A DNA stretch of 64,000 nucleotides, taken from assembly GCA_903895695.1 (NCBI GenBank), contig CAITUY010000047.1, positions 10,397 through 74,396 of the forward strand. Direction: 5' to 3'. Both the position numbers and the translations under genes were made by a program. This document shows positions 1 through 64,000 of this stretch, piece after piece (position 1 is the first letter of the stretch; the number at the start of each line of letters is the position of its first letter). The stretch comes from an uncultured bacterium (GTDB lineage Bacteria > Verrucomicrobiota > Kiritimatiellia > CAIKKV01 > CAITUY01). The notes beneath the pieces were generated by a model, which did not search any database, was not told where the DNA came from, and worked only from the letters and a program-made list of their open reading frames with translations.

Positions 1-134
1 CCACCGGCCGCCTGATACAGACACACCGACAAGTCCCCGTTCCCGAGCGTCAGCCCATCGTCGGGAACCAGGATGGTCTCTTCCACATCTATTACATGTT
101 CGCACTGCATCGTCTCGATCCTTCCCATCGTATG

Positions 135-1409
135 CTATCCAGCTGCATCCGGCTTGTCCGATGCTGCTGCCCCGGGAGGATCGCCAAAGTCGGGCACCTC
201 CATCAACACGCCGCCCTTTAATGCCGACTCGTGAGCGATGAGGCCGGGAACGAGATACCGGGCCGCAGCCCAGACATGGTTCGGGGGTGTCCTGCCTGTC
301 ACACAAGCCGAGACAAAATCGTGCACCAGGAACTGGTGCGACCCGTTATGGCCATTCGGCAGTCCCCTGAACTCCCTTGGCAGAAGTTGGATCGGATGCA
401 CAGAGGAGACGCCGTGGTGGGTTCCGTCCGCCGACGTGATCTTCGACATGCCCGAGTCCTCGGCGACGGCAGGAATGTCCTTGCACCGGAGTTGTTCTGC
501 CAAGTCGAGACATGTCGCCCGATCCTTGGTCACCCACATCTGACCGTTAACCTGTTCCTCGTAACTGGCTTCAGTGCCGTAAAGCCTCATGCCGACGGTT
601 CCCGGGTGACCGACCCTGCGGAACTCGCTGATGCGCGCCATGCTGCCGTCCGACATGCGACACAGCATGGTCTCATTGCTGAAGGGGTTCTTCCACACGT
701 TGTCGGCCCGGGCGTAGAGATTATCCGGGTGGCGATCCACGAAACCCATACCGGACACATGGGTCGCGTGCGCGCCTGTGACCGACACAATCATGCTGGT
801 CGAATGGGTCGGGTAGAACAGCGGGGGCATGCCGTAGTACTTCTCCCAGTCCTTGCCGTGTCGCCACTTCAACACGTCATACATGCCGTGAACATAGTCG
901 TGATAGTATTCCCCTTCTGCGTAGACAACATGGCCAAAGTCGCCGCTCCGGAATCGTGTCCGGCAGTAGATGGCGCACGGGTAGTAGTAACTGGTCTCAC
1001 CAATCATGTAGATCCGGCCGGAGGCCTCCACTGCCTGCACCAACTGCCTGATCTCCTGGAGCGAAATCGCCGACGGGACCGCGGAATAGACGTGCTTGCC
1101 TGCCTTCAGTGCCTGTACGGCCTGGGGACCATGAAGATGGTGCTGCGTGATGATGGCGATCGCATCCACATCCATCGTGCAAAGGTCGTCCAGTGACGGA
1201 CATCGATCCGCGATGCCGAACTTCGCGCACTTGGCGGCCAGTTTGCCCGCATCCAGATCGCACAAGACGACGTTCTCCACGTCGGGATGGTGCTGGAACA
1301 GGGGAATGAAACAGTCCGCGAATGCTCCAACGCCGCAAATGCCTATCCTAATGCCCATGTGACGGTACCTCCTTATTGCCGAGCAACCTTGTTCCGTCAT
1401 CGACCGCAC
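135..1409 (-). CDS. Gfo/Idh/MocA-family NAD(P)-dependent oxidoreductase (real start probably Met18, ~1358)
   Basis: N-terminal Rossmann motif MGIRIGICGVGAFA and overall Gfo/Idh/MocA-like dehydrogenase architecture; the ORF as called overlaps the next gene by 13 nt. Confidence 0.6.
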   Translation of the reverse strand: MRSMTEQGCSAIRRYRHMGIRIGICGVGAFADCFIPLFQHHPDVENVVLCDLDAGKLAAKCAKFGIADRCPSLDDLCTMDVDAIAIITQHHLHGPQAVQALKAGKHVYSAVPSAISLQEIRQLVQAVEASGRIYMIGETSYYYPCAIYCRTRFRSGDFGHVVYAEGEYYHDYVHGMYDVLKWRHGKDWEKYYGMPPLFYPTHSTSMIVSVTGAHATHVSGMGFVDRHPDNLYARADNVWKNPFSNETMLCRMSDGSMARISEFRRVGHPGTVGMRLYGTEASYEEQVNGQMWVTKDRATCLDLAEQLRCKDIPAVAEDSGMSKITSADGTHHGVSSVHPIQLLPREFRGLPNGHNGSHQFLVHDFVSACVTGRTPPNHVWAAARYLVPGLIAHESALKGGVLMEVPDFGDPPGAAASDKPDAAG

Positions 1410-3511
1410 ACGCCATCCGCCACGGCGTGCGTGATTTCCAGTGGCGCCACGTTCCCGGTGCCCGCGCGCCGAAACGCCAGCAGTCCCCAGGCGCTGTGGG
1501 CGCCCCAGGCGAGCGGCGCGTCAAAGTCCTTATGGGAGAGGCAGAACGAATCCGTCGCGTCCGCCCACGCAATTTCCAACGCCACGGCCTCCTCGGGCTT
1601 CGCCGCCGCACCATTGAGTGTCACCGGCAGGCGTCGCACGCGCGGCAGCGCCCGGGTGTCCCCAGCCGCCCGCGGCGCCAGCACCCACGCCCAGCAGCCC
1701 GACTGCGCCTGCATGCCAAAGGCGAAACACGGGTACCGTTCGGCGTCGAGATGCTTCTCGCGGATATAGGCGTCCAAGCCGTCACTCCGGACCTGCGCCA
1801 ATTCGAGTGCGTCCTCCCCGGGCGGCACGATCGTCAGGCTGGGACCGCCCGGCTCACCCAGCACGACCGCCCGGCCCTCGATCCGGCCGGGAACGCACCC
1901 GTGGAAATACGCCTGGTACCGGTTCACGGCGGAAGACTCGACACAGTCCAGGACGATCCAATAGGCCGGCTCCGCTTTGACGAAAAAAACCTTGCGGGCG
2001 TGCAGGATTTCATGGCGGCAAGGGCGGTAATACCCTTCGTGCACGCCGTGGAAGAAGTCGTGCGTCGGCTCGGTGATCCAGCGACGCACGCAGGGCATGG
2101 TCACCGCATCCCACCGCCACTCGCCGACGAGCGGCGTCTGCTCCATCCCCTCGATGGCCAGGCACGAGTGTGCCTCCGTCTTCTGGTCGTAGTCGCGGCC
2201 GGGCGAGATCCCATAGGGGGCGTCGCTCTTCTCGCCGATGAACCGGATGCCGTGGGCATGAACCTCAATCGAGAAGATGTTGTTGTGTCCGTGGCTTGTC
2301 ACCATCGGCCCGCGATCCGCCGCGGCGACAGCCAGGTGCAGGGCATCCGGAGTCAGACCGGTGCGCATCGCCGCATAGCCGGTGGGGCCCATGAGCACCG
2401 AGGTCGCGCGGGGATCCTTCGGCCGGATCGCCGCGTAGGCCCGGGCGCCCTCCAGGCCCACCTGCCAAAACGCCGACTGCGGGATGGAGTCCGGGCTTTC
2501 GCCGGCTGGTCCCGCCCGGCGGGCGCGCGCGTATTCGGCGTACCACTTGAACTCGCGGTCGCCCGTCATCGCTGCCGCCACGGCTGCCATCGCCGTCAGC
2601 TCACCCGGATTGGCGCCGTCGTGATCGTCGCCGAACTGCGGCATGCACCCGCTGGGAGTCATCAGATGCAGCAGGTACCGCGTCGCCCGCCACGCCCCCT
2701 CGGCCAGATCGGCGGAGACGGGGTAACCGTTGCGCCGCGCCACGAGCAATATTTCCCACAGGTTCATCATCGAACCGACCTGATACCCGGCGGACGTTTC
2801 GCGGGCGCCGCCGTCGGCCTTGTAATGCCCGCGGACATGCTCCTCGACCACGCTCCACGCCGATCGCAACAGGTAGTCCGACCGCTTGCATTCGGGGAAC
2901 ATAAGCCCCACCGCGGGCAGACCCCGGACCCCGTGCAGCCACCAGTTGTGACCTTCCGGGCCCAGCATCAGGGAACTCCAGCGCGACACGGACGAGTCCC
3001 AGGCGTCGTTGGCGATGGCGAATAGATGATCCAGGAACGCGATCCGGCCCTCGACCGTGAACCCGGGGCAATCCAACAGGAGGTGGTAAGCTTCCACTTC
3101 CAGGCCCGCCTGAATGCCGTTGAAGTAGTACCAGGAGAACATCTTTCCTGTCGGCACCGCCCGGTAGAAGCGCTCGAACGCCGCCCCGTAGGCCGGGTCA
3201 CCCGTCGCCCACCACGCCTCGCCCAGGAGCGCCACGTCAGGCAAACCCCGCGGGGCCTGGGCGTCCTCGATGGAGCGCGCCGCCACCCGATCCGCCGGAG
3301 CCCGGTCATAACGCCGCCAGGCTTCGTAGTGGCTCTGAAGATAGTCGAGCAATTCGGCTTTGCGGTCGACCTCCAGCCAGAACCGCGGCCGGGGCGGGGC
3401 AGCCAGGTACTTCACGAGCGCCTCAGCCGGGGCGGCCGATACCTTCACGGCCGCCAGGCGCGGATGATCCAAATTGATGTAATCCAGCAGGTGCGCGGCT
3501 TTGTCAGTCAT
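1397..3511 (-). CDS. heparinase II/III-like polysaccharide lyase family protein
   Basis: 704 aa; central alpha-toroid-like region, then the motif TSHGHNNIFSIEVH resembling the conserved H-x-H…FS(F/I) motif of heparinase II/III family lyases; paralogous to 58340..60661. Confidence 0.45.
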   Translation of the reverse strand: MTDKAAHLLDYINLDHPRLAAVKVSAAPAEALVKYLAAPPRPRFWLEVDRKAELLDYLQSHYEAWRRYDRAPADRVAARSIEDAQAPRGLPDVALLGEAWWATGDPAYGAAFERFYRAVPTGKMFSWYYFNGIQAGLEVEAYHLLLDCPGFTVEGRIAFLDHLFAIANDAWDSSVSRWSSLMLGPEGHNWWLHGVRGLPAVGLMFPECKRSDYLLRSAWSVVEEHVRGHYKADGGARETSAGYQVGSMMNLWEILLVARRNGYPVSADLAEGAWRATRYLLHLMTPSGCMPQFGDDHDGANPGELTAMAAVAAAMTGDREFKWYAEYARARRAGPAGESPDSIPQSAFWQVGLEGARAYAAIRPKDPRATSVLMGPTGYAAMRTGLTPDALHLAVAAADRGPMVTSHGHNNIFSIEVHAHGIRFIGEKSDAPYGISPGRDYDQKTEAHSCLAIEGMEQTPLVGEWRWDAVTMPCVRRWITEPTHDFFHGVHEGYYRPCRHEILHARKVFFVKAEPAYWIVLDCVESSAVNRYQAYFHGCVPGRIEGRAVVLGEPGGPSLTIVPPGEDALELAQVRSDGLDAYIREKHLDAERYPCFAFGMQAQSGCWAWVLAPRAAGDTRALPRVRRLPVTLNGAAAKPEEAVALEIAWADATDSFCLSHKDFDAPLAWGAHSAWGLLAFRRAGTGNVAPLEITHAVADGVCGR

Positions 3512-3520
3512 GGTTTCCCC

Positions 3521-6500
3521 CTACTTCACCGTCACGTAAACCGAACTGCCCGCCGGGACCTTGACTTTTTCTTTCACCGCTTTCCGGTCCTTGACGGCCT
3601 CGGCACTACGCACCGTGGCCGAAATGTCCCGGGCGGTCGGATTGTTAACCTCGATCACGGCGCAGTCCTTGGTCCACTCCGCCCCAAAGGCCAGGTTCAG
3701 GTTCGTGTCGCTCGCGGTCAGCAGGTTGCCGAAGTAGAAATCGGTGTCCTTGTCCACGCGCAGGAGCCCGAGGGCGACGCCGTCAAGGAAGCCGTACGGC
3801 TCGACGATGTTGGTCACGGAGGTCCACAGCCCCGCCACCCAGCGCGGATTGGCGCCGTGCAACTGCAGCGGGATGCCGGTTTCCTTGTCATAGCCGGGAT
3901 TGACGCCCTCCCAGCCGCGCGGCGCCCGGTCCGGGATCGCCGCCCCGGTGAGGTGCCCGGCCACGCCGCCCTTGTCGGCGTCGAAGTGAATTGTGGCCAC
4001 GATGCGGTTCACCTTGCCCTGGCGCATGTCGAGCGTGTAGGGCGTGAGCCCGTCGAGGCCCATGGACTTCAGGATGGCGGGCGCATTCGTCGCCTCGATC
4101 TTCGTGAAGACGCCGCGATAGACGGTCCCGGACTTGGCCAGGCCGTCGGCTGGCGGCGGGAACCCGATCGCGCCATCCGCGCCCACCCGTAGCGGGCTCA
4201 GGGCCACGATATCTCCGGCCCAACCGCCCTCCGGCAGATCCACGAACGTTTCGACCTTGCCCGCAACCTTCTGCCCCTTGGCGTCGGTGAAGCGGTAGTC
4301 CGCCTTCGCGGTCGTTCGCCCGATGATCGGCCACACGTTGCCCGACGACTTCAGGTCCATCTTCAGCCGAATGCTGCCCTCTTCGTCAACAAAGGCGGGC
4401 GGCGAAATCAACTGCCGGTAGCTCCGCGAACGATAGTGGATGTCGCGCATCCGGGCCCAGTACTCCGGAATAGGCATGTCGTTGAACACCGGGGCGTTAT
4501 CGGCCCGGAACTGGCGGCCGCCCTTGCCCCAGGTCTTCGTCTCGTAGACGTAGAGATCGCCGGCCGGCACGTAGGTCGAGCCCACGTCAAAGTCCAGGAT
4601 GCCGTACAGATACCCGGCATAAAACATCTGCGGCTTGTAGCAGATGGCCTGCGCCAGTTTGACACCGGGTACTTCAATCTGCACCTTCGAGGCTGGTGCT
4701 TTCCCGATGTAAGTCAGCCACGGCATGCGCATGCCGAAGAAGTTTTGGCGGTCCATGCAGCGGATAAAGTAGTACAGAGGCAGGGAGCGGATCGCCGACA
4801 GATACGCCCTGCCACCCTGCGCGTCGCGCAGCTCCACGACAAACCAGTGCTGCCGGCCCTGGTCGCCACTCCAGCGCACCTCGGCGTTCGTCGCCGCCGG
4901 CGTGAACCGGCGATACACGCCCTGCTGGTCGTTCACCAAGATCTCGGAGATCGGCCGCGGGCCGTGCGCCTTAAGCGTGACATTCCAACCCGGCGCCTGC
5001 CAGTTGTCCATTCGGCAGTCGTCGAAGAGCGGGCCGCTGCTGACGTAATACCGGGCGGGATTGCCGCCGAAATTGGGCTGCCCCAGCCGGTAGTAGAACG
5101 CTGCGTGTTCGGGCGTGTCGGAGTTGATGTAGTTCTGGAGGCCCGCCCCGGCCGCCGCCGCCAGTTGATCGGGCGACGAAACCTCGTGCACGGCCACGGG
5201 ATGCGGAATAGTCGCGTTGTAGACGAGCCACTGGTAAGCGAACAGCCCGTCGTCCACGGGCTTGTCCACCTCGTAGGTCTCCACGGCAACGCCCACCAGG
5301 TGGCTGTACAAGTCCGGCGGCAGCGCCCCCTGCGCCCCGCGCACCGTGGCCAATTGCTGCGGCCGCGCCGCGACCGGCAGGACATCGCCCATGCCCAGCA
5401 CCATGTGCCCTGTCCAGAACATCTTCTTGCGGTCGGGCGTCAGCAGGTGCGGGCGGACCCGTTGATAGACCCCTACCAGCAAGAACCGGTTCCCAAGGTC
5501 GGTGTCCATGTCGTAGCCGGGCACCAACGTCACCGCGCCGTCGCTGTACTTGCGGCAGTCTGCGACGTATTGCTCCCACTGGTCGTGCTTGAAGAACTCG
5601 AACGGTTCGGTGAAGCAGACCACGTCGTAGCCGGCCTTCTTCGCGGCTTTCGCCCAATCCTCCGGCGTGCCCTTGCCGTTGCTGGCCGCGCTGCGGGCGC
5701 CCACGAGGATCTTGATCGGGCGCACCGGGCCCGTCACCATCGGGTCCTTCTCATTCCAGACGTCCGACAGCATGGTCTCGTCCTTGCTGTGGTCCTCGGG
5801 CGGTAGCACCACGCCCTTGGCGCTGTCGAATCCACCCAGGCCCGCCTTGAGCGACGGCTCCGCGAGCCAGCGGTACGTGTTATCCAGCAGGACGTGCAGG
5901 TCGCTCTTTGTCTTGCCGTCGCCTTCGCTCATGGGGATCCCGTCCACCCGCGAGAAGGAACTCTCGGTCACGTCGCCCGATTTCGCGTAAGTGATCAGGA
6001 ACAGGTGCCACCCGGACAGGCCCGTCACCGCCACGCGCCCCTTGCCGAACTCGCGCACGCCGAACAGCCCCGGCTCATCCCAGCCCTCCAGGGCTGTCCA
6101 GTCGCCCTTGTCGTCGTAGATCGAACCGCGGCGCATCTCCGACCGGCTGCCCGGCATCGCCTTGACCGCCATCGTCCACGCGCTATCCTTCGCCTTGAGC
6201 GGAATTGTGGTGTAGTTGTCGTCCCAGCGCGTGCAGTAGGACGGATAGTAGATACGCTTGACGCCCTCCGTGACCGGATGGGCGGACACCGCCTCGGTCC
6301 ACGGGTAGTCCGCGCTGCAAAAGCCGCTGGCGGCGGCCTTGAACGCGCGCGCCGTGTCGCGAACGCAGGCGCACTCGGTCTCCAGGCCATAGGGGGCCAG
6401 CAGATCATTGAGCGAGTAGGTCGTGCGCATACCGACCTCCTCCAGGGCCGGGACAATGAACAGCCCCCCGCCCTCCCGCACCCACTGTTGGAGCAGCGTG

Positions 6501-6868
6501 AGATTCGTCCGCACGGTCAGCAGGTGGTACCCGCTGCGCCACCCCGTCATATCGATGTAACCCCCGCCCAGGTACGCGCTCGGGTTGAGGTAGACTGCGA
6601 CGTTGAACTGCTTGAGGAACTCCGGGGTCAGCGCCTGCCACTCGTGCGTGGTCGTCACCCGGTAGCCCCGGTCCTTGAGCATCTCCTGATATTTCGCGTC
6701 CAGCTTCGGCTGCTCCCCGAACGCCCATTCGGAATGACCCCGGATCAGCAGCAGGTCGATGGGTCCCCCGCCCTTGCCGCCCTTCGCGGGGTCCGGCAAC
6801 GCGCCCATGGCCACCCCGCATAACCCCAACAGGCCCATCAGGATCGCGATCCATTCACGTCGTCTCAC
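3521..6868 (-). CDS. large secreted protein, N-terminal ThuA/GATase1-like domain, putative glycan-active enzyme
   Basis: 1115 aa; signal peptide MRRREWIAILMGLLGLCGVAMG; N-terminal region (…AVYLNPSAYLGGGYIDMTG…GGGLFIVPALEEVG) resembles ThuA-like/class-I glutamine amidotransferase-like folds; rest uncharacterised. Confidence 0.35.
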   Translation of the reverse strand: MRRREWIAILMGLLGLCGVAMGALPDPAKGGKGGGPIDLLLIRGHSEWAFGEQPKLDAKYQEMLKDRGYRVTTTHEWQALTPEFLKQFNVAVYLNPSAYLGGGYIDMTGWRSGYHLLTVRTNLTLLQQWVREGGGLFIVPALEEVGMRTTYSLNDLLAPYGLETECACVRDTARAFKAAASGFCSADYPWTEAVSAHPVTEGVKRIYYPSYCTRWDDNYTTIPLKAKDSAWTMAVKAMPGSRSEMRRGSIYDDKGDWTALEGWDEPGLFGVREFGKGRVAVTGLSGWHLFLITYAKSGDVTESSFSRVDGIPMSEGDGKTKSDLHVLLDNTYRWLAEPSLKAGLGGFDSAKGVVLPPEDHSKDETMLSDVWNEKDPMVTGPVRPIKILVGARSAASNGKGTPEDWAKAAKKAGYDVVCFTEPFEFFKHDQWEQYVADCRKYSDGAVTLVPGYDMDTDLGNRFLLVGVYQRVRPHLLTPDRKKMFWTGHMVLGMGDVLPVAARPQQLATVRGAQGALPPDLYSHLVGVAVETYEVDKPVDDGLFAYQWLVYNATIPHPVAVHEVSSPDQLAAAAGAGLQNYINSDTPEHAAFYYRLGQPNFGGNPARYYVSSGPLFDDCRMDNWQAPGWNVTLKAHGPRPISEILVNDQQGVYRRFTPAATNAEVRWSGDQGRQHWFVVELRDAQGGRAYLSAIRSLPLYYFIRCMDRQNFFGMRMPWLTYIGKAPASKVQIEVPGVKLAQAICYKPQMFYAGYLYGILDFDVGSTYVPAGDLYVYETKTWGKGGRQFRADNAPVFNDMPIPEYWARMRDIHYRSRSYRQLISPPAFVDEEGSIRLKMDLKSSGNVWPIIGRTTAKADYRFTDAKGQKVAGKVETFVDLPEGGWAGDIVALSPLRVGADGAIGFPPPADGLAKSGTVYRGVFTKIEATNAPAILKSMGLDGLTPYTLDMRQGKVNRIVATIHFDADKGGVAGHLTGAAIPDRAPRGWEGVNPGYDKETGIPLQLHGANPRWVAGLWTSVTNIVEPYGFLDGVALGLLRVDKDTDFYFGNLLTASDTNLNLAFGAEWTKDCAVIEVNNPTARDISATVRSAEAVKDRKAVKEKVKVPAGSSVYVTVK

Positions 6869-6900
6869 AGGAATCTCCTTCCGTAACTAGACTTCTCTTT

Positions 6901-9051
6901 CTATTCCTGCCATCGATACACGTGCCAGGCTTGGGCGCTGAGGCCCCGCTTGCCGGGAACGCTTACGTTTCGTTCGCCCGCGAGGGTCTCGACCTGAGTG
7001 TTACCCGGCACCGGGCAGAGCAGATCCTTGAACGCGAACAGGACGCGTTGCCGCCCGTTTTGCCAGAGCACGCCCTGCCGCTCGGGCAGGAGGCGGCGCT
7101 TGACCAGGTCCGACTCCACGGCCAGGTACGTGTCGAGATAGGGCTTGTACCAGGGAACCACCGGCACGTCGGACATGGCCTGCACATAGCGGTCCATGGC
7201 CGGCACGCACCGGTTGGCGAGGCAACGGAAGAACCGACACCGGGCATCTTCCTCCGTGCGGTCGCGGTGGACCGAGGCGCGCGGCTGCTGGCCGACCAGC
7301 ATGTCCTCGTTCTCCTGGTACCAGTCCCAGCAGTTCTGGCCGGCGATGCCCTGCACGCCGCCCGTGGTCTTGGGGTCCGTATCCATGACGCTGCAGGCGG
7401 CCACGCCGAAGGGGCTCACGCCCTCGATGGCGATGTTCGGGATGCCGACCGACTGCAGGCCCGCGATCCACTCCCCGATTGCGAAGGCGTTGGGCTCCAT
7501 CTCGCGCGTGTAGTCGGTCGGCAGCAGGCCCAGGTTGCCGAGCGAATCGATCCACACATAGTCGAGCCCCCCCTCCTCCTTCCAGCGCCGGAGATCGTCG
7601 AGGATCCACTGCCGGACACCGGTGTTCATGTTCAGGCTGGCGAGCTCGAAGTTCGGGTAGCCGCCGGCATAGGTCAACGTGTTGAACCCGTGCACCGCCC
7701 AGTCGGGATGCTCCTGCAGGATCGGGGCATGGTAGGCTAGGTGCGGCGCAAGCCAGATCCCCGCCTCCATGCCCAGGGCATGCGCCTTGTCGTAAAAGTA
7801 CTTCCACGCCTGCATGCCGCCCCAGAACGCGGCGGGCTGGAAGCGGTGCGTGCAGCAGCAGGACCCGACATTGAGGTCGCCGTGAATCCCGTGGTGCAGC
7901 TTGCATTCCAGGCCGCGCTGGGACGGGTCGCTCTCGCTGACCGGCTCGGGGATGACGCGCTTCACGCCCTGCGCCGCCAGGCGCGGCAGATAGTCGTCGG
8001 CCATGGCGATCAACCACTCCTGCGCCGGCACCCAGCGCTGGCCCACCTGCATCAGGTAGCGGCCGTCCTTCTCCAGGCGCTGCCCGTAGTTCAGGGTGCG
8101 TTCGGGCAGCGGACGCGAGCGCCGGATCCCGAAGTGGGCACGGGCCAGGTCCGTGCAGTGCTCGAAGGCATCGTTCCAGCGGTTGCGCTGCTCGTGCTCC
8201 GGCAGGCCGGACCTTGCGGCGGGGGCGAAAAGAATCGCCTTGCGCGGGATCGCCGCGCGGTTCGCGGCACGGAAATGCGAGGCGTCGACGAAAAAGAAGA
8301 CGTCCTCGCCGGGGTTCTTCTGGACGAAGCTGCGCACATCGGCTTTCTCCGGCCAGTAGCCGAGCAAGGTGCCGGCGCTGGAAGCGAGGAAATCGAAGCA
8401 CTGGTGCAGCCCCCAGCGCGGCGTCCACTGGAACGACATCCCCTGGGGCTTGCCGAAGTCCCGCAGCGCCTTCAGGCAGGCGCTGGTGAAGTGCGTGTCC
8501 TTGTCGGCGGTGTAAACCGCGGGCGTAACCTGGCCCTGCGACAGGATCGTGTTGCCCGCGGCGCTCCCGCCGATCTCCCACGTGCCCACGGCCACAATCC
8601 GGAAGATCGTCTGCGTCGCGGACTCGAACTCCCAGGCGTAGGAGAAGCCCTGGTAGGCCAAGCCTTCCAACGTCAGGGACTCGGGGCGCAGAATCCAGGT
8701 AAGGCGATCCTCGACCGGAACGTCCGAAGCCGAGACGCGGAACTGGTGGTCGTTGTACTCGTCGCCATAGGCCTCCTCGTGACGCGGGACGCCGCAGGCC
8801 GTGGTGTCCACGGCCACGCCGCCATCTTCCAGCGTCCGGACTTCACCCAGGCGGAAGCGGACGTACTCGAGGCCGCGGATCGACTGGAGCCAGGGGTAAA
8901 GCGGGACATCGCCGTTGCGCAGGACGGTCTTCCCGGCTTTTACCGTCCCGAGGCCGAGGACGTCACCGGCCTTGTTAAGTTTGAGCTCGATGCTGACACG
9001 GTTATCGAATTGGACGACCAGGCTATTCTTGCGTTTCTTCCAGATGGTCAT
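6901..9051 (-). CDS. hypothetical protein, possible glycoside-hydrolase-like TIM-barrel protein
   Basis: 716-aa uninterrupted ORF in the same strand and operon context as the glycan genes; no motif confidently recognised. Confidence 0.35.
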   Translation of the reverse strand: MTIWKKRKNSLVVQFDNRVSIELKLNKAGDVLGLGTVKAGKTVLRNGDVPLYPWLQSIRGLEYVRFRLGEVRTLEDGGVAVDTTACGVPRHEEAYGDEYNDHQFRVSASDVPVEDRLTWILRPESLTLEGLAYQGFSYAWEFESATQTIFRIVAVGTWEIGGSAAGNTILSQGQVTPAVYTADKDTHFTSACLKALRDFGKPQGMSFQWTPRWGLHQCFDFLASSAGTLLGYWPEKADVRSFVQKNPGEDVFFFVDASHFRAANRAAIPRKAILFAPAARSGLPEHEQRNRWNDAFEHCTDLARAHFGIRRSRPLPERTLNYGQRLEKDGRYLMQVGQRWVPAQEWLIAMADDYLPRLAAQGVKRVIPEPVSESDPSQRGLECKLHHGIHGDLNVGSCCCTHRFQPAAFWGGMQAWKYFYDKAHALGMEAGIWLAPHLAYHAPILQEHPDWAVHGFNTLTYAGGYPNFELASLNMNTGVRQWILDDLRRWKEEGGLDYVWIDSLGNLGLLPTDYTREMEPNAFAIGEWIAGLQSVGIPNIAIEGVSPFGVAACSVMDTDPKTTGGVQGIAGQNCWDWYQENEDMLVGQQPRASVHRDRTEEDARCRFFRCLANRCVPAMDRYVQAMSDVPVVPWYKPYLDTYLAVESDLVKRRLLPERQGVLWQNGRQRVLFAFKDLLCPVPGNTQVETLAGERNVSVPGKRGLSAQAWHVYRWQE

Positions 9052-9266
9052 ATCAATAGTCTTCCTTTTTGCCGCTCTTCGTTACCACCACAGTCCCGGG
9101 CGGATGGAAACATCAGCCCCACATTACGCCGAAGTTGGCCCACCTTCTCTTCCACCGTCATCTTCGCCAGTAACTTCGTGATCTCCATTGTGCCGTATTC
9201 CTTGCTCCGATGCCAACTTCAGCCCGGACGCCAAGGGTGACTTCAGGCTCCGCCACCGTGCGCAAG

Positions 9267-10085
9267 TCACACCTTCGCGGTCAGCATGTCGGCCGGCCGG
9301 TTCGTACAGAGTTTGTCCAGCCCCATGGCACGCCACCGTCCCAGCGTGGCCGGGTCGTCCACTGTCCAGGCATTCACGCGAATGCCCCTTTCGTGAGCCT
9401 CAGTCAGCAGTCGCTCATCCACGGTGACGTGATCGGCATGAATCCACGGCAGGCGATGCTGCCGGGCGTGCGCCAGGATCTCGGGGCCGCTGCCAATCAG
9501 GGCCAGGGTGATCTCCGGGGCAATGGCGCGCACTTGCCGCAGCGCAGGCAAGTCAAAGGAGGACACGACATAGTGGCGTTCCTTTCCGAACCGGCGCAGC
9601 AATTCGACGACGGCGCGCGGCACATCGGCGCCCGCGGGCGACGCCATGATCTCCACGTTCAGCCCGGTACGGGTCGGCGCGACCAGCTCCATAACCTCCC
9701 GCAACTGGGGGATGCGTTCGCCGGAGAAGGTAGGCGCGAACCAGTATCCCGCATCAAGGCGGCCCAGTTCGTCGGCCCTCAAGTCGCACACGGCACCGGA
9801 TCCATTGGTCGTGCGGTCAACGGTATCGTCGTGCAGAACCATGAGCGTGCCATCCTTGGCGGGATGGACGTCGAGTTCGATCCACAGCACACCCAGCTCC
9901 AGAGCGCGCCGGAATGCCGCCAGTGTGTTCTCAGGCGCATTGGCACTGTCGCCACGGTGCGCCTCAATAACGGGCGGCGTATCGGCCACCGCCTCGCGTG
10001 CTTTCCGTGTCATCGCGACCTGCTCCCTCATGCGCTTCGTTTGACTGCCGTCACGCGCACCGGCCCCATGAGTCCTTGATCCCAA
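9267..10085 (-). CDS. glycerophosphodiester phosphodiesterase (GDPD family); true start probably internal (~10013-10034)
   Basis: Motifs VIEAHRGDSANAPENTLAAF, ELDVHPAKDG and VLHDDTVDRTTNG are classic GDPD catalytic signatures; the called N-terminus overlaps the upstream gene. Confidence 0.8.
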   Translation of the reverse strand: MGSRTHGAGARDGSQTKRMREQVAMTRKAREAVADTPPVIEAHRGDSANAPENTLAAFRRALELGVLWIELDVHPAKDGTLMVLHDDTVDRTTNGSGAVCDLRADELGRLDAGYWFAPTFSGERIPQLREVMELVAPTRTGLNVEIMASPAGADVPRAVVELLRRFGKERHYVVSSFDLPALRQVRAIAPEITLALIGSGPEILAHARQHRLPWIHADHVTVDERLLTEAHERGIRVNAWTVDDPATLGRWRAMGLDKLCTNRPADMLTAKV

Positions 10086-13000
10086 AGGCGGTACTCGTCA
10101 GTCCAGCCCGCCGAGTGCGGGTTGAACGACGACTCGTCGGCACCCCGGCCCTCGACGTGCGCCGAACCCAGCGTGTTGCGGCGACCGCCCATGAGTTCCA
10201 CGACGACAAGCCCATTCGCCGCCTCCAGCTCTTCCCGCGGCACGAACGCCGCATAGGGCGGCCACGGCAACGGCCGGCGCACGTCCGCCACCTCGATGGC
10301 GGCGGCCATTGCGCGCAGGTCCGTCAGTTCGATCCAGACTCCCGCGGCTCCGGCCGGTGCCTCGACGCGCACTTCGTAACGCACGGCGCCGCCATAGAAG
10401 TCGAGTTTCTGGCCCACCCACGACCCCAGGGCCAGCTCGCAAGGCGCCTCGACCAGCGTGACATTATCCCATGTCCTCCGTTGCGCCGGGTTGAGCCAGG
10501 CAACGCCGAACTCGCCCACCAGGTAGGCCGCCTCGATGTCGCGGTCGGCCCGGAAGTCATCCTCCAAGTCGATCCGGTTCGTGCCCTCGCGCAGCAAGGC
10601 GGCAATCTCGCAGGTCTGGAAATCCTCATCGACCCACCAGCCGTCCGCCCGCCACGGCAGGCTCGTCCCGTTCACGCAAAGCGATGCCCCGAGCCCCGCG
10701 CCTTCCAGCGCCAGCCGGCACTTCGAGGGACGACCGGTGACATGGAACGACCAGGAGAGGCCGAAACGACCGAGGTTCGGCAGTGGCTGCGGTTGCCGCC
10801 CGTAGAGCGCCCACGGCTGCACGCCTTCAATGCGCCGGGGCGTGAGTCCAAACGCCGCCCGGATGGCATCGTCAGCGGCGAACACGGGCGTCACCTCGCC
10901 GTACGGTTTGTCGTTCACGCGGAACCGGCAGAAGTCCAGGGGCAGCGAATTGGGCTCGGTCCGTCCGATTGGGAACGGCCCGTTATAGTCGCGCACTTCC
11001 AGAGTCGTCTCCGCAGCTTTCTCCACCGTTCCTGCCGGCACTGGCAGCCCCAGCGCGACCAGGGCGGAACCTGTCGCGGGCAGTTGAAGCTGGAACGTGA
11101 CGAAGCCGCCGACCGCCTTCGACTCCAGCCGGCGCCTTTCCCCCGAGAGCGCGTCCCAAGCGACAACGGGCGCAGCGCCCCTTACCCGCACTTCCACCGT
11201 GTGCGACGCTTTCCGGTCGTGCGATTGCACGAAGAGGATCTGGCCGCCATCCACGTCGCGGAGCATGCTCCAGCACGGGGCGACTTCACAGCCATTCTCG
11301 GCAATCGAAAGGCGTCGCAGTGCCGTCGCCTCAAGGGCCTCGACCACAGCCTCCGGATTCGGGCAGCGCGACCGCGCCTTGCCCGCCAATGCGCCGGCCC
11401 GCGAATCCGGGACGCCGTCCACATGATCCGGCGACCGTCCCATGAAAAGCAGGATGCCGCCGGAGTCGGCGAAGCTCTCCAGCAACCGCACGGTGCTCGC
11501 CCGCAGCGTCGTGCAAGGCGGCGCCACGACCACCCGGTAGTTCATCCGCCCGACGGTAAACGTGCCGGCGTCGGCCCGGCCGTGCTGCGCGAGCAGTTCC
11601 TCGTCACCGAAATCCCAGTCCCAATGCGCCCCGCACAGCGCCATCCCCAGGTTGTGCAGCGCGTATTGATCCGTCTCGACCACGTCTTCGCACCACCCGT
11701 CCCGCGGGACGGCAAAACCCCACGCCGTTTCGATCGGATGAATCACCAGCACGTCGCGGATCGGGCGGCCCTGGGACAGCCAGGACTGCAGGCGCGCAAA
11801 ATAGCCGGCGACAACGTCGTGGTCGCACCACCAGGAATTGACCGGTCCATGGCTGGGCAGCCAATCACGCTTGCCGGCGCCAGCCAGGGTGTAATGCACG
11901 AGATGCAGGCAGCGGAAATTGACGCCGCAGACGACATGCCAGTCGCCCACGTACTTATGCCCCTCCAGAGTAAAATTCCACCCGGTCGCGGCATAGAGCT
12001 CCGACAGGCAGCGCTCCTTGCCAAGCTGGTCCGCGACCGAGGTGCACTGCTTGGTCATCACCAGCTTCTCCGACCCGGCTTCGCCCAGGATATCGATGCC
12101 CGGCCACTGCATGAGTGCGTAGTGGGGCATGGCCGCCCCGATGTTCGCGATCTGGCGGCTCAGGGTTTCCTCTTCCAGGAGATGGCCCGTCAACGCCACG
12201 CCATGGCGCTCGCACCACGCCGCCACGCGGCCGGTGAAGTTGATGACAAAGAGCTCGGTCAGGGTCCGGCGGAAATCATGCCGCACGCGCGAGAAACGGC
12301 CGCCGGAAAGCTCATGAAACAGTTCGGGCAGATGCGCCGTGAGCGCGTAGCCGCGGCGCCGGAGGAACTCCGCCTCCAGGACCGCGGACCAATGCACCTT
12401 GTTGCGGCCCCCGCAGGTGCCGTAATGGGTTTCGTCCATGAAGAAGGCTGGGATGAGACTGCCGAAGTCGTCGCCGAAGCGTTGGGCATAGGCCTCGTGG
12501 GTAATGGCCAGAAACGCGTCGACGGCCGCGGGGTTCAGCGTGTCGAGATAGGCGCCGCCATTGTACCAGGCGCTCGGCTCTTCCAGTCGCACGCGGTAGA
12601 TTTCGAGTTGGCCCTCCGCGCCGGCGGCCGCCGAGGCGGGATGGTACGCGCCCAGGCGCCCCTCGGCGTCCAGGACGACGCGGAAAGCCCATTGCTCCGG
12701 TGCCGTGGAAGGCATGACGCCAGGACTCGAGCGTTCGAGGAATCGCGAGCCGAACTCCGGGTGGGCGACGGTGACCATCCCGGCGGCGGTGCCCGACGGC
12801 CAGCGATCCTCGTCGTAAATGTAGACCTTGACTCCGGCGGCGCGCGCTTCGTCCAGGCAAACGCGAATCGCCTCCCACCAGGGCTCCGCCAAGTAAGGCT
12901 GGCGCAGCCCATAGCGGCTGTGCGGAAAGACGCCCCCCATTCCGCCGTGGACCATCTCCCGTAGTTGGCGGCGCAGCCGCGCTTCGTCAAGTCGTCCGTT

Positions 13001-13138
13001 CCAGGACCAGAACGGAACATCCCGCCACTCGGCCGGCGGCTGGCGCCACACGGCTTCATTCAACTTGTCTGACATACTCATCTCAATCCACTCTCTCCGC
13101 AGTCGCGCGATAATGCCGACGGCTCCTTGGCCACTCAA
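10028..13138 (-). CDS. large glycoside hydrolase, GH106-like (alpha-L-rhamnosidase-type) candidate
   Basis: 1036 aa; N-terminal block PFWSWNGRLDEARLRRQLREMVHGGMGGVF…RYGL resembles the conserved N-terminal signature I associate with GH106-type enzymes; family call tentative. Confidence 0.4.
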   Translation of the reverse strand: MSGQGAVGIIARLRREWIEMSMSDKLNEAVWRQPPAEWRDVPFWSWNGRLDEARLRRQLREMVHGGMGGVFPHSRYGLRQPYLAEPWWEAIRVCLDEARAAGVKVYIYDEDRWPSGTAAGMVTVAHPEFGSRFLERSSPGVMPSTAPEQWAFRVVLDAEGRLGAYHPASAAAGAEGQLEIYRVRLEEPSAWYNGGAYLDTLNPAAVDAFLAITHEAYAQRFGDDFGSLIPAFFMDETHYGTCGGRNKVHWSAVLEAEFLRRRGYALTAHLPELFHELSGGRFSRVRHDFRRTLTELFVINFTGRVAAWCERHGVALTGHLLEEETLSRQIANIGAAMPHYALMQWPGIDILGEAGSEKLVMTKQCTSVADQLGKERCLSELYAATGWNFTLEGHKYVGDWHVVCGVNFRCLHLVHYTLAGAGKRDWLPSHGPVNSWWCDHDVVAGYFARLQSWLSQGRPIRDVLVIHPIETAWGFAVPRDGWCEDVVETDQYALHNLGMALCGAHWDWDFGDEELLAQHGRADAGTFTVGRMNYRVVVAPPCTTLRASTVRLLESFADSGGILLFMGRSPDHVDGVPDSRAGALAGKARSRCPNPEAVVEALEATALRRLSIAENGCEVAPCWSMLRDVDGGQILFVQSHDRKASHTVEVRVRGAAPVVAWDALSGERRRLESKAVGGFVTFQLQLPATGSALVALGLPVPAGTVEKAAETTLEVRDYNGPFPIGRTEPNSLPLDFCRFRVNDKPYGEVTPVFAADDAIRAAFGLTPRRIEGVQPWALYGRQPQPLPNLGRFGLSWSFHVTGRPSKCRLALEGAGLGASLCVNGTSLPWRADGWWVDEDFQTCEIAALLREGTNRIDLEDDFRADRDIEAAYLVGEFGVAWLNPAQRRTWDNVTLVEAPCELALGSWVGQKLDFYGGAVRYEVRVEAPAGAAGVWIELTDLRAMAAAIEVADVRRPLPWPPYAAFVPREELEAANGLVVVELMGGRRNTLGSAHVEGRGADESSFNPHSAGWTDEYRLWDQGLMGPVRVTAVKRSA

Positions 13139-13173
13139 CTCTATTCAGGGCACCGTCATCATCCCCTTGCCGC

Positions 13174-14301
13174 TCAGCGGATACTCTCCTCCCGGTAACG
13201 GAGGGCCTGGCAGGAGACTTCGCCCCAGTTGCCCCAGTCCCCGCTGGTTTCCGAGCCGCTCGCATAATAAAGCACGGTCACGATCGTCTTGTCGGCGAGT
13301 TGCACGGTCGAAGGATAGCCGAGGTCGCCGTTGCGGACCCCATCGCCGGCCAGCAAGACCTCGCGGTCCGTGTCCCACGACAGGCCGCCGTCGGAACTGA
13401 AGAGCACCCCGCAACCCAGGGGCCGGATGCGGCGGCCGAACGTCAACTGTACCGCGCCGCTCGCGAGCACGGTCAGGTCAGCCGGGTGCTCGCCGTCGCG
13501 GGTCACCTGAACCGGCTGGCTCCAGGTGCGCCCGACGTCGTCGCTGAACAGGGTGGCCACGTGGCCGGACTCGGACCGCGCGGCGGCCAGCAGGCGGCCG
13601 CCAGCCAGAAATACGTATGAGGTCTCATTGTGGCCGGTCGCCACCAGCGACTCGTCGGCCCACGTCTTGCCGCCGTCCCTGCTGCGCACCAGGATGCTGA
13701 TGTCTCTGACGCCCTTGCGCTTCCGGCGCGGCGTGCCATATACGGGCATGAGCAAGGTCCCATCCGGCGCCGCGATGATACGGCCATAGGGCGATGGAAG
13801 CTTGAGCAGCTCCGATATGTAGGGCCATTCCTTGCTCCAGGTGCGGCCGTTATCGGCGCTGCGGCGCACGAACATCGTCGGAATCGCGCCCTTGGCTTCG
13901 AGGTTCTTCCACTCCGGACCGTTGGGCCCGTCCACGTAGCAGTCCAGGCAGGCCTTCCAGTAGGCGGCGATCAAGGCACCCTTGGCGTTTACGCCGAACG
14001 CGGGGTTGCGGCAATCGGCCCAGCGCGGCGCAATTTCAACCGGGTCGGTCCAGCCTTTGCCGCCATCGGCCGAGGTGGCGACGGCCAGCGTCGCGCTGGC
14101 CGAAACATGCGTGCCGCCGGTGCGGTAGATCACGGCCAGCGCCCGCTTGCCGGTTTGCACCAGCACCGGAAAATAGCCTTGCGTCGAGCAGACCAGATAT
14201 CGTTCCAGCCGCCCGCGTTTGCCCACAAAACAATCCGACTCCGCCCGAAGGAACCTGCTTGTGCTCATATCTGTCTCCTCCTCCTCACTTGGTGAATGCA
14301 C
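13174..14301 (-). CDS. BNR/Asp-box repeat exo-alpha-sialidase (GH33-like)
   Basis: Five Asp-box repeats (SADGGKGW, SADNGRTW, SRDGGKTW, SDDVGRTW, SSDGGLSW) typical of sialidase beta-propellers. Confidence 0.7.
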   Translation of the reverse strand: MHSPSEEEETDMSTSRFLRAESDCFVGKRGRLERYLVCSTQGYFPVLVQTGKRALAVIYRTGGTHVSASATLAVATSADGGKGWTDPVEIAPRWADCRNPAFGVNAKGALIAAYWKACLDCYVDGPNGPEWKNLEAKGAIPTMFVRRSADNGRTWSKEWPYISELLKLPSPYGRIIAAPDGTLLMPVYGTPRRKRKGVRDISILVRSRDGGKTWADESLVATGHNETSYVFLAGGRLLAAARSESGHVATLFSDDVGRTWSQPVQVTRDGEHPADLTVLASGAVQLTFGRRIRPLGCGVLFSSDGGLSWDTDREVLLAGDGVRNGDLGYPSTVQLADKTIVTVLYYASGSETSGDWGNWGEVSCQALRYREESIR

Positions 14302-14304
14302 GGG

Positions 14305-17300
14305 TTATGACTCACTGTCCGGTGAAGTTGCATAGCCTGTCCGGAAGCCTGCCTGCCTCTTCCCGGAGCGGCGCGGCTTCCCGCGCCGGTCTGCCCTGAG
14401 TGCCATCGAAGGGCCGGAGCCGGAAGCGGCTCCGCTCCCTGTGGCAGGAGGGTCTTCGGACGGCCTCTTATCTGTGGGACTCTTCGCGCCTAGCCCTCGC
14501 ATTTCAGCGAAGCCCGCCAGCAAGGGCTGCGAGCCCTTCGCGATCTCCTTGAGCTGGGTTGCGATCCTTTCGGCCGGAATGGATCCAAGCAAATTCATGG
14601 CCCTCACGGCCTCGGTGCGGTAGTGGGTGCTGCCCAGACCCTGCGCCATCAAGGCGGGATGGGACTGGCACATTTCCGCCGCCCGGCCGGCCGTGAGGTT
14701 TCCCATCTGGCCGAAGAAAGCCTGGAGTGAACTCATCTCGTCCAGGGTCCCCTGCGACGCAGGGCGATCCTTGCTCGATTTGGTCTTTACGGTCCAATCG
14801 CAGAACCGCTGGTACTGCTCGATCATGCACCACTCCTTGGCAAACTGGGCCGCGTAGTGTTCCGGCTCGAACCGTGACATGTACGCAAGCCAGCCCACCC
14901 GCGCCAGCACCGCTTCGGAGCCGAGGCACGGCAAAGCGGGTGCCGCCGGCGAAAACCCTTTGCCGTCCGTGTACTCCGCGGCCACGCGCTGTTCCTCGGC
15001 ATTCCAGTCGGCAATGCGCTTGCGGCCCGACTCGACGAGGTCAACTTTTCCATACAGGGCAATTGCCAGCGCCAGGGTCCGATTGCGCAGGAACGGCTGG
15101 GTTTCAAATCCCGTCGGCGCGGCCTGCAGGACGGCCGGGAAACCGGAATCACCAGCCAGGGCCATGAGCTGGAACCCGCACCCGCGCACGTGGGCCTCGG
15201 GGCTTGCCAGGCATTGCCGGGCCACTTCCTTCAGGTTGGCGGGCGGATGCTGCTGGAGAAACCGCACGATCTCGAACCTCACGTCGTCGGGCAGGCTCCT
15301 CTGCTCGGCGAGCTGCTGGGCCACCAGGGGGATCGACGCGGCGTCCTCCGCCGCCATCAGCCGGCGCAGAACGGCAATGCGTTTCTTCAGGGCTTCCGGG
15401 TTCGCCTTCTCCGCCTTGCCGGCGGCCGGCGCGAGATCGCCCGGCCCATCGGTCGCATCCAGGGACAGCCCCTTGTTCCCGCCGCCGATGTCCAAGGCGT
15501 TTTCGATGGACTGGGCTTCCAGGTCGTGGCGCAGGCGCGCCAGTTCCTGCTGATCGATTTCCGGGGCTTTCGGCGGCTGCACCTGGCCGGCCTCGGGAGC
15601 CAGCCACCGCAACAGCGCCTCGGCCACCCCGGGCCATTCCTGCCAGTCGAAGAAGACGGTCGCGCCGGCGACGGATGTCCCCTTGTGCATCACGGGCAGG
15701 CACGCCACGCGGCCCTTGCCCACCTGCCAGCCCACCAGCACGGGCCGGTTGCCGGACTTGAGGAACACCTTCACGCCCTTGTCGGGACGCACGGCAACCT
15801 CGTTCCAGCACCAGAAGGCCGGACGCGCGGCGAAGTCGGGCTTTACCCCCAACTCCGGCAGGTCCGGCCCGGGCTCGATGAAGAGCGGGTCGCGCGCATA
15901 GCGGTTGTCGAAGTTGCCCTGCTTCGGCGGCGTGATGCTGAGCACCGGCAGGAGCTCCTGCTCCAGCACCGTGTCGCGGTAGAGACCCTTGCCGAACGAA
16001 TACTCGCCTCCAGTGAAAAGTGCCGCCCCGCCGGCCTTGATGTAATCTGCCAGCGCCGCGCTCTGCTCCTCGCCGATGACGGTGTACGGGATGTCCGCAT
16101 AGACAAATAGATCCTTGCCCGGCATAGCCGCTGCGCCCGGATGATTGGAGAGCCTGTACGACATCCGGTTGCCGCTGAGGGTGGCCTCCTGCACGTTCAC
16201 TTTGTCCAACCGCGCAAAGGCGCGGTACAGCCCGAGGTTATAGTCAATCATGCCGCGGGCGTAGAAGATGTCGGTCACGCCGTTGCGAATCGGAGTCAGG
16301 TCACCGAAGGCCGGCGGAGCTTTCCGGACGGGCACGGCCGACTCCGCGCGGCTGGCCAGGACCGCGGTGTTCCGCTCGTCCCAACCCATCGCGGCATACG
16401 CCGCGGGCTCCTCCCACCACTTCCCGCCCTCATCGGGGTAGCGGGCCTCCCACTCCTTGCAGACGTCCTCGACGGGCCGGCTGATATCCAGCCGCTCGAC
16501 GGCCTTGCGCTCCGCCTTGAGATCCTTGTGCGGCGCGCCCACCGTCTTCGGGGGCCCCCACTTCGCGGCCAGGGCGTAGGCCCCGGCGTCCGGTGCCACG
16601 GCCATCTGTGCCACCAGCACCCGCCACAGCCGTACGGGCGGCAGGGAGATCCGGTTGCCCTTGCACACGAGGGGCTCGACTGCCAACGTGAAAGGATCAA
16701 TGAGGTGCGCGGACTTCAACGTGTGGGTCGGCGGCAGGGCCAGATCGATATCCAGCGGGTCGGTCCCTGGATTCAGCACCCGTTTGGAGTAGTCTGCGTC
16801 CTTGGAGTCCGCGAACGTCTTTATCGCCAGGAATTTCGTGTCCGGCGGCAGATTGAGCAGGTTGACCACCAGTTCGCCCTGGCCATCCTTTGCCGCGGTC
16901 TCGAAGACATAGGGCATCCAGCATAGGTTGGTGGCGCCGACGGGCTTGATGAGCTCTTCCGGCTTCTCCAGCCGCCGCATGGTTTCGTCGAACGTGTATT
17001 GCGAGAAGCGGGTGGCATAGCGGTTGACGACGGGATCGCTGGTGTAGCAGGGATGCCCCCCTCCGGCCATGACCAAGATATACTGGACCAGCAGGTCGCG
17101 GGGCGAAAGCTTTTCCATGAGCGAGCCGACCCAGTAACCGCCGCGTTCGCGCGTGAAATCGCCCTGGGTTTGCACGATACGGGTGAAGTCCCGGTAGGAC
17201 GTCCCGAATAGCCCGCGCATGTCCTCGTTCATGAGCAACCCACCCCCGCGGCACAGTTCGTCCAACTCGTAATTCTCGCTGGCCCAGTCGTAGGATTGCC

Positions 17301-18993
17301 CGGCGCCCAGGTAGTTGTAGCCGTGCCGGATGGCCGGGAGTTTCGCGTTCACGATGTCCTTGAAGTAACGCACCAGCATCGCCGCCTTGCGCTGGGCTTC
17401 GTAGTCGTAGTCCCACTCGCTGAACCTGGGATGACCATCCCAGCGCAGGGCGTCCCACCCGAACATCGCGATGGAGCGGCACATTTCCTCGGCCGCGAAC
17501 CGCACGTTGTACGGGGAAAGGTCGGGCCCGGTTCGCGGTATGCCATAGTCCTCGCCCACGAAGGCCCACGCGTTATCGCCCTGCGCGACCCGCGGCACCT
17601 TCCATCCCACCAGTTCCCCGTACTGCAACTCGTCGAGCCATGCGACCTGCGTGGAGGCCCAATGCCCCACGGGATAACGGTAGGCGCCCTTGTTGTGGAA
17701 AGGCGCGTCGTAGACGTATTTCCAGCCCAGCGGACCATAGAGGCAGAACTTGGCGTAGGTTATGCACTTGATCCCCGACTGGTGGCTGAGCCGGATGTAC
17801 TCCTGCAAACCCGGTTTGCCCAGGTGGTAGCCGGTCTGCCCCGCGAACCAGGCGTCTTGCGCCGGGCTCATGGCCACCATGTCCTCGGGCGCCCAAAAGA
17901 ACATCTCGCGGCAGTTGTAGTAGTCGCGCTTGAGCTCCGCGACGGTGCTGCTCATCGCTTCGGGCGCGCGAAAGGACAGGCCATTGAAAGGGTGGCCGTA
18001 GTAGATGCACACCCGGAAGAAATCGTCCTCGATATTGAAGTACTCGGACTTTTCGTGGCGGTCGCGGCCATCCGCGGAAACGAACTGTGCCACCAACGCG
18101 TGCCCCAGCCGGCGCTCCGGCAAAGTCACTTCGAAGTCCTGCGTCCGGCTCACGCCCGCGAACTTGACCGGGATCTCCTTGACCAGATCGCGGCTGTCAA
18201 CCCCGTGCTCCAGGAAGAGGCATAGTTTGCCCGATACCTCGGGGCCGAATCCCGAGAGTCGCGCCTGCCCTTTCAGGGTCTCACCCGGCGCGTAGAGCAC
18301 CTTGTCCACATCAAGGCCGCTGACGGTGGCCGAGCCGGAGATCCGCGCCACTTCCACCTTTTCGACGGTGTGGTAGAAGCAGGTCTTCGGATCCAATTCC
18401 ACGACGAGGTTCGCCATGAGCTTGTCGCTCGCCTTGTTGTCCCCCAGCAGGTCCGCGGAATCGATTTGCCCGATGTCGGGCTTCCCCTTTTTGCTGATGG
18501 CCGCGTTCTCGAAGGCATCCTGGGCCACGTAGGAGACAAACGTGACGGAGAAGGGGCCTTCGCGATGCAGCAGGAAGTCGAGGGTCTTGGTCTCGGGCTG
18601 ATGCACCCGGGTAAACTCGGTCCCCTTCCAGTCCGTCGTCGTCTCGCTATCCCCCGCGCGCACCGTCACCCGCAGCCCCCCCTGGCACGCGAGGCTGTCC
18701 CAGGTGTGGCCAGCCCGGACCGTGAACCTCAATCGGTAGAGGCCGGGGGCATACGCCGCGCCGCTCTTCACCGTCACCGCCCGACGGCTGGCCGCAGGAT
18801 AACCCACGGCGCACGTCCAGTCGCCCTCAAGCCCCTTGATCGTCAGGCTTCCCCCGGTCCAGCCCGCCTTCGGCAGCGCCTGGAAGTCGTCAGCCGGCGC
18901 CACGGCCGCCAGCGACAGGAGCAACGCTGCTGCCGCGAGGAGCGAGCACGCCGGACGGCGTGCGATGGATTCTTTTGTATCGTTCATACTCAT
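14305..18993 (-). CDS. very large secreted multidomain protein (glycan-related; GATase1/ThuA-like segment and C-terminal HEAT-like repeats)
   Basis: 1562 aa; signal peptide; internal segment AALFTGGEYSFGKG resembles a ThuA-like fold; C-terminal helical repeats (…EIVRFLQQHPPANLKEVARQCLASPEAHVRGCGFQLMALAGD…). Confidence 0.4.
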   Translation of the reverse strand: MSMNDTKESIARRPACSLLAAAALLLSLAAVAPADDFQALPKAGWTGGSLTIKGLEGDWTCAVGYPAASRRAVTVKSGAAYAPGLYRLRFTVRAGHTWDSLACQGGLRVTVRAGDSETTTDWKGTEFTRVHQPETKTLDFLLHREGPFSVTFVSYVAQDAFENAAISKKGKPDIGQIDSADLLGDNKASDKLMANLVVELDPKTCFYHTVEKVEVARISGSATVSGLDVDKVLYAPGETLKGQARLSGFGPEVSGKLCLFLEHGVDSRDLVKEIPVKFAGVSRTQDFEVTLPERRLGHALVAQFVSADGRDRHEKSEYFNIEDDFFRVCIYYGHPFNGLSFRAPEAMSSTVAELKRDYYNCREMFFWAPEDMVAMSPAQDAWFAGQTGYHLGKPGLQEYIRLSHQSGIKCITYAKFCLYGPLGWKYVYDAPFHNKGAYRYPVGHWASTQVAWLDELQYGELVGWKVPRVAQGDNAWAFVGEDYGIPRTGPDLSPYNVRFAAEEMCRSIAMFGWDALRWDGHPRFSEWDYDYEAQRKAAMLVRYFKDIVNAKLPAIRHGYNYLGAGQSYDWASENYELDELCRGGGLLMNEDMRGLFGTSYRDFTRIVQTQGDFTRERGGYWVGSLMEKLSPRDLLVQYILVMAGGGHPCYTSDPVVNRYATRFSQYTFDETMRRLEKPEELIKPVGATNLCWMPYVFETAAKDGQGELVVNLLNLPPDTKFLAIKTFADSKDADYSKRVLNPGTDPLDIDLALPPTHTLKSAHLIDPFTLAVEPLVCKGNRISLPPVRLWRVLVAQMAVAPDAGAYALAAKWGPPKTVGAPHKDLKAERKAVERLDISRPVEDVCKEWEARYPDEGGKWWEEPAAYAAMGWDERNTAVLASRAESAVPVRKAPPAFGDLTPIRNGVTDIFYARGMIDYNLGLYRAFARLDKVNVQEATLSGNRMSYRLSNHPGAAAMPGKDLFVYADIPYTVIGEEQSAALADYIKAGGAALFTGGEYSFGKGLYRDTVLEQELLPVLSITPPKQGNFDNRYARDPLFIEPGPDLPELGVKPDFAARPAFWCWNEVAVRPDKGVKVFLKSGNRPVLVGWQVGKGRVACLPVMHKGTSVAGATVFFDWQEWPGVAEALLRWLAPEAGQVQPPKAPEIDQQELARLRHDLEAQSIENALDIGGGNKGLSLDATDGPGDLAPAAGKAEKANPEALKKRIAVLRRLMAAEDAASIPLVAQQLAEQRSLPDDVRFEIVRFLQQHPPANLKEVARQCLASPEAHVRGCGFQLMALAGDSGFPAVLQAAPTGFETQPFLRNRTLALAIALYGKVDLVESGRKRIADWNAEEQRVAAEYTDGKGFSPAAPALPCLGSEAVLARVGWLAYMSRFEPEHYAAQFAKEWCMIEQYQRFCDWTVKTKSSKDRPASQGTLDEMSSLQAFFGQMGNLTAGRAAEMCQSHPALMAQGLGSTHYRTEAVRAMNLLGSIPAERIATQLKEIAKGSQPLLAGFAEMRGLGAKSPTDKRPSEDPPATGSGAASGSGPSMALRADRRGKPRRSGKRQAGFRTGYATSPDSES

Positions 18994-19374
18994 GGATCTT
19001 CCACGTCCACAACATAGACCGCACAGTTACCCGTGGGACCGGTTTCGCGATCGCTGGTAAAGAGGACCTTGCGGCCGTCGGGCGAAAACGCCGGGTGCGG
19101 ATGGGCGTCCTGGGTGTGTTTCCCGCGCTCGACATAGCTCGATCCGTGCAGACAGAGCTTCCATTGTTCGCCCGTTTCCAGGTTCACCCGCCAAATGAAA
19201 CTCTCGCCGGGAGAGACCCCCTTCTGGTCCGCCGCCAGCCAGAGGCTGTCGGGTGTCCGCCGTGAAGCATCGGTTGTAGAAGTAGGGATGATGGCAATGT
19301 TCCGCCAGGCCCGACAAGCGCACGATCGTGCGGCCGGTACAAGGATCGATGGCATAGTCGAGGTCGGCTTTCAT
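18990..19374 (-). pseudogene. remnant of oligogalacturonide lyase (PL22-like), frameshifted and internally deleted
   Basis: Frame 1 gives DPCTGRTIVRLSGLAEHCHHPYFYNRCFTAD (Ogl-like N-terminus). After a frameshift near ~19235, frame 2 continues …GESFIWRVNLETGEQWKL…HPHPAFSPDGRKVLFTSDRETG…VYVVDV (Ogl-like C-terminus). Total ~125 aa versus ~390 aa expected. Confidence 0.5.
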
Positions 19375-19395
19375 GGCTAAAGGCCAATTCCCGCC

Positions 19396-20481
19396 TTATC
19401 GCTTCCGCGTCGTCGCCCCCTCAATGAACGCGGGCACCAACTCAACGGGCTTGCCGTGCAGACCGCCCAGCCGGTCCAGCACGCACTGCGCCAGGGCTTC
19501 ACCATGGGCGATAGGGTCCATCTCGACGCGGGTCAGCGGTTTGGAGAAGACCGGTCCGAGTCCCTTGTTAGCCCACGAAATAACCTGCACGTCTTCCGGA
19601 ATGCGAAGGCCGCGGGAGGCCATCGCGAGCAACGCTCCGCGGGCTGCAAAATCGTCGCCGAACCAGATCAGGTCGGGCAGCGTCGGCCCCGTCGCCAGCC
19701 AGCGCTCCACGGCCTCCAGAGCGCCGCGCTCCACCCGCTCCGGCGAGCCGTATCCGGGCAAGTCATTGAACAGAAGGTCATCGACAATCAGGCCGGCATT
19801 CCTCAGCGTGGGGCCGACGTCAAACGACGGCTTCGGATCCGTCACCTGGAGAACGCGGCGCACGCCGCACGCGAGACAATGATCGCGCAAGGCCAGCAGC
19901 ACAGCATCCCGACGCACCGCGACCGACTGCACGGCGTGCCGGGAACACCGGCTCTCGATCTGATTGAATTCGATAAAGGCGACCTCCCGCTCGGCCAGGA
20001 TGGGCTCCAGCAGAGACGGGTTGCCGTCGATCACGGCCAGCGAGACGGCATGCGTCAGCGCGGCGCGCGCTTTGGCCAGGGCCATGGTAGGTTCGACGCC
20101 GAGTTCCACGGTACTGACCAGGACGTTCGCGGCATGGAGCCGGTCAACCAGCGCGGCGCTCAACATGCTCTGGTAGTACATGCGCGCGCCGGCGATGCTC
20201 ATGTATAGCACATGCCCACGCCACGTCTTCAACTTGGTACTGCACACGGTGATGCCGGTGCGGGGACGGGGATTCAAAAGCCCCTCGCGGGTCAGGCGCT
20301 GGACCGCGTGGCGGGTCACGATTTCACTCACCTTGAGGGCCACCGCCATCTCCTCCAAATTCGGAAGCTTGGCGCCAACCTTGTATTGTCCCGTGATCAC
20401 GGCACGGCGCAATCCGTCCGTTACCTGGTCCGTCAGACTGGTTCGGCTTTGTTTCGACACTTCGAATGGCATGCTGTGCAT
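19396..20481 (-). CDS. AraR-like transcriptional regulator (GntR-type wHTH N-terminus + LacI/periplasmic-binding-protein-type sugar-binding C-terminus)
   Basis: N-terminal HTH TDGLRRAVITGQYKVGAKLPNLEEMAVALKVSEIVTRHAVQRLTREGLL, then a LacI-type ligand-binding fold. The six-frame ORF (to 20577) extends in-frame into a copy of the RHS leader repeat; the real start is probably Met33/Met36. Confidence 0.6.
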   Translation of the reverse strand: MHSMPFEVSKQSRTSLTDQVTDGLRRAVITGQYKVGAKLPNLEEMAVALKVSEIVTRHAVQRLTREGLLNPRPRTGITVCSTKLKTWRGHVLYMSIAGARMYYQSMLSAALVDRLHAANVLVSTVELGVEPTMALAKARAALTHAVSLAVIDGNPSLLEPILAEREVAFIEFNQIESRCSRHAVQSVAVRRDAVLLALRDHCLACGVRRVLQVTDPKPSFDVGPTLRNAGLIVDDLLFNDLPGYGSPERVERGALEAVERWLATGPTLPDLIWFGDDFAARGALLAMASRGLRIPEDVQVISWANKGLGPVFSKPLTRVEMDPIAHGEALAQCVLDRLGGLHGKPVELVPAFIEGATTRKR

Positions 20482-20580
20482 AGATCTAATTCCAGATTCG
20501 CACCCGTTGAAACGGGGGTATGCGGTTTTCGATCTACGCAAGGCCGTGCGGCCGAGCGGTGTGAGGTGGTAGGCCATGGT
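20479..20580 (-). repeat. truncated copy of the RHS-core 3' leader repeat (MAYHLTPLGRTALRRSKTAYPRFNGCESG…) with no attached CT domain
   Basis: ~90% nucleotide identity to the first ~90 nt of the ten cassette ORFs, including the conserved ctgaccATG start context; it diverges after the GCESG codons into the regulator gene. Confidence 0.7.
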
Positions 20581-20592
20581 TACTGCGTCAGG

Positions 20593-21072
20593 TCATTTGG
20601 CAATTGTCGAGACGCGAGGTTGAGTGTCGTAGCGGTGGCCAACCACGATCACAACATCGTCTGGCGTGCCACCCCGTCCGTCCCCTCCAACTGACATCAG
20701 CACAACTTCGCCGTTTCGTCTCACGCAGACAATGGGTCTATTCCAACCATCCACGAACCTATCGGTGTCGACCGTAACTGTCTTTAGAAGCACTGCTACC
20801 TCCTGAGTCCCCGTGACAACCGAGTGGAGCACATTCGTATGCGTTCCAAAAATATAGTCGAGATATTCCAGGTTGCGGACAGTCCGATAGTCCGCACCCT
20901 CAAGTCGCCCACCGACGAGTCGTGTGTACCGAATCGCGCACCACAGAACGACCGTTACCACCACGACCGCGACACTAATCGCTTTACCGAATGTCGCATT
21001 CCGTCCCTGTAGTATCGTCATTGCAGAGTCCACTGAAGCACGCTTCTCACGGGCCGCATCCATCTGACACAC
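20593..21072 (-). CDS. putative immunity protein (membrane-anchored) for cassette 21155..21913
   Basis: Small ORF immediately downstream of a toxin cassette on the same strand; one TM helix (ISVAVVVVTVVLWCAI); no homology recognised. Confidence 0.4.
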   Translation of the reverse strand: MCQMDAAREKRASVDSAMTILQGRNATFGKAISVAVVVVTVVLWCAIRYTRLVGGRLEGADYRTVRNLEYLDYIFGTHTNVLHSVVTGTQEVAVLLKTVTVDTDRFVDGWNRPIVCVRRNGEVVLMSVGGDGRGGTPDDVVIVVGHRYDTQPRVSTIAK

Positions 21073-21154
21073 TCACGGGCACCCCTGCTCGCGCCGATGT
21101 GACCGGCCCGACCACCCTGCATGTCAAGCCTCTGCGGCAACCTTCATACCGCGA

Positions 21155-21913
21155 CTAGAACGTCTTGTCACCGTTCGTGACTGGCCACCACGATTTCGTA
21201 AACGTCCGTGCCCCTCGATTGTCACGGTATTGGGTGACTTCGACTCCCCATTTCACCATCTTTATGACCGCCCCGCTTTCAGTACCCTTCGTACAAATAA
21301 CCTGGGTAAACATGTCAGACTTAAAATGAACGACCGGTGGATCGCGCAGTCGCACTATAACGTCCGGCCTCGGGAAATACTCATACAGGCCAGGCATATC
21401 GAGCATCATGTGATAGAATCGTTGGGGCTTGTCACTGTCGTCGTAGTAAGTGCCGCCGTGGAGGTGGTCTTTGTAGTATTCGCCCGGCGTCGGTGCTCGG
21501 CCATCGTCCCAAAACTGATAGTCGCGGGCATCCTGTTTGAAGTCGGGAAACTCACAGACGCAATCACATTTCTCATGATCTAGTTGGGCGCTGATCACGA
21601 CAACCACGATGCCCTTATAGGCGGCTGACCTTTCCAAGCCGTCTATTATCCGAATTGTAAACTTGGAGGCATTCACGCACTGTCTCAACTTGTCACTCCA
21701 ACACCCCAGCATGTCCACGCCGTTTTCACAGTCATTTTCCGCAAACTGATAACAGTTTCTGCCCCCTGCTTCCCCAATCGGATCGCGACTCACCCAGCGT
21801 CCTAGTCCTGGCGAGAAGAAACGGAAACCAGATTCGCACCCGCTGAGACGGGGGTATGCGGTTTTTGGGGTACGCAAGGTCGTGCGGCCGAGGGGTGTGA
21901 GGTGGTAGGACAT
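21155..21913 (-). CDS. orphan RHS C-terminal toxin cassette (RHS core tail + variable CT domain)
   Basis: N-terminus MSYHLTPLGRTTLRTPKTAYPRLSGCESGFRFFSPGLGRWVSRDPIGEAGGRNCYQF…DMLGCW matches the last YD repeat and DPxGL tail of RHS cores; unique 190-aa CT. Confidence 0.65.
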   Translation of the reverse strand: MSYHLTPLGRTTLRTPKTAYPRLSGCESGFRFFSPGLGRWVSRDPIGEAGGRNCYQFAENDCENGVDMLGCWSDKLRQCVNASKFTIRIIDGLERSAAYKGIVVVVISAQLDHEKCDCVCEFPDFKQDARDYQFWDDGRAPTPGEYYKDHLHGGTYYDDSDKPQRFYHMMLDMPGLYEYFPRPDVIVRLRDPPVVHFKSDMFTQVICTKGTESGAVIKMVKWGVEVTQYRDNRGARTFTKSWWPVTNGDKTF

Positions 21914-22108
21914 GGTCGACTATTCTCGTGACGGCAACTGATGGGATCGGGCTGTCCCTGCGACGCTTCGTTCAATCCCTATTCTCTATTCTTGGGCCTT
22001 CCAACCCCCGTACCCCTATCTTCTGTCTTCTCGGGCTGACACTGGCGCCCCATTATTCCACTTTGTCACCCTTGTCAGCACCCGACCCCACTCGCGGGCT
22101 ACACAGTT

Positions 22109-22444
22109 TCACACGAAGACCAACTGAAACAGAAGGAATGCAAGAAGAAGCACCGCAGGGCACAACGGGGATGCCTGCTCGCGGCGATACAGGGACATCA
22201 ACCACGCGAAACTTCCTGCAATGATCGAAACTATGGCGACAACATGGGCAGACGCTCCTGAGTGTATCTCCTTCTCAATGGTCAAGTGCAATTGATTTCG
22301 CTCCACAGAGGCGAGCGTAACGGATCTTGCGGCAAGCAAGGCACCGGCAGAGTCGTGACGTTTGCCTTCAATATCCACGATTATCGCGATCAGCAACAGA
22401 CTACAGGCCACCATGAACAACGGCTTCACGGGTGGGCACCTCAT
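22109..22444 (-). CDS. putative immunity protein (polytopic small membrane protein) for cassette 22441..23139
   Basis: ATGA start/stop overlap with the upstream toxin; 3 predicted TM segments. Confidence 0.45.
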   Translation of the reverse strand: MRCPPVKPLFMVACSLLLIAIIVDIEGKRHDSAGALLAARSVTLASVERNQLHLTIEKEIHSGASAHVVAIVSIIAGSFAWLMSLYRREQASPLCPAVLLLAFLLFQLVFV

Positions 22445-23139
22445 TGGCCAATAAGGGCGTCACCACATGCCTCCTGCGCAGAGACAGCACAGGCTTCACG
22501 TCCCACCCCAATAGGACAGTAATGGTGTGCGATCTCGTGGATCAGCAGAGATGCTAGTCCACTGCTCCCCAATTCCTTGCACTGACTTGCACATACGCCT
22601 ATGCCAAACCCAGGCAGCGTCCAAGTTGGGAAACCCAAAATACACGGAATCATCCAGTCTCCGTGGCACGTGATCGTATATCCCGGTATCCAATCGGTAG
22701 ATCCCCCTCCGCCTCCCGAGAAATCGTGACCGTGATCCTCAAACCATTTCCTGCATTTCCCCTTTGGTATGGCAGCATCGACGATTTCCGCCGCCTGCCT
22801 CACTTCCGGACAGCACTTACAGCCGCCAAATTCATGCAGACCTTCTGGGTCTGTCAGTACAGTCGGTTGATTATGCACGAAGAGATACCGCGGCTCCTGC
22901 GACTGATGCTTGATCCGTTCTCGATCCTCTCGCCGGATTCCCCTGCTTCGCGTTTGCAGAAGTGCCTCATCCCCAATTGGGTCGCTGCTCATCCACCGCC
23001 CCATTCCTGGCGAGAAGAAACGGAAACCAGATTCGCACCCGCTGAGTCGGGGGTAAGCGGTTTTCGGGCTACGTTCGTACGCGTACTCCGGCGAGGTACG
23101 CAAGACCGTGCGTCCGAGGGGTGACAGGTGGTAGGGCAT
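22441..23139 (-). CDS. orphan RHS C-terminal toxin cassette with HExxH (zinc metallopeptidase-like) CT domain
   Basis: Leader MPYHLSPLGRTVLR…(8-aa insertion SPEYAYER)…GCESGFRFFSPGMGRWMSSDPIGD…DPEGL; the CT contains LIHEIAHHYCP (HExxH). Confidence 0.6.
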   Translation of the reverse strand: MPYHLSPLGRTVLRTSPEYAYERSPKTAYPRLSGCESGFRFFSPGMGRWMSSDPIGDEALLQTRSRGIRREDRERIKHQSQEPRYLFVHNQPTVLTDPEGLHEFGGCKCCPEVRQAAEIVDAAIPKGKCRKWFEDHGHDFSGGGGGSTDWIPGYTITCHGDWMIPCILGFPTWTLPGFGIGVCASQCKELGSSGLASLLIHEIAHHYCPIGVGREACAVSAQEACGDALIGQ

Positions 23140-23240
23140 GGTCAGTGCGTCAGTTCATTTGCCGATTATCAAGATGCTGGGTGGTCGGCCCAGGTTCAAT
23201 TCGGGAAGCCCGTCCGGTCATAAATGGTCGGCAACAGTTT

Positions 23241-24062
23241 CTACTCGCCCGCCCCTTTGATCGGGGACTGCTGGCCCGCCTCCCAATCGCCTCCTATCTC
23301 TGGAGGCACTTCAAATGACTCTACCGTTTCATTTGTCGTACCAAGTAGACTGCGAAAACGGTCACGCAACGCGTTCATTCCACCTGTTGTTTGATTGAGG
23401 TGCTCAAGAACCAAAGGCCAACTTACTTTTTCCTCATCCGACTTCGTCCAGTTCGTCACGCCAAGATCGAACACCGAATTCACCGGGTCATACGGTTCGG
23501 TATAGGCACAGAACCAATTTGTCACTGATGTTTGCCGCAAGAACAAGAGATACACCTCCCCCGAAACCTTCAAATGAAGCGAACTTGGAGGGTTGGCAAT
23601 GAGGGCCCTCCGAATCTCATTAGTAACTCCGCGCCTCAGATAGAACATATTTATCGCCTCGCCATCGCGGGCGTTCTTGAGACCTTCGATCACGTCAATC
23701 CTGGCCCTACACACTTCAAACGGGTATCCACGTAGCGTTGGATATGTCAGGAATATGCACCCCCCCGTCGCGCCAAGCCGCGCAACCCTCCCCACGACAA
23801 CTTTGTCTGCCCTCCGCACAAGTGTCTCCGCACTCTCGCGTTGCTCACCCCTCGCAAGTGCATACGAGCCACCCACGCCGTAGCAGACTACCCCAATCAC
23901 GAATGATGCCACCATGTGTCTTAGGCTTGCCATTTCGTCTATCATCGTCCTTGTCACTCTGGCCACATAGACCTGCCGCATGCAGGAAGTCTGTTCGATG
24001 CTAATGATCAGTAAATGCTTCTTGTCACTTGAGTTGGGGAGTTGCCACTGCAGCAGTTCCAT
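23241..24062 (-). CDS. putative immunity protein for cassette 24008..24742 (start likely internal, ~23981 or 23945)
   Basis: Directly downstream of the toxin cassette; hydrophobic segment MVASFVIGVVCYGVGG; the called N-terminus overlaps the toxin's 3' end. Confidence 0.4.
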   Translation of the reverse strand: MELLQWQLPNSSDKKHLLIISIEQTSCMRQVYVARVTRTMIDEMASLRHMVASFVIGVVCYGVGGSYALARGEQRESAETLVRRADKVVVGRVARLGATGGCIFLTYPTLRGYPFEVCRARIDVIEGLKNARDGEAINMFYLRRGVTNEIRRALIANPPSSLHLKVSGEVYLLFLRQTSVTNWFCAYTEPYDPVNSVFDLGVTNWTKSDEEKVSWPLVLEHLNQTTGGMNALRDRFRSLLGTTNETVESFEVPPEIGGDWEAGQQSPIKGAGE

Positions 24063-24742
24063 CTCGCCATCAGTGAGCGGTGGATGACATCACCAGAGGG
24101 AGGCGGCAATATTGGATCTTCATTTACTACCCCAGTGTCTCCACCTGAAGGCGAACGTGGATCGTGTGGCCAGTTTGATGTATCAAGCCTATCGTAGTAG
24201 GCGACAGTACCCGTATAGAGCACGTATCCTTTGGAGCATGGCAACCCTCCCGGATCGCTAAAGGCCCATGTATCACGGGGAGGGTCGTCCATGCTCGCAT
24301 CGACGATAGACCACGCCTCCCAATAGTGTTGGTCGGGATCATTGATGGGGTGACCTTGGCAGTCGGTAATTGAAGACGTCATGGTCATCTCTTGAACGAC
24401 GGAACCCCATAGAGGCGAAGGACCTCGCACTTTCCACAACACTGACCACGAAAAGTGGCCACAGTCATCCGGAATGAACACGAGGTCATCCACCGAAAAG
24501 GACAACGAAGTCCCCCCGAGAATAGTCTGCTTACCCGTTCTATCGCACTTTTGCACACTATTGTTCTCGCAGATTGAGAACAGGTTGAGTCCACCTCTTT
24601 CCCCAATCGGATCTCGCGACGCCCACCGCCCGATCCCCGGCGAGAAGAAACGGAAACCAGATTCGCACCCGGTGAGACGGGGGTATGCGGTTTTCGATCT
24701 ACGCAAGGCCGTGCGTCCGAGGGGTGTCAGGGAGTAGGTCAT
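24008..24742 (-). CDS. orphan RHS C-terminal toxin cassette
   Basis: Leader MTYSLTPLGRTALRRSKTAYPRLTGCESGFRFFSPGIGRWASRDPIGERGGLNLFSI…; unique CT. Confidence 0.65.
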   Translation of the reverse strand: MTYSLTPLGRTALRRSKTAYPRLTGCESGFRFFSPGIGRWASRDPIGERGGLNLFSICENNSVQKCDRTGKQTILGGTSLSFSVDDLVFIPDDCGHFSWSVLWKVRGPSPLWGSVVQEMTMTSSITDCQGHPINDPDQHYWEAWSIVDASMDDPPRDTWAFSDPGGLPCSKGYVLYTGTVAYYDRLDTSNWPHDPRSPSGGDTGVVNEDPILPPPSGDVIHRSLMARWNCCSGNSPTQVTRSIY

Positions 24743-24757
24743 GGTCAGCGCGTCAGT

Positions 24758-25207
24758 TCATTCGTCAATTGTGGAAACATGCCCCTGTGGCTTCCGATCT
24801 CTCAGGTTGACGCTCATCAGATAATCCGTAATTGCGGGATTATCGCCACTCCGGGAGAACTCTTGGACTCGATCCCAATACCTCGATCCTTCTACTATCG
24901 CAAGAAGCGAACTAGCACGTTTCGACTTAGCTTCAATGAGTATCTGATAGACAGGGACAAGCAACAATGTTGCCGTCTCACGTTCACGTCGGTCTTTAGA
25001 ACGCAGTTTCGTCGTCAAATACCGAATTCCAGAATCGTTCACAAATGGGAGCACAAGTCTCGCGACTTCTGCCGCGTCAATCTCACCAGGAGACTTCCTC
25101 AAGGACCAGTAGTCATTCGCTTCTGACATGGCCTTGTCGTATCGGTGGGCCACACACCCTGTCATCACAATCCACAGAGGCAAGAGCAAGAACAGCGTCA
25201 TCTTCTT
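24758..25207 (-). CDS. putative immunity lipoprotein for cassette 25227..25889 (the six-frame ORF extends artefactually to 25546)
   Basis: Probable start MKKMTLFLLLPLWIVMTGC (lipobox LxxC) ~20 nt downstream of the toxin stop. Confidence 0.45.
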   Translation of the reverse strand, partial: KKMTLFLLLPLWIVMTGCVAHRYDKAMSEANDYWSLRKSPGEIDAAEVARLVLPFVNDSGIRYLTTKLRSKDRRERETATLLLVPVYQILIEAKSKRASSLLAIVEGSRYWDRVQEFSRSGDNPAITDYLMSVNLRDRKPQGHVSTIDE

Positions 25208-25226
25208 CATGGGGATTGGGTTCCTA

Positions 25227-25889
25227 CTAATTTGAATTAGTATCGTCCCAATCAGTTCCCAAGTCCTCGAACGGCGTACAGGTTTCGCCTTGGGGGCAAC
25301 ACTGGCTAGACTCACCCGTGGACTCAAAATGGTAGTACTGTTTGCCCCCTGGCCCTTTACCCAGGGAGACCTTAGTTTTGCGGTAGTGCCTCCAGAAGAA
25401 CCAATAACGGAAACTAATCCACATTTCTTTCGCAGGAGACATGCAGATGCATTGGTCCCAACCATACGGAATGCCAGGCCCGCCCGGCGAGATCTCCCCT
25501 CTGAATGATCTTGTCTTGCACTGGCCATCGCCCCCGCAAGTCGCACCCTCGCTTAAGCAGTACCGCTGAAGAGGAGCATTGTTACATGCACAACCGTTAT
25601 CCTGCATCACGAGGCCAAGCAGATCCCAACGAGATTCTCCATTGTTACTGAGAAAATCATAATCATTCGCCCCTCTGGAAACGGTCATGGCGTCAACCCG
25701 TTTGCGGACGCTCTGAGCCACAAATGCAAATTTGAAGAAAGTGTGCTCCCACATCGGATCCCGGCTGCACCAGCGACCCACGCCCGGCGAGAAGAAACGG
25801 AAACCAGATTCGCACCCGTTGAAACGGGGGTATGCGGTTTTCGCGGTACGCAAGGCCGTGCGTCCGAAGGGTGTGAGGGAGTAGCTCAT
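25227..25889 (-). CDS. orphan RHS C-terminal toxin cassette (Cys-rich CT)
   Basis: Leader MSYSLTPFGRTALRTAKTAYPRFNGCESGFRFFSPGVGRWCSRDPMWE…; CT rich in Cys/Gly (…GCACNN…CGGDGQCKT…QCICMSP…CCPQGETC). Confidence 0.6.
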   Translation of the reverse strand: MSYSLTPFGRTALRTAKTAYPRFNGCESGFRFFSPGVGRWCSRDPMWEHTFFKFAFVAQSVRKRVDAMTVSRGANDYDFLSNNGESRWDLLGLVMQDNGCACNNAPLQRYCLSEGATCGGDGQCKTRSFRGEISPGGPGIPYGWDQCICMSPAKEMWISFRYWFFWRHYRKTKVSLGKGPGGKQYYHFESTGESSQCCPQGETCTPFEDLGTDWDDTNSN

Positions 25890-25899
25890 GGTCAGCGCC

Positions 25900-26574
25900 C
25901 TACCAACTTCTCAACCACAGGTTCGATAGGAAATAGTCAGAGACGATCCCGCGTTGCGTGTAGTACACAGCCAAATACCAACCCTCCAATGCAGACGCCC
26001 CTCCCTCCGGATGACGGTTCTGAACGACATCCGCGAAACTCACGCATGCTTTGCCGATCCCCTTTTCCAGGCCATAGTCATCGGCATCAGGACCGAAGAT
26101 CGTCTTGATAGTCGACATACGCGTTCCAACACGCAGCGACTTACTGTCTAGTAGCGAAACACAGAATGCCAGCTTGTCGTGGCGGTTGCTGCATCCCAGG
26201 TACTGCACCTTCAGTATCTCCGCGCTGGTGTCGGCCTTCGTGAGGTGACCGTATACCTCGCCTAAGACGGGCGCCTTACTTACCGCCCTGACGGCATGTA
26301 TGCCTTCCGGACTTTGAACCGTGTCTTGACCCGCTGCATGGCGGGTGAGTGCCGCGCAACCAAAGCCAATCATAATCATGGCCGCAACTCCGCATGCGTC
26401 CAGCGCACACCGAAGTATCGTTGAGGCCAAGTGACCGTCACTATCTCGGTCAGTTGTCATCAGGCGTAGGTATCTGGTGTTTGGGCGTTTGAATGCAGGT
26501 GGCTCCGTATATGGTGGCAGGAAAGCCGGGGGGCTTCGGCATCTTTCTGCATATGGTGAACCATTGCTCTTCAC
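25900..26574 (-). CDS. putative immunity protein for cassette 26450..27235 (start likely internal, ~26460)
   Basis: Downstream partner ORF; signal/TM-like stretch ILRCALDACGVAAMIMIGFGCAAL. Confidence 0.4.
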   Translation of the reverse strand: MKSNGSPYAERCRSPPAFLPPYTEPPAFKRPNTRYLRLMTTDRDSDGHLASTILRCALDACGVAAMIMIGFGCAALTRHAAGQDTVQSPEGIHAVRAVSKAPVLGEVYGHLTKADTSAEILKVQYLGCSNRHDKLAFCVSLLDSKSLRVGTRMSTIKTIFGPDADDYGLEKGIGKACVSFADVVQNRHPEGGASALEGWYLAVYYTQRGIVSDYFLSNLWLRSW

Positions 26575-27235
26575 CAGGTCTGGCCATTTGGTCGGCGTAT
26601 ATGTAATAGCCCTTCTGGATCAGGACGTAGTTCCAGTATGAGTCATTATCGGTTCTTGCACTCGTGATCGCGTGACAACTCACGCCACCATCTGGAAGCT
26701 TCTTCGGTTCCCCATCCTTCCATTTCCCCTGTTTGGCCCACGTCAGGCAGCATGGTTTCGCCACGAGTTTTTTGCATTTCGCGCAGTCTTTTCGCGCATC
26801 GTCCTCGGTAAGCCAACACTTCGTGTCAGGCCAGTTTTCCGGCCAGAACTTGCCATCCCCAGCAATGCAGGTAACCCCAACGCAACCACGATCAAGTTGC
26901 CGCTTTACGTACGCATCCACGCTGACACCGTGGTCTTTTAACCAGTCCTCAAACTGGTCTCGGTCCATGTTGATACACTGATCCACAGGCGGTTCACTCT
27001 GTTGCTCACTGGGTTCTGAGGCCAGCCCGAGACGATCACGATAGCCCAGAGGTTGGTTGCTGAGGCATATGTATCGATTCATGCCATGTCTGGCACTAAT
27101 CGGATCCCTCGACGCCCACCTTCCCATCCCTGGCGAGAAGAAACGGAAACCAGATTCGCACCCGGTGAGACGGGGGTATGCGGTTTTCGATCTACGTAAG
27201 GCCGTGCGTCCGAGAGGTGTGATGGAGTAGGCCAT
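26450..27235 (-). CDS. orphan RHS C-terminal toxin cassette (Lys/Cys-rich CT)
   Basis: Leader MAYSITPLGRTALRRSKTAYPRLTGCESGFRFFSPGMGRWASRDPISARHGMNRYICL…DRLGL. Confidence 0.65.
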   Translation of the reverse strand: MAYSITPLGRTALRRSKTAYPRLTGCESGFRFFSPGMGRWASRDPISARHGMNRYICLSNQPLGYRDRLGLASEPSEQQSEPPVDQCINMDRDQFEDWLKDHGVSVDAYVKRQLDRGCVGVTCIAGDGKFWPENWPDTKCWLTEDDARKDCAKCKKLVAKPCCLTWAKQGKWKDGEPKKLPDGGVSCHAITSARTDNDSYWNYVLIQKGYYIYADQMARPGEEQWFTICRKMPKPPGFPATIYGATCIQTPKHQIPTPDDN

Positions 27236-27296
27236 GGTCAGCGGGTTAGAGCGTTTGCGTCTTGCGAGAATTGGTGCAGTTGCCTGTTGGCTTTAT

Positions 27297-27743
27297 TCAA
27301 TGTTCGACTTCCGCATCACCAAGGCCGGCTCCCGGCCGCTTGGCAGCGACACCAAACAAGCGAAGCAGGCCAATAATCTTGCTGTCGCGGACTACCTCAT
27401 CATCGGCTTCGCCCATAGATAGAACGACTCCACTCAAACTGCTCAGGGCCAAGGCCCAGAAGTCCCTGCCGCGGAGCCCATGAAGCACTTTGTCCTCAAC
27501 AGGAATCGACGCTTTCCCATGCTGAATGTCATCTGCCAGGTACCTGACGAGCGTCTCAGTTGCAGCACCTTTCGTGACCCCTTGCCGAAGCTGGACTGTC
27601 ACATAAAACGCATGGTGCATCACAACGCACCTCTCCCCTGAAAACAAGTCGTGCGGAGCCTGAGGCCTGGCGCTGTAACACCCTCCAAGCAGCAGAGCGA
27701 AGAGCAAAGGCGTGCCTTGCCGCAACAACCTTTGTTGATTCAT
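27297..27743 (-). CDS. putative immunity lipoprotein for cassette 27740..28492
   Basis: ATGA overlap with the toxin stop; lipoprotein signal LLFALLLGGC. Confidence 0.5.
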   Translation of the reverse strand: MNQQRLLRQGTPLLFALLLGGCYSARPQAPHDLFSGERCVVMHHAFYVTVQLRQGVTKGAATETLVRYLADDIQHGKASIPVEDKVLHGLRGRDFWALALSSLSGVVLSMGEADDEVVRDSKIIGLLRLFGVAAKRPGAGLGDAEVEH

Positions 27744-28492
27744 AGCTCATCGACCCCCAGTTGCACGCTGAACCATCCGCGGGGGGTGCCCTTCCACCGC
27801 ATGTATCCTTTCTTCGGTATGCTACTGGCATTCCACGTCGCAGTACCGGCAAAGCCCCACCATGTCTGTACTGATGGTGCCTCTTCGACATAGTCATGCG
27901 CCTGAAACCAATACGTTTGCGGACTAACGGGACGCGTTCGACTCACATCGGCGTTGTGCGGATCATCAGTAAGCCACCATCCTCCGTAGAATCCTGGATT
28001 GGGCTTAGCCGAACCGTAGTCATCAGGCAGGACTATATCGTCATTAGGAGGCGAGTCAGAATCGTCGCGCAACTCTGCGCCTTGGTGCAGATGACAGCCG
28101 CTGACATCGCCCCCTGCGCTATGGGTCACAACCGCCTTGACGCCGACACCGAAATCCCAAAGATACCCTGGCCTATTCGGATCTGTCGGTTGATATTTCA
28201 ACTCTCTCGTTGCGCTTGTCCAAGAGAGGTCGATTCGACAGTTGCCGGGGTCTATCGCACAGATGCAACACGCCTTCCTCAGGCCCAGATAATCTAGCGC
28301 AGTGTCCGGGCAGTTCCTAATGAAGCAAAGCAAGTTGCCTCCGCCTTTCTCGCCGATCGGATCGCGGCTCATCCAGCGTCCGATCCCCGGCGAGAAGAAA
28401 CGGAAACCAGATTCGCACCCGTTGAAACGGGGGTATGCGGTTTTCGATCTACGCAAGGCCGTGCGGCCGAGGGGTGTGAGGGAGTAGGCCAT
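27740..28492 (-). CDS. orphan RHS C-terminal toxin cassette
   Basis: Leader MAYSLTPLGRTALRRSKTAYPRFNGCESGFRFFSPGIGRWMSRDPIGEKGGGNLLCF…DYLGL. Confidence 0.65.
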   Translation of the reverse strand: MAYSLTPLGRTALRRSKTAYPRFNGCESGFRFFSPGIGRWMSRDPIGEKGGGNLLCFIRNCPDTALDYLGLRKACCICAIDPGNCRIDLSWTSATRELKYQPTDPNRPGYLWDFGVGVKAVVTHSAGGDVSGCHLHQGAELRDDSDSPPNDDIVLPDDYGSAKPNPGFYGGWWLTDDPHNADVSRTRPVSPQTYWFQAHDYVEEAPSVQTWWGFAGTATWNASSIPKKGYMRWKGTPRGWFSVQLGVDEL

Positions 28493-28556
28493 GGTCAGCT
28501 ATTCTCGTGGAGGAAACCAATACGATCAGGATGTCCTGCGACGCTGCGCTGAATCC

Positions 28557-29060
28557 TCATTCTGTATTCTTGGGTCTGCCCCGTGACTGCGCTTCTTCTG
28601 AAGCCGCAGCACCAAACCCATTGCCCTCAAGTCCAGGCGCTGACGATGTCACCACAGTGACGATATCGTCTTCCGTTCCGAAAACACGGTCGGGACCCGC
28701 CGATGACACCGTGCAGACATTCTGACGGACTTGGCACCTGAAGGGAGACCCCCACGGATCGGGTAATATGGCTTCCTCACGGGGCATCAGATCGGAGAGG
28801 GACTCGGGCCACTGCCCATGTCGAGCATGGTAGTCCGCCGCCACGTCGCCCAGCCGTTTCACGTAGCGCAGCACGCCTTCTGCTGCCTCTCTATTCCGTT
28901 GCGCCCTGACTGCTCTCACTGCATCGGCACTCCACAACCCAACGAGCCCAATGACCAGACACGCAACTCCGATCAGAAGCACGACTCGGTGTCTATTGAG
29001 CCATAAATGGATGGTTCCGCCCGCAGGGTCTGCGCACGTTTTACTGTCGGCCATAGGCAT
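28557..29060 (-). CDS. putative immunity protein with GspG/type-II-pseudopilin-like fold (degenerate, no GFTLIE motif); six-frame ORF extends to 29198
   Basis: TM helix VVLLIGVACLVIGLVGLW, then …AEGVLRYVKRLGDVAADYHARHGQWPESLSDLMP…LPDPWGSPFRC…SSAGPDRVFGTEDDIV, which parallels the GspG signature (…Y.LDNG.YP…GL.AL…DPWGNPY…S.G.DG..GG.G.DADI). Confidence 0.4.
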   Translation of the reverse strand: MPMADSKTCADPAGGTIHLWLNRHRVVLLIGVACLVIGLVGLWSADAVRAVRAQRNREAAEGVLRYVKRLGDVAADYHARHGQWPESLSDLMPREEAILPDPWGSPFRCQVRQNVCTVSSAGPDRVFGTEDDIVTVVTSSAPGLEGNGFGAAASEEAQSRGRPKNTE

Positions 29061-29814
29061 CGTGTAGCATCCATTCGTCTTCCAGCTCCCCGAACACCGA
29101 GAAACTCGGGTCCTGAAACAAGTTTCTCTTCCATGCATAGAAGTTGAGCCACCGTACCCAGATCCACTTGTTTGCCGGGTTGCCATCAGGCAAAACATTG
29201 AACGTGTAATACTTCGCCATCTTGACCGTCATCTTGCACGACCCCTCACACTCACATCGACCCTGTGAGTCAGCACACCCGCATCGCCATTTACAGTCGG
29301 CGAACAGTGACACCTGCCAGTTCCCCGCGTACGCAAGGCCAAACAACGATACGGCTGCCGGCATTACATCATCGAACACCTCTGCCGAATGCGGTGGTGC
29401 GGGCAATCGGATATTCTCGATTGCGGCGCCCATGCATCGAAACCGTGTTCCCAAAGCCTTTTCTACCGTCAATCGCCAATCCTTCATGTGCCACGACGTC
29501 TTAAGGCGAGAAAGCACGTCGTCTGAAAGTCTCCCGCCTTCTGGGGCGAACGAGAAGTAGTTGATGAACATCTGCCAAGGACCATCGAATGTCCACTCGA
29601 CCAACCCTGCGGGGTCGGCCCTATCCGGCGAGTCATTGGCACAGAAAACATATGCGTCGAGTCCGCCCATCTCCTCAAGCGGATCGCGGCTGATCCAGCG
29701 TCCGAGTCCCGGCGAGAAGAAACGGAAACCAGATTCGCACCCGGCGAGACGGGGGTATGCGGTTTTCGATCTATGCAAGGCCGTGCGGCCGAGGGGTGTC
29801 AGGTGGTAGGGCAT
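29041..29814 (-). CDS. orphan RHS C-terminal toxin cassette (six-frame ORF begins at 29925; conserved start at 29814)
   Basis: Conserved leader begins at the internal Met: MPYHLTPLGRTALHRSKTAYPRLAGCESGFRFFSPGLGRWISRDPLEEMGGLDAYVF…DPAGL; Cys-rich CT (CKWRCGCADSQGRCECEGSCK). Confidence 0.6.
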   Translation of the reverse strand: MPYHLTPLGRTALHRSKTAYPRLAGCESGFRFFSPGLGRWISRDPLEEMGGLDAYVFCANDSPDRADPAGLVEWTFDGPWQMFINYFSFAPEGGRLSDDVLSRLKTSWHMKDWRLTVEKALGTRFRCMGAAIENIRLPAPPHSAEVFDDVMPAAVSLFGLAYAGNWQVSLFADCKWRCGCADSQGRCECEGSCKMTVKMAKYYTFNVLPDGNPANKWIWVRWLNFYAWKRNLFQDPSFSVFGELEDEWMLHDAYGRQ

Positions 29815-30137
29815 GGTGAGGGTCCAGGTTCGTACGGCCAGCGCACGGTTCCCGATCCATATGGTGAGGTTATTACAGCCCCTCGACGGAGGAACACCGT
29901 CGTCTTCCATGCAACGCTGTCCCACTCTGTTGCAGGATGATGGGCACTCAGACTCATGATCCCATTCACATTTTCACCGATAGTCACGCTACCATCGGGA
30001 TCGCCCTCCAACTCGGCCGCATTCGTACCAGGAAACGTTATGCTCTGAACCACTCCATACAGGCGACCCTCTGACATGACGCGGTCACCGACGCAGACAA
30101 CCTCTCCCGTATGATACCGGAAGCAATCGCGCTTCAC
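29799..30137 (-). CDS. putative immunity protein (small beta-rich) for cassette 30134..30847
   Basis: ATGA overlap with the toxin stop; homologous in outline to 30909..31151. Confidence 0.45.
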   Translation of the reverse strand: MKRDCFRYHTGEVVCVGDRVMSEGRLYGVVQSITFPGTNAAELEGDPDGSVTIGENVNGIMSLSAHHPATEWDSVAWKTTVFLRRGAVITSPYGSGTVRWPYEPGPSPCPTT

Positions 30138-30847
30138 GGTGCGACACCTCCGCCAAGGATTGGTTCAACCCAAGGCCCTTCTCCCGGCCACGGCGTATCT
30201 CCACACGTCACATCCAACGCCAATGACTGTCGCTTGCAGGCACATGGTTCTGTCGGGTGCGTCACAGGGAGTTGCACAACATAGGCGTGGTGCGTGTGCG
30301 TGCCCGGACACCCGTGCCCAGCGACAAAACATGTCCTGTTCATTGTGTATCCCGCGAGCGGGATACATGGCAGACAAAACGGCAGATGCGGGACGGTCTT
30401 TGTCTGAGTTACCGTTTGCGGCACGGAGTTCACACCTGTATTCATGCATTGACAGTCCCGTTCCCGGTAAACATCGTATGTCTCGGTATAGGTTCCCGTC
30501 CGCGTGTACACCAAGTATGTCACGCCGCCGGCAATGAGCGTGCCAGCAGCCACCCATGGACCCCATTCCGGCAATGTGACGCCTGCAAGAATCTCAGCAC
30601 AGATCTCCCCTATAGTTGGTATTGCGATTCCCGCCTGGCCCAAGGGATCAAGGAGGAATATGGGGGTGTTCTGAACGAACGCGTACCGGTTGACTCCGCC
30701 ACTCTCCGCAACCGGATCGCGCGACGCCCACCTTCCTAGCCCTGGCGAGAAGAAACGGAAACCAGATTCGCACCCGTTGAAACGGGGGTATGCAGTTTTC
30801 GATCTACGCAAGGCCGTGCGGCCGAGAGGTGTGAGGTGGTAGGCCAT
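30134..30847 (-). CDS. orphan RHS C-terminal toxin cassette (CT with hydrophobic segment; paralogous to 31175..31822)
   Basis: Leader MAYHLTPLGRTALRRSKTAYPRFNGCESGFRFFSPGLGRWASRDPVAESGGVNRYAF…DPLGQ; CT shares CLPCIP…H.H…C.CK…GP…GGG(V/I)AP* with the next cassette. Confidence 0.6.
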   Translation of the reverse strand: MAYHLTPLGRTALRRSKTAYPRFNGCESGFRFFSPGLGRWASRDPVAESGGVNRYAFVQNTPIFLLDPLGQAGIAIPTIGEICAEILAGVTLPEWGPWVAAGTLIAGGVTYLVYTRTGTYTETYDVYRERDCQCMNTGVNSVPQTVTQTKTVPHLPFCLPCIPLAGYTMNRTCFVAGHGCPGTHTHHAYVVQLPVTHPTEPCACKRQSLALDVTCGDTPWPGEGPWVEPILGGGVAP

Positions 30848-30908
30848 GGGTAGCTGCAGGCACCGCGCCCTGCCTGATCGTTCATTGCTGCTTCGCGTGA
30901 TTCATCAC

Positions 30909-31151
30909 TTAGGATTTCGGCCGCTTTGTTAGGCTATGATGGTGCCCAAATGGGTGTAGAACCAAAATGCCGTCCTCATACATGACCAGAAGACCTCCCG
31001 TGTCTTCACAGTCAAATGAGGCCGCCGATTGGGTGCCAGGCATGCATACCGCCTCAACTCGTCCCGGTCTCCCGTCAATCATCACAAGATCTCCGTTCCT
31101 CACAGATTCTTGCGAATCGCCGTATTTCGAACTGAGAGTGTCATCAGGCAT
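30909..31151 (-). CDS. putative immunity protein for cassette 31175..31822 (six-frame ORF extends to 31403 over the toxin 3' end)
   Basis: Likely start MPDDTLSSKYG…; …RNGDLVMIDGRPGRVEAVC… resembles …GEVVCVGDRVMSEGRLYGVV… in 29799..30137. Confidence 0.35.
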   Translation of the reverse strand: MPDDTLSSKYGDSQESVRNGDLVMIDGRPGRVEAVCMPGTQSAASFDCEDTGGLLVMYEDGILVLHPFGHHHSLTKRPKS

Positions 31152-31174
31152 TTCCGTTGCGTTGCTGAATGTTA

Positions 31175-31822
31175 CTAAGGCGCAATGCCTCCGCCCTGAG
31201 CAGGGCCGGCTTCCGGTGCCAAAACCCCAGGCAATGGGTCGGGCAGTACCTCTTTCCAGAAACACTTGCACCCTCCGACTGCCGGACTCTGCAACATCAC
31301 TAGCATGTGGGAATGCGGCGTGGGAATTCCGTTGTGGGCTGGCGAGGGCGGCAAGTCCACGCGATACGCAATGGACCCAACGACTGGTAGGCACGGCAGA
31401 CACCCTTGAGTTCTTCGTTTACAGCGGTCACATCTCTTCATTGCCTCCGCAATACCATCCGCTACGGCGTCCGCGAAACTTGCTGCGGCCGCTGCAATAT
31501 CGTGGAGTGTTTGTTGTCCTGCAGGCGATTGCGCCCAGGCTTCGGCGGTCACACACACCGCAATGGTCCCGATTACCAAGAGTACGACTGCGTCATCCGC
31601 TATTACAATTCGTCCATCCTTGTCGTTCTTATCCGTGGGGTTGTTCGACACGAAGCCATAGAGATTCCGCCCCCCGAGTTCTCCCATAGGATCGCGTGAA
31701 ATCCACCTCCCTGTTCCTGGCGAGAGGAAACGGAAACCAGATTCGCACCCGCTGAGTCGGGGGTATGCGGTTTTCCATCTACGCAAGTCCGTGCGTCCGA
31801 GGGGTGTCAGGTGGTAGGACAT
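31175..31822 (-). CDS. orphan RHS C-terminal toxin cassette (paralogous CT to 30134..30847)
   Basis: Leader MSYHLTPLGRTDLRRWKTAYPRLSGCESGFRFLSPGTGRWISRDPMGELGGRNLYGFVSNNPTDKNDKDG. Confidence 0.6.
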   Translation of the reverse strand: MSYHLTPLGRTDLRRWKTAYPRLSGCESGFRFLSPGTGRWISRDPMGELGGRNLYGFVSNNPTDKNDKDGRIVIADDAVVLLVIGTIAVCVTAEAWAQSPAGQQTLHDIAAAAASFADAVADGIAEAMKRCDRCKRRTQGCLPCLPVVGSIAYRVDLPPSPAHNGIPTPHSHMLVMLQSPAVGGCKCFWKEVLPDPLPGVLAPEAGPAQGGGIAP

Positions 31823-32220
31823 GGTTAGAGGGTAAGATCGTCCAGCGATATCAGTCTTGTTTCAGCGACGTTCTGCGATGCCATTTCGTCCAGCAACTAC
31901 CATCCCGGCCTCGCCCCCGACTGCGGTTCACGCTCCCGCCCCGTAGATTATGCGGCCGGTCGGGGCGCTCACTTCCGCCCCAGCCGCCGACAACTCCACC
32001 AGCCCCAACCACCGTTGAAATGTTCATCCGAACAGGTCCGTCGCGCCGACGCCACAACGATCAGTTCTGTTTAGGGTACGGGAGCGCGGCGGCGGAAAAG
32101 CGGCTGTTTTGTAGTAACCCATGGGACGAAGTCCTTATGGGTGGGATTCTAGGAAAGAGGGGGCACGGAAGAAAGGCAAATCAGGCAAAAAAGTGGGCAA
32201 AAAACGGGGAGGCGGAAACC

Positions 32221-32436
32221 TCAACCCGGCGTCGGAGTTTGGCCCTTGGCCCGGTCGAATATCTCGTCCACCGTCTGCCCGTCGTAGAGGCGCCGGGAGA
32301 CATCCACGTAGTCGGTCGGTTCGCGGTGGATCAGGGTGAGAAACCGAAACGCACCTGTTGCACCCAAGGCCTTGTTGAGGACCTCAATGCCGCTCAGGCG
32401 CAGTTCGTTATCGGTCATGACTTGGCTTGTGCTCAT
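32221..32436 (-). CDS. small protein downstream of the PIN gene, possible antitoxin/partner
   Basis: 71 aa, 5 nt after the PIN-domain ORF on the same strand; no family recognised. Confidence 0.3.
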   Translation of the reverse strand: MSTSQVMTDNELRLSGIEVLNKALGATGAFRFLTLIHREPTDYVDVSRRLYDGQTVDEIFDRAKGQTPTPG

Positions 32437-32440
32437 ATCC

Positions 32441-32938
32441 TCACCATCTCTTCTGCACGTAGTCTACAGGATTAATGACCAGAAGCGCAACCGGCAAACG
32501 GCCAGCCTTGGACACGATCTCGTCATCACAGGTCACAAACCACGCTGCTTTCGCGTGTTCGGCAGCAGCAACGTGCAAGGCATCCTTGGCCGACAGCCCC
32601 GCCACGGCCTGAATCCGAGCCGCGGATATGCGAATGGGTTCTTCTGGGCCTATTCGGACGCGGCAGATTGCGGCAAGGCGGACGACTTCCTGTGCACGGT
32701 CAACGAAAGGACACACCCGGTTCTCGTCCTCGTGCATAAACGACCACGCCAATTCCACCTCACCGTTCTCGGCATCCTCGAAGATCTTCTCGCAGGCTTC
32801 CGCCTCCAAACGGATACGATGCTGCCGGGAGTCGTCAAACCCCCGCTGGAAGCAGTTGTAGTCGAGATAGATGAGTTCCGCCATGTCGAGTACCCCGTGC
32901 CGAACGTGGTTACGATAGTATGGACTCTTCCTGGTCAC
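32441..32938 (-). CDS. PIN-domain protein (VapC-like ribonuclease candidate); likely start MAELIYLDYN (~32881)
   Basis: N-terminal MAELIYLDYNCF… and acidic residues spaced as in PIN/VapC folds. Confidence 0.45.
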   Translation of the reverse strand: MTRKSPYYRNHVRHGVLDMAELIYLDYNCFQRGFDDSRQHRIRLEAEACEKIFEDAENGEVELAWSFMHEDENRVCPFVDRAQEVVRLAAICRVRIGPEEPIRISAARIQAVAGLSAKDALHVAAAEHAKAAWFVTCDDEIVSKAGRLPVALLVINPVDYVQKRW

Positions 32939-33896
32939 AAGCCTCTTTCTCCCTTGGATGGCACTTGCGGTGGGTCTCTTTGAGGTCGGTGATGGTGAGC
33001 TTGGCGTAGTGCTTGAGCGTCTCCAGCGACTCGTGGCCGAGCAGTTCCTTCACGTGGTACATGCCGGCCCCGGCCCGCAACAGCTCGGTCGTGCAACTGC
33101 GGCGGAAAGTGTGGGGCGTGACGTTGACGTCGATGCGGGCCTGTTCGGTCAGCCGGTGCACAAGTTTGAGGAAGACGCCGTACTTGACCCGCTCGCCCGC
33201 CGCGGTGACGAAGAGGGCCTGCTCGTCGCCCGTCGGGAATGCTGGCCTGACTCCTTTGACGTACCCTTCGAGGTAGTGCATGGCCGTGCGGCCGATCGGC
33301 ACCATGCGTTCCTTCTGGCCCTTGCCTTTGACGCGGGCCAGCCCGTGGGCGTAGTCGACGTCGCCCAGGTCCAGCCCCAGCAGTTCCGAGACCCGCGCCC
33401 CGCTCGAATAGACCAGTTCCAGCATGGCCCGGTTGCGGTAGCCCTCCGCCCCGTTGGTCGGCACCACGTCCAGCAGCCGCCGCACTTGCTCGTGGGTCAG
33501 CACGCTGCCCGGCAGGGTCTTGGGCTCCTTCACGTACTCGATGCCGTCGGACAACCGCGACTGGATATGGCCCTGCACGGCCAGGTACTTGAGGAACGAG
33601 CGCAGTTCCTGGACTTGCTTGTTGATGGTGCGGGGGTTGAGCGGCCGCCCCTTGCGGGTCCGCCGCCGGGACAAATGTCCCTGCCAGCGCTGGAGGTGGC
33701 TGGCCCGCAACAGGTCGGGCGAGTACACGCCCACCGTCACCCCGAGCCACTGCGCCCAGTTCCGCAGGTCGTTGTTGGCCTGCTTGCGCGTCCAGGCGCT
33801 GAAGTTGAGCGCGCCCAGGTGCCGCACGTATTCGTCCAGTAGTTCGAGGAAAGTCGTCATAGTCGCATCCTCACGATCCCGGTTTGCTCCGGGCAT
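32910..33896 (-). CDS. tyrosine site-specific recombinase (XerC/D-phage integrase family)
   Basis: C-terminal catalytic signature …VTPHTFRRSCTTELLRAGAGMYHVKELLGHESLETLKHYAKL (R…HxxR…Y); N-terminal SAM-like core-binding domain. Confidence 0.8.
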   Translation of the reverse strand: MPGANRDREDATMTTFLELLDEYVRHLGALNFSAWTRKQANNDLRNWAQWLGVTVGVYSPDLLRASHLQRWQGHLSRRRTRKGRPLNPRTINKQVQELRSFLKYLAVQGHIQSRLSDGIEYVKEPKTLPGSVLTHEQVRRLLDVVPTNGAEGYRNRAMLELVYSSGARVSELLGLDLGDVDYAHGLARVKGKGQKERMVPIGRTAMHYLEGYVKGVRPAFPTGDEQALFVTAAGERVKYGVFLKLVHRLTEQARIDVNVTPHTFRRSCTTELLRAGAGMYHVKELLGHESLETLKHYAKLTITDLKETHRKCHPREKEACDQEESILS

Positions 33897-34827
33897 GAAC
33901 CGCCTGCAATTCCGTGATCGTCAGGCGCAGGTACTGGGACAGGTGACTGAACGAGGCATGGCCGAGGAGCATCTGCAGGTCCACCGGGTGGGCGCCGCGG
34001 CGCAACATGTGCGTGGCGCAGGCCCGCCGCAAGCTGTGCGGCGTGATGCGCGTCTGCACGCCCGAGTCGCGTCCATGCCTCACGATGCCGAGCCGGATGG
34101 CCACATATCCGAGCGGCTTTCCATACTGCGTCACCCAGAGCTCAGGCGGCCTGCCGCCCGCGGCCGTCCTCTTCCCGACCTCGGCCTCGTACCGCCGCAG
34201 CCACTCCACCGCCTGGGCGCCCAGCGGCAGGACCCGCTCCCGCTCGCCCTTGCCCATCACGCGCACGGTCCCGTTCACCATGTCCACGTCCCGGACCATA
34301 AGCCGGGACAGTTCCTCGACGCGCATGCCCGTGCCGTAGGCCGTCTCCAGGATGGTCCGATCGCGCAGTCCCGTGTAGGTCGTGGTGTCCGGCGTCGCCA
34401 GCAGGCTCGTCATCTCCTCCTCGGTAGGCACCGGCATGATGGGCGACTGAATCTTGCGGATCACGATGCCCTCCGCCGGGTTGCAGAACACTTCCTGCGT
34501 CTGCTCCAGCCAGCGGAAGAACTGCTTGATGGCACGGATGAAAACCTCCACCGAGGCGGGCTTCCACTGCCGGTCCACCATGCCGGCGCGGTATTCCTCG
34601 ATGTCCGAGCGCGTCACGTCCATGGCCCGCACGATGCCCTTACCATCCAGGAACGCGCAGAACCGTTCCAGCGCCTGCGTATAGATCTCGACGGTCCGCC
34701 GGCTGTACCGCCGTGAGGCCACGCGCTCGGCGTAACGCCTGACGAGTACGGCTACACGACTACTGCTACGACTATGTGTTGCATCCATATGCGCTCCCCG
34801 CACCACTTTCGACCAGGTTATTGCCAT
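33871..34827 (-). CDS. tyrosine site-specific recombinase (second, overlapping the first)
   Basis: …ITPHSLRRACATHMLRRGAHPVDLQMLLGHASFSHLSQYLRLT; overlaps the downstream recombinase by ~25 nt, consistent with translational coupling. Confidence 0.8.
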   Translation of the reverse strand: MAITWSKVVRGAHMDATHSRSSSRVAVLVRRYAERVASRRYSRRTVEIYTQALERFCAFLDGKGIVRAMDVTRSDIEEYRAGMVDRQWKPASVEVFIRAIKQFFRWLEQTQEVFCNPAEGIVIRKIQSPIMPVPTEEEMTSLLATPDTTTYTGLRDRTILETAYGTGMRVEELSRLMVRDVDMVNGTVRVMGKGERERVLPLGAQAVEWLRRYEAEVGKRTAAGGRPPELWVTQYGKPLGYVAIRLGIVRHGRDSGVQTRITPHSLRRACATHMLRRGAHPVDLQMLLGHASFSHLSQYLRLTITELQAVHARSKPGS

Positions 34828-37147
34828 CCGCCTGCATTTGAGGCACTTGGACCGATTCCACGGGGTGGCCAGGTGCTGACCACCCTGTGACCACCCCCGC
34901 CGCTGCCATCGAGGTGGCCTGTCCGTCGTACGCCAGGCGGTAACGGTAGGTGAGCCCGACGCGCCCGGCCACGGTCAGGACGAACTCCATCTCGACCAAC
35001 TGCTTGAGGTAACGGCGCACGCGGAGATGGGCCCAGCCGGTGAACTCGCGGATCTCCCGGCGGGAGAACACCACGTCGCCGGGCACTTCCACGCCATCGC
35101 GCCCCTCCCGCCGCTGTTGCTCGATCCTGCCGGCCACCATGCGTTCGATGTGCATCAGCAGGTCCAGGCTCACCCGGTTGAGGTCGTCCAGGCTCTTGCC
35201 CAGGATCTCCCGCGCCAGCCCGTCGGCAACGGCCAGGTCCGCCGCTTCCACCTCGATGTAGTCCCGGCCCTCGTCCTGCCGGACCTGCTTCGACATCTGC
35301 CGCAGGAACGCCACGGCCCGGATCAGGTTCAGGTACTTAGGCTGGTCGCGCCGGCTCTGCAGTCGGTCGTCGCCGTAGCAGAGCTGTTCGGCGAACGGGT
35401 TGACCACCTTGACGGGTTTCAACAGCCGCTGGAAGTTGCGGTGTAACCGCAGCGTCGCCTCACGCCCCCCGCGCTCCTTCTCGCCATCGAGGGTTTGGCG
35501 CCTGCGTTGGCAGGCGAGGATCGCCCGGGTCTGCTCCCGGCTCTCGTCCACACTCGTTACGAAGAACCGACTGCGGGTCTCGGGGTCGGTCTCGGGATCG
35601 GTCGTTGTGATGAAGACCGCGGTCGGGCCTTCCACGCGGTTCACCGCGGTCGTGAGCTTGCCGGTGGCGAAGTCCTTGACGGTCACCTCGATCACCAGTT
35701 CCCCGGCCGAGATCAAGTTGCGGATCGCGTACGTGGCGTCCTCCGCCCCCGCCCCTTCCTCCAAGGCGAGGATCTTGTGCTTGAGGCTCTGCCGGGCCTT
35801 GTAGAAGAGCGCCTTACCGGACAGGCTCGTCAGCTTGACCGAGTCCTCCGGCGGACAGAACGCGAGCGTCGCGTCCTGCAGCGCCGACTTGCCGGCGCCC
35901 GAACTGCTTAGGATCAGCACGGACAGCGGATGGTCGGTCTTCCGGCTGACGGCGGCCAGGTAGCAGAGCAACTTGTTGACCTCCTCGCCCACGAGCCCGC
36001 ACGCGGCGTAGTCGGCGACGATACGTTCGATCAGGTCCGGGCTGCGCCCGAAGGCTTCCGCCTCCCGGCGCTCCTCCTCCGGGATGTCGACCGTCTCACC
36101 CGCGTCCGCGGCCGACGCAGACGGCACGTGGGTTTCGCAACAGCGGATCAGCCGCACCAGGTCCGCCTCGATAGCCTCGGTGGTCTCCTCGAAAAACCGG
36201 CACAGATCCTGGGCCAGCGTTTTGCGGGCCTTGGCCGAGTAGAAGTCGAGCGTGTCCACGTGCAGTCGGCCGGCGTGCTCTGTCCTGAGCGTCGCTCGCA
36301 GCCGCCTTGGTCCCTTGTCGATCCCGCGCAACTCATAGCGGCGGCGGTCGAGCCGCACGCGGAACCCGTCGGGTATGGGCTCAGTCGCCGAGTCCGGCCC
36401 GGCTGACGGCTGCCCGGTGTCGAATTCGGCCAGGGCCGCATCCACGAGCGCGGTGACGCGCGGGAGTCCGTCGCGCAGGAGGACGGCATTGAGCGGCTCG
36501 GCAAGCGGACAGGCCCGGATGGCGACCGGCAATCCCGAGAAGGTTTCCCGCAGTGAGTCGGCATTGACGGCCAGGCACGCGAGTCGCTGTACGCCGCTCG
36601 CGCGGATCGCCTGGCGGTCGCGCGCGGTGAGACGGCCCTCCGGCACGGCGACGGCGTTGGGATACCCCGCCTTCTGGAGCGTGAGAGCGTCGAGGATGTC
36701 CAGCGTCGCGAGCACCTCCCCATGGGTGCGGAACACGGGTGCGTTCCAGAGCCCCGTGGCGACGCCCGGCAGGTGGACCGCCTTCCCGGTCGCCATGCAA
36801 AGGCCCGCAAGCCCGATCGCCAAGCCCTCGACATCCGCCAGCGGGAAGACGACGCAGTCGCGGAACCGCTCCTTGCCGGACTCATCGAGGATGTTCATCG
36901 ACCTGAGTACGTCGCGGATGCCGCCCTGGCGTGGCAGCGTCCCGACAAGTTTCCCCGTGGCGCAGCCGATCCGGAACTGACCGGCCAGGTCGGAATCGTT
37001 CAGGCCATGGCGGGCAAGAAAGCCCGGCCCTTCCGGCTCCTTGGTCAGCGTCTCGTGGTAGAACCCCGCGACCTTCTCCCACAGGGCCGCCTGCTCACAA
37101 AGCGGACCTCCCTCCGGCCTTCGTGGCATGTCCGTCCTCCCGTTCAT
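34772..37147 (-). CDS. large P-loop NTPase, putative TOPRIM primase/replication-type protein of the integrative element (six-frame ORF extends to 37273)
   Basis: Walker A LSSSGAGKSALQDATL; N-terminal region with a possible TOPRIM-like E…DxD arrangement (ADVEG…DILDALTL); operonic with a Zn-ribbon protein and two tyrosine recombinases. Confidence 0.4.
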   Translation of the reverse strand: MNGRTDMPRRPEGGPLCEQAALWEKVAGFYHETLTKEPEGPGFLARHGLNDSDLAGQFRIGCATGKLVGTLPRQGGIRDVLRSMNILDESGKERFRDCVVFPLADVEGLAIGLAGLCMATGKAVHLPGVATGLWNAPVFRTHGEVLATLDILDALTLQKAGYPNAVAVPEGRLTARDRQAIRASGVQRLACLAVNADSLRETFSGLPVAIRACPLAEPLNAVLLRDGLPRVTALVDAALAEFDTGQPSAGPDSATEPIPDGFRVRLDRRRYELRGIDKGPRRLRATLRTEHAGRLHVDTLDFYSAKARKTLAQDLCRFFEETTEAIEADLVRLIRCCETHVPSASAADAGETVDIPEEERREAEAFGRSPDLIERIVADYAACGLVGEEVNKLLCYLAAVSRKTDHPLSVLILSSSGAGKSALQDATLAFCPPEDSVKLTSLSGKALFYKARQSLKHKILALEEGAGAEDATYAIRNLISAGELVIEVTVKDFATGKLTTAVNRVEGPTAVFITTTDPETDPETRSRFFVTSVDESREQTRAILACQRRRQTLDGEKERGGREATLRLHRNFQRLLKPVKVVNPFAEQLCYGDDRLQSRRDQPKYLNLIRAVAFLRQMSKQVRQDEGRDYIEVEAADLAVADGLAREILGKSLDDLNRVSLDLLMHIERMVAGRIEQQRREGRDGVEVPGDVVFSRREIREFTGWAHLRVRRYLKQLVEMEFVLTVAGRVGLTYRYRLAYDGQATSMAAAGVVTGWSAPGHPVESVQVPQMQADGNNLVESGAGSAYGCNT

Positions 37148-37157
37148 GTCGCCAACC

Positions 37158-37574
37158 CTAGGCGCGAATTTCCCAACGGGCCACGAAGTTTTGTAACGTA
37201 AGACCCACATCGCGCCAGACCCCACGCCAGTCGCGGATTCCCGCGATAACGACGTGTCGTAACGCAAAACCATCCAAGTCTCGGAACCTCACACCGACCG
37301 TGTTTTGACCGGCGCGATGAATTGGAAGCAGAATGTCCACCGTGAACGCCTTCCGCCTGTCCTGCCGCCAGTAGAACGGATGAAGCCGCCGCCAGGCCTG
37401 GCTGCGGTCGATGTCCTTCTTGAAGTGGTCGGGGTTCTTCCGCCGCCATTGCCGGCAGTTCTCCCGGTTACGCGCCCGCTGGCACACCCGACGCGGGCAG
37501 TACCGCTGGTGCCAGGCGTTGTGGGGTTCAGGCTGGAACAACTTCCGGCAATGCGGGCAGCGCAGCGGTTTCAT
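37158..37574 (-). CDS. small Zn-ribbon (CxxC…CxxxxC) DNA-binding-like protein
   Basis: MKPLRCPHCRKLF…YCPRRVC; basic; first gene of the element operon. Confidence 0.4.
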   Translation of the reverse strand: MKPLRCPHCRKLFQPEPHNAWHQRYCPRRVCQRARNRENCRQWRRKNPDHFKKDIDRSQAWRRLHPFYWRQDRRKAFTVDILLPIHRAGQNTVGVRFRDLDGFALRHVVIAGIRDWRGVWRDVGLTLQNFVARWEIRA

Positions 37575-37966
37575 GAGTCGACCTCCTTTGGCCCCGCGTC
37601 AGACGGAGCGGGGGAATCGCCATACCTTAGGGGGAAGTCAATACGACAGGAGCCGCTGCCGACGCGAGAGCGGCAATGGCGGGATTCGTCCGGACGAGAG
37701 GTAGGCAACGCCTATTCCGTCAGCCAGGCCACCAACCGAGCCGTAGACCCGGATGAGCCCTATGACCGCACCGGTAAATCGGGGGAGGAACAAAAGAAGG
37801 ATCATCCGTCCGACGCCGGCGTAGTCATCGAACTGTTACGACGAAGCCGACAAGAAACATCGCACGACGGAACCGGGGATTCCTACGACCGTAGCGCTGG
37901 AATCAAGGTCGTTTCCAGCAGGTTTAATTCGGAAACCGCGTGCGACGGCAATTCGGTCGACAGTAG

Positions 37967-38467
37967 TTAACGTCGCAGGCGATCTGCAAGGCGCGTTCTG
38001 ATGCTCTGCCATGTCTGCCGGTCCACGTTTCGCCTTGAGCCGGTTTCATCAATGGCGGTTAGTTCCGGGTGCCACACCGGACACATGATCCGAACGCCTT
38101 CGGGTGTGTTTGTGAAGTATAGATATGTGATTCTTAGTGAAGTGGCCCCATTGCTTGGTCCCACCCACGGAGCCTCGATCTTCTCGAATTGCGGACTGTT
38201 CGCTAGGGCACAGGAGAAAATCCACGTTCGATTCGTTGCAAGCGGGAGAAGGTCGGAAAGACTGGCGGGGCGGACGCCGTGCGCTTCTTCATACTGTCGG
38301 CAGAGTTCCCCTAAAGCCAGGGTATTCGCTGCGCAAAGTTGGTAGAGCGCGCCATGGGTGCTCCTCTCTCGCCGAATATACAGGCACTGCCCTATGGCGA
38401 ACCAGCACAGGACAGCAAACACAAAGACGGACAAGAGCGACTTGATGACGGACGATGGAGAAGGCAT
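37967..38467 (-). CDS. putative immunity protein, pseudopilin(GspG)-like, for cassette 38470..39270
   Basis: Starts 3 nt after the toxin stop; N-terminal TM LLSVFVFAVLCWFAIG; shares …Y..HG..P.SLSDL(L/M)P with 28557..29060. Confidence 0.4.
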   Translation of the reverse strand: MPSPSSVIKSLLSVFVFAVLCWFAIGQCLYIRRERSTHGALYQLCAANTLALGELCRQYEEAHGVRPASLSDLLPLATNRTWIFSCALANSPQFEKIEAPWVGPSNGATSLRITYLYFTNTPEGVRIMCPVWHPELTAIDETGSRRNVDRQTWQSIRTRLADRLRR

Positions 38468-38469
38468 CG

Positions 38470-39270
38470 CTATTGCCTCCTTCTGTCACGCCCTCCCCCA
38501 CCCGGCCAAGTCGGTCCCAAGCCGGAATTGCAGTATTTCTGGTCGCACGGCTTGCAGTCTGCATAGCGATCATCGGCCGGGACACTCCCGGAGCTGGGAA
38601 ATCCGTTGAACCCGGCCTTGGCAAAATCTATGGAATTAGCCACTTCCGGCCAGTCCGATGGCTGAAACGACTTCCAGGCGACGATAGCTGCCTCCATCTG
38701 CACTGTCGAGGCGTCGCACAACTTCGCCATCCATCCGAATAGAGCGTAGTTGACTGACCACTTCCAGTAGCAACTACCATTCACGGTCACGGACTCGGAG
38801 CACTTGCGGCCGAAGGGACACTGCGAAACGCCATCGGCACCTCGGATACGAGGATCGGCCCAGACCAGACTGGCCAGATCCCACCCACCGAATGCAAAGT
38901 CCGGGGACTGTGTCCAGTCCTTAAAGAACGGATCACAATTCGAAGCAGCACGTTTCGGGTCTGTCTGCTTCAGATCGTTGAAACGCTGTTCAACCTGCGT
39001 CTTCGATGCCTTCAATCCATCCGTAACGTCTGGCCCGCATTTCCAGCACGACTTGTTGAACCACCAATCCCACATGGTGGATAAACCGAAAGGGTCGTAC
39101 TTAGACAAAGGTTCGTTAAGCGCGAACCCGTATAGGTTGTAGTCGCGGTTAATCGTACGCCTGCGGTTATGCGCTCTGAATCCAAGTTCGCGGATGGGAT
39201 CACGACTCATCCATCTCCCGGTCCCTGGAGAGAAGAAAATGAGTCTATAATACGGAATATACGTTACCAT
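38470..39270 (-). CDS. orphan RHS C-terminal toxin cassette with degenerate/replaced 5' leader (Cys/Trp-rich CT)
   Basis: MVTYIPYYRLIFFSPGTGRWMSRDPIRELGFRAHNRRRTINRDYNLYGFALNEPLSKYDPFGLS… keeps the GRW.SRDP…NLYGF…DPxGL tail, but the first ~25 codons are replaced by an AT-rich sequence. Confidence 0.5.
   Translation of the reverse strand: MVTYIPYYRLIFFSPGTGRWMSRDPIRELGFRAHNRRRTINRDYNLYGFALNEPLSKYDPFGLSTMWDWWFNKSCWKCGPDVTDGLKASKTQVEQRFNDLKQTDPKRAASNCDPFFKDWTQSPDFAFGGWDLASLVWADPRIRGADGVSQCPFGRKCSESVTVNGSCYWKWSVNYALFGWMAKLCDASTVQMEAAIVAWKSFQPSDWPEVANSIDFAKAGFNGFPSSGSVPADDRYADCKPCDQKYCNSGLGPTWPGGGGRDRRRQ
39228..39270 (-). promoter_or_regulatory. AT-rich segment with sigma70-like -35/-10 (TTGAAT-N16-TATTAT on the minus strand) at the head of the array
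   Basis: Minus-strand sequence TTGAATGGTAACGTATATTCCGTATTATAGACTC is ~30% GC in a ~65% GC background. Speculative; promoter consensus in this lineage is unknown. Confidence 0.2.
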
Positions 39271-39344
39271 TCAAGAAGAATGTGTCGTCCAGGAATGGCG
39301 CGTCCCCCTATCGCGATCCGTCTGGCAGGTGGTGCCACCGGCGA

Positions 39345-40880
39345 TCATCCGGCCGCGGGATGGACGACGAGTTCCGCCCAAGTCACCGTCACCGCCGATT
39401 TCGCCTGGATTTCGACCACGTTGTAGCCGTCGCGCAAGGCCGCTACCGGCACGCGATAGCGCCCGGCCGGCTCCTCGGGACAGGGCTTGGCCAGGTTGAC
39501 GGGCTCAGCCGCCCCGCACGGTTCGCCGTTGACGCGCACGGTCGCCGCATCACCGACGCCGCCGGCCGGGCCGAACGCCAACACGACCCAGGCCTCGCCC
39601 GCTGATGGACGCGGTCCGATCGGCAGCCTGAAGGCGTGCCACCCGCCGGCCCCGACCGGTGTCGGCAGCGTCGCCGCCGGCGGCTCGCCCACGGCCCAGG
39701 TGTCGGCAAAGGTCAACACGTGCCGCCGCGGCTGCGTCGCCATCGCCGCCGGGTCACCAATCTCGCGCAAGAGCCGCGGGTACTCGTCGCCCTGGTCAAG
39801 GGTGGTCTCGGAATCCATGTAGTTGAAGAGGTAGATCCGATCCGCGCCGCGCTGCAAAAGCGAAAGCGCCGCGCCGCGCACCGTCTCCAGCGAATTGGTC
39901 TGGAACCGATTCGACTCCGGGTAAGGCCGCAGCAGGACCTCCAGGCCGGCGCAAAGCTCCACCTTCGTGCCGGAAAGCAGTGCGCGCCACAACTCCATGG
40001 GCATATCCGGCTCGGCGGTCGCCCAGAATGGGGTCACGACCAACCAGTCGATCAGCCCCTGCCGCGCCCAGGTCACGGCGTCCATGCCAAGCCCGAGGGC
40101 CGTCTGCGGACGCGACGGCACCCGCGCGCCCAGTCGGATCTTGTGGCCGCGCCGCTCTTCGCAGTTGTCGAGAAGCCGGCGGACCCGCCCGGTGAACTCG
40201 GTCAACAGCCCGGCCCCTTCCGCCTCATGGCCAGGGCGGAAGTGAAAGCCGAACCGCATCCAGTCCAGTTCGAGGCCGTCGAAATCGTAGCGCTCCGCCA
40301 GTTCCTCGACTAACCGGAAATGGTACTCGCGAACCTCCGCGTGCCCGTAGTCGAAGGCGCGGTCGGGCCAACCCCTGAAGCGGTACGACACGCAGCGGTA
40401 CTCGGGGTGTTCGCGCCAAAATTCGCTGTGAATGTAGCAGCGCTCGTCGTCCACGTTGTGGATGTCGTTCATACGCATGGAAAGCCAGGGCGCAATGCCG
40501 TGCTTCCGGGCGCGGGCGATCCAGCGGGCATAGACGTCGATCCCGGCCTGGTCGAGCGCCCAGGCCGTATGAATCCACTTACGCGCCTGGATCCGGCCTT
40601 CCGGCGTCAGGCTGGCCAGCAGCGGCTGGTCGTCCGGCGCGTGCGGGTCGTAGCCGCGCCAGATCGGGTCCCACACGCGGCTGGCGTAGCTGGTGCGCAT
40701 GCTGTTCGGGGAGAACAGCAGGTGCGACACCTGCGTACCGGCATATTGATCCACCAGCGCGTCGACGGTTTCCGCGGTCGACGGCTTGCCGGCGCGGCTG
40801 AAGAAAAAATGGGAGTTGTCTTCGTTAAGGGCAATGCCGCTCATGGCTTTCCTTTCAGGCGTACAGCCACCCGACGTCAA
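39345..40880 (-). CDS. glycoside-hydrolase-like TIM-barrel protein (GHL10/GH-like family candidate)
   Basis: 511 aa; alpha/beta-barrel-like periodicity; C-terminal beta-sandwich; start probably MSGIALNE… (~40844). Confidence 0.35.
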   Translation of the reverse strand: MTSGGCTPERKAMSGIALNEDNSHFFFSRAGKPSTAETVDALVDQYAGTQVSHLLFSPNSMRTSYASRVWDPIWRGYDPHAPDDQPLLASLTPEGRIQARKWIHTAWALDQAGIDVYARWIARARKHGIAPWLSMRMNDIHNVDDERCYIHSEFWREHPEYRCVSYRFRGWPDRAFDYGHAEVREYHFRLVEELAERYDFDGLELDWMRFGFHFRPGHEAEGAGLLTEFTGRVRRLLDNCEERRGHKIRLGARVPSRPQTALGLGMDAVTWARQGLIDWLVVTPFWATAEPDMPMELWRALLSGTKVELCAGLEVLLRPYPESNRFQTNSLETVRGAALSLLQRGADRIYLFNYMDSETTLDQGDEYPRLLREIGDPAAMATQPRRHVLTFADTWAVGEPPAATLPTPVGAGGWHAFRLPIGPRPSAGEAWVVLAFGPAGGVGDAATVRVNGEPCGAAEPVNLAKPCPEEPAGRYRVPVAALRDGYNVVEIQAKSAVTVTWAELVVHPAAG

Positions 40881-41931
40881 ACACGGCGCCGCAGAGATGG
40901 TTATCGCGGTGGGTCATGTACCAGGCGTCACTGTACGGCGTCTCGGTGTAACTCACGATCACGCGACCCTGCCGGGTGCAGAAGGCCACGGGGTTGTAGT
41001 AGCCGAGGCGCGGATTGTCGGCCAGTTTCCGCACGTGGGTCCAGGTCACGCCCTCGTCACGGGAGAGAGCGACGGTGAGGGGCGAGCGCTTGCCATAGTG
41101 GCTGGCAAACTCCGGGTCGTATTCGGCGTTGCACCAGACGATCATCAGGTCGCCCGTCGAAAGCCGGATGAGTTCGGGGCAGGTTTCCGGCGACCGCAGG
41201 CCCGTCGTCTGCGCCTTACTCCAGGTTTCGCCGCCGTCGGCGGAGTGCGACTGGAACACAGCGCCCAGTTGCGTGCGCATGACCATGAGCAGGCGGCCAT
41301 CGCGGAGTTCCTCGATATGCGCTTCCATGGCCCCGCGCAAAGGCAGGTCGACCCAGTTCCGGCTCGGCCGCCAAGTGCGGCCGTCGTCGTCGCTGAGCAG
41401 CGCGCCAAGAACCTCGTGATCCGTTGGCGACCAGGTCGCCCCGGTCTGGCGCCCGGCGGGGAGGACAATCCGTCCGCGCCGCAGTTGCTTGAGGACGCCG
41501 CTGGCGCATCCGATGGGCTGCCGCTCGGAGATGGCCGCCGGTTCCCCGAACGTCGCGCCCTCGTCGCTGGAGCGGCACGCGTACAGACTCATCACCGGCG
41601 CCTTGCCAGCCGCCAAGACGTTATAGCGCATGAACACGTACAGGATCTCGCCGCTGGCCAGGCGCAGAAGGTTGGAGTTGTAGACGTTGACGTCGCCGGG
41701 GTTATTGGTGACGCGGATCCGCTTGTCTCCCCAGGTCAGCCCGCCATCGCGCGAGACGACAGTGACCAACTGGTTAATCCCGTCGTCTCCGCCGCCCACC
41801 GCACTCGGCAGGTACTCCTGGTATCCCAGCAAAATCGACCCGTTCTTGAGTTCGACCATCCCGGCCTCGGAATTGCGCGGGTTGTCTTTGCCCGCCCGGG
41901 CGATGATGATATCGGTCTTATCCAATGGCAT
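40855..41931 (-). CDS. BNR/Asp-box repeat exo-alpha-sialidase-like protein
   Basis: Asp-boxes SRDGGLTW, SSDEGATF, SDDDGRTW, SADGGETW, SRDEGVTW. Confidence 0.7.
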   Translation of the reverse strand: MPLDKTDIIIARAGKDNPRNSEAGMVELKNGSILLGYQEYLPSAVGGGDDGINQLVTVVSRDGGLTWGDKRIRVTNNPGDVNVYNSNLLRLASGEILYVFMRYNVLAAGKAPVMSLYACRSSDEGATFGEPAAISERQPIGCASGVLKQLRRGRIVLPAGRQTGATWSPTDHEVLGALLSDDDGRTWRPSRNWVDLPLRGAMEAHIEELRDGRLLMVMRTQLGAVFQSHSADGGETWSKAQTTGLRSPETCPELIRLSTGDLMIVWCNAEYDPEFASHYGKRSPLTVALSRDEGVTWTHVRKLADNPRLGYYNPVAFCTRQGRVIVSYTETPYSDAWYMTHRDNHLCGAVFDVGWLYA

Positions 41932-41966
41932 AACTGAGTCCCCCTGCTGTGGTTACGTCAAGGTCC

Positions 41967-42749
41967 CTACTTCTCCGCCACGATCGTGGCACGGCCGTAG
42001 CCTGAGCTGTTGGTGCCGGCACTGTTCGTGGAATAGAGTCGAACAACCTGCGGCGTTGTGTTGGGCCGGACCAAGGTGGTCACCGCCACATCCAGCAGCA
42101 ACGCGGCAGCGTCCGGCTGCCACCCAAAGAAGTCGAGAGGCACCGTGGCACTCAGAATATATCCGCCGTCCTCGTAGGCTACCACCCAGGCTACGGGCGG
42201 CGGATCCGGAAGCTCCTTGCCGTTCGCAAAACCCTTGGCCGTCCCTTTCTGGACATTACTCTCGATCTGAAATATCACCTGCCGAATAGCGTGGCCGTCC
42301 TCCGATGCACCGGATATTTCCACCACGCCGCCCCAATTCAGGGTCGTGAGTTTGGCACGCAAATCCCGCACGAAGATGCGCGCGGCCAGGTTTGTCCCGG
42401 CAACGGCAAAGGCGGCCGTCCCGTACGTGCGCCCGGCCGAGTCAATAGCCACGGGGGTGGCGGCATCCAGCAGGACTTCGACGCGCTCGGCACGACCTCG
42501 CGGGATCTGCAGCGCGGGCCGCGCCTGTTCCGCCGGGACCGCCTGGCTTGGCGCCACGGCGCCCCACAGGCAGACGGCCAACAGCCAGGGAAGGCCGGCA
42601 CCGCAACGAACCCGCCGTACGACCTCACGCCGCAACTTGCCACTCAAATTGCAGTTCACTCCCCTCTGCCCTGATCGTTGGATCATGTCCCCTTTCTCAG
42701 GCATCAACCAAGGCCGCCACGCCGTCTTCGGCGGCAACGACCCGGGCAT
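41967..42749 (-). CDS. secreted hypothetical protein
   Basis: Signal-like GAGLPWLLAVCLWGAVAPSQA; no recognised family. Confidence 0.3.
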   Translation of the reverse strand: MPGSLPPKTAWRPWLMPEKGDMIQRSGQRGVNCNLSGKLRREVVRRVRCGAGLPWLLAVCLWGAVAPSQAVPAEQARPALQIPRGRAERVEVLLDAATPVAIDSAGRTYGTAAFAVAGTNLAARIFVRDLRAKLTTLNWGGVVEISGASEDGHAIRQVIFQIESNVQKGTAKGFANGKELPDPPPVAWVVAYEDGGYILSATVPLDFFGWQPDAAALLLDVAVTTLVRPNTTPQVVRLYSTNSAGTNSSGYGRATIVAEK

Positions 42750-45534
42750 ACACGCCCCAGGCCAGACCGTGTTGCGATACTAAGCCGAAAAGAATCTCAT
42801 TCAGGCCCCGGCGCCAACGTACCGCGGCGCCGTACTGTCCTTCGACGGCGGGATTGGTGGCCTTGGGCCGGCAGTCCACGGCTTGACCGTTAACCCAGAC
42901 GCGAACCGGGCCATCGGCCCCGTAGACGAGGCTGCCGGCGCCACCCGATTCCAAGTGGCAGGTGGTGCGGATGTAGAGCAGACCGTGCCGGCCGGCATGG
43001 AATTTCTGCACGTTGCAAAAGGCCGACTCCGGCACCACGGTGGTGACGGGCGCGAAGGCCAGGGAGGCCCGGGGCGGCGGCGCCTTGGCCACATCGGCCG
43101 GCGCCCGCTGAAGCGCGCTGCATTCAAACTCGCGCAGCAAGCGGGTCCCGAAGCTGCGCACCGCGGGGCGCAGCACGGCGGGCGCCACGGTCAGTCGCAA
43201 CGCGGTCGGAGCCAGGCCCGGCGCCTCCGCCGTCAGATTGAGGTCTCCCGCCGAGGACCCGGCCTGGACGATGACCTGGCACCAGCCGTTGAACGCGCGG
43301 CGTTGCCGGGCTCGGTCGGGCTCATGGCTGGACGGATCGCCGTTGCCGACCCCGAGGATTTTTCCGGCGCCAGCCACCGCGAAGCGGATTGGATTATCCG
43401 CCACCGGAACCACCCGGCCGCGGGCGTCGACCACGGCCACGTTGACCGCGACCGTGTCTTCCCCATCCGCGCGCAGGCTCCTCTGGTCGGCGATCAACTT
43501 CAACCCGGCGGGCGCGCCGGTGGTCGCCACGCGCCGCACGGCAACGACTTTGCCGGCTTTCCAGCCGCGCGCCTCCAGCGTGCCGGGCTTGTAGCGGACC
43601 TGCCATTCGAGGTGACGGGCGGTCTTGACTTTCTTCCGGCCCAGGCTGCGACCACTAAGGAAGAGTTCGACGGCATCGCAGTTGGAGTGGACGCGAACCG
43701 GCACAGGCTTGCCTTCCCGCCCCGGCCAGTTCCAGTGGGGGAACACATGCAGCACGGTACGGTTGCTCCACCACGCCTGGTAGTAATAGTAATCGTCCTT
43801 CGGGAACCCGCACGTGTCCATGATGCCGAAGTGCGAATTGATGCACGGCCAGCCGTAAGGCGTCGGCTCCCCGCGGTAGTCGAATCCTGTCCACACAAAC
43901 GTGCCAGCCAGCCACGGGCGCTCCAGGCAGAACCGCCAGTTGTATTCGGCGGTCTTGCCCCAGCCGGCCGCCTCGTCGCCGTAGGTCGAAACGTAACCCT
44001 TGACCGGGTCCGTGGCGTAGATGCCGCGCGTGGCGACCGCGCTGCACGATTCGGTATGGACGATCGGCTTGTCCGGAAAACGCCGGTGAAAAGCGTCAAC
44101 CACCTCGTAACTATAGTTGCAGCCCTGCACGTCCAACGCCGCGGACATCTCCCGGCCCCAGGTCGAGATCCCGTCGTTCATGGCCATGGTGACCAGCCGC
44201 GTCGGGTCCAGCCGCCGGACCACGCGTTTCATGGTTTGCGCCATTCGCCCACCTTCTTCCGTTCCCTGCAGTGGCTCCTCGTTGGCCAGGCTCCAGAGAA
44301 TGACCGACGGATGATTGCGGTCGCGCCGGACCAGGCTCTCGAGTTGGGCGAGAACCTCGGGCGAACTGCCGAGAAGGCGGTTCTCGTCGATGACCAGCAT
44401 GCCGAGCCGGTCACAGACGTCCAGCAGTTCCGGTGTTGGGGGATTGTGACTGCACCGGTACGCGTTACAGCCCATCTCCTTGAGGAGCCGGATCCGGTAT
44501 TCCTGCAGGGCATCGGGCAGGGCGGCGCCGACCCCGGCATGATCCTGGTGACAGCAGACACCCTGAAGCGGGACCCGCTCGCCGTTGAGCAGGAACCCCC
44601 GGTCCGGATCGAAGACAGCGGTCCGGACGCCGAAGCGCGTTCGTGTCTCGTCGATCAGGCTGTGCCCATCTTCCAGCGTGGCCACCGCGGTATAGAGATG
44701 CGGAGTCGTCAAGGACCAGAGCCGGGGCTGGCGCAGCTCGACGGCCTGTGTCACCGTGCCTTCTTCGCCTGGCGCCAGGGCCAGTTTCACCGTGGCCGTG
44801 CCCGCGGGCCGGCCCGCCTGATCGAGCAGGACGATCGTAAGGCGCGGGTTGGCGGCTTCGTCGCTGTCGTTCCGCACCGTCGCCTGCACGGTGACCGCAG
44901 CGCTCGCGCCACCGTCGGCCACCGCAGCGGTCACGAAGACCCCGTCCGGCGCCACGTGTACCGGCGCATGCTTGACGAGCCAGGCATGGCGGTAGATGCC
45001 GCCCCCCTCGTAAAACCAGCCCTCGTACTCCGTGGCGTCGGCCCGCACGACGAGGGCGTTGTCCCGGCCGAAGCGGGTAATGTCGGTGACGTCGAAACGG
45101 AACCCGGTGTAGCCGCTCAGGTGCCGACCCAGGAAGTGCCCGTTGTACCACACGCTGCTGTTGCGCGACACGCCGTCGAATTCGACGGAAAGACGCCGGC
45201 CCCGGTCGCTCTCCGGGACGATGAACCGCTTGCGATACCAGCCGACCGCGGCCGGCAAGGAACCATGCATGGTGTAAAGGCTCTGCCCGGGTGCCAGGCC
45301 GGCAATGCCCTGAACTTCGCCCGTCGATTCCAAAACGCGGCTGAACTGGCCTTCGACGATGAAGTCGTGAGGCAGGTCGACGCGGCGCCAGGCCGAGTCG
45401 TCCAGCGCAGGATCGGCCGCCCCGGTGTTGAAGTTGCCGGCCTTGGCCCAGCCGCCGTGCCCTTTGGGAAAGGGAATATCGCCGCGGTGAAAACGCCATC
45501 CCGGATCCAACAATAGCCGTTCGCGTCCGTTCAT
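42697..45534 (-). CDS. glycoside hydrolase family 2 (beta-galactosidase/beta-glucuronidase-type)
   Basis: 945 aa; sugar-binding N-domain; catalytic-region motifs NAYRCSHNPPTPELLDVCDRLGMLVIDE and WSLANE typical of GH2. Confidence 0.7.
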   Translation of the reverse strand: MNGRERLLLDPGWRFHRGDIPFPKGHGGWAKAGNFNTGAADPALDDSAWRRVDLPHDFIVEGQFSRVLESTGEVQGIAGLAPGQSLYTMHGSLPAAVGWYRKRFIVPESDRGRRLSVEFDGVSRNSSVWYNGHFLGRHLSGYTGFRFDVTDITRFGRDNALVVRADATEYEGWFYEGGGIYRHAWLVKHAPVHVAPDGVFVTAAVADGGASAAVTVQATVRNDSDEAANPRLTIVLLDQAGRPAGTATVKLALAPGEEGTVTQAVELRQPRLWSLTTPHLYTAVATLEDGHSLIDETRTRFGVRTAVFDPDRGFLLNGERVPLQGVCCHQDHAGVGAALPDALQEYRIRLLKEMGCNAYRCSHNPPTPELLDVCDRLGMLVIDENRLLGSSPEVLAQLESLVRRDRNHPSVILWSLANEEPLQGTEEGGRMAQTMKRVVRRLDPTRLVTMAMNDGISTWGREMSAALDVQGCNYSYEVVDAFHRRFPDKPIVHTESCSAVATRGIYATDPVKGYVSTYGDEAAGWGKTAEYNWRFCLERPWLAGTFVWTGFDYRGEPTPYGWPCINSHFGIMDTCGFPKDDYYYYQAWWSNRTVLHVFPHWNWPGREGKPVPVRVHSNCDAVELFLSGRSLGRKKVKTARHLEWQVRYKPGTLEARGWKAGKVVAVRRVATTGAPAGLKLIADQRSLRADGEDTVAVNVAVVDARGRVVPVADNPIRFAVAGAGKILGVGNGDPSSHEPDRARQRRAFNGWCQVIVQAGSSAGDLNLTAEAPGLAPTALRLTVAPAVLRPAVRSFGTRLLREFECSALQRAPADVAKAPPPRASLAFAPVTTVVPESAFCNVQKFHAGRHGLLYIRTTCHLESGGAGSLVYGADGPVRVWVNGQAVDCRPKATNPAVEGQYGAAVRWRRGLNEILFGLVSQHGLAWGVYARVVAAEDGVAALVDA

Positions 45535-45971
45535 AAATCGATCTCCTCAATGCGGGCAGCGAATCTACCACATTCGAAAGCGCCGCCGCGACGAAGTGTT
45601 TGGACAGGGGCAACGCCTCTGTGACGCTCTGGGCCCCTGTAGGGGCGTCGCTGCGAGACCCGCGGGCGTCGGCCAGCGACGCCCCTACGCCTGCGCCCAC
45701 CCTAAGCATCACCGAGGCATTGCATGACGGGATCTACTGCAAGATGAACGCGGTCCCGTAGGTACCTTGGACCGAGACTTTCGTTGCTGCGAGTGTCTCG
45801 TCGAAGAACTTTCTCTTTTGGTTCGCGCTTGCCCAGCCACGTAGCACGGGCATCTTGCCCGTAGCCTTTCCTGTCGCTCGCCCATGCGCTTGGCTACGGG
45901 CTGGAAGCCCATGCCACGAAGGCCATGAGCCAACAACGAACCAAGAGCTCCAAACCCCGCCGCCCATCACC

Positions 45972-48900
45972 TCACTGAACGGTAAATATCACGCCCCGGT
46001 CGATGGGCAACTGTCCGTAGTAGACGGTCCCGAGGGTCGCGACCGGGATGTAACCGCCGACTGCGGTCCCCGGGTTGACCGCGACGTTGTTCGTGAAGGG
46101 CCAGTCCAGGAACTGTGACCACACCGCAATCCGGCCGCCTCCGCCGCCGCCACTTTCCGATCCGCCGTTCCCGCCGTTGGCCTGCATCCAACCGGTTGCC
46201 GTCCCGTTGAACCGTTTGCAGCGGACATAGATGCCACCACCGGAACCAGCGGCTTCATAGCCCGACGGCGCGCCCCCGTTGGCCGAAAGCGTGCCGTTGA
46301 GTAGTGCGCGGTTCGACACATCGATCCAGATCAGGCCGCCCCCACAGCCTCTGGTAGTTGAAGTGGCCCGGTAATCACCGCCGCCGCTGCCGGGCAGCAC
46401 CGGATTCGTCGCCGACCCGTAGGTCGTGCCCGGGTAACTGCCCGTGTGGTTCCCCTGCTGGCCGCCGCCGCCGTAGCCGCCGCCGCCGCCCGAGTTGGCG
46501 CCGCGATACCCAAAGCCGGGTCCGTAACCATTTTGGTGGACACTGTCGCCGTTGGCAAACCCCGCCGCATCGGCGTTGACCTGCCCGCCCTGGTCGATCC
46601 GCAGGTTGGTGCAGCGGAACTTCATCGAACCGCCGTTCGTCCCGTGCGAATAGGCGTAGATCGTGCAGTTCGTGGGCACCGCCAGGTCCCCGCCCCCCAA
46701 GTCCAGCAGGCCCCCGTAAGGGATGCCCGTCGCCCCGTTGGTCATGCCGGCATACACGGTGAACTTGCTGCCGTTCGTCAGCGCCAGTTTGCCGCCGATA
46801 GTCAGCGACAGCGGATTCGTCAAGGCATACTGGAAGGTCAGGGACCCGTTATTCAGCGTCACGTCCCCGCCCACGCTCAACGACTCCGTCGAGTTGGTGT
46901 TACGGTACAAGTTTGCGTAGCCGCCGTTCCAGGCCGAGAGGCTTCCGCAAGACAGGTTACCGCCGATCGTGAGCGTCAGGCCGGCGGCGCCGCCCGGGGT
47001 GGTGCCGCACACCTGCACCGCGTTCGTCACGGTTAGCCGGAAACCCGGTTCGTCGAAATACACGGCACAGTTGCTCACGGTCAGCGAGGCCGGCGCCCAG
47101 TTAGTGATCCCGTAAATCCGATAGGCATTGGAGAAGACGCTGCCAATCGTGTTCGGCAGCAACTGCGTATCGGGCAGGTAGATCGTGCCGGGCTGGGAAG
47201 CCCCGCCCCACGTGTTGCTGCGGGAGGTCGCCGAGAACGACACAGCCGAAGCCGGGCTCTCCCCCGGTTGCGCCCCGGTGTTGTAATAGACCGCGATCCG
47301 GCCCCCGCCGCCGCTGCCTCCATAGCTTATGCCACTGCCGCCGTCGGCCAGGATCTGGCCGTTGCCCGCGAGCGTGTTGCAGGTCACGTACACGCTGCCA
47401 CCCGCGCCACCGCCGGTTCGATCGCCGGAGACACCCGCCACACCGTTGGCCCGAATCACGCCGTTCACCAGTACGCGGCCCGTGGCCGCCACCCGGATGG
47501 CGCCGCCGCCGTTGCCCCCGCCCAACGAGCCGCCACCCGCTCCGCCGCTGCCCGCCGCGATCGGCGCATACGCCGAGTCATAAGCGCTCCCGACGATAGT
47601 GCCCGAGTCAAGACTCTTCGAGCCGATGCCGCCATGGCCCCCGCCGACGCCTTCGTTGGCGCCGCCGCCATAATACGGTCCACCCCCCGGCCCCTGGCCG
47701 CTCAGCGTCGCTCCGCCGGCCACATACCCCTTCCCGTTCGCATCCAGCGAACCGCCCGCATTCACCGTCAGGGTCGCGCAGGCGATGTTCACCCGGTTCG
47801 AAACGCCGGGCGCCGCGATCGTGTCGATTGCCGCGTGCGTGATCACCCCATTGGACAGCACCAGGACGTCCGTCGCGCTGAGTTGCGTCAGCCAGTTTGT
47901 GAACAGCAGCGTCGCGCCATTGCTCACGGTCACCGACTGCACGGCGGCCGGATCCGTCAGGATGCAAGTGCCCGACCCGATGATGCAGCTATCGTTCGGC
48001 CCCGGCACCCCCGACGGCGACCAGTTCGACGCGGTCAACCACGGGTTCACGCCGGTCCACGTGCGCGTCTTGGGCGAGGTGTCCGCAAAATTGGCCACGA
48101 TCGTGCGCGCCGAATCCATCGTCACGGTCAGCGGATTCACGAACGACTGCCCCGAGGGCACGCCGGCTCCCGACCACATCGAGAAGGCGTAGGGGGCGGC
48201 GGAGGTGGCCGTGATCGTTACCTGCACGACGTTGGTGTACCAGCCGCTCATGTCCTGCGCCAGGCCGCCGTTGGCGGCCGCGGAACACGTCAGGTACCAC
48301 TGGTTGGTCCAGTTCCACACGAGTGTGACGTTCGTATTCACCGTGAACACCGCCTGCGTGGTGCCGTCGCCGCCCAGCACGACGCCCGCGTCGTTCGTGA
48401 GCGTCCACCCGTAGCAGATGTAGCGCGTCGTTGCCGTCTGTTCGGTCGTGAGCGGGATCGAGTTCGTGACCACCGTGCCCGGACCCATGGGGGTGCTGCC
48501 GTAGTCGTACGGAGTGGAGACGTCGTGGCGAGTCGGATTGCCCCGCACGCGCAGCAGCAGAGAGAGGCTCGGATCGCTCACCGAGTAGAAGGTCCCGGTC
48601 CAGCCGTTGTAGGTCGCGCCGCCGCCCTGGCCGATGCCGCCGTTCATCGAAATGGTGCCGCCGAACAGGTTGGTCACCCAGTTGACCAGCGCGATGCGGC
48701 CGCCGCCGCCACCGCCGCTCTCGCTACCCCCATTACCCCCGTTCACCCGGATGACCCCGGTGGTGGTACTGCCCAGCATGCGGCACCGGATGTAGATGCC
48801 GCCGCCCGAACCCGCCCCTTGGTAGCCGTTGGGCGAGGTGCCATTCGCGCTTATGGTTCCGTGGCACAGCACCTGATTCGTGACTTCGAGCCAGATCAGC

Positions 48901-51900
48901 CCGCCGCCGTTGCCATCGTTGTTCGGCAAGGTCGCCCGGTAGTCGCCGCCGCCGCTGCCGGGCTGAAGGGGCAACGTGGCCGAGCCGTAGTTGGTGCCGG
49001 GATAACTGTCGGTATGGTTGCCCCTGCCACCCACGCCACCGTAGCCGGCGCCGCCGCCGGAATTGGCGCCCTTCAGTCCGTAGCCGGGGCCATAGCCCGA
49101 GGTATGCGTGGACGTGCCGCTACGGAAGCCCTTGCTGTCGGCGTTGATCTGCCCGCCCAGGGCCACGGTAACATTGCTCGCCGTGATCCACACCGAACCG
49201 CCGTTCGTGGACTGCGAATACGGGTACAGGTACGAGTTGGAAGCGATGGCGATAGTGCCTGCCACGTTCAAGGCACAACCGTACGCCGTCGTGCCATTCG
49301 TGGGCAGCGCGTAAAGCGAAAGCGCTCCGCCATTCGTCAAAACCAGATTCCCGCCCACAGTCACGGCGCTGGCGGCATTGAGCGTCAGGGCGCCGCTAGC
49401 CGTGCACACCAGGTCGTTGGTGACGTTGAGCGTGAAGCCCGCTGGCGCCGTGAACCGGACGGGTCCGTTGTTGACCGTCAGACTGCCGGGTGACCAGGAC
49501 GTGAAGCCCGGGATCACGATTTCGCCGGAGTGCGGCAGCACCGTGCCGAGAATACAGGGATCCGTGAAGGAGATCGTGCCCAACTGTCCGGCCAGATACC
49601 AGCCGACGGTGCTGCCGCCACCCACTGCGGAGGACGCGAAGGCCGGCTTGGGCGACAACAAGCCCTGGGCCGCCGCATTGAAGTCCACGGCAATGCGCCC
49701 GCCGCCGCCGGCACCGGAGCCATTGGAACTCCCGACACCGCCGATGGCCTGCACCGTTCCGCTGCCCTGGATGGCCTGGCACCGGATGTAGATGCCGCCG
49801 CCCGAGCCGCCGCCACATTGATCCCCAGCACCGCCTCCGTTGGCGCGGATGGTGCCGTTGACGGTTACGATGCCCGCCGCCTCAATCCAGATCGCCCCGC
49901 CGCCCGTCCCGCCCGTGCCGCTGCCGCCGCCGCCGCTGCTGCCGGGTTGCGAGGGGAGCGTCACCGAACCGTAAGTCGGCCCAGCGGCGACGGTCGAAGG
50001 ACCGGCCCCGCCAACGCCACCGTACGAAGCGCCCCCGCATTGGGTGCCGGAGTAACCAAGACCGCCACCGGACCCATAGCCGTTGCCGTTCCTCCGACCG
50101 ATGAAACCCGACAGGTTTCCGTCGATGAACCCGCCGGCATCGATGGTCAGGTTCGTGCAGACCACATAGATCCGATTGGTGTCCGAAGGCAGCCCGTTGG
50201 TGCCGCACAACACCGTCTTCAAATACCCGGCGTTGCGAATGAAAAGATTGGAGGCCTGCAGCGCGGTGCTCCAATTGGTGAACGTCACTGTCGCGTTGCT
50301 GATCGTTAGCGACCCCACCGTAACGCTGTTGGTCAGTTGGACCAGGGCCGTGTTGGTGATGATGACGTTGTTAGTGGGGCCGGGCAGCACGCCCCCGCTC
50401 CAGTTGTTGGGATCGAACCAGTTGGTCTTGTCGCCGGCCCCGTTCCAGGTCACACCGAAAGTGGCGAAACTCGTAAACGGCGCCAGGTAGTCGCCATAGT
50501 CATTCGTGGCATAGCAGGCGTAGTAGTAGGTCGTGTCCGGGATCAACCCGGTGAGATTGGTCGAGAATGGCCCCATCGTCCGCACGCCGAGATCGTTCGT
50601 ATTCGCCGGACTCGCCGGGTTCGGCCCCCACAGGATGTAAACGTGCCCGGTAAGGCCGGCGGTCAGGTTGCCGTTCAGGATGGCGGTTGTGAACCCGACG
50701 GCGGAGGCGCCGCCCGCGTTGTTCACTATCGGCGGACCGGCGGTCTGGAACGACGGCGAACCACCGCTGCTGCCCCACACTGCGCCGCTCGCGTTATTGG
50801 CCATGAAGTTAAAATAGTAGAGTGTGCCCGTCGTGAGCGAGCTGGCCGTGTTGGTGAACGTCTGGCCGGTAATCGCTGGCCCCAGGTTCGCGTTGGTCCC
50901 ATTCGCGAGCCAGGCCGCCGCGTTGGTCCCGCCATCGTTGGTGGCCCAGTAGATCGACACGGTCGTCGGGGCCGATCCCGTGGAAAGAAGCGTGCCGACC
51001 AAGTCCGCCGAGGTCGTCTGCAGGTTCTGGGCCGCGCCGTTGGCGATCGTCGGCAAGTTGGCGTCGAACGCGTACCGCACGATCACAATACCGGAGCCGC
51101 CGTCGCCGCCGGCTTTGTCCGCGCCACCGGCATAGCCGCCGCCGCCCCCGCCACCCCCGGTATTGCTCGCGCCCGCCGCCCCCGTGTAGTTGCTTCCGTT
51201 CCCGCCGCCGCCCAGTCCGCCAGCACCACCGCTGAAGATAGTGCGCATCCCGCCGCCCCCGCCGCCGGCATAGACGGTTGCCACCCCTGAGATGGAATTG
51301 GTGATTCCATCGCCTCCCTTTCCGCCCACGGAAGAAACTCCCGCGGCACCCGCCAGACGGGCCCCGCCACCCCCGCCGCCGGCATTACTGCCGTCCCCAA
51401 CCCCGCCGTCATTGCCTTGACCGGCTGTGTACCCGGCGCGTAGGCCTCCGCCTGCTCCATTTCCACCGGCTGAGCCGCCCGTTCCGGAGGCATTCATGTT
51501 GTACCCGCCGCCAGCGCCGCCGCCGATAGCGGTCAGTGCGCCAAACACGGAATCGGTGCCCTTGGCTCCCGGGGGATACGAACCCGCTCCATCCCATCCG
51601 CCCCTACCCCCGCCGCCCACGATCACGGTATAACTACCGGCGGTCACACCGAACCCATTAGTGTAGAGATACCCGCCGCCGCCGCCGCCCCCCCCAATGG
51701 TTTCGCCGCCGCCGCCGCCACCCCCGACCGCCAGCACCTCGACATTGCCCCCAGCGAGCACTGTAAAGCTCGTGGTTCCCACCGTCATGAAGATGTGGGC
51801 GAAATACCCGGTGCCGCCGGCGAAGTAATTCGTCATTATCCCGCCGGATGCCGCCACCCCGTGCGCCTGCGGCGCCGCCAGCACGAATGCCAACACCATC

Positions 51901-51929
51901 CCAACAGCCGCCAGTCTCATCCTCTTCAT
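45972..51929 (-). CDS. giant (1985 aa) glycine-rich secreted repeat protein, probably parallel beta-helix/adhesin-like
   Basis: Signal peptide MKRMRLAAVGMVLAFVLAAPQAHG; four internal ~140-aa modules (…GYGPG(Y/F)G…GGG(L/A)IW(L/I)(E/D)V…NGTISANG…GSGGGIY(I/V)RC…NGGNGGSESGGGGGGRIA(V/L)…); poly-Gly tracts. Confidence 0.6.
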   Translation of the reverse strand: MKRMRLAAVGMVLAFVLAAPQAHGVAASGGIMTNYFAGGTGYFAHIFMTVGTTSFTVLAGGNVEVLAVGGGGGGGETIGGGGGGGGYLYTNGFGVTAGSYTVIVGGGGRGGWDGAGSYPPGAKGTDSVFGALTAIGGGAGGGYNMNASGTGGSAGGNGAGGGLRAGYTAGQGNDGGVGDGSNAGGGGGGARLAGAAGVSSVGGKGGDGITNSISGVATVYAGGGGGGMRTIFSGGAGGLGGGGNGSNYTGAAGASNTGGGGGGGGYAGGADKAGGDGGSGIVIVRYAFDANLPTIANGAAQNLQTTSADLVGTLLSTGSAPTTVSIYWATNDGGTNAAAWLANGTNANLGPAITGQTFTNTASSLTTGTLYYFNFMANNASGAVWGSSGGSPSFQTAGPPIVNNAGGASAVGFTTAILNGNLTAGLTGHVYILWGPNPASPANTNDLGVRTMGPFSTNLTGLIPDTTYYYACYATNDYGDYLAPFTSFATFGVTWNGAGDKTNWFDPNNWSGGVLPGPTNNVIITNTALVQLTNSVTVGSLTISNATVTFTNWSTALQASNLFIRNAGYLKTVLCGTNGLPSDTNRIYVVCTNLTIDAGGFIDGNLSGFIGRRNGNGYGSGGGLGYSGTQCGGASYGGVGGAGPSTVAAGPTYGSVTLPSQPGSSGGGGSGTGGTGGGAIWIEAAGIVTVNGTIRANGGGAGDQCGGGSGGGIYIRCQAIQGSGTVQAIGGVGSSNGSGAGGGGRIAVDFNAAAQGLLSPKPAFASSAVGGGSTVGWYLAGQLGTISFTDPCILGTVLPHSGEIVIPGFTSWSPGSLTVNNGPVRFTAPAGFTLNVTNDLVCTASGALTLNAASAVTVGGNLVLTNGGALSLYALPTNGTTAYGCALNVAGTIAIASNSYLYPYSQSTNGGSVWITASNVTVALGGQINADSKGFRSGTSTHTSGYGPGYGLKGANSGGGAGYGGVGGRGNHTDSYPGTNYGSATLPLQPGSGGGDYRATLPNNDGNGGGLIWLEVTNQVLCHGTISANGTSPNGYQGAGSGGGIYIRCRMLGSTTTGVIRVNGGNGGSESGGGGGGRIALVNWVTNLFGGTISMNGGIGQGGGATYNGWTGTFYSVSDPSLSLLLRVRGNPTRHDVSTPYDYGSTPMGPGTVVTNSIPLTTEQTATTRYICYGWTLTNDAGVVLGGDGTTQAVFTVNTNVTLVWNWTNQWYLTCSAAANGGLAQDMSGWYTNVVQVTITATSAAPYAFSMWSGAGVPSGQSFVNPLTVTMDSARTIVANFADTSPKTRTWTGVNPWLTASNWSPSGVPGPNDSCIIGSGTCILTDPAAVQSVTVSNGATLLFTNWLTQLSATDVLVLSNGVITHAAIDTIAAPGVSNRVNIACATLTVNAGGSLDANGKGYVAGGATLSGQGPGGGPYYGGGANEGVGGGHGGIGSKSLDSGTIVGSAYDSAYAPIAAGSGGAGGGSLGGGNGGGAIRVAATGRVLVNGVIRANGVAGVSGDRTGGGAGGSVYVTCNTLAGNGQILADGGSGISYGGSGGGGRIAVYYNTGAQPGESPASAVSFSATSRSNTWGGASQPGTIYLPDTQLLPNTIGSVFSNAYRIYGITNWAPASLTVSNCAVYFDEPGFRLTVTNAVQVCGTTPGGAAGLTLTIGGNLSCGSLSAWNGGYANLYRNTNSTESLSVGGDVTLNNGSLTFQYALTNPLSLTIGGKLALTNGSKFTVYAGMTNGATGIPYGGLLDLGGGDLAVPTNCTIYAYSHGTNGGSMKFRCTNLRIDQGGQVNADAAGFANGDSVHQNGYGPGFGYRGANSGGGGGYGGGGQQGNHTGSYPGTTYGSATNPVLPGSGGGDYRATSTTRGCGGGLIWIDVSNRALLNGTLSANGGAPSGYEAAGSGGGIYVRCKRFNGTATGWMQANGGNGGSESGGGGGGRIAVWSQFLDWPFTNNVAVNPGTAVGGYIPVATLGTVYYGQLPIDRGVIFTVQ

Positions 51930-52192
51930 CGACGCGCCTCCCCGTTACGGTTCCGAGTTGCTTGCCTGGATCTCTGCTTCCGCGGTTACGTCTCCCCCTC
52001 AACGGCGGCTGCCCGAGCACGGGTAACCCCGCCTCGCAACCTAGCCGATGGACCCGACTCTACAAAGAACAAACTGAGTATACGGGATATACAGAGCCTA
52101 TGCAAAATATATCTAATCGCAAAGAATAGCAGATGGGCCGAGCCAGACTTTCCGCAGCCACAAAATCAGCGTCTGTGATTTCTTCAACGGTA

Positions 52193-54097
52193 TTACTTGG
52201 TCGACACCTGGGCAAAGAACCCGTTGCGGGAGAACGCGAATTGCGGCGAGTAGAGCCACAGGTACTCGGGCCGTTGTTCGCGGCAAGGCGCCGCATTGAC
52301 GGCCGCGTCCACCAGAAACGACTTGGCGTCCCCGGCAACCCCGAAATACGACAGGGGCAGCGCGGCCTCGAACGTGTAGGCGCCCTCGCTGACCGTCGCC
52401 ACGCGCCATGCGCCCGGAACGGTCCCTGGCCTGGGGCTCCCCATTTCGTAGCCGGTGGCCTTCGCTGCCCGTCCCGGCCCCTGCAGTTCGAACACGACTT
52501 GGCGGACACGGTTGGAGTCACCCGGGCAAAGATAGATGTCGAGCGAGGCCCCGGCCCAGTTCGTCTGCGCCGCGCCGATGCGATAATCGAGCACCCGCAT
52601 GCGCATCAGCACCGACTCGCCGGCAACGGCCAGGGCGACTTTGGCATACTCGCGTCCCCCGCGCTGGAATGTCCGCTCCACCGCCTTGTCGAGCTGCGGG
52701 CGCGCGGCGTCTAGATCGGCCACGGCCGCGCCGCGCGGGAGCATCAGGTCCGCGTGAAACGGCTTGGGCTCCTCGGTGTTTACCGGCCAGTCATCCGTGC
52801 GGAATGCATACGCCGGGAGCCCGGCGCCGTTCACGAGGTTGACGCCCGCCAGTTTATCCCAGGCGAACCGCACCGCAACCGGCTCCGGCACCTCAGCGGA
52901 CGACACCACCACACTCGCACCTTCGATCTTCGCCGTCGCGGGATGAAACACGCGGTCGCTCCCGGCCACCGTGAACCACGTCAGCGCCCCATCGTCCGAG
53001 CAGCGCAACCCCTCGGCATGGTCGAAAGCCAGGCGGATAACGCCCTTCTCGATCTTGGCGGTACGAAAGACCGGCCCGGAATATTCCTCCTTGGTCTGCC
53101 GGTACGTGAGCGCCAGGGCGATGCGCGCCAGCCGGCGACCCACCGTGTGCTTGTCCGGCGGATGGAGGTTCACACCGAGATCGGCGGAGGGCGACATGTA
53201 GGTATTCGGGATGTCCAAGGCGGCCAACTGGGCCTGCCAGAGCACCGGCAATTCGTTCGGCTTGAAATCGTAAGCCGGCGCGATCTGGACGTAGTAAACG
53301 GGAAACTCGCCGATGCCCCACTCCCCGCGCAGTCTCGTCACCAGCGTGCGCATGTCGTTGCTGTACGAAAGCCGCGGATCCGCCTCGCCCTGGTACCAAA
53401 TCATACCCCGCATTCCGTAAGGGATGAGCGGCTTCACGCAGCCCTCGTACAGTTTGCCGTCCGGCGGCGTCCACGGGACGATGGCCGAACCGCCCAGCGC
53501 CGCACTGATCATGCCGACCGGAACCTTGAGCGTCGTCTGGATTTCGCGGCCATAAAAATAGGCCACCGCGGAAAACGACGGCACCACGTCGGGCGAACAC
53601 GGCTTCCAGGCGTTGACGGCCGGCGATTTGGCCTCTTCTCCGACCGGCACCTGGAACAGGCGCAGATTCGGCCAGTTCGCGGCGGCAATCTCGGCGTCGG
53701 CGTCCAGCACCGGCCCGCGCCGGTTGCTCTTCATGGCCATGGCCATGTTCGACTGGCCGGAGGCCAGCCAGACTTCGCCCACCAGCACGTCGGAGCAAGT
53801 CACAGTACTGGCGCCGGCGACAACCCTGTCGCGGGGCGAGGCGTCGGCTTTCATCGGCTTCAAGTCGACGCGCCAGGTCCCGTTGCTCGCGGCCACGGCG
53901 CTCTGCGACTGGCCACCAAAAGTGACGGTGATCTTCTCTCCCGGCGCGGCCTTGCCCCACACCGGCACGGGCTGCCCCTGCTGAAGCACCATGTGGTCGC
54001 CGAACGGCGCCGCCAGTTTCACCTCAGCGTGCACGGAAACCACCATGCCGACGGCGATTAGACACACACCCAGACGCAGTCTGTACTGATTCTTCAT
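52193..54097 (-). CDS. sialate O-acetylesterase (SASA/DUF303 family, SGNH-like)
   Basis: Signal peptide; conserved GQSNMAM active-site block and overall SASA architecture. Confidence 0.75.
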   Translation of the reverse strand: MKNQYRLRLGVCLIAVGMVVSVHAEVKLAAPFGDHMVLQQGQPVPVWGKAAPGEKITVTFGGQSQSAVAASNGTWRVDLKPMKADASPRDRVVAGASTVTCSDVLVGEVWLASGQSNMAMAMKSNRRGPVLDADAEIAAANWPNLRLFQVPVGEEAKSPAVNAWKPCSPDVVPSFSAVAYFYGREIQTTLKVPVGMISAALGGSAIVPWTPPDGKLYEGCVKPLIPYGMRGMIWYQGEADPRLSYSNDMRTLVTRLRGEWGIGEFPVYYVQIAPAYDFKPNELPVLWQAQLAALDIPNTYMSPSADLGVNLHPPDKHTVGRRLARIALALTYRQTKEEYSGPVFRTAKIEKGVIRLAFDHAEGLRCSDDGALTWFTVAGSDRVFHPATAKIEGASVVVSSAEVPEPVAVRFAWDKLAGVNLVNGAGLPAYAFRTDDWPVNTEEPKPFHADLMLPRGAAVADLDAARPQLDKAVERTFQRGGREYAKVALAVAGESVLMRMRVLDYRIGAAQTNWAGASLDIYLCPGDSNRVRQVVFELQGPGRAAKATGYEMGSPRPGTVPGAWRVATVSEGAYTFEAALPLSYFGVAGDAKSFLVDAAVNAAPCREQRPEYLWLYSPQFAFSRNGFFAQVSTK

Positions 54098-54122
54098 GGA
54101 TCCTCGCGTTGTTGGTCATTCT

Positions 54123-56582
54123 CTAGTCCTGCTTCAAAGACACCGATTCATAGGGCTGCGCGGCCCGATCCAGCACGAGGCGCTGGCCCGCGACCGTCGG
54201 CAGGGCCAGGACCGCCGCGTCGGACGCGAGCAAGACCGCGCCCGTCGCCAGGTCCCGAAGCCGGGCGGTTTCGCCGGGCCACGGGTTGGCCACCTGCAGC
54301 GGGTTCCCGGCCAGGCTCTGGACCAGCCCGTAGTCGACCGCTTCCCCGCGCTTCTCGGCCGACACCAGGAACGCGCCCGGCGTCCGCAGGTTATGGAAGG
54401 CCGCCGGGATGGTCTTCGGGAAACACGGGAACAGCCGCACGACGCCGCCCACGCCCAGGACCAGCATGTCGCTGAGCACGCTGCACATGCCCGGTCCGTG
54501 GTCGGCCTGCAGGTAGAAACTGTTCCAGTTGTGGGTCAGCCCGTTGGTGCGGTCGCCGGGCTTCCACCGGGCGGCCGCGGCGGCCGCCTCCGCCCGGCCC
54601 AGCCGGATGATCTCCCGGATGCCCTGGCCGCCGCACCAGGCCCCGCCGGTGGCGCTCTTCGCCGTAAGCGGATCCTCCAGCGTGGCGAGCGCGCGGGCCC
54701 GCCACGCGGCGTCGCCGTGCCAGAGGCTCACCAGCTCCCCAGGGAAGACGGGCGGCAAGGAGAACTGGTGCGAACCAAACTCGCGCACGTCCCGGCCCTC
54801 GAACCCGATCCAAAGCCGTTTCTCGGCATCGGTCGGGAAATCCGGCAGTTGCGCGAGCACCTTCTGCCAGCGGGCCTGGTCTTCGCGGTCCGTGCCGAGG
54901 ACCTCGGCCGCCGCCAGCGCGCAGCCGAAGGCGACGCGGACCATGGTCAATTCATACAGGCTGTTCCGTCCCCAGCCGGCAAACCCGGGCAGGAGCGCCT
55001 CGAAATGCACGGACGGTTCCAGCACATAGCGGTTGGCTTTTGCGTCCCACGTCAGGTAGTCCTCGTAAAACAACGCCACGTCCTTCAGCAGCGGGTAGGC
55101 TTGGTCGCGCAGGTAGGCCCGGTCGCCCGTGTAGTCATAGACCTGCCACAGGAGCTGGGCCAGCCAGCCGGAGCCGCCGACCGACACGCCGAGCAGCGCG
55201 TAGGCGCCGTTCGTCAATTCGACGCCGTCGATGCCGCCCGCGTGCGGGAAACGGAGGCCGCGCATCCGGAAGTACTCGTGCGTGTCCTTCCGGGACTGGG
55301 GGGCGATGTCATGCAGCAGGCGGACGTACGGTTCCAGGTAGTCGACCCGGTTGGCCGCATACAGACCCCAGTAGACGGCCTGAATGTTGACGTTGCTGTG
55401 GTAATCGCCGAACCAGGCCGGGACACTCTCCTTGATCCACACACCCTGCAGGCCGGGCGACTGGCAGCCGGGCTCGAGGGTGGACCCGCACAGGTAAAGC
55501 GACGTGTACCACCACTTTTCCAGTGCCGCGTCGTCCAAGCAGACGTAGGCGCGCTTCCAGTACTGCGCCCACCAGGCGCGGTGTTCCTGCGCGATGACCT
55601 CAAACCCGGCTGACCGGGCCCGGAGCAGTCGGGCGCGGGCCTCGGCCAGGGGATCGGCCGCGTCGCGCGAAGTCACCACCGTGAGATGCACCTCGACCGC
55701 CGTCACGTCGCCTGCCTGAAGGGCGCCGGCCAGCCGGCCGCCGACGGGACACGCACCGAGCGGCACGTTGGCCGCGAGGGCCACGACGACCGTATCACCC
55801 GTGGTGAACGTCTGTTGCACCCAGGCCATGCCGTCGCCGGTCCCCGCGACGGGGGCGGCATGCGGCGCGTGCGGTTCGCGCGACAACTCCCACGCGACCG
55901 GGCCCAGCGTGCCATAGCTCAGCGCGACGCGCAGGGACATCGTCCGGTAGGCGCGGGAGACGAGCACGCTTCCGTCAAAGTTGCTGTGCGGCTTTCCGTA
56001 CAGGACCGCCGCGCCGGTCAGGTGCGCGATACCCTCCCAGAGCGACACGCGCAAGGCCGGCGCGAGGGTGCCGACCGCGTCAGCCAGGTGCAGGCGGAAC
56101 ATGCCCGCCGTGGTGGCATGCTGGGCTTCGAAGCCCGCCGGGGCCTGGCTCATCTTCTTGAACGCGTCCTTGTCCTGCTCCAGGTAGGTCTTCCGGAACT
56201 CGTCGAACGTGCCGGCCGGGAACCCGCTGCGGCCGGAGCCCGAGCGGTCCCACAGGTCAGTCTTGCCCAGCGCGAACGACAGGTTGTCGGGGTGCCCGTA
56301 GACGAGGGCCCCGAAATCGCCGTTGCCCAGCGGCGCGCCTTCCTTCCAGGAGGAGGGCGGCCCCGACGGTTCGCCCCACACCATGTCGTGGCCGGCCAGG
56401 CGTTTCGAAAGATCAGCCTGGAAGCGCAGGGCCTCTTCCGGCAGGGAAGCCGGCTCGCAGCGCAGATGCAACGCGCGGGACGCAGACGGAATAGGCTCGG
56501 GAGTCGTGTTCATGGATGAATCCTCATTCTCACCGCGCCTTGAAACCATTCGGGAACACCTGGCAGCCTTCCTGCCCGGCAA
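54123..56582 (-). CDS. GH95-like glycoside hydrolase (alpha-L-fucosidase-type) candidate; start likely MNTTPEP (~56513)
   Basis: N-terminal signature …WKEGAPLGNGDFGALVYGHPDNLSFALGKTDLW resembles the GH95 N-domain (W.EALPLGNGRLGAMVFG…L.LNE.TLW); (alpha/alpha)6 barrel-length C-terminal region. Confidence 0.5.
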   Translation of the reverse strand: MPGRKAARCSRMVSRRGENEDSSMNTTPEPIPSASRALHLRCEPASLPEEALRFQADLSKRLAGHDMVWGEPSGPPSSWKEGAPLGNGDFGALVYGHPDNLSFALGKTDLWDRSGSGRSGFPAGTFDEFRKTYLEQDKDAFKKMSQAPAGFEAQHATTAGMFRLHLADAVGTLAPALRVSLWEGIAHLTGAAVLYGKPHSNFDGSVLVSRAYRTMSLRVALSYGTLGPVAWELSREPHAPHAAPVAGTGDGMAWVQQTFTTGDTVVVALAANVPLGACPVGGRLAGALQAGDVTAVEVHLTVVTSRDAADPLAEARARLLRARSAGFEVIAQEHRAWWAQYWKRAYVCLDDAALEKWWYTSLYLCGSTLEPGCQSPGLQGVWIKESVPAWFGDYHSNVNIQAVYWGLYAANRVDYLEPYVRLLHDIAPQSRKDTHEYFRMRGLRFPHAGGIDGVELTNGAYALLGVSVGGSGWLAQLLWQVYDYTGDRAYLRDQAYPLLKDVALFYEDYLTWDAKANRYVLEPSVHFEALLPGFAGWGRNSLYELTMVRVAFGCALAAAEVLGTDREDQARWQKVLAQLPDFPTDAEKRLWIGFEGRDVREFGSHQFSLPPVFPGELVSLWHGDAAWRARALATLEDPLTAKSATGGAWCGGQGIREIIRLGRAEAAAAAARWKPGDRTNGLTHNWNSFYLQADHGPGMCSVLSDMLVLGVGGVVRLFPCFPKTIPAAFHNLRTPGAFLVSAEKRGEAVDYGLVQSLAGNPLQVANPWPGETARLRDLATGAVLLASDAAVLALPTVAGQRLVLDRAAQPYESVSLKQD

Positions 56583-58359
56583 TGCTCTTGTTCCATTCGG
56601 CCGGATCGAATGGGCCGGGTATTGCAGGCGCGAAGTCGATTTCCCCGATGCGGAAGGGTTGGCAGATGGGCAGCGAGCCCTTCACCGTCCAGCGCAGCGT
56701 GAGCGTATCTACATCGAAGTTCGCGTTGACCTCCGCCTGTACCGAGTGCGCATCCAGGCCGAAGTATTCGCGCCAGCCGGCGAAGTGCTGGAAATTCCCC
56801 GGCAGGGGATAACCGATGTAGAAGGAACAGTCGTCGTGACGCTTATCGAACAGGTTCCCGTCGCTCCGGTTTTCCTCGCGCCGGCCCAGATGCACCCGGT
56901 GGCCGCAGCAGGAGGTCACGTTGTTGAGCGCCACATTGGCCCGGCATAGGCCGGTCCGCCCGCGATGCCGGCGGTCGTGCTGGCTCAGCCCAAAGAGGAT
57001 GCAATCGCCCTCAATCCGGCCGAAGACGTTGTGCACGGCCAGCAGCTTCTCGTTGCAGTCGGCGTAGACGGCCGAGCCGCAGCCGCCCAACTCCTTCGGC
57101 TGGCCCTCCGCGATGCGGAGATCCCAGAACAGGTTGTTGTCCACGAGATTCGCGTCATAGTTCATCTCCGAGTAGAGGCCGCCCCCGCTGTAGATCTCGG
57201 CAAAGACGTTGTTCGTGATGCGGCAGTTGAACGCATCGCAGTCGAGCCACATCCCCCCGATGTGGAGCCGACGGAACACATTGCGCCGAAACAGGGTGTT
57301 GCGGGGTCCGTGGAGCTTGATCCCGCCGCCCTCGGCGTTGGCCGCCAGGTCCAGGTGACCGATGTCTTCAAAGATGTTGTCCTCGATGAGCGTGTCCCAG
57401 ACACCGCCCGCCCCTGCCAGGCCGCACAGGCCGCAGGTCCGGACGGTATTGCGCCGCACGATGTGGCTGCCCACCACCGCGGGAACCGTGCCGGTCCAAT
57501 GCTGGCACCCGATGTCCATGCCCAACGCATTCGACCATTCGACCGTATTGTCCTCGATGATCCAGTGGTGGCCGCGGTTGGTGCTCAGCGCCCCGCGCTG
57601 GGGAACGGGCAGCGCGGTGGCCGCATGGCGGAGGATCAGCCCGCTGACACGGATATACCCGAGGTTTCGCTCGCGCGGAGCGAAAACCTGTTCGCGGGCG
57701 CTGATCTCGAGGGTGACCCCCTCGGGCGGGCGGGCGCCGGGCAGGCGGAAGTGAATCCGCAGCCCGGGCTCCTCGACCCAGAACACGCCGTCTTTCGCCG
57801 CCAGCTCGCCCGGATAGAAGACTTGTTTCAGCCGAACGCCGTCCAGAAATACCATGGCCCGGCGCAGCATGACCCGGCGCATCCAGTCCGGATCGGTGAG
57901 CCGGCCGTAGTAGGTGATGTAGTCGTAGATGTTGCGGACCTGGAATGGGTTGAAGCCGCCCAAGAGGTGCTCCGGCAAATCCGCCATCCAGGCCGGCCCC
58001 GTGCCGCTCCAGCCCTCACTGGGCCTCGCCGCCGGCGTCCAGAATTCGCCGCCGGTAACCACGACGCGCTCGCCGGGCGCGGCCTCGTAGGCGATCATCC
58101 GGTCCGGCGCCGTCCCGCCCCGGGCGGGCGCCACGCACTCATGATAGGTCCCGGCATGAATGACCGCCTTCTCGCCCGGCAGCAGGAGTGCGGCCGCCCG
58201 GCCGAGGGTCGCCAGCGGCCGGTCCGCCGTCCCGGGGTTCTCGTCCGAGGCGCTCGGGTGGTCTTTGGCCACGTGATAGACCCTCGAATAGGTCGTCTGG
58301 TCGTCCCACCGTTTGAGCCGGGAACCGTCCGGCAGGAGATCATCGGGTATGCGTTGCAT
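56530..58359 (-). CDS. right-handed parallel beta-helix repeat protein (pectate-lyase-fold; polysaccharide lyase/hydrolase candidate)
   Basis: Repeated PbH1-like motifs (…NNVFAEIYSGGGLY…NLVDNNLFWDL…NTVRTCG…IEDNIFEDIGH…). Confidence 0.5.
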   Translation of the reverse strand: MQRIPDDLLPDGSRLKRWDDQTTYSRVYHVAKDHPSASDENPGTADRPLATLGRAAALLLPGEKAVIHAGTYHECVAPARGGTAPDRMIAYEAAPGERVVVTGGEFWTPAARPSEGWSGTGPAWMADLPEHLLGGFNPFQVRNIYDYITYYGRLTDPDWMRRVMLRRAMVFLDGVRLKQVFYPGELAAKDGVFWVEEPGLRIHFRLPGARPPEGVTLEISAREQVFAPRERNLGYIRVSGLILRHAATALPVPQRGALSTNRGHHWIIEDNTVEWSNALGMDIGCQHWTGTVPAVVGSHIVRRNTVRTCGLCGLAGAGGVWDTLIEDNIFEDIGHLDLAANAEGGGIKLHGPRNTLFRRNVFRRLHIGGMWLDCDAFNCRITNNVFAEIYSGGGLYSEMNYDANLVDNNLFWDLRIAEGQPKELGGCGSAVYADCNEKLLAVHNVFGRIEGDCILFGLSQHDRRHRGRTGLCRANVALNNVTSCCGHRVHLGRREENRSDGNLFDKRHDDCSFYIGYPLPGNFQHFAGWREYFGLDAHSVQAEVNANFDVDTLTLRWTVKGSLPICQPFRIGEIDFAPAIPGPFDPAEWNKSIAGQEGCQVFPNGFKAR

Positions 58360-60661
58360 GTCGCTGTTCCTTCTTGCTGTCCGTTGCTTCCAGATGCACC
58401 TGCACGGTCAACGTGCCGGCCATGCCTGGGTGCCGGAACGCGACACGGCGCTGGATACCTTCCAGCAGGGGCAGTTCCTCGACCCGCCAGGCGCACCCCG
58501 CCGGCGCATCGACCACGGCGCGCCCGCGTTGCCCGGTAATGACGGCACGCGCGCCGTCCACCGTCACCGGCAGCCGTGTTTGCCAGTAGAATTCAACGCC
58601 CTCGCCCGACACAAGCTCGTAGTCGTCGGTTATGGCCAGCCGGTCGGGGCTGGGCGAATCCCACGCGCGGCGCCAGTGGCGGTAGTACCGCCCCCACCCC
58701 GGCGTGGCGTCGAGTTGGGCGTGAAAGGCGGTGGCATCGCCCCGGCCCTGCGGCTTCACGTCGGGCGGGAGCGGACATTGCGGGGCGGGCCGTTCGGCGG
58801 TGCCGTACGGCACGAGCATGTTGTGCCGCTCGCAGTTCTGGAGAAGGCCGGCCAGAGGGTGGCTGTAGTCGCACGTGCCCGGGTCCAGCGCGAACGTGTC
58901 GCCCGCGAACTCGAGCACGAAGCTGCCCTTGTCCTCGTGCGTATGCCCGGCCCCAGCCCTGTTGCCCTGGATGAAAAGCTTGACGCAGTGCGCGCCCAGC
59001 CGACGCTGGGAGGCCAGCGGCCCCATGTCGGGCAGGACGACGAGCGGTTGCGCTTGGTGCGCGCCGCCCGGCAGTCGCTCCGTCAGGTCCCAGGCGATGG
59101 CGGCGTCAACCAGGGCGGGAACCGTGTCTTTGCCGGGCGCCAGGCTGGCCGGCCAGCCGCCGTTCCGGGCCATGGCCTTCTTCAGCATCGGCGCCCAGGC
59201 GCTTTCCGGCAGCAGGCCCGCCATGATGGCCTGCGAGATGATGCCGTGCTGCGGGACGGCGTCGCAAATGGGCACCAGGTCACTCCCGTCGTCGGTGCTG
59301 ACCAGGGCCTCGGCGAAGGCGCCGCAGCGCTGCATGGCCGGGGGGATCAGGCCGGCCATGGGTTGGCCAAGCGCCCGGCTGTAATGGTAAACGCCCAGCC
59401 CGGCGTAGCGGCCGACGCAGCCGAAATAGGTGGGCCCTTCGACGTAACCGCCGTCGGGCAGAATCGTGGCCTCGAGGCTCTCGCATAATTCGCCATAGGC
59501 GATGTCGAGATAGGGCCGCACGCGGGGCCAGTGGCGGTTCAGGACGCCAAGGGCCAGCATGCGGCCCGGGCTGAACCAGGCCAGCTGGTTGCAGTGGAAG
59601 ATATAATCGTATTTCCACGTATTGAACTGAATCGATCCGATGGCCTCCTCGGCCAGGCGACGCAGGAGAAAGTCTCGCCCCACGTCGGTGAAATATTCGC
59701 CGGCCAGGTCGAGGATGCCGGCCACCTCATAGGCGCACAGGCTCTGCACAAAGCAGCGGTGATCGAACGTGCCGCCGGGGAATGCGCAGATGAAGCCGTC
59801 GTCCCACTTGCCGCACAGGCCGATGCTCAGGGCAAAGCGGGCCGCCAGGCGCAGCAGGCTGGCATCCTGAAGCAAGTGCCCGGCAATGGCCGCGTTCAGG
59901 CCGTGATTGAGGATGAACCGGCCATGGTCGCGTTCACGGTTATAGCGGCTGTCCCACCAAAAGTTGACGAATCCATGAATCAACCCCTCCGGAGTTGTGG
60001 CCCGCGCGGCCTCGGCGGCCACCGCAAACGGCGAAGGCGTCCCGGCCGCCACCAGCGCCTCGTGTCGCGTGCGCAACGCCGCCAGTTCTTCGGTGTTCAA
60101 CACCAGCCCGTAGCTGGGTTTGAACTGCGGCGCGTAGCCGTCGGGCTTGAGGTGCTTTTCCCAGCGCGCGTCCCAGGTTGTCTGCGGCTTGAGCTTGTGC
60201 GCCAGCCGGCCGCTGTGCTGCAGTCCGAGCCAGTTGAACCAGCCCTGCGCCACGCCCTCGGCGCCGGCCTCGATCTCGATCGTCACGGACTCGAGGCGCG
60301 TTGCGCCCTCGAGATCCAACGCCAGTTCCTTCTTCTTGAGACCGGCGGGCGGCGCGTCGAGACGGCGCGAACCGCGGTCGGTCTCCGCCATGAGCCGTAC
60401 CACCGCCTTTTCCGGCGCCATGACCGAGAGCACCAAGCGGTCGTAGCCGCCGCAATCGATGCCGCAGGCGCGGCGCATGCGCAACGCCGGGCCCGCCGCC
60501 GGGCGGCGCGCCCACTCGAACTCGGCCCAGCACCAGTTCTGCCGGATCGTCAACCCATGGGCCGGGCCCGGCTCGACGGTCCATTGGCTCAACTCGCTCT
60601 GGGCGGGATCCCAGAGCGGATCGAGTATCGCTTCAGCTTCATTGATCGGCGTCAGACGCAT
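58340..60661 (-). CDS. heparinase II/III-like polysaccharide lyase family protein
   Basis: C-terminal motif GAGHTHEDKGSFVLEFAG matches the conserved H-x-H-x-D-x-GSF block of the heparinase II/III family. Confidence 0.6.
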   Translation of the reverse strand: MRLTPINEAEAILDPLWDPAQSELSQWTVEPGPAHGLTIRQNWCWAEFEWARRPAAGPALRMRRACGIDCGGYDRLVLSVMAPEKAVVRLMAETDRGSRRLDAPPAGLKKKELALDLEGATRLESVTIEIEAGAEGVAQGWFNWLGLQHSGRLAHKLKPQTTWDARWEKHLKPDGYAPQFKPSYGLVLNTEELAALRTRHEALVAAGTPSPFAVAAEAARATTPEGLIHGFVNFWWDSRYNRERDHGRFILNHGLNAAIAGHLLQDASLLRLAARFALSIGLCGKWDDGFICAFPGGTFDHRCFVQSLCAYEVAGILDLAGEYFTDVGRDFLLRRLAEEAIGSIQFNTWKYDYIFHCNQLAWFSPGRMLALGVLNRHWPRVRPYLDIAYGELCESLEATILPDGGYVEGPTYFGCVGRYAGLGVYHYSRALGQPMAGLIPPAMQRCGAFAEALVSTDDGSDLVPICDAVPQHGIISQAIMAGLLPESAWAPMLKKAMARNGGWPASLAPGKDTVPALVDAAIAWDLTERLPGGAHQAQPLVVLPDMGPLASQRRLGAHCVKLFIQGNRAGAGHTHEDKGSFVLEFAGDTFALDPGTCDYSHPLAGLLQNCERHNMLVPYGTAERPAPQCPLPPDVKPQGRGDATAFHAQLDATPGWGRYYRHWRRAWDSPSPDRLAITDDYELVSGEGVEFYWQTRLPVTVDGARAVITGQRGRAVVDAPAGCAWRVEELPLLEGIQRRVAFRHPGMAGTLTVQVHLEATDSKKEQRHATHTR

Positions 60662-60677
60662 ATGGAGTTCCCTTGCT

Positions 60678-63600
60678 CTAGTTCAGTCTTACAGTTGTGG
60701 TGCCTGCGGGGATCGTCAGTACTTTCTGTTTCTTGTCGTTGGTCTTTAACTCCACGCCCTTGGGCGCGCTCCAATTGCCTGGGGCGGCGATCGTTACTTC
60801 GACTCCCTTGTGGTCGGCAGGAAGGACCAGAGTGAGGGCGGCCGGCTCTGCCTTCAGGCAGGCAGCCGAGGCGCTCGCCAGAGTGTATTTCTGGTACGTC
60901 ACGCTGCCCCCGGCGGATAGCGTAAGCGCCACGCCGGTGGCGGGCCGGTCCTGCACGCTGGCCGCGGTGCCTTCAAACGCCGCCCTCTCGGCCTTAGCCG
61001 AGGCGGATTCGTGGCTCAGGAATACGTAATCCGTGCCAAATGAGCCGGCCACCTTGATGACCTTGCCGTCGCCGAGTCTGGCGAAAGTCGGGGCGGGCTC
61101 TTTTCGCTCATGCGGGAAGACAGCCACCAGATAGTGGCCGTCGCCGGGGAGTTGGAGATTGAGGAAGTCGCGGAAATCGGGGAGCTTCAGCCAGCCGACC
61201 TGCCCGCCGTAGCGAATCGTGTGGCGCGGCGTGTCCGTGGGGTTGGCTACGAAGAACTCCAGGTCAACGCCTGTGGTCCCGGCGGCGGTGAAGCGGTCGC
61301 CTTTGATCTCGCGCGCGTCGACGGGCTTATCGCCGGGCTTGTCGGCCAGGAACTTATCCATATCCGCTGCCTTGGAAGCCTCGCCCAGCTTCTCGGAGAC
61401 CGATCGGAACTGCCACTCCGTGGGCTGGCCGCCTTCAGTGGTATCCAGGAAGACCATGTAGCTGGCGCCGGTCGGGTTGGCGTCGCGGACGCACAAGGCC
61501 TGGCGTGTCCAGGCAAGCTGCGGCTCCGTTGCGGCCTTGACCTTGGGCCACGACGGCAGAGCATCCGGCAGCCAGTCCCGGTCATCGGGCTTGGTGATCG
61601 TGTAGGTTCCGCGGACGTAGTCGGCCGCCGGCAAGGCGGCGAAACCTTCTACCGCCGTCTTGGTGTAGTAGCCGAATGGCGTGGCGGCCTTGTCGCCGGC
61701 GGCATGATTCCGCGCGAGCATCACACCGTCCCGGGTCAGTTCGTGGGCAGAGGCGTAGCTGCCATCGAAGAAGAACGCTGCGGAGACCTTCCGTCCCTTC
61801 GCGTACCACGTGGCGAGACTGCCCACGTTCGGGGTCCAGACGTCAAGGTTGCGCATGGAATCGACGGCCGAGAGCAGCAGCACATAGTTCTCATTGGATG
61901 TGCCCAACCCGCTGCGGAACAGGGCGCAGAGGTTGGGGATAAGCTCCGAGCCCCAGTCGGGCTGCTCGGCCGGAAGCGTCGCGTCCATGTATTGAGCCTC
62001 GAACCCGCCCAAATAGCTTTCATCGTGTTGGGGCTTGCCGGCTTGGAGCCACGCCCACTGCATGACCTTGGAGTAGTCCGGGTAGGACTTGGCCGTTGCC
62101 TTGGCGGCAATTCCGTCGTGGCACCAGATCTCGGCATGGAATCCCCGGCCCACCGTCGGATAGCAGCGCACATTCCCCCGCTGCACATCAGGCGGGCCGT
62201 ACATCCGCGAAAAGTACAGCAGCACCCTGCGGAAGCGCTCGTCGCCGAAGAAGTCGTGGTAGCCCGCGTTGCGCGCGGCGACAGCGAATGCCGTCATCGG
62301 CGACATGCTGACCTGCCCGTAATGCATGCCCTCGCACATCCACTCGCCGGCCGGGCCCACCTCTTCCGCCAACCAGGTGTCCATCCATCCGACCGCTTGC
62401 GCGGCCCACGTCTTCGCCATCGGATGATCGGGAATGACACAGGCGATGATGCCCCTGGCCAGCGTGTAGGAGCAGCTCATGTTCGGATTGCCGCTGCAGT
62501 AGCCTCGCTCCTGGCTCCAGGTCCCCGGGTCGGCCATCACGTAGCCAAGATACGCCATCTGTGCGCGAAGCAGCGGCCGCTCCTGCTCGGAGACCGCTGC
62601 GCTGTCGATCAGGTTGTCATAGGAGCCCACAAGCGGGAAGCACCCCCTCATCACGTCGTAGTCTCCCAGCTTCGCCAGTTCGATGCGAAGGTTGGCGGCG
62701 CTGCCTGGCGTCAGTTTGGCGGTCGCCGACTGCGCTTCGTCGCGCGTCACGAACAGGCGGGGATTCCTTTCATTCGGACCCTGGGGCCATTCCAGGACGT
62801 AATCCTTAACGACGTTCAGTTGCTCGCCGATTTTTGGCTCGCCGGTCCAGACGCCCCATTTCCTGGCTCCTTGCGCCAGGGAAACTCTCAATCCAATGGT
62901 CTTGTCCTGCGCGCAGAGGATACCCAGGCCCTTCTTCTGCCAAGGCGTCCAAAGCTTTTCGATCATCCCCAGGTTCCAGGACTTGGAGCCCGAGTAGGTG
63001 TAGGGAACGGGGTCGACCCACGCCCCGGCATCGCGGGAGCGGACCACGATTTCCCCGCCGCCCGTGGCCGGGGCGATCGACACCGCCGAGGCGGACCAGG
63101 GGAAGATCTGGGTGATGTGCGTCCGGGGAGTGACCAGGAGGTTCGTTCCGGCCATGGATACGGCCAGCGCCATCGCGCGATCCTTCCTGGCCCACTGGCC
63201 GGGGCCTTTCGGCATGAGGATCTTATCCGCGCCAGGGGCCGCGCCCAACGTGAACTCCAGACCGGCGTCCAGGTTCTCGCGGTCGGTGTGCATGTCCCAA
63301 AGCGCACCGTTGTCGCCGGAGGTAACCTGCACAATGAAGCTCAGCTTGTTGCCGTCGGCGTAGACGTAGACCATCTCGGCGCGTGCAAAGACGGGACCGT
63401 TGGCCGTTATCTTCGATGAGTAGGATTTCACGGCCGCCTTGCCGTAAAGCCTACTGCCGCCCGCCCACGAGCCGTCCGGCATTCGCACGCCCGCCAGGGG
63501 ACCGGGCACGTCGGCCGCCGCGGCAGGCGCGTCGTAGACCTTCTCGCCCGCCAGGATGCGAACCCCACAGGCGGCGCTCTCCAGTTCCGCCGTCTTGTCG

Positions 63601-63977
63601 CCGGAGGCGACCTTGACGTCCGACGCGGGCGCAGCGCCCTCGCCTTTGTCAGAGAAGGTGACGGTGTACGTATTCCGGGTCAGAGGCTTTAGCTCGGCAA
63701 CCACGAACGAAAGCTTGGCGGCCTTGACGAACCGGCTGCCCGGCCAAAGCTCGACGTCGGAAAACTGGCAGGCCACCGGCCCGCCGGGACCGGTTATTCT
63801 GGCCGAATCCGCGTCGCACTGCCCCTTCCCGGCCTCGAAGGTGTACGTCACCAACTGGTTGGACCAACTCTGGCCGACATATTCGCGCAAAATGATAGTC
63901 TTCTCTCCAGCCACCGACATCTCCGACACCCAGCACATCGCGGCCGACGCCACTGCCATCACTGCCCATAGTTTCAT
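60678..63977 (-). CDS. large secreted hypothetical protein (glycan-locus member)
   Basis: 1099 aa; signal peptide MKLWAVMAVASAAMCWVSEMSVAG; no confident family. Confidence 0.4.
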   Translation of the reverse strand: MKLWAVMAVASAAMCWVSEMSVAGEKTIILREYVGQSWSNQLVTYTFEAGKGQCDADSARITGPGGPVACQFSDVELWPGSRFVKAAKLSFVVAELKPLTRNTYTVTFSDKGEGAAPASDVKVASGDKTAELESAACGVRILAGEKVYDAPAAAADVPGPLAGVRMPDGSWAGGSRLYGKAAVKSYSSKITANGPVFARAEMVYVYADGNKLSFIVQVTSGDNGALWDMHTDRENLDAGLEFTLGAAPGADKILMPKGPGQWARKDRAMALAVSMAGTNLLVTPRTHITQIFPWSASAVSIAPATGGGEIVVRSRDAGAWVDPVPYTYSGSKSWNLGMIEKLWTPWQKKGLGILCAQDKTIGLRVSLAQGARKWGVWTGEPKIGEQLNVVKDYVLEWPQGPNERNPRLFVTRDEAQSATAKLTPGSAANLRIELAKLGDYDVMRGCFPLVGSYDNLIDSAAVSEQERPLLRAQMAYLGYVMADPGTWSQERGYCSGNPNMSCSYTLARGIIACVIPDHPMAKTWAAQAVGWMDTWLAEEVGPAGEWMCEGMHYGQVSMSPMTAFAVAARNAGYHDFFGDERFRRVLLYFSRMYGPPDVQRGNVRCYPTVGRGFHAEIWCHDGIAAKATAKSYPDYSKVMQWAWLQAGKPQHDESYLGGFEAQYMDATLPAEQPDWGSELIPNLCALFRSGLGTSNENYVLLLSAVDSMRNLDVWTPNVGSLATWYAKGRKVSAAFFFDGSYASAHELTRDGVMLARNHAAGDKAATPFGYYTKTAVEGFAALPAADYVRGTYTITKPDDRDWLPDALPSWPKVKAATEPQLAWTRQALCVRDANPTGASYMVFLDTTEGGQPTEWQFRSVSEKLGEASKAADMDKFLADKPGDKPVDAREIKGDRFTAAGTTGVDLEFFVANPTDTPRHTIRYGGQVGWLKLPDFRDFLNLQLPGDGHYLVAVFPHERKEPAPTFARLGDGKVIKVAGSFGTDYVFLSHESASAKAERAAFEGTAASVQDRPATGVALTLSAGGSVTYQKYTLASASAACLKAEPAALTLVLPADHKGVEVTIAAPGNWSAPKGVELKTNDKKQKVLTIPAGTTTVRLN

Positions 63978-64000
63978 AGTCGTCTCCTCATGACCGGCGC

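Follow-up and report, generated by a model that had tools for sequence, protein, structure and literature searches.

Ten RHS toxin–immunity cassettes with four cysteine-rich orphan tips, probably periplasm-acting and in one case predicted to be colicin-M-like

The window analysed here, a 64 kb stretch of DNA, carries ten cassettes of RHS C-terminal toxin (CT) and immunity genes on its minus strand, at 21.1–31.8 kb and at 38.5–39.3 kb (Table 1). The four cysteine-rich ORFs singled out in an earlier note are all present on that strand at the coordinates stated there and belong to cassettes A–D; they are orphan RHS CT tips. Cassettes G, H, I and J, absent from the earlier list, also lie between positions 24008 and 39270. 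The CTs of the array are 127–203 aa long, each different, and a small downstream gene abuts or overlaps the stop codon; the CTs of the nine-cassette main block are mutually unrelated, with I and J as the sole exception, and CT-A to CT-D are likewise unrelated to one another. All nine cassettes of the main block open with a 5′ repeat of approx. 170 nt (repeat families D1–D3), the 5′ boundary of which is sharp, at CTGACCATG (alignment A1), and this block lies in a low-GC island (53–58% GC vs approximately 66% in the flanks). The two tyrosine recombinases inserted between cassette D and the other nine are transcribed in the same direction as the cassettes and are generic PF00589 members, with a phrog_1 integrase match in addition; the primase match in the same block is weak (PHROGs). 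A PIN gene, probably part of a toxin–antitoxin pair, is located at the upstream end of the array.

Table 1. Features of the cassette array, with positions in the window
Feature	Position	Strand	Remarks
Leader-only eleventh copy of the 5′ repeat	20492..20577	-	Downstream end of the array; in-frame fusion to a GntR-type regulator ORF
Nine-cassette block E, F, G, A, B, H, C, I, J	21155..31822	-	Core tail, CT and downstream ORF in each
Immunity candidate A	24758..25210	-	Lipoprotein-like start MKKMTLFLLLPLWIVMTGC, hydrophobic N-terminus; 16 nt past the CT-A stop
Cassette A toxin ORF, 220 aa	25227..25889	-	Residues 1–93 RHS core-tail remnant ending WDLLGL
CT-A, residues 94–220	25230-25610	-	10 Cys; follows the core-tail remnant
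Immunity candidate B	25900..26460	-	Start MTTDRD..., hydrophobic segment CGVAAMIMIGFGCAAL; overlap of ~11 nt with the CT-B stop
Cassette B toxin ORF, 261 aa	26450..27235	-	Core tail residues 1–71, ending RDRLGL
CT-B, residues 72–261	26453-27022	-	11 Cys; follows the core tail
Immunity candidate C	28557..29060	-	N-terminal TM anchor, together with a domain in which one stretch resembles pseudopilins (DPWGSPF...SSAGPDRVFGTEDDIV); overlap with the CT-C stop
Cassette C toxin ORF, 257 aa counted from the conserved ATG	29041..29814	-	Core tail residues 1–70, ending ADPAGL
CT-C	29044-29604	-	Predicted colicin-M-like fold
Inserted block between cassette D and the other nine	32910..37574	-	Two tyrosine recombinases, 833-aa P-loop/primase-like protein, 138-aa ORF
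Immunity candidate D	37967..38467	-	N-terminal TM anchor; begins immediately past the CT-D stop
Cassette D toxin ORF, 266 aa	38470..39270	-	Truncated core tail ..FFSPGTGRWMSRDP..YDPFGL, lacking the 26-aa leader
CT-D	38473-39081	-	10 Cys and 13 Trp; follows the truncated core tail

The ORFs start with a leader of 26 residues, MxYHLTPLGRTALRRSKTAYPRLxGCESG, which is a degenerate last YD repeat and is missing in cassette D; it is followed by a core-tail remnant of the form FRFFSPGxGRWxSRDPIGE...D-x-x-G-L. The D-x-x-G-L end of the RHS core is the usual tip-release site of RHS proteins, and a D-P-x-G-L type boundary precedes the toxin in A–D, as well as in the homologs of these CTs found elsewhere. 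The leader aligns with the last YD repeats of genuine RHS cores (residues 168–230 of P0001 and 231–349 of P0013); with this alignment and an empty Rfam search, the idea that it might be a structured RNA, the end of an intron or an att site was rejected. All ten cassette ORFs matched the RHS core-tail profile TIGR03696, the matches covering only positions 32–76 of its 76. Against the curated cut-off of 32.5 bits, ORFs B (39.8 bits, E 4.8e-10) and C (40.2 bits) scored above, and ORFs A (23.8 bits, E 4.9e-5, positions 32–72) and D (28.4 bits, E 1.7e-6) below. ORFs A–D begin 7–27 residues ahead of the matched core tail, with no YD-repeat shell in the same protein, and each combines a 3′ fragment of the core with a variable CT and an adjoining immunity gene. 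The ranges that had been listed as CTs each contain one, but their first ~64–93 residues are conserved RHS core tail. Related arrays with the same leader were found in metagenome contigs L002–L004; neither the leader alignment nor close relatives of CT-C found a match when used to scan genome contigs.

The peptides quoted earlier as examples of the unusual composition were located in the toxin ORFs of cassettes C (CKWRCGCADSQGRCECEGSCK) and A (QCICMSP...CCPQGETC). Against the background of the window's long ORFs (13,925 aa; Cys 1.57%, Trp 2.63%, Gly 11.35%), cysteine is enriched in CT-A (7.9%, p=4e-5), CT-B (5.8%, p=2e-4) and CT-D (4.9%, p=2e-3), and marginally in CT-C (3.7%, p=0.03), where six of the seven residues are clustered within 20 positions. 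Tryptophan is enriched in C (5.9%, p=0.01) and D (6.4%, p=0.003) only, and the supposed richness in glycine did not hold for any CT (6.8–13.4%). The cysteines are retained in homologs (10/10 in A, 11/11 in B and 9–10/10 in D), far exceeding the background identity. Among relatives of CT-C, six of seven are kept in P0014 and P0016 and four of seven in P0013 and P0015; overall identity in the cysteine comparisons of the CTs is 33–66%. In CT-C, C108 and C119 are lost jointly in two relatives, as expected of a disulfide pair.

The description of these CTs as lacking known motifs and lying outside current toxin profiles was borne out at the level of profiles: no match to any of the four was obtained with Pfam (E<=0.1), PHROGs, PADLOC or sequence and profile searches of the PDB, NCBIfam found nothing in ORFs A–D beyond TIGR03696, and none of the four could be assigned by sequence to an established toxin family. 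Homologs of all four are found at RHS C-termini elsewhere. One to three relatives are known for each of A, B and D, those of A and B from a word-index search only. Negatives of the latter method were distrusted, since a query concatenated from the four CTs returned the CT-A homolog alone and overlooked CT-D homologs of 79% identity, which a shorter query recovered. The CT-A homolog P0001 (64–66% identity) is terminal in a true RHS fragment, and that of CT-B, P0006 (51–53%), bears the JGI name ‘RHS repeat-associated protein’. Homologs of CT-D are P0002 (87%), P0003 (72%) and P0004/P0011 (46%), with a longer RHS core and a YD-repeat stretch upstream of the CT in P0011.

CT-C has about 21 credible relatives, most of them right behind a ..GRWxSRDP..DxxGL segment and one on a full-length RHS protein. 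A further candidate, the 5491-aa P0017 with nine ‘stretches’ matching CT-C, was discarded as a spurious sum of low-score matches to a repeat protein. The predicted model of CT-C (pLDDT 87.8, pTM 0.81) shows the open beta-barrel with an alpha/beta extension that characterises the catalytic domain of colicin M (ColM), and two programs placed it nearest to the colicin M family and DUF3289; the structural scores against DUF3289, the top Foldseek match, are weak (probability 0.54, TM 0.39). Hia and outer-membrane barrel fragments were also among the structural matches, and the same neighbours are listed in the report of the ColM structure (PMC2533080). DUF3289 is a structural homolog of ColM with periplasmic toxicity (PMC11148199). 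From the model, the predicted fold of CT-C is the open barrel of the lipid-II-degrading colicin M/DUF3289 toxins.

Colicin M family members (PF14859; ColM, PaeM, syringacin M and the pectocins) are periplasm-acting lipid II phosphatases, carried by a bacteriocin receptor/translocation module, whereas CT-C is joined to RHS. Neither PF14859 nor the DUF3289 Pfam profile matched CT-C or the CTs of the 21 relatives scanned alongside, the CT-C family profile (A5) found nothing in the PDB, and hhalign of CT-C with ColM gave a probability of 0.3%. The ColM catalytic signature is DxYDx5HR (PMC5821083). It is absent from CT-C, where the essential D226, D229, H235 and R236 have no counterpart; at the corresponding position the CT-C family has (I/V)SKxYTFx3-5GxNPxN, with no conserved Asp, His or Arg. 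The conserved centre comprises G94-N-W-Q, K131-x-Y-T-F and N142-P-x-N, together with the six clustered cysteines, which sit on a long hairpin of CT-C and set it apart from the colicin M family. From DUF3289 T6SS effectors (e.g. BtpeA, PDB 9jdi) CT-C also differs in its immunity protein, which is not DUF943. Judging from the modelled fold, the target of CT-C would most likely be lipid II or a related undecaprenyl-linked precursor.

The earlier note had suggested novel toxin folds, and in that form the proposal found no support. It seems unlikely to us that each of the four CTs has a new fold bearing no relation to known toxins: the confident model of CT-C has colicin M and DUF3289 as its nearest neighbours, and the CT-D model (pLDDT 53), for which no meaningful structural match was obtained, is too poor to count as a meaningful negative. 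A bolder extension of the colicin M comparison, which we offer tentatively and would not presume to be correct, is that CT-C and its ~21 RHS-borne relatives constitute a branch of the colicin M fold not described before, in which a Lys-Tyr-Thr/Asn-Pro-x-Asn centre braced by three disulfides has replaced the Asp/His/Arg phosphatase centre and which would have new chemistry or a new envelope target, and that CT-A, CT-B and CT-D include one or more new disulfide-rich folds of periplasmic toxins. For CT-B only, a lead may come from the papain-like/NlpC-P60 class of periplasm-acting T6SS amidase effectors (Tae/Tse1). The conserved CT-B pattern GC(V/I)G...SCH...WNY would fit a papain-like Cys-His hydrolase; shared with the amidases are a conserved G-C-x-G, a conserved His some 69 residues on and then a conserved N/D, as well as many cysteines and an exported immunity protein. 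The resemblance is one of motif, as CT-B has no profile or PDB match.

Eight of the ten downstream ORFs, those of A, B, C and D included, have a TM or lipobox N-terminus by hydropathy scan and lipobox inspection; those of cassettes I and J are of cytoplasmic type. A Pfam search of the immunity proteins returned nothing significant, and candidate C has weak matches to pilin/GspG structures in the PDB. Counterparts of immunity candidates A, C and D adjoin CT homologs in other contigs. Candidate A shares 55% identity with the ORF (2196-2459) that immediately follows the CT-A homolog in L001, candidate C is 42% identical (E 2e-22) to the ORF right after the full-length RHS protein with P0013 in L013, and candidate D matches the ORF that begins 3 nt beyond P0002 in L012 at 75% identity and a partial ORF behind P0003 in L010 at 51%. 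Candidate B has no homology with the ORF following P0006 in L005, which is likewise a lipoprotein (MKAFMKLAGAVMVLMSFVVGC). The immunity proteins against ColM itself are either integral to the membrane or periplasmic with a membrane anchor (PMC5821083).

From the recurrence of these CTs at RHS C-termini with conserved cysteines, and from the membrane-anchored or lipoprotein nature of their immunity partners, we infer that the periplasm of the target cell is the most likely site of action of all four, their cysteines being paired in disulfides; the original suggestion of disulfide-stabilised, extracytoplasmic effectors fits both observations. The cysteine clusters might instead bind zinc and the CTs act in the target cytoplasm, e.g. 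as nucleases or deaminases of unrecognised families. The CxxC/CxC spacing does resemble zinc knuckles (CWKCGPD and CKPCD in D, CxWxCG...CxCxxxC in C), and cytoplasmic-type ORFs do occur in cassettes I and J of the same array. We nonetheless regard this as quite unlikely given the even cysteine counts in A, D and the CT-C family core (six), the loss of exactly two cysteines together in two CT-C relatives, the TM or lipoprotein N-termini downstream of A–D, three of them conserved with the toxin, and the fact that the ColM-like fold is a periplasmic toxin fold. As a whole, we consider it likely that these are orphan RHS tips with membrane-anchored immunity, that they act in the periplasm and that CT-C is colicin-M-like.

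Nothing is unexpected at the level of the system, which is of an ordinary kind with unannotated members; orphan RHS tips are familiar in arrays, and the majority of such tips carry no annotation. RHS tips are a main source of new antibacterial activities. The locus adds four unannotated tip families, each with a cognate exported immunity protein, among them the CT-C family, whose roughly twenty members are predicted to have taken up the scaffold of colicin M but not its catalytic residues. The CT families are candidate toxins of a new kind directed at the cell envelope, and candidate Pfam families as well.

The cassettes resemble the orphan rhs-CT/rhsI modules of RHS polymorphic toxin loci described in Enterobacteria, in which a 3′ fragment of the core, a variable tip and a tightly coupled immunity gene are likewise arranged head to tail with common 5′ homology. 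They differ in that there are ten of them, in the conserved in-frame ATG that starts every copy, in the strong degeneration of the core remnant (26-aa leader), in the integrase-bearing element interrupting the array and the PIN gene at its upstream end, and in the lack, within 64 kb, of a full-length rhs gene upstream. Searches of the window by tblastn with RHS trunks found neither a full-length rhs gene, including one upstream sharing homology with the cassettes, nor a YD-repeat shell, and no secretion machinery was found there. By analogy with established RHS biology, delivery of the tips would depend on a full-length rhs gene at another site in the genome. A cassette could then replace the tip of that gene through the homology of the conserved 5′ segment, and the cassette immunity genes may meanwhile guard against neighbours.

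Another possibility is that the leader is a site-specific recombination site and that the adjacent tyrosine recombinases shuffle the cassettes, in the manner of an integron or shufflon, rather than by homologous recombination. The two integrase-family genes immediately precede the nine-cassette block on its upstream side, in an independent contig an integrase of 52% identity is found just upstream of an RHS tail with the CT-A homolog, the 5′ edge of the repeat is sharp and a leader-only copy closes the array. We consider such shuffling very unlikely: a degenerate RHS core end accounts for the leader, the window and L001 share no att DNA and no DNA similarity beyond coding regions, the repeats are all direct, neither terminal nor inverted repeats were found in the window when the ends of the element were sought, no Rfam or other structured element was found in the array, and the integrases accompany primase-like and PIN genes, as in an ordinary integrative element. 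Orphan rhs tips, such as the Enterobacterial modules, are usually silent, and the ORFs lack an RHS shell, a secretion domain or an obvious promoter; that they are decaying gene fragments without present function is still highly improbable, as all ten are intact with an invariant ATG, toxin–immunity pairs are conserved across contigs, and both CT-D (dN/dS = 0.10, vs L012) and its immunity gene (dN/dS = 0.24) are under purifying selection.

Ten open reading frames (ORFs) in the window, labelled cassettes A to J, are orphan RHS toxin-tip cassettes, each carrying a variable C-terminal toxin domain (CT) behind the remnant of an RHS core tail; the genes of interest are all encoded on the minus strand. 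Within the first 60–70 residues of ORFs A–D, the NCBIfam profile of the RHS-associated core (TIGR03696, 76 positions) is matched over positions 32–76, in A and D with scores below the curated cut-off, and the same positions are matched in six further ORFs of the window. Nine of the ten ORFs begin with a common leader of 26 residues, MxYHLTPLGRTALRRSKTAYPRLxGCESG, the DNA counterpart of which is a repeat of approx. 170 nt with a sharp 5' boundary at CTGACCATG. By tblastn, this leader aligns with the final YD repeats of genuine RHS cores in two homologous proteins (P0001, residues 168–230; P0013, residues 231–349), which argues that it is a degenerate RHS core end; in some cassettes the alignment extends 5' of the ATG. 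Readings of the leader as an RNA element or as a site of recombination were considered as well and judged unlikely, given an empty Rfam search and the alignment to RHS cores. Searches that included tblastn with RHS proteins found no RHS shell in any part of the 64-kb window.

The CTs differ from cassette to cassette, I and J being the sole related pair, and each toxin ORF is followed by a small ORF (the immunity candidate) that abuts or overlaps its stop codon. The array ends in a copy of the repeat reduced to the leader, which is joined in frame to an ORF for a GntR and periplasmic-binding-type regulator, the repeat halting abruptly at GAATCTGG. The GC content, approx. 66% in the window, falls to 53–58% in an island at 20–32 kb. 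Arrays with the same leader were detected in metagenome contigs L002–L004, and arrays with different leaders in contigs L005–L007 and L012. Taken as a system, the array is an ordinary set of orphan RHS tips, unusual in comparison with others only in its length, the conserved start codon and the lack of an rhs gene nearby.

Positions of cassette ORFs and neighbouring features in the window, with cysteine retention and overall identity in homologs of CT-A to CT-D
Feature	Position	Strand	TIGR03696 match	Cys kept	Overall identity
ORF containing leader-only copy	19396-20577				
Leader-only repeat copy	20492-20577	-			
Immunity candidate of E	20593-21072	-			
Cassette E toxin ORF	21155-21913	-	yes		
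ORF downstream of F	22109-22444	-			
Cassette F toxin ORF	22441-23139	-	yes		
Cassette G toxin ORF	24008-24742	-	yes		
Cassette A toxin ORF	25227-25889	-	yes	10/10	66%
Cassette B toxin ORF	26450-27235	-	yes	11/11	53%
Cassette H toxin ORF	27740-28492	-	yes		
Immunity candidate of C	28557-29060	-			
Cassette C toxin ORF	29041-29814	-	yes	6/7 (P0014, P0016), 4/7 (P0013, P0015)	33-50%
Cassette I toxin ORF	30134-30847	-	yes		
Cassette J toxin ORF	31175-31822	-	yes		
PIN-domain gene and 71-aa ORF	32221-32938	-			
Interrupting block	32910-37574	-			
Immunity candidate of D	37967-38467	-			
Cassette D toxin ORF	38470-39270	-	yes	9/10 (10/10 in two nearer homologs)	47%

An earlier note had described CT-A to CT-D as rich in Cys, Trp and Gly, an observation that we confirm in part. 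The four ORFs are present at the coordinates given there, and the Cys-rich peptides quoted from them occur in their translations. Measured against 13,925 residues of long window ORFs (Cys 1.57%, Trp 2.63%, Gly 11.35%), Cys reaches 7.9% in A, 5.8% in B and 4.9% in D, a clear enrichment, which is only marginal in C (3.7%, p=0.03), where six of the seven Cys fall inside one 20-residue stretch. Enrichment in Trp holds for C and D and fails for A and B, and none of the four is enriched in Gly.

All four are real, conserved domains with homologs at RHS C-termini elsewhere. CT-A has one homolog (P0001, 64–66% identity), which ends a true RHS fragment; CT-B has one (P0006, 51–53%), and CT-D three (46–87%), a variant of the most distant of which, P0011, has more RHS core and YD-repeat sequence 5' of the CT. 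The word-index search behind such counts missed 79%-identical relatives of CT-D with a 706-aa concatenated query and found them with a 555-aa query; the family sizes of CT-A and CT-B are therefore lower bounds, and negatives from this search are not to be taken as absence. For CT-C, HMMER was run exhaustively against 1.84 billion representatives and yielded 23 matches at E<1e-3, comprising the window's own ORF (P0012, 99% identical), one summed hit to a repeat protein that was rejected as spurious, and 21 others. These relatives mostly stand directly behind an RHS core tail, one of them on a full-length RHS locus (1330 + 523 aa). Two CT-C relatives lack C108 and C119 together, as would be expected of a disulfide pair. 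The dN/dS values against contig L012 are 0.10 for CT-D and 0.24 for its downstream gene, and the CTs are not decaying fragments. CT-B conserves GC(V/I)G, SCH and WNY, the order and spacing of which would suit a papain-like Cys-His hydrolase.

Searches with all ten CTs gave nothing at E<=0.1 in Pfam, nothing beyond the RHS core tail in NCBIfam, no match in PHROGs or PADLOC, and none in the PDB by phmmer or by family profile. To judge from sequence, the ten CTs lie outside known families, and for CT-A to CT-D the proposal of uncatalogued, Cys-conserving toxin domains stands, Cys being kept well above overall identity.

The further suggestion of a new fold is not supported for CT-C. Its AlphaFold2 model (22-sequence alignment; pLDDT 87.8, pTM 0.81) consists of a helix, a strand, helices and four long strands that make up a sheet or barrel. 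The structural neighbours are pectocin M1 (comparison values 7.5 and 138), syringacin M (6.6, 142), PaeM (6.1, 139), colicin M (4.9, 123) and the DUF3289 T6SS effector BtpeA (4.9, 129); the other matches cover just 50–100 sheet residues of outer-membrane barrels and Hia, neighbours also reported for the colicin M structure itself (PMC2533080). Foldseek against the PDB also gave the DUF3289 effector, here as the top match, but weakly (E 0.039, probability 0.54, TM 0.39); DUF3289 is a structural homolog of colicin M and toxic in the periplasm (PMC11148199). No sequence-level link between CT-C and colicin M was found, and the colicin M signature DxYDx5HR (PMC5821083) is absent from CT-C. Unlike colicin M, the CT-C family conserves G94-N-W-Q, K131-x-Y133-T-F, N142-P-x-N145 and six Cys; in a purely qualitative comparison, three short motifs, including the essential G197 of colicin M, occur in the same order in both. 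We therefore treat CT-C as a putative envelope toxin of the colicin M fold, perhaps in a new variant form, that lies outside PF14859. Its target may be lipid II or linked to undecaprenyl, though we lean slightly against this. Residues 119–162 of colicin M (including HYLWGNG) match the PDB 'lysozyme' chain 5i8l_A (E 3e-4).

A transmembrane anchor or lipobox stands at the start of eight of the ten downstream ORFs, those of A–D among them, on a reading of topology from hydropathy and lipobox patterns alone. Exported immunity proteins argue for toxins acting outside the cytoplasm, probably in the periplasm, as the earlier note had also envisaged; such action fits disulfide-bonded Cys. Three of the downstream genes recur beside CT homologs elsewhere: the one in cassette A shares 55% identity with its counterpart behind the CT-A homolog, the one in D shares 75% and 51% with its counterparts behind two CT-D homologs, and the one in C shares 42% (E 2e-22) with the gene that follows the full-length RHS with a CT-C homolog. 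The CT-B homolog is followed by a lipoprotein unrelated to the downstream gene of B. The immunity candidates of C, D and E have in common a short pseudopilin/GspG-like stretch (pairwise E 2e-4 to 3e-4; weak pilin/GspG matches in the PDB), which hints at one exported scaffold reused against unrelated toxins.

Between cassette D and the nine others lies a block that encodes a tandem pair of tyrosine recombinases, a P-loop protein of 833 aa that matches a primase weakly, and a Cys/His/Arg-rich ORF of 138 aa. On the otherwise unrelated contig L001 (59-898), a recombinase with 52% identity is found immediately upstream of an RHS fragment with a CT-A homolog; terminal repeats of the block and att DNA shared with L001 were looked for and not found. 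Between the integrases and the array, a PIN-domain gene and a 71-aa ORF probably form a toxin-antitoxin pair. In related arrays, HepT/MNT and DUF433/DUF5615 pairs lie between toxin cassettes (L005, 1777-2416, 3910-4499 and 6052-6952). On L012 (173-560 and 1900-2200), the CT-D homolog and a second cassette share another 5' segment, not RHS-like, repeated at 90% identity over 262 nt and meeting the cassettes at ..W(P)ARDPI.

Among the remaining cassettes, F has a CT of 132 aa, 11 Cys and a HEIAHH (HExxH) motif, which suggests a small zinc metallopeptidase toxin; CT-F gave no profile match, and the ORF downstream encodes a multi-pass membrane protein. CT-I and CT-J (E 3e-5 to each other) carry a CLPC(I/L)P motif, end in GGG(V/I)AP and have hydrophobic segments straight behind the core tail; they probably act in the cytoplasm, because their downstream ORFs are without membrane anchors. 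A relative of CT-G with 36% identity occurs in a metagenomic same-leader array (L003, 655-1365), both finishing in W-x-CC, and the first ~60 residues of CT-H are common to a cassette of L002.

Follow-up and report, generated by a model that had tools for sequence, protein, structure and literature searches.

ORF1, a 167-aa open reading frame on the minus strand (28557..29060, start MPMADSK) of the 64,000-nucleotide stretch of DNA analysed here (the window), probably encodes the cognate immunity protein of an RHS toxin. [quoted passage not shown]

Two ORFs, at 28557..29060 (ORF1) and 37967..38467 (ORF2), had been singled out in an earlier sequence-only reading of this DNA. Both are present, but on the minus strand; at these coordinates the plus-strand frames are riddled with stops. 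The stop-to-stop frame of ORF1 runs upstream as far as 29198, and the protein reads MPMADSK...HLWLNRHRVVLLIGVACLVIGLVGLW...DYHARHGQWPESLSDLMPREEAILPDPWGSPFRCQVRQNVCTVSSAGPDRVFGTEDDIVTVV... The N-terminal TM helix ascribed to each protein was recovered as one hydrophobic helix (residues 26-43 in ORF1, 10-31 in ORF2). The single helix of ORF1 (28932..28985, TM/alpha-1) is located behind an N-terminal tail. The long alpha-1C helix terminates in HGQWPESLSDL and is followed by the GspG beta module, consisting of DPWG (28749..28760) and SSAGPDRVFGTEDDIV (28659..28706). The motifs quoted earlier were found as DYHARHGQWPESLSDLMP and ILPDPWGSPFRCQVRQNVCTVSSAGPDRVFGTEDDIV in ORF1 and as QYEEAHGVRPASLSDLLP in ORF2. 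Arg residues are present on both sides of the ORF1 helix, which makes the positive-inside rule ambiguous for orientation; the periplasmic orientation is therefore taken from the homology to GspG.

An exhaustive phmmer search with ORF1 of 1.84 billion representatives retrieved 480 proteins at E<=1e-3, 10 of which reached E<=1e-10, a similarity well above what chance would give. Canonical pseudopilins (P0026, P0078 and P0081, with leaders GVTLIE, GFTLIE or GLTLME) were among the matches, and a word-indexed homology search returned nothing but ORF1 itself. The direct matches of ORF1 to Pfam T2SSG (PF08334; E=0.094, 13.2 bits against a cut-off of 21) and to TIGR01710 (E=0.13, 12.3 bits against a cut-off of 88.85) are below threshold, and the link to GspG therefore needs profile or transitive evidence. 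Two alignments were used, A1 with 23 sequences including ORF1 and A2 with the five members of the ORF1 subfamily. D101, W103, G122, D124 and D131 of ORF1 are invariant in A1, where 16 of the 23 members match T2SSG and four match N_methyl; the remaining A2 members gave no T2SSG match at E<=1. When the A1 profile was searched against PDB, the GspG structures 5wda (E=1e-17), 3g20 (E=2.9e-14) and 1t92 (E=6.7e-11) were matched, and type IV pilins were matched over the N-terminal helix. The GspG-like body claimed for ORF1, for which a comparison with GspG structures had been suggested as the check, withstood that comparison and is supported by the homologues as well. These comparisons show that ORF1 is homologous to GspG, with which it is predicted to share the fold, a long N-terminal helix and a small beta-sheet with DPWG / GPDx..GTxDDI loops. 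The features of a GspG-type fold, alpha-1 on a small beta-sheet with DPWG and GPDG..DDI loops, were all found in ORF1. The term degenerate, used earlier for this protein, is misleading. Across the five members of A2, 22 columns are invariant and ORF1 is therefore a maintained protein, not a decaying pseudopilin.

The signal for pilus assembly is missing from ORF1. In pseudopilins, Gly-1, Phe+1 and Glu+5 are required for prepilin-peptidase processing and filament assembly. These residues of the class III signal peptide are absent from ORF1, which suggests that the protein is bitopic and stays anchored in the membrane permanently. The earlier statement that both ORFs lack the GFTLIE prepilin cleavage motif was correct: neither ORF1 nor ORF2 matches Pfam N_methyl at E<=1, and the motif G[FVLIM][ST]L[ILV]E is found neither in them nor in ORF3, a third partner described below. 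The motif is absent from all five members of the ORF1 subfamily and from every six-frame stop-to-stop ORF of >=50 aa in the window. Among the 149 best matches of ORF1, a prepilin-like motif is present in 10 of the 77 proteins of <=200 aa, and a TM-like segment in 42 of the 67 short proteins that lack the motif. The other 72 are longer than 200 aa, many of them having 2-4 tandem GspG-like domains, and none carries the motif. GspG domains without a prepilin signal are thus a common architecture.

ORF1 is set apart from GspG proper by the loss of the class III signal peptide, of Glu5 and of any N_methyl match, and by ~25 additional N-terminal residues and a C-terminal tail of ~30 residues. The gene for GspG lies in a gsp operon that also encodes the secretin, ATPase, platform protein and minor pseudopilins, whereas ORF1 is coupled to an RHS toxin tip. 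Among the window ORFs scanned, no gsp operon genes were seen beside ORF1, its neighbours being RHS toxin cassettes, recombinases and glycoside hydrolases. The missing signal peptide, the scores below the curated cut-offs and the operon context place ORF1 outside GspG proper, with which it shares the fold.

The gene preceding ORF1 is an orphan RHS C-terminal cassette at 29041..29814 (minus strand; the mechanical ORF extends to 29925). A conserved leader, MPYHLTPLGRTALHRSKTAYPRLAGCESG, is followed by the final 45 positions of the RHS-associated core (FFSPGLGRWISRDP...DPAGL) and then by a putative Cys-rich toxin body of 186 aa. The cassette matches TIGR03696 over positions 32-76 (E=4.6e-10). The toxin stop and the ORF1 ATG overlap by 20 nt, and the arrangement shows a predicted translational coupling of ORF1 to the toxin ORF. 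No match to this toxin body was obtained in Pfam or in PDB sequence searches.

The cassette belongs to an array on the minus strand with 10 copies of a repeat (20437..31866; repeat search, alignment A4 and Pfam on 19396..20577). The repeat is ~135-200 nt long, and its copies are spaced 975-1630 nt apart. It begins ~8 nt before the ATG and runs for ~135 nt at roughly 90% nucleotide identity, so that every cassette takes its ATG, its leader and its RHS core end from its copy of the repeat. The encoded leader MAYSLTPLGRTALRRSKTAYPRFNGCESG is followed by FRFFSPGxGRWxSRDP...DPxGL, the core segment corresponding to TIGR03696 positions 32-76. The leader, 26 aa long and with its own ATG in every array cassette, has no match to the RHS core model. 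Nine of the 10 copies head complete toxin-plus-partner cassettes, ORF1 being the partner gene of cassette 3. The toxin bodies behind the repeat are variable and Cys-rich (127-203 aa, 5-11 Cys), and a small partner ORF comes next. The cassettes thus have an RHS core end (..GRW.SRDP.., DPxGL) and a variable C-terminal domain; of five window cassettes scanned with TIGR03696, four scored above the cut-off and the partner of ORF2 reached 28.4 bits against 32.5. All are orphans with no RHS/YD-repeat shell attached, and no full-length RHS gene was found among the large window ORFs scanned, the six-frame RHS core motifs being confined to orphan cassettes. Arrays at two other loci (L058 and L001) have other leaders, again uniform within each array.

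Inspected by eye, two of the partners resemble lipoproteins, five (ORF1, ORF2 and ORF3 included) have one N-terminal anchor, one is polytopic and two are soluble. Most of them thus carry lipoprotein or membrane-anchor signals, which fits envelope-acting toxins. As an internal control on the pairing, the array contains a single pair of related toxins (30134..30847 and 31175..31822, 32% identity); their partners at 29799..30137 and 30909..31403, both on the minus strand, are 34% identical over 64 aa (E=3e-4). These two partners look soluble, share a GD.VM..GR.G.V motif and match no known family. The toxin body of 22441..23139 (minus strand) contains LLIHEIAHH, an HExxH motif, suggestive of a zinc metallopeptidase, and the ORF paired with it (22109..22444, minus strand) encodes a small membrane protein of polytopic type; Pfam returned nothing for either.

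The last copy of the repeat is truncated after ~95 nt and fused in frame to a GntR + Peripla_BP_3 regulator, giving a 393-aa ORF (19396..20647, minus strand). The true start of the regulator is probably the internal MHSMPFEVSK, and the fusion marks the downstream edge of the array. Between the array and the ORF2 cassette lies a block resembling a mobile element (32221..37574, minus strand). It holds, all on the minus strand, a small Cys-rich ORF (37158..37574), a primase-like ORF of 833 aa (34772..37273), two overlapping tyrosine recombinases (33871..34827 and 32910..33896), a PIN-domain ORF (32441..32938; Pfam E=9.7e-6) and a 71-aa ORF (32221..32436). The block may be an inserted integrative element, or the recombinases may be associated with the array as in the rAID system discussed below. 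A recombinase-in-trio element was considered for 32441..34827 and rejected, the third ORF being a PIN domain protein. Integron-like cassettes were also considered; what is repeated is the 5' coding sequence with which each RHS cassette begins. GH2, GH95, GH106, heparinase-like and SASA enzymes are encoded in the flanks of the window.

The pairing of ORF1 with its toxin is conserved. The nearest relatives of ORF1 (P0006, P0007, P0020 and P0038) are 27-33% identical to it in A2, P0007 being 33% identical in this alignment and 42% over 112 residues by tblastn. P0007 / P0157 (L009, L085) is preceded by an RHS protein of 1835 aa with a toxin tip 44% identical to the window toxin (E=5e-67); in the L009 copy the RHS gene is split into two ORFs, and Pfam RHS_repeat and TEN_YD-shell were found there. 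P0020 (L058) is preceded by an orphan cassette of another array with another leader, its toxin being 39% identical (E=5e-55), and P0038 (L011) by a toxin fragment with 38% identity to the window toxin. P0006 overlaps its upstream gene by 4 nt. The subfamily is small, five sequences of which four have DNA context, and in a tblastn search of 88 loci with all toxin bodies and partners of the window the ORF1-type toxin body was confined to loci with members of the subfamily. Co-occurrence with the same toxin type had been proposed as a check on the partnership. The pair was found to recur in three other lineages, and a non-conserved partnership, which had been named as refuting, was not borne out.

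The full-length RHS protein with an ORF1-type toxin (L085, 4543..10050, plus strand) begins with a Sec signal peptide, followed by ~120 residues of nearly pure Thr/Ser. No PAAR or VgrG was seen at this locus, and export is therefore probably not via T6SS. A Laminin_G_3 / Calx-beta / TSP3 protein is encoded upstream of this RHS gene.

GspG-like domains also occur elsewhere. None of 67 loci with other such domains (46 genome loci and 21 of 22 metagenome loci) has an RHS core motif, and no match to the ORF1-type toxin body was found in them by tblastn. The 46 genome loci encode canonical pseudopilins, small anchored proteins and proteins of ~2000 aa. Likewise P0014 and P0037, close matches of ORF1 outside the subfamily, have no toxin linkage. 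Most non-prepilin GspG-domain proteins thus have no link to a toxin and the fold itself is therefore no predictor of immunity. A rule equating a non-prepilin GspG domain with immunity was rejected on account of the 67 GspG-like loci lacking an RHS core. The ~2000-aa proteins carry 1-4 tandem GspG-like domains (DPWG...GPD..DDF) and come mostly from Acidobacteriota-labelled MAG loci (L015-L017, L020, L021 and L023-L027, and further L031, L067, L068 and L078). In those of L067, L068 and L078, a CxEQ thioester-like motif, as in alpha-2-macroglobulins, was noticed by eye; such proteins would represent another non-pilus use of the domain, in a periplasmic defence protein.

ORF2 (37967..38467, minus strand, 166 aa) is the partner of the toxin at 38470..39270. 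It reads MPSPSSVIKSLLSVFVFAVLCWFAIGQCLYIRRER...LGELCRQYEEAHGVRPASLSDLLP..., the N-terminal TM helix being followed by RRER and a helix with the LGELCRQYEEAHGVRPASLSDLLP motif. The position of RRER behind the helix would predict an orientation opposite to that of ORF1. The cassette at 38470..39270 (minus strand; TIGR03696 E=1.7e-6, alignment A4) is an orphan RHS C-terminal cassette that stands by itself. Its RHS core end reads FFSPGTGRWMSRDP...YDPFGL, its putative toxin body of 203 aa contains 10 Cys and no His, and the leader common to the 10-copy array is missing. The toxin body gave no match in a PDB sequence search. ORF2 starts 3 nt after the toxin stop. Four ORF2 homologues (45-75% identity) were found, and the three checked at the DNA level (L001, L080 and L082) start 0-3 nt after toxins that are 84%, 71% and 70% identical, respectively, to that of 38470..39270. 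The proposal that ORF2 is the partner of an RHS toxin is thus supported by a pairing kept in three other lineages.

The resemblance of ORF2 to ORF1 is short. BLASTP between the two covers 24 residues (E=2e-5). With ORF2 alone, hhalign aligned 31 columns (77%), and family to family 38 columns (probability 95%); the A1 HMM matched ORF2 at profile positions 20-81 (E=7e-4). As far as the sequence allows one to judge, the likeness of ORF2 to GspG is limited to the membrane helix, the next helix and the G..P.SL.DL loop. The GspG-like body claimed for ORF2 is therefore upheld for the local helix and motif match (~38 columns), but the rest of the profile is unmatched. The C-terminal half of ORF2 has five conserved Cys. 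The chances seem evenly divided as to whether ORF2 lacks the pseudopilin fold altogether, sharing with ORF1 a membrane helix and helix-end motif, as a common module or by convergence, in front of a different C-terminal domain. At L001, a 123-aa lipoprotein-like partner of another RHS cassette (2719..3090, plus strand) contains ...VERGTYPMSLP..., similar to the pilin helix-end motif, and may have been derived from this scaffold too.

A third GspG-like partner, absent from the earlier reading, is ORF3 (20593..21072, minus strand, 159 aa). It has a TM helix and a GspG-like module, FVDGWNRPIVCVRRNGEVVLMSVGGDGRGGTPDDVVIVV; DGWNRP...GGDGRGGTPDDVV, and is paired with the orphan RHS C-terminal cassette at 21155..21913 (minus strand, TIGR03696 E=1.5e-10). 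ORF3 and ORF1 are similar over 39 aa by BLASTP (E=3e-5), hhalign of ORF3 with the A1 profile gives a probability of 91-92%, and phmmer against the match set of ORF1 reaches 39.7 bits. The A1 HMM matches ORF3 at profile positions 20-129 (E=1.6e-7), and ORF3 is a stronger GspG profile match than ORF2. Among the 685 six-frame window ORFs, the best A1 HMM hit after ORF1, ORF2 and ORF3 has E=1.8. The GspG profile is matched by three of the 10 partner ORFs, the other seven remaining at <=0.6% probability. No BLASTP similarity was found among the toxin bodies paired with ORF1, ORF2 and ORF3. In ORF3 the scaffold of ORF1 is proposed to serve a second time, in a more divergent form and with a toxin unrelated to that of ORF1.

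ORF1 and ORF2 lie directly downstream of their toxins and share their strand, ORF1 with a short overlap and ORF2 after a short gap, the placement of immunity genes. Both types co-vary with the type of toxin tip and occur in orphan cassettes, and the partners diverge faster than the toxins. Immunity is the best reading because the synteny of ORF1 with the toxin is conserved and the other GspG-like loci lack an RHS core. Of the earlier suggestion that ORF1 is an immunity partner, the partnership is sustained by the coupling to the toxin ORF and the co-variation with toxin type, but the immunity itself is deduced from gene order and this co-variation. In the mechanism that we favour, ORF1, without prepilin-peptidase processing and Glu5, would be unable to enter a pseudopilus. 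It would stay in the inner membrane as a bitopic protein, oriented as GspG, with its GspG-like head in the periplasm, where the head could bind and neutralise the Cys-rich toxin tip crossing or re-entering the cell envelope. A route through the envelope is favoured by the Sec signal peptide and Thr/Ser-rich linker of the full-length RHS protein and by the 5-11 Cys of the toxin bodies.

The GspG-like gene could instead help the Sec-dependent RHS protein over the outer membrane by a T2SS-like route, without any role in immunity. Rhs families of Xanthomonas and Ralstonia are described as 'associated with the gspG gene', with T2SS export predicted (bioRxiv 10.1101/2025.05.08.652813), and the full-length RHS protein with the ORF1-type toxin, having a Sec signal peptide, needs a route across the outer membrane. 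However, the ORF1 subfamily lacks Gly-1, Phe+1 and Glu+5, and the window contains no canonical pseudopilin motif. The gene, moreover, follows the type of toxin tip and not the RHS N-terminus, is found in orphan cassettes without an RHS shell, and has quite different partners as its counterparts in other cassettes of the same array. A role as secretion accessory is thus unlikely. That the three mutually unrelated toxins all have partners with GspG-like segments, and that conserved GspG surface loops are kept in ORF1 (the invariant D101, W103, G122, D124 and D131), could also be accounted for by a decoy. The pseudopilus or type IV pilus machinery of competitors would then be what the toxins attack or use for entry, and the producer would be protected by its partners, as membrane-locked copies of the target that do not assemble but absorb the toxin. 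But a single target for three unrelated toxins is not parsimonious, ORF2 and ORF3 each retain a part of the fold signal only, and a generic periplasmic binding scaffold accounts for the same data; we regard the decoy as rather improbable. Should it nevertheless be true, it would be the first target-mimic immunity built from a secretion-system filament subunit.

The sequence-only reading had itself allowed that the two ORFs might be unrelated genes, that is, small membrane proteins that happen to lie beside toxin cassettes, and many GspG-domain proteins without a prepilin motif do occur in unrelated contexts. Chance co-location is disfavoured by the maintenance of the ORF1 pair at 27-33% partner and 38-44% toxin identity, in a full-length RHS gene and in two orphan arrays with different leaders, and of the ORF2 pair at 45-75% partner and 70-84% toxin identity. 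Together with the start/stop overlap or gaps of 0-3 nt, this leaves it very improbable.

Immunity proteins of polymorphic toxins are very diverse and mostly unannotated, and ORF1 would add a recognisable fold to the repertoire; if the immunity reading is true, it is the first immunity family with a pseudopilin fold. New immunity families turn up often, but a T2SS major pseudopilin that lacks the assembly signal and accompanies one type of toxin is an attractive case that can be put to the test, and the toxin body of 29041..29814 and ORF1 offer a concrete pair for it. The subfamily escapes annotation pipelines entirely, and with it non-prepilin GspG domains would gain at least one defined genomic role. 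The results further suggest the cell envelope as the place of action of Sec-dependent RHS toxins in polysaccharide-degrading freshwater bacteria.

Orphan arrays of RHS toxin and immunity genes are well known. Arrays of orphan rhs-CT/immunity cassettes downstream of Rhs or CDI genes were reportedly described by Jackson (2009), Poole (2011) and Koskiniemi (2014). Like these, the window has tandem units in which a piece of the core is followed by a variable toxin tip and then by a small partner gene, and in both the retained core sequence offers homology for recombination. Unlike in these arrays, no full-length RHS gene was found among the large window ORFs scanned, the cassettes have their own ATG and a 26-aa leader unmatched to the RHS core, and two tyrosine recombinases, a primase-like gene and a PIN gene adjoin the array. 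Recombinase-associated arrays of orphan immunity genes (rAID) are said to have been found in Bacteroidales by Ross et al. (2019). There, as in the window, cassettes of toxin remnant and immunity gene lie between repeats with tyrosine recombinase genes adjoining; in the window, by contrast, the toxin tips look complete, and the recombinases belong to an apparently separate integrated element with the primase-like and PIN genes. The Tsi, Tai and Tli classes of T6SS are periplasmic or membrane-anchored immunity proteins of envelope-acting effectors. ORF1 is comparable to them as a small protein encoded directly after the toxin, predicted to face the periplasm, with one for each toxin type; we know of no Tsi, Tai or Tli protein with a pilin fold.

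Pilin, GspG and PulG go unmentioned in the main text of a large 2012 catalogue of immunity families of polymorphic toxins, and the literature searched contains no report of a pseudopilin-fold (GspG-like) immunity protein for Rhs, in agreement with the earlier remark that such a fold is unreported in this role. A GspG fold in the immunity position thus appears to be unreported in the literature searched. The one relevant paper found describes Rhs toxin loci physically linked to a gspG-annotated gene in Xanthomonas and Ralstonia (bioRxiv 10.1101/2025.05.08.652813); there the Rhs N-terminal family defines the linkage, which is interpreted as a sign of T2SS export. The ORF1 case cautions that a gspG next to rhs is not always evidence for such export. 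Compared by description with the Xanthomonas and Ralstonia loci, ORF1 differs in following and co-varying with the toxin tip, in lacking the prepilin signal and in occurring in orphan cassettes.

What the first reader, a model, noticed from the sequence alone, without database searches (positions are those of the whole stretch)
32221..37574. Integrative element with two overlapping tyrosine recombinases and a primase-like ATPase splits the array
Six co-directional overlapping genes interrupt the toxin/immunity periodicity: a Zn-ribbon protein, a 790-aa P-loop protein with a TOPRIM-like N-terminus, two XerC/D-type recombinases overlapping by ~25 nt, a PIN-domain gene and a 71-aa ORF. A dual-recombinase core is reminiscent of Tn554/RIT-type multi-recombinase elements but does not match them in gene number or size. 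A PIN gene placed upstream of its small partner is an atypical toxin–antitoxin order. The insertion may mobilise adjacent toxin cassettes.
Basis: partly seen in the sequence, partly recalled or inferred. Interest (0 to 1): 0.6.

Follow-up and report, generated by a model that had tools for sequence, protein, structure and literature searches.

The report
Toxin-tip cassette element with own recombinases
The six genes are real. They are not a chance insertion but the recombination and replication core of a widespread, apparently undescribed element that always sits in arrays of swappable bacterial toxin tips and probably moves them.

Summary
The six co-directional genes exist as described. They are a Zn-ribbon protein, a ~790-aa protein with a DnaG-like primase core fused to an MCM-like AAA+ helicase and a winged helix, two Xer-like tyrosine recombinases with intact catalytic residues, a PIN protein and a 71-aa ORF.

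The large-protein/recombinase/recombinase trio recurs in all 57 related loci, across several phyla. Of 20 loci with at least 3 kb of upstream sequence, 16 have an RHS core-end motif upstream. Of 14 with at least 3 kb downstream, 13 have RHS cassettes downstream. All 54 motifs point the same way as the module.

Every orphan cassette in the window starts with a ~90-nt leader conserved at the DNA level, then an identical core (GGGTGCGAATCTGG TTTCCG TTTC). Homology breakpoints fall at this one position in full-length rhs genes, orphans and leader-only remnants.

Distant one-recombinase relatives follow RHS or CdiA toxin genes in Ralstonia, Pseudomonas aeruginosa, Enterobacter and E. coli, where they form tandem units. 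Two unit-sized circular plasmids also exist.

Best reading: a self-contained unit (~31737-39246) that carries a toxin tip and immunity gene and recombines site-specifically inside the toxin gene. I found no published description. Recombination has not been shown directly.

The parts
39227..39252 (-). RHS-type copy of the recombination site at the head of the upstream cassette (TATTATAGACTCATTTTCTTCTCTCC). It has no leader and only about 8 RHS-like codons upstream. This is the proposed left end of the unit.
   Evidence: nhmmer matches only model positions 90-139 here. Alignment; coordinates.
38470..39270 (-). Orphan RHS C-terminal toxin ORF (266 aa) carried in the same unit as the module. Its toxin domain is unknown.
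   Evidence: RHS core-end motif at 39082-39252, HMM positions 27-71. No Pfam domain. Only 3 homologues, all short.
37967..38467 (-). Candidate immunity gene (166 aa) for that toxin.
   Evidence: Inferred from its position directly after the toxin ORF. No family. The same gene order appears on independent ENA scaffolds.
37765..37941 (.). Conserved non-coding block upstream of the module. Function unknown.
   Evidence: 74% identical to L001 3896-4078. Alignment A3.
37158..37574 (-). Small Zn-ribbon protein (CxxC...CxxxxC) with a basic tail. Possible DNA-binding accessory factor.
   Evidence: Homologues lie upstream of the large gene in 12 of 17 primase-dead loci and 0 of 14 primase-intact loci.
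34772..37273 (-). Large protein: degenerate DnaG primase core, OB-like beta domain, MCM-like AAA+ ATPase (Walker A GAGKS) and C-terminal winged helix. The likely true start is at 37147.
   Evidence: PF27228; pLDDT 82.7; MCM2-7 subunits E 1e-10; DnaG core E 1e-9.
33871..34827 (-). Xer-like tyrosine recombinase 1, with R-K-H-R-H-Y intact.
   Evidence: XerD model 198 bits against a 330-bit cut-off. One search gives the alignment to XerD 1a0p.
32910..33896 (-). Xer-like tyrosine recombinase 2, a paralogue about 33% identical to recombinase 1, with catalytic residues intact.
   Evidence: The order recombinase 1 then recombinase 2 is kept across loci.
32441..32938 (-). PIN-domain protein, probably the toxin of an addiction pair in the cargo slot.
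   Evidence: Pfam PIN E 9.7e-6. Homologues sit in the same slot in L001 and L013.
32221..32436 (-). 71-aa ORF, presumed partner of PIN.
   Evidence: No family. A 35%-identical homologue follows PIN in L001.
32209..32222 (-). Terminator-like hairpin plus T-run directly after the 71-aa ORF.
32087..32190 (-). Degenerate leader copy (box A CCCATGGGTTACTAC at 32111-32125) and a conserved block after the cargo slot.
   Evidence: 81-82% identical to L001 11956-12052 and L004 8694-8770. Coordinates.
31719..31827 (-). First intact leader (31737-31827) plus core site (GGGTGCGAATCTGG at 31737-31750, the last 14 nt of the leader; TTTCCGTTTCCTCTCGCC at 31719-31736). This is the proposed right end of the unit and the head of the next cassette.
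21779..30853 (-). Eight further orphan cassette heads, each with the same leader and core. Their ATGs are at 30847, 29814, 28492, 27235, 25889, 24742, 23139 and 21913.
   Evidence: The 24-mer GGGTGCGAATCTGGTTTCCGTTTC is identical in all nine heads.
20486..20582 (-). Leader-only remnant at the far end of the array. Homology stops exactly after ...GAATCTGG and unrelated DNA follows (the upstream region of a GntR-type gene).

Best explanation
The six genes are the core of a self-contained toxin-tip cassette element. One unit runs from about 39246 to 31737 on the minus strand. In order it holds: a half recombination site, the RHS core end, an unknown toxin tip, an immunity gene, the Zn-ribbon gene, the primase/MCM-like protein, recombinases 1 and 2, the PIN pair, a ~90-nt leader, and the other half site.

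Proposed mechanism (inferred, not shown):
- The two Xer-like recombinases act together on an asymmetric site. Its right arm and 6-nt centre lie in the rhs codons for 'G-x-R-F-F'. Its left arm is either rhs coding sequence (in a full-length gene) or the end of the leader (in a cassette).
- Recombination excises a unit, or a cassette without the module, as a circle.
- The circle re-inserts in frame into an rhs gene. This gives the gene a new toxin tip and immunity gene and pushes the old tip downstream, now preceded by a leader. Repeating this builds the co-directional orphan array.
- The large protein is the initiator and helicase of the circular form. In this window its primase centre is dead, so host priming or a purely DNA-binding/helicase role is assumed.
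- PIN and the 71-aa ORF stabilise the element.

What is shown: the gene content, the conserved linkage to toxin arrays, the conserved leader and core, and the single common breakpoint.
For: (1) Linkage. The large-protein/recombinase/recombinase trio is present in all 57 species-representative loci whenever the contig allows. An RHS core-end motif lies upstream in 16 of 20 loci with at least 3 kb of flank. A motif or leader lies downstream in 13 of 14, and the fourteenth has an LHH nuclease with a SUKH immunity gene. All 54 motifs are co-directional with the module. Seven loci have a full-length rhs gene just upstream.

(2) Site. In the nine window heads the leader is 89% identical, the 18 nt at the junction are 99% identical, and the following RHS codons are 69% identical. 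Variable sites in the leader show no codon periodicity (9/29, 7/29, 9/28), whereas the RHS end does (5/10, 3/10, 9/10). A 24-mer is identical in all nine heads.

(3) A single breakpoint.
- Full-length rhs genes share homology with orphans only from '...GG' onward.
- Leader-only remnants are joined at that point to unrelated DNA in the window (20486-20505), in L004 (followed by an NTase/HEPN pair), twice in L055, and in L011. In L006 the remnant keeps ~14 further nt, through the right arm.
- L001 and L003 share the rhs core (87%) up to the site and the module (80%), but have different tips and cargo.
- The 6-nt centre differs between loci yet is identical between the rhs-type and leader-type sites in L004, L006 and L008.

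(4) Enzymes. Both recombinases keep all XerD catalytic residues. The large protein is a DnaG core plus an MCM-like AAA+ domain plus a winged helix.

(5) Class-level support from cultured bacteria.
- Ralstonia Po82: rhs, then the large protein, then a recombinase, then an rhs orphan.
- P. aeruginosa and Enterobacter plasmids: the module follows a CdiA-type toxin gene. In Enterobacter a perfect 7685-bp tandem repeat starts at the VENN codons of the CdiA-like gene.
- E. coli EC77: at least four tandem units follow vgrG-rhs.
- Unit-sized circles: Shigella 8,758 bp, 98% identical to one EC77 unit, and Lonsdalea 11,289 bp.
Against: - No recombination event was observed. There is no empty site, circular junction or split read for the window lineage.
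- The common breakpoint could partly reflect where an ancestral leader was fused to an RHS end, rather than where every exchange occurs.
- The leader ATG stays in frame with the toxin ORF in every family checked. Some coding or translational constraint therefore coexists with the DNA-level signal.
- The window copy has a dead primase centre, and no full-length rhs gene is present in the window. This copy may not be autonomous.
- In L001 the centre of the main-gene site differs from its orphans at 3 of 6 positions.
- In Ralstonia the orphan keeps 1.1 kb of rhs core, as expected from homologous rather than site-specific integration.
- Four of 20 loci show no toxin motif upstream.
- The circular 'plasmids' could be assembly artefacts of tandem repeats.
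Confidence: 0.55

Rival explanations
1. It is a toxin-tip plasmid that integrates by homologous recombination. A small replicon (the large protein acting as Rep) carries a fragment of a conserved toxin gene plus a new tip and immunity gene. It enters the chromosomal toxin gene by RecA-dependent single crossover. The Xer-like recombinases only resolve multimers or help excision.
For: - The Ralstonia orphan shares 1.1 kb of rhs core at 95% identity with the main gene, as a single-crossover insertion would leave.
- Small circular plasmids exist with the large protein, XerC and orphan toxin tips.
- Tandem identical units in Enterobacter and E. coli fit either mechanism.
- The recombinases are most similar to XerC/D, which are classic multimer resolvases.
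Against: - In the window lineage, cassettes share only about 18-30 identical nt with rhs-type sites. That is too short for efficient RecA exchange.
- Leader-only remnants are joined at one fixed nucleotide to unrelated DNA. Homology-driven exchange cannot do this.
- The core is invariant even at third codon positions.
- Two conserved paralogous recombinases are more than multimer resolution needs.
Confidence: 0.2
2. It is a domesticated, integron-like platform. The module no longer moves (its primase is dead and its GC content matches the host). It acts in trans to excise, capture and reorder module-less toxin/immunity cassettes, supplying tips to an rhs gene elsewhere or maintaining a store of immunity genes, as proposed for rAID arrays.
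For: - Nine module-less cassettes have intact leader and core sites.
- The module is 66-69% GC like the surrounding genome, whereas the cassettes are 55-58%.
- The primase motifs are lost in about half of the family while the ATPase and recombinases stay intact.
- There is no full-length rhs gene in the window.
Against: - The module lies between the same sites as any cassette, so it should itself be excisable.
- Modules occur at variable positions in arrays and in tandem (L043, L012, E. coli).
- L012 has fragments of the recombinase 2 gene's 3' end in front of module-less cassettes. This suggests those cassettes are deletion derivatives of full units.
Confidence: 0.15
3. It is an ordinary integrative element (an integrated plasmid or satellite) that landed in the toxin array by chance.
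For: The gene set (replication protein, tyrosine recombinases, addiction pair) is typical of integrative elements. One relative sits next to a coupling protein and a relaxase in a Brocadia genome.
Against: - The association with RHS or other toxin cassettes recurs in 16 of 20 loci upstream and 13 of 14 downstream, across phyla.
- Orientation agrees in 54 of 54 motifs.
- The element has no tRNA target and no terminal repeats.
- Its ends coincide with the repeat shared by all cassettes.
Confidence: 0.05

Closest known systems
rAID (recombinase-associated acquired interbacterial defence) arrays of Bacteroidales (PMC12247911), and the XerC/D genes noted next to polyimmunity loci (Zhang et al. 2012, PMC3482391)
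   Same: - A tyrosine recombinase next to a co-oriented array of short toxin-related genes.
- Conserved sequence motifs between cassettes.
- Array GC content below that of the genome.
- How the arrays are built is unknown.
   Different: - rAID has one recombinase, no primase/helicase gene, and mostly orphan immunity genes.
- Here there are two paralogous recombinases plus a DnaG/MCM-like protein.
- The cassettes keep toxin tips with an RHS core end.
- The conserved motif overlaps the toxin reading frame.
- Arrays often follow a full-length rhs gene.
Classical Rhs/CdiA C-terminal displacement and orphan toxin/immunity modules (Jackson 2009; Poole 2011; Koskiniemi 2014, PMC3967940)
   Same: New tips displace old ones, which remain downstream as orphans. 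Junctions lie at conserved coding motifs (the RHS core end, or VENN in CdiA).
   Different: The accepted mechanism is horizontal transfer plus homologous recombination with no dedicated machinery. Here a conserved recombinase/replicase module and a non-rhs leader accompany the cassettes, and the breakpoint is about 45 codons before DPxGL.
Integrons
   Same: A tyrosine-recombinase platform with co-directional, individually bounded cassettes. Circular cassette intermediates are proposed here too.
   Different: - The recombinases score 82-83 bits on the integron-integrase model against a 265-bit cut-off.
- The sites are not folded hairpins.
- Insertion would be in frame within a gene.
- The recombinases lie inside a cassette and are co-directional with the array.
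- A replication protein is present.
Xer-exploiting elements (CTX-phi type IMEX, the gonococcal genetic island) and Acinetobacter pdif modules
   Same: Xer-type recombination at a short asymmetric site. The left arm GGTGCGAATCT matches 8 of 11 positions of the E. coli dif XerC arm (dif recalled from memory). Modules are bounded by such sites.
   Different: Those elements use the host XerC/D and dif or pdif sites. This one encodes its own pair, and its site lies in a toxin gene. The right arm does not resemble the XerD arm.
Integrative replicons with a primase-helicase and a tyrosine recombinase (PICI/SaPI, tycheposons, prophage-encoded MCM-primase fusions, archaeal pME2001/pTN3-type plasmids)
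   Same: A replication initiator/helicase is paired with tyrosine recombinase(s), and the element has excised circular and integrated states. The fold search also hits the SaPIbov1 Rep protein. Pfam PF27228 is named after a Methanothermobacter plasmid protein.
   Different: Those elements target tRNA or intergenic att sites and carry other cargo. None is reported to insert in frame in polymorphic-toxin genes.
Tn554 and RIT (recombinase-in-trio) elements
   Same: Several adjacent tyrosine recombinase genes.
   Different: - There is no TnpC-like gene.
- There are two recombinases of about 305-320 aa, not three (or Tn554's 361 and 630 aa).
- There are no flanking inverted repeats.
- A large replication protein is present.

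Membership tests
Chromosomal XerC/XerD dimer-resolution recombinases | Score above the curated equivalog cut-off (XerC 335 bits, XerD 330 bits) | tested here: not met
   Recombinase 1 scores 198 and 194 bits; recombinase 2 scores 214 and 219 bits. They are Xer-like, not orthologues.
Tyrosine recombinase superfamily (catalytically active) | The R-K-H-R-H/W-Y catalytic set | tested here: met
   All six residues align with XerD R148, K172, H244, R247, H270 and Y279 in both proteins. Residue numbering is from memory.
Integron | IntI-type integrase | tested here: not met
   The integron-integrase model scores 82-83 bits against a 265-bit cut-off.
Integron | attC sites that fold as single-stranded hairpins | tested here: not met
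   Six leader sequences or strands fold no better than shuffled controls (z +0.5 to +1.3).
RIT elements | Three tandem tyrosine recombinases flanked by inverted repeats | tested here: not met
   Two recombinases here and no terminal inverted repeats. One relative, L012, has three.
Tn554 | TnpA and TnpB recombinases plus TnpC | tested here: not met
   No third small transposition protein was recognised. The recombinase sizes and the extra 790-aa protein do not fit. No direct comparison with Tn554 sequences was made.
rAID system | A single rAID-type recombinase upstream of at least two co-directional low-GC orphan immunity genes, in Bacteroidales | tested here: inconclusive
   A co-directional lower-GC array with conserved inter-cassette motifs is present. 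However, there are two recombinases and a helicase, toxin tips are retained, and the phyla differ. Homology to the B. fragilis rAID recombinase was not tested.
DnaG-type primase | Toprim glutamate, DxD acidic motif and zf-CHC2 | tested here: not met
   The fold and profile match DnaG. The window protein lacks the glutamate, the DGDxxG motif and the zinc finger, whereas 61 of 120 relatives keep the glutamate and DGDxxG and Pfam annotates a CHC2 zinc finger on the long forms.
PF27228 (MTBMA_p00010_2nd) primase/MCM-like replication proteins | A match to the family domain, a Walker A/B ATPase and a C-terminal winged helix | tested here: met
   All close homologues carry a precomputed PF27228 hit. 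GAGKS and LEE are invariant. The fold is MCM-like. The local Pfam copy lacks this model.
RHS orphan toxin cassettes | An RHS core-end motif (...GRWxSRDP...DPxGL) followed by a variable C-terminus and a small downstream gene | tested here: met
   There are ten motif-bearing ORFs plus one remnant in the window. The toxin and immunity domains themselves are unrecognised.
VapBC-type PIN toxin-antitoxin pair | A PIN toxin with an adjacent antitoxin of a known family | tested here: inconclusive
   PIN scores E 1e-5, just above the cut-off. The 71-aa partner has no family.

The most novel reading that the evidence does not exclude
This is a previously unrecognised, very widespread class of selfish element, found from Verrucomicrobiota to E. 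coli. It replicates as a small circle and uses its own Xer-like recombinase(s) to insert in frame into polymorphic-toxin genes (RHS, CdiA). The host's weapon is re-armed with the element's toxin tip and immunity gene, so cells without the element are killed, which acts like a gene drive. Module-less cassettes would behave as integron-like passengers. This would be the long-missing mechanism behind C-terminal displacement and orphan arrays.
Probability: 0.4. Interest if true: 0.9.

Novelty: new variant of a known kind. Interest (0 to 1): 0.78.

Why it matters
How polymorphic toxins such as Rhs and CdiA acquire new tips, and why displaced tips pile up as orphan arrays, has been explained only by unspecified horizontal transfer plus homologous recombination.

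A dedicated module of recombinases and a helicase, with a defined site inside the toxin gene, would make that process directly testable. Relatives exist in E. coli, Ralstonia and P. aeruginosa, which are genetically tractable.

It would also:
- explain why these loci break metagenome assemblies;
- provide a marker for finding unknown toxin/immunity pairs (the window cassettes have no recognisable domains);
- add a natural in-frame, site-specific gene-swapping system.

Tried and rejected
- Terminal inverted or direct repeats around 31823-32220 and 37575-37966: nothing beyond chance-level short matches.
- tRNA target: none in the window.
- Circular contigs: no terminal overlaps or end repeats in any complete related contig, including those of 7.7-8 kb.
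- Empty site for the whole island, searched through the flanking GntR-type gene in metagenomes: only 62%-identical relatives with no synteny.
- Exact-protein look-ups of the flanking regulator and of an orphan toxin: not on record.
- Look-up of the immunity gene: only confirmed the window arrangement.
- Homologues of the unit's toxin tip: three short proteins and no full-length rhs gene carrying it.
- attC-like hairpins: rejected.
- Known RNA family in the array: none.
- Pfam on cassette toxins, immunity genes, the Zn-ribbon protein and the 71-aa ORF: nothing significant.
- Phage records: no homologue of the large protein.
- The four loci without an upstream RHS motif: one lies in a conjugative context (L019); two searched with Pfam stay unexplained (L018, L038); L036 was not examined further.
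- Literature: eight full-text searches found no description of this module. The closest items were rAID and the XerC/D note of Zhang 2012. Subscription-only papers were not searchable.
- A Bryopsis chloroplast paper that mentions rhs, primase and recombinase proved unrelated.

Full report
**Observation.**
- A 138-aa protein with four cysteines in a CxxC...CxxxxC pattern and no family match.
- An 833-aa ORF whose homologues start at its M43, giving 791 aa.
- Two tyrosine recombinases: Phage_integrase E 9e-35 and 2e-37, best NCBIfam models XerC/XerD at 194-219 bits, well under the 330-335-bit equivalog cut-offs.
- A PIN-domain protein (E 1e-5).
- A 71-aa ORF with no family.

Both recombinases keep every catalytic residue of XerD. 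There is no tRNA in the window and no terminal inverted or direct repeats of the usual kind. The module is 66-69% GC, like the rest of the window. The flanking array (about 20.5-33 kb and 37.6-39.3 kb) is 55-58% GC.

**The large protein.** A family profile matches DnaG primase catalytic cores in the PDB (E 1e-21). An AlphaFold model built from 120 homologues (pLDDT 82.7) matches DnaG in its N-terminal half. Its C-terminal half matches MCM2-7 helicase subunits (E 1e-10), with weaker ORC, RuvB and SaPIbov1 Rep matches, and it ends in a winged helix. Precomputed annotation places the homologues in Pfam PF27228, named after a Methanothermobacter plasmid protein.

The family has two forms.
- Long form (61 of 120, median 893 aa): keeps the Toprim glutamate and the DGDxxG motif; Pfam annotates a CHC2 zinc finger on these long forms.
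- Short form (54 of 120, median 780 aa, including the window protein): has lost all three, while the Walker motifs stay invariant.

A separate Zn-ribbon gene precedes the large gene in 12 of 17 short-form loci and in none of 14 long-form loci. The family is large: 7,877 clusters at 50% identity reach E 1e-3, and 1,529 reach 1e-30.

**Conserved linkage to toxin arrays.** A scan of one genome per species returned 57 loci, all from metagenome-assembled genomes. They come from Verrucomicrobiota, Kiritimatiellia, Victivallales/Lentisphaerae, Planctomycetota, Desulfobacterota, Fermentibacteria, Fibrobacteria, Gammaproteobacteria and others. Wherever the contig is long enough, the order is large protein, recombinase 1, recombinase 2.

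I built an HMM of the RHS core-end motif from the window's orphan ORFs. It found 54 motifs in these loci, all on the module's strand.
- Of 20 loci with at least 3 kb upstream, 16 have the motif. Seven of these lie in an rhs ORF of more than 800 aa that runs off the contig.
- Of 14 loci with at least 3 kb downstream, 13 have a motif or leader. The fourteenth has an LHH nuclease with a SUKH immunity gene.

The module is therefore not a random insertion. It travels with polymorphic-toxin cassettes.

**The cassette heads.** The nine intact orphan ORFs downstream of the module each begin with about 90 nt that are 89% identical between copies. Their variable sites are spread evenly over the three codon positions (9/29, 7/29, 9/28). 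The next 18 nt are 99% identical. After that, identity falls to 69% with clear third-position variation. The 24-mer GGGTGCGAATCTGGTTTCCGTTTC is identical in all nine heads.

nhmmer iteration found the same leader in other loci, with three boxes: CCATGGGCTAC..., GAAAACCGCATACCCCCG and ...GGGTGCGAATCTGG. These loci have large proteins only about 50% identical to the window's. The leader does not fold better than shuffled sequence, so it is not attC-like. It matches no Rfam family.

**One breakpoint.**
- Full-length rhs genes (L001, L003, L008, L048) and leaderless RHS-end heads on shorter ORFs (L004, L006, L009, L021, L034), together with the window's upstream cassette (39227-39252), share homology with orphan heads only from '...GG' onward. 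Upstream they have rhs coding sequence (LYYYG) instead of the leader.
- Leader-only remnants end at that same point and continue into unrelated DNA. This occurs in the window (20486-20582, next to a GntR-type gene), in L004 (followed by an NTase/HEPN pair and then a complete head), twice in L055, and in L011. In L006 the remnant keeps ~14 further nt, through the right arm.
- L001 and L003 share the rhs core (87%) exactly up to the site and share the module (80%), but differ in toxin tip, immunity gene and cargo.
- The six bases after GG differ between loci (TTTCCG, GTTCCG, TCTTCG, CCACAG, CCACCG). They are identical between the rhs-type and leader-type sites of L004, L006 and L008. They differ by one base in L003 and by three in L001.

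This is the pattern expected of a tyrosine-recombinase core: left arm, 6-nt overlap region, right arm WTTYYTC. The left arm GGTGCGAATCT matches 8 of 11 positions of the dif XerC arm. That comparison rests on my memory of dif and is only suggestive.

**The unit in the window.** Reading the minus strand, the unit consists of:
- the rhs-type site at 39227-39252;
- the toxin tip at 38470-39270;
- the candidate immunity gene at 37967-38467;
- a conserved non-coding block at 37765-37941;
- the six genes;
- a terminator-like hairpin at 32209-32222;
- a degenerate leader at about 32087-32190, homologous to the post-cargo region of L001 and L004;
- the intact leader and core at 31719-31827.

In relatives the first leader always follows recombinase 2 within 0.1-1.6 kb. 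The space between holds variable cargo: PIN plus a small ORF in the window, L001 and L013; a Schlafen/AlbA_2 protein in L003; an unnamed 88- and 126-aa gene pair in L004. The window has no full-length rhs gene, so this array is 'headless'.

**Cultured relatives.** Homologues of the large protein at 33-41% identity, paired with a single XerC-like gene, occur on PLSDB replicons.
- Ralstonia solanacearum Po82 megaplasmid: a full rhs gene, then the large protein, a recombinase and rhs orphans. Here the orphan keeps 1.1 kb of rhs core.
- P. aeruginosa pPA1609-475 and Enterobacter pJBIWA003_2: the module follows CdiA-type genes. The Enterobacter plasmid has a perfect tandem repeat of 7,685 bp that starts exactly at the VENN codons.
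- Janthinobacterium: the module follows a giant FG-GAP protein and precedes Imm26-type genes.
- E. coli: 60 of 5,426 complete genomes carry it, with a median of four chromosomal copies. Strain EC77 has at least four tandem units after vgrG-rhs, each consisting of tip, immunity gene, SymE, HTH, primase, XerC and a short rhs fragment.
- Circular records: an 8,758-bp circular 'plasmid' of Shigella flexneri is 98% identical to one such unit. An 11,289-bp circular Lonsdalea plasmid carries the large protein, XerC, DinJ/RelE and two orphan toxin/immunity cassettes.

These records show integrated tandem forms and unit-sized circular forms. Assemblers can turn tandem repeats into circles, so the circular records are supportive but not decisive.

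**Interpretation.** The best-supported model is a toxin-tip cassette element. Its two Xer-like recombinases recombine a short asymmetric site inside the toxin gene. The large protein serves the circular form, and the PIN pair stabilises the element. Module-less cassettes would be passengers or deletion derivatives. L012 supports the second option, because fragments of the recombinase 2 gene's 3' end lie in front of its module-less cassettes.

- Shown: gene content, linkage, orientation, the DNA-level conservation of leader and core, and the common breakpoint.
- Inferred: the recombination itself, the division of labour between the two recombinases, replication by the large protein, and any gene-drive effect.

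The main rival is homologous (single-crossover) integration of a toxin-tip plasmid, with the recombinases acting only as resolvases. This fits the Ralstonia orphan. It does not fit the fixed junctions to unrelated DNA or the very short shared sequence in the window lineage. A domesticated integron-like platform also remains possible for this primase-dead, headless copy.

One unexplained point remains. The leader ATG stays in frame with the toxin ORF in every family examined, even though the leader shows no amino-acid-level constraint. Translation of orphans, perhaps to express the downstream immunity gene, may also be under selection.

**Novelty.** Eight full-text searches found no description of this module. 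The nearest published ideas are rAID arrays (PMC12247911) and the remark that XerC/D genes lie next to polyimmunity loci (PMC3482391). Papers in subscription journals could not be searched, so prior description cannot be excluded.

Noticed in passing
L062 (ENA scaffold, 6774 bp) versus window 32206-36638: The scaffold is 100% identical to the window from the 71-aa ORF up to the middle of the large gene. At window position 36638 it switches to ClpS and isocitrate/isopropylmalate dehydrogenase genes. This is either an assembly chimera or a second, truncated copy elsewhere in the genome. The scaffold ends at 32206, where the repeated leader region begins.
   Followed up: partly
window 19396-20577: The longest ORF of the GntR/periplasmic-binding-type regulator begins with 31 codons of cassette leader. 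The real start is probably further downstream (the HTH begins at residue 49). Automatic annotation would create a false N-terminus.
   Followed up: partly
window 22979-23144 (head of the cassette at 23139): This leader copy has a 27-nt insertion (CGTACCTCGCCGGAGTACGCGTACGAA) that keeps the reading frame. It is the only length variant among the nine heads.
   Followed up: no
all leader-bearing heads (window, L001, L003, L004, L006, L008, L020, L031): The ATG in leader box A (CCATGG) is in frame with the RHS end and toxin ORF in every family, although leader variation shows no codon periodicity. Two overlapping constraints, on DNA and on translation, seem to act.
   Followed up: partly
L012 (Verrucomicrobiota MAG), 12508-15204 and 1178-8837: There are three tandem recombinase genes instead of two. 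Fragments of 87-230 nt from the 3' end of the last recombinase gene are repeated in front of several module-less cassettes.
   Followed up: partly
L043 (Victivallales chromosome OY787460), 1-153 and 13846-13998: Two copies of the module lie about 14 kb apart in the same orientation, with three RHS cassettes between them.
   Followed up: partly
L019 (Candidatus Brocadia), 5261-9388: Here the module is preceded by JAB and ThiF proteins, a TraG/VirD4-type coupling protein, a Replic_Relax protein and a double zinc ribbon protein. No RHS motif was seen in the 10 kb upstream. This may be a conjugative or mobilisable carrier.
   Followed up: no
L066, L070, L071 (Lonsdalea, E. coli, Shigella): Every proteobacterial unit carries a divergently transcribed HTH regulator, and many also carry a SymE-family toxin gene or a VbhA-type antitoxin gene between the immunity gene and the primase gene. 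The window lineage has none of these; the Zn-ribbon gene occupies that position instead.
   Followed up: no
window 37765-37941: A non-coding block upstream of the Zn-ribbon gene is 74% identical to L001 3896-4078. In L001 an IS256-family transposase has inserted between this block and the module.
   Followed up: partly
L076 and L077 (ENA contigs of about 1.49 kb): The window's candidate immunity gene is flanked by two 164-aa partial ORFs on opposite strands. This looks like a palindromic assembly artefact.
   Followed up: no
window 45972-51929 and 14305-18993: Two very large minus-strand ORFs lie outside the array. One (1985 aa) has glycine-rich, G8 and InlB B-repeat-like domains. The other (1562 aa) has a weak GATase1-like match. 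Neither contains RHS repeats.
   Followed up: no
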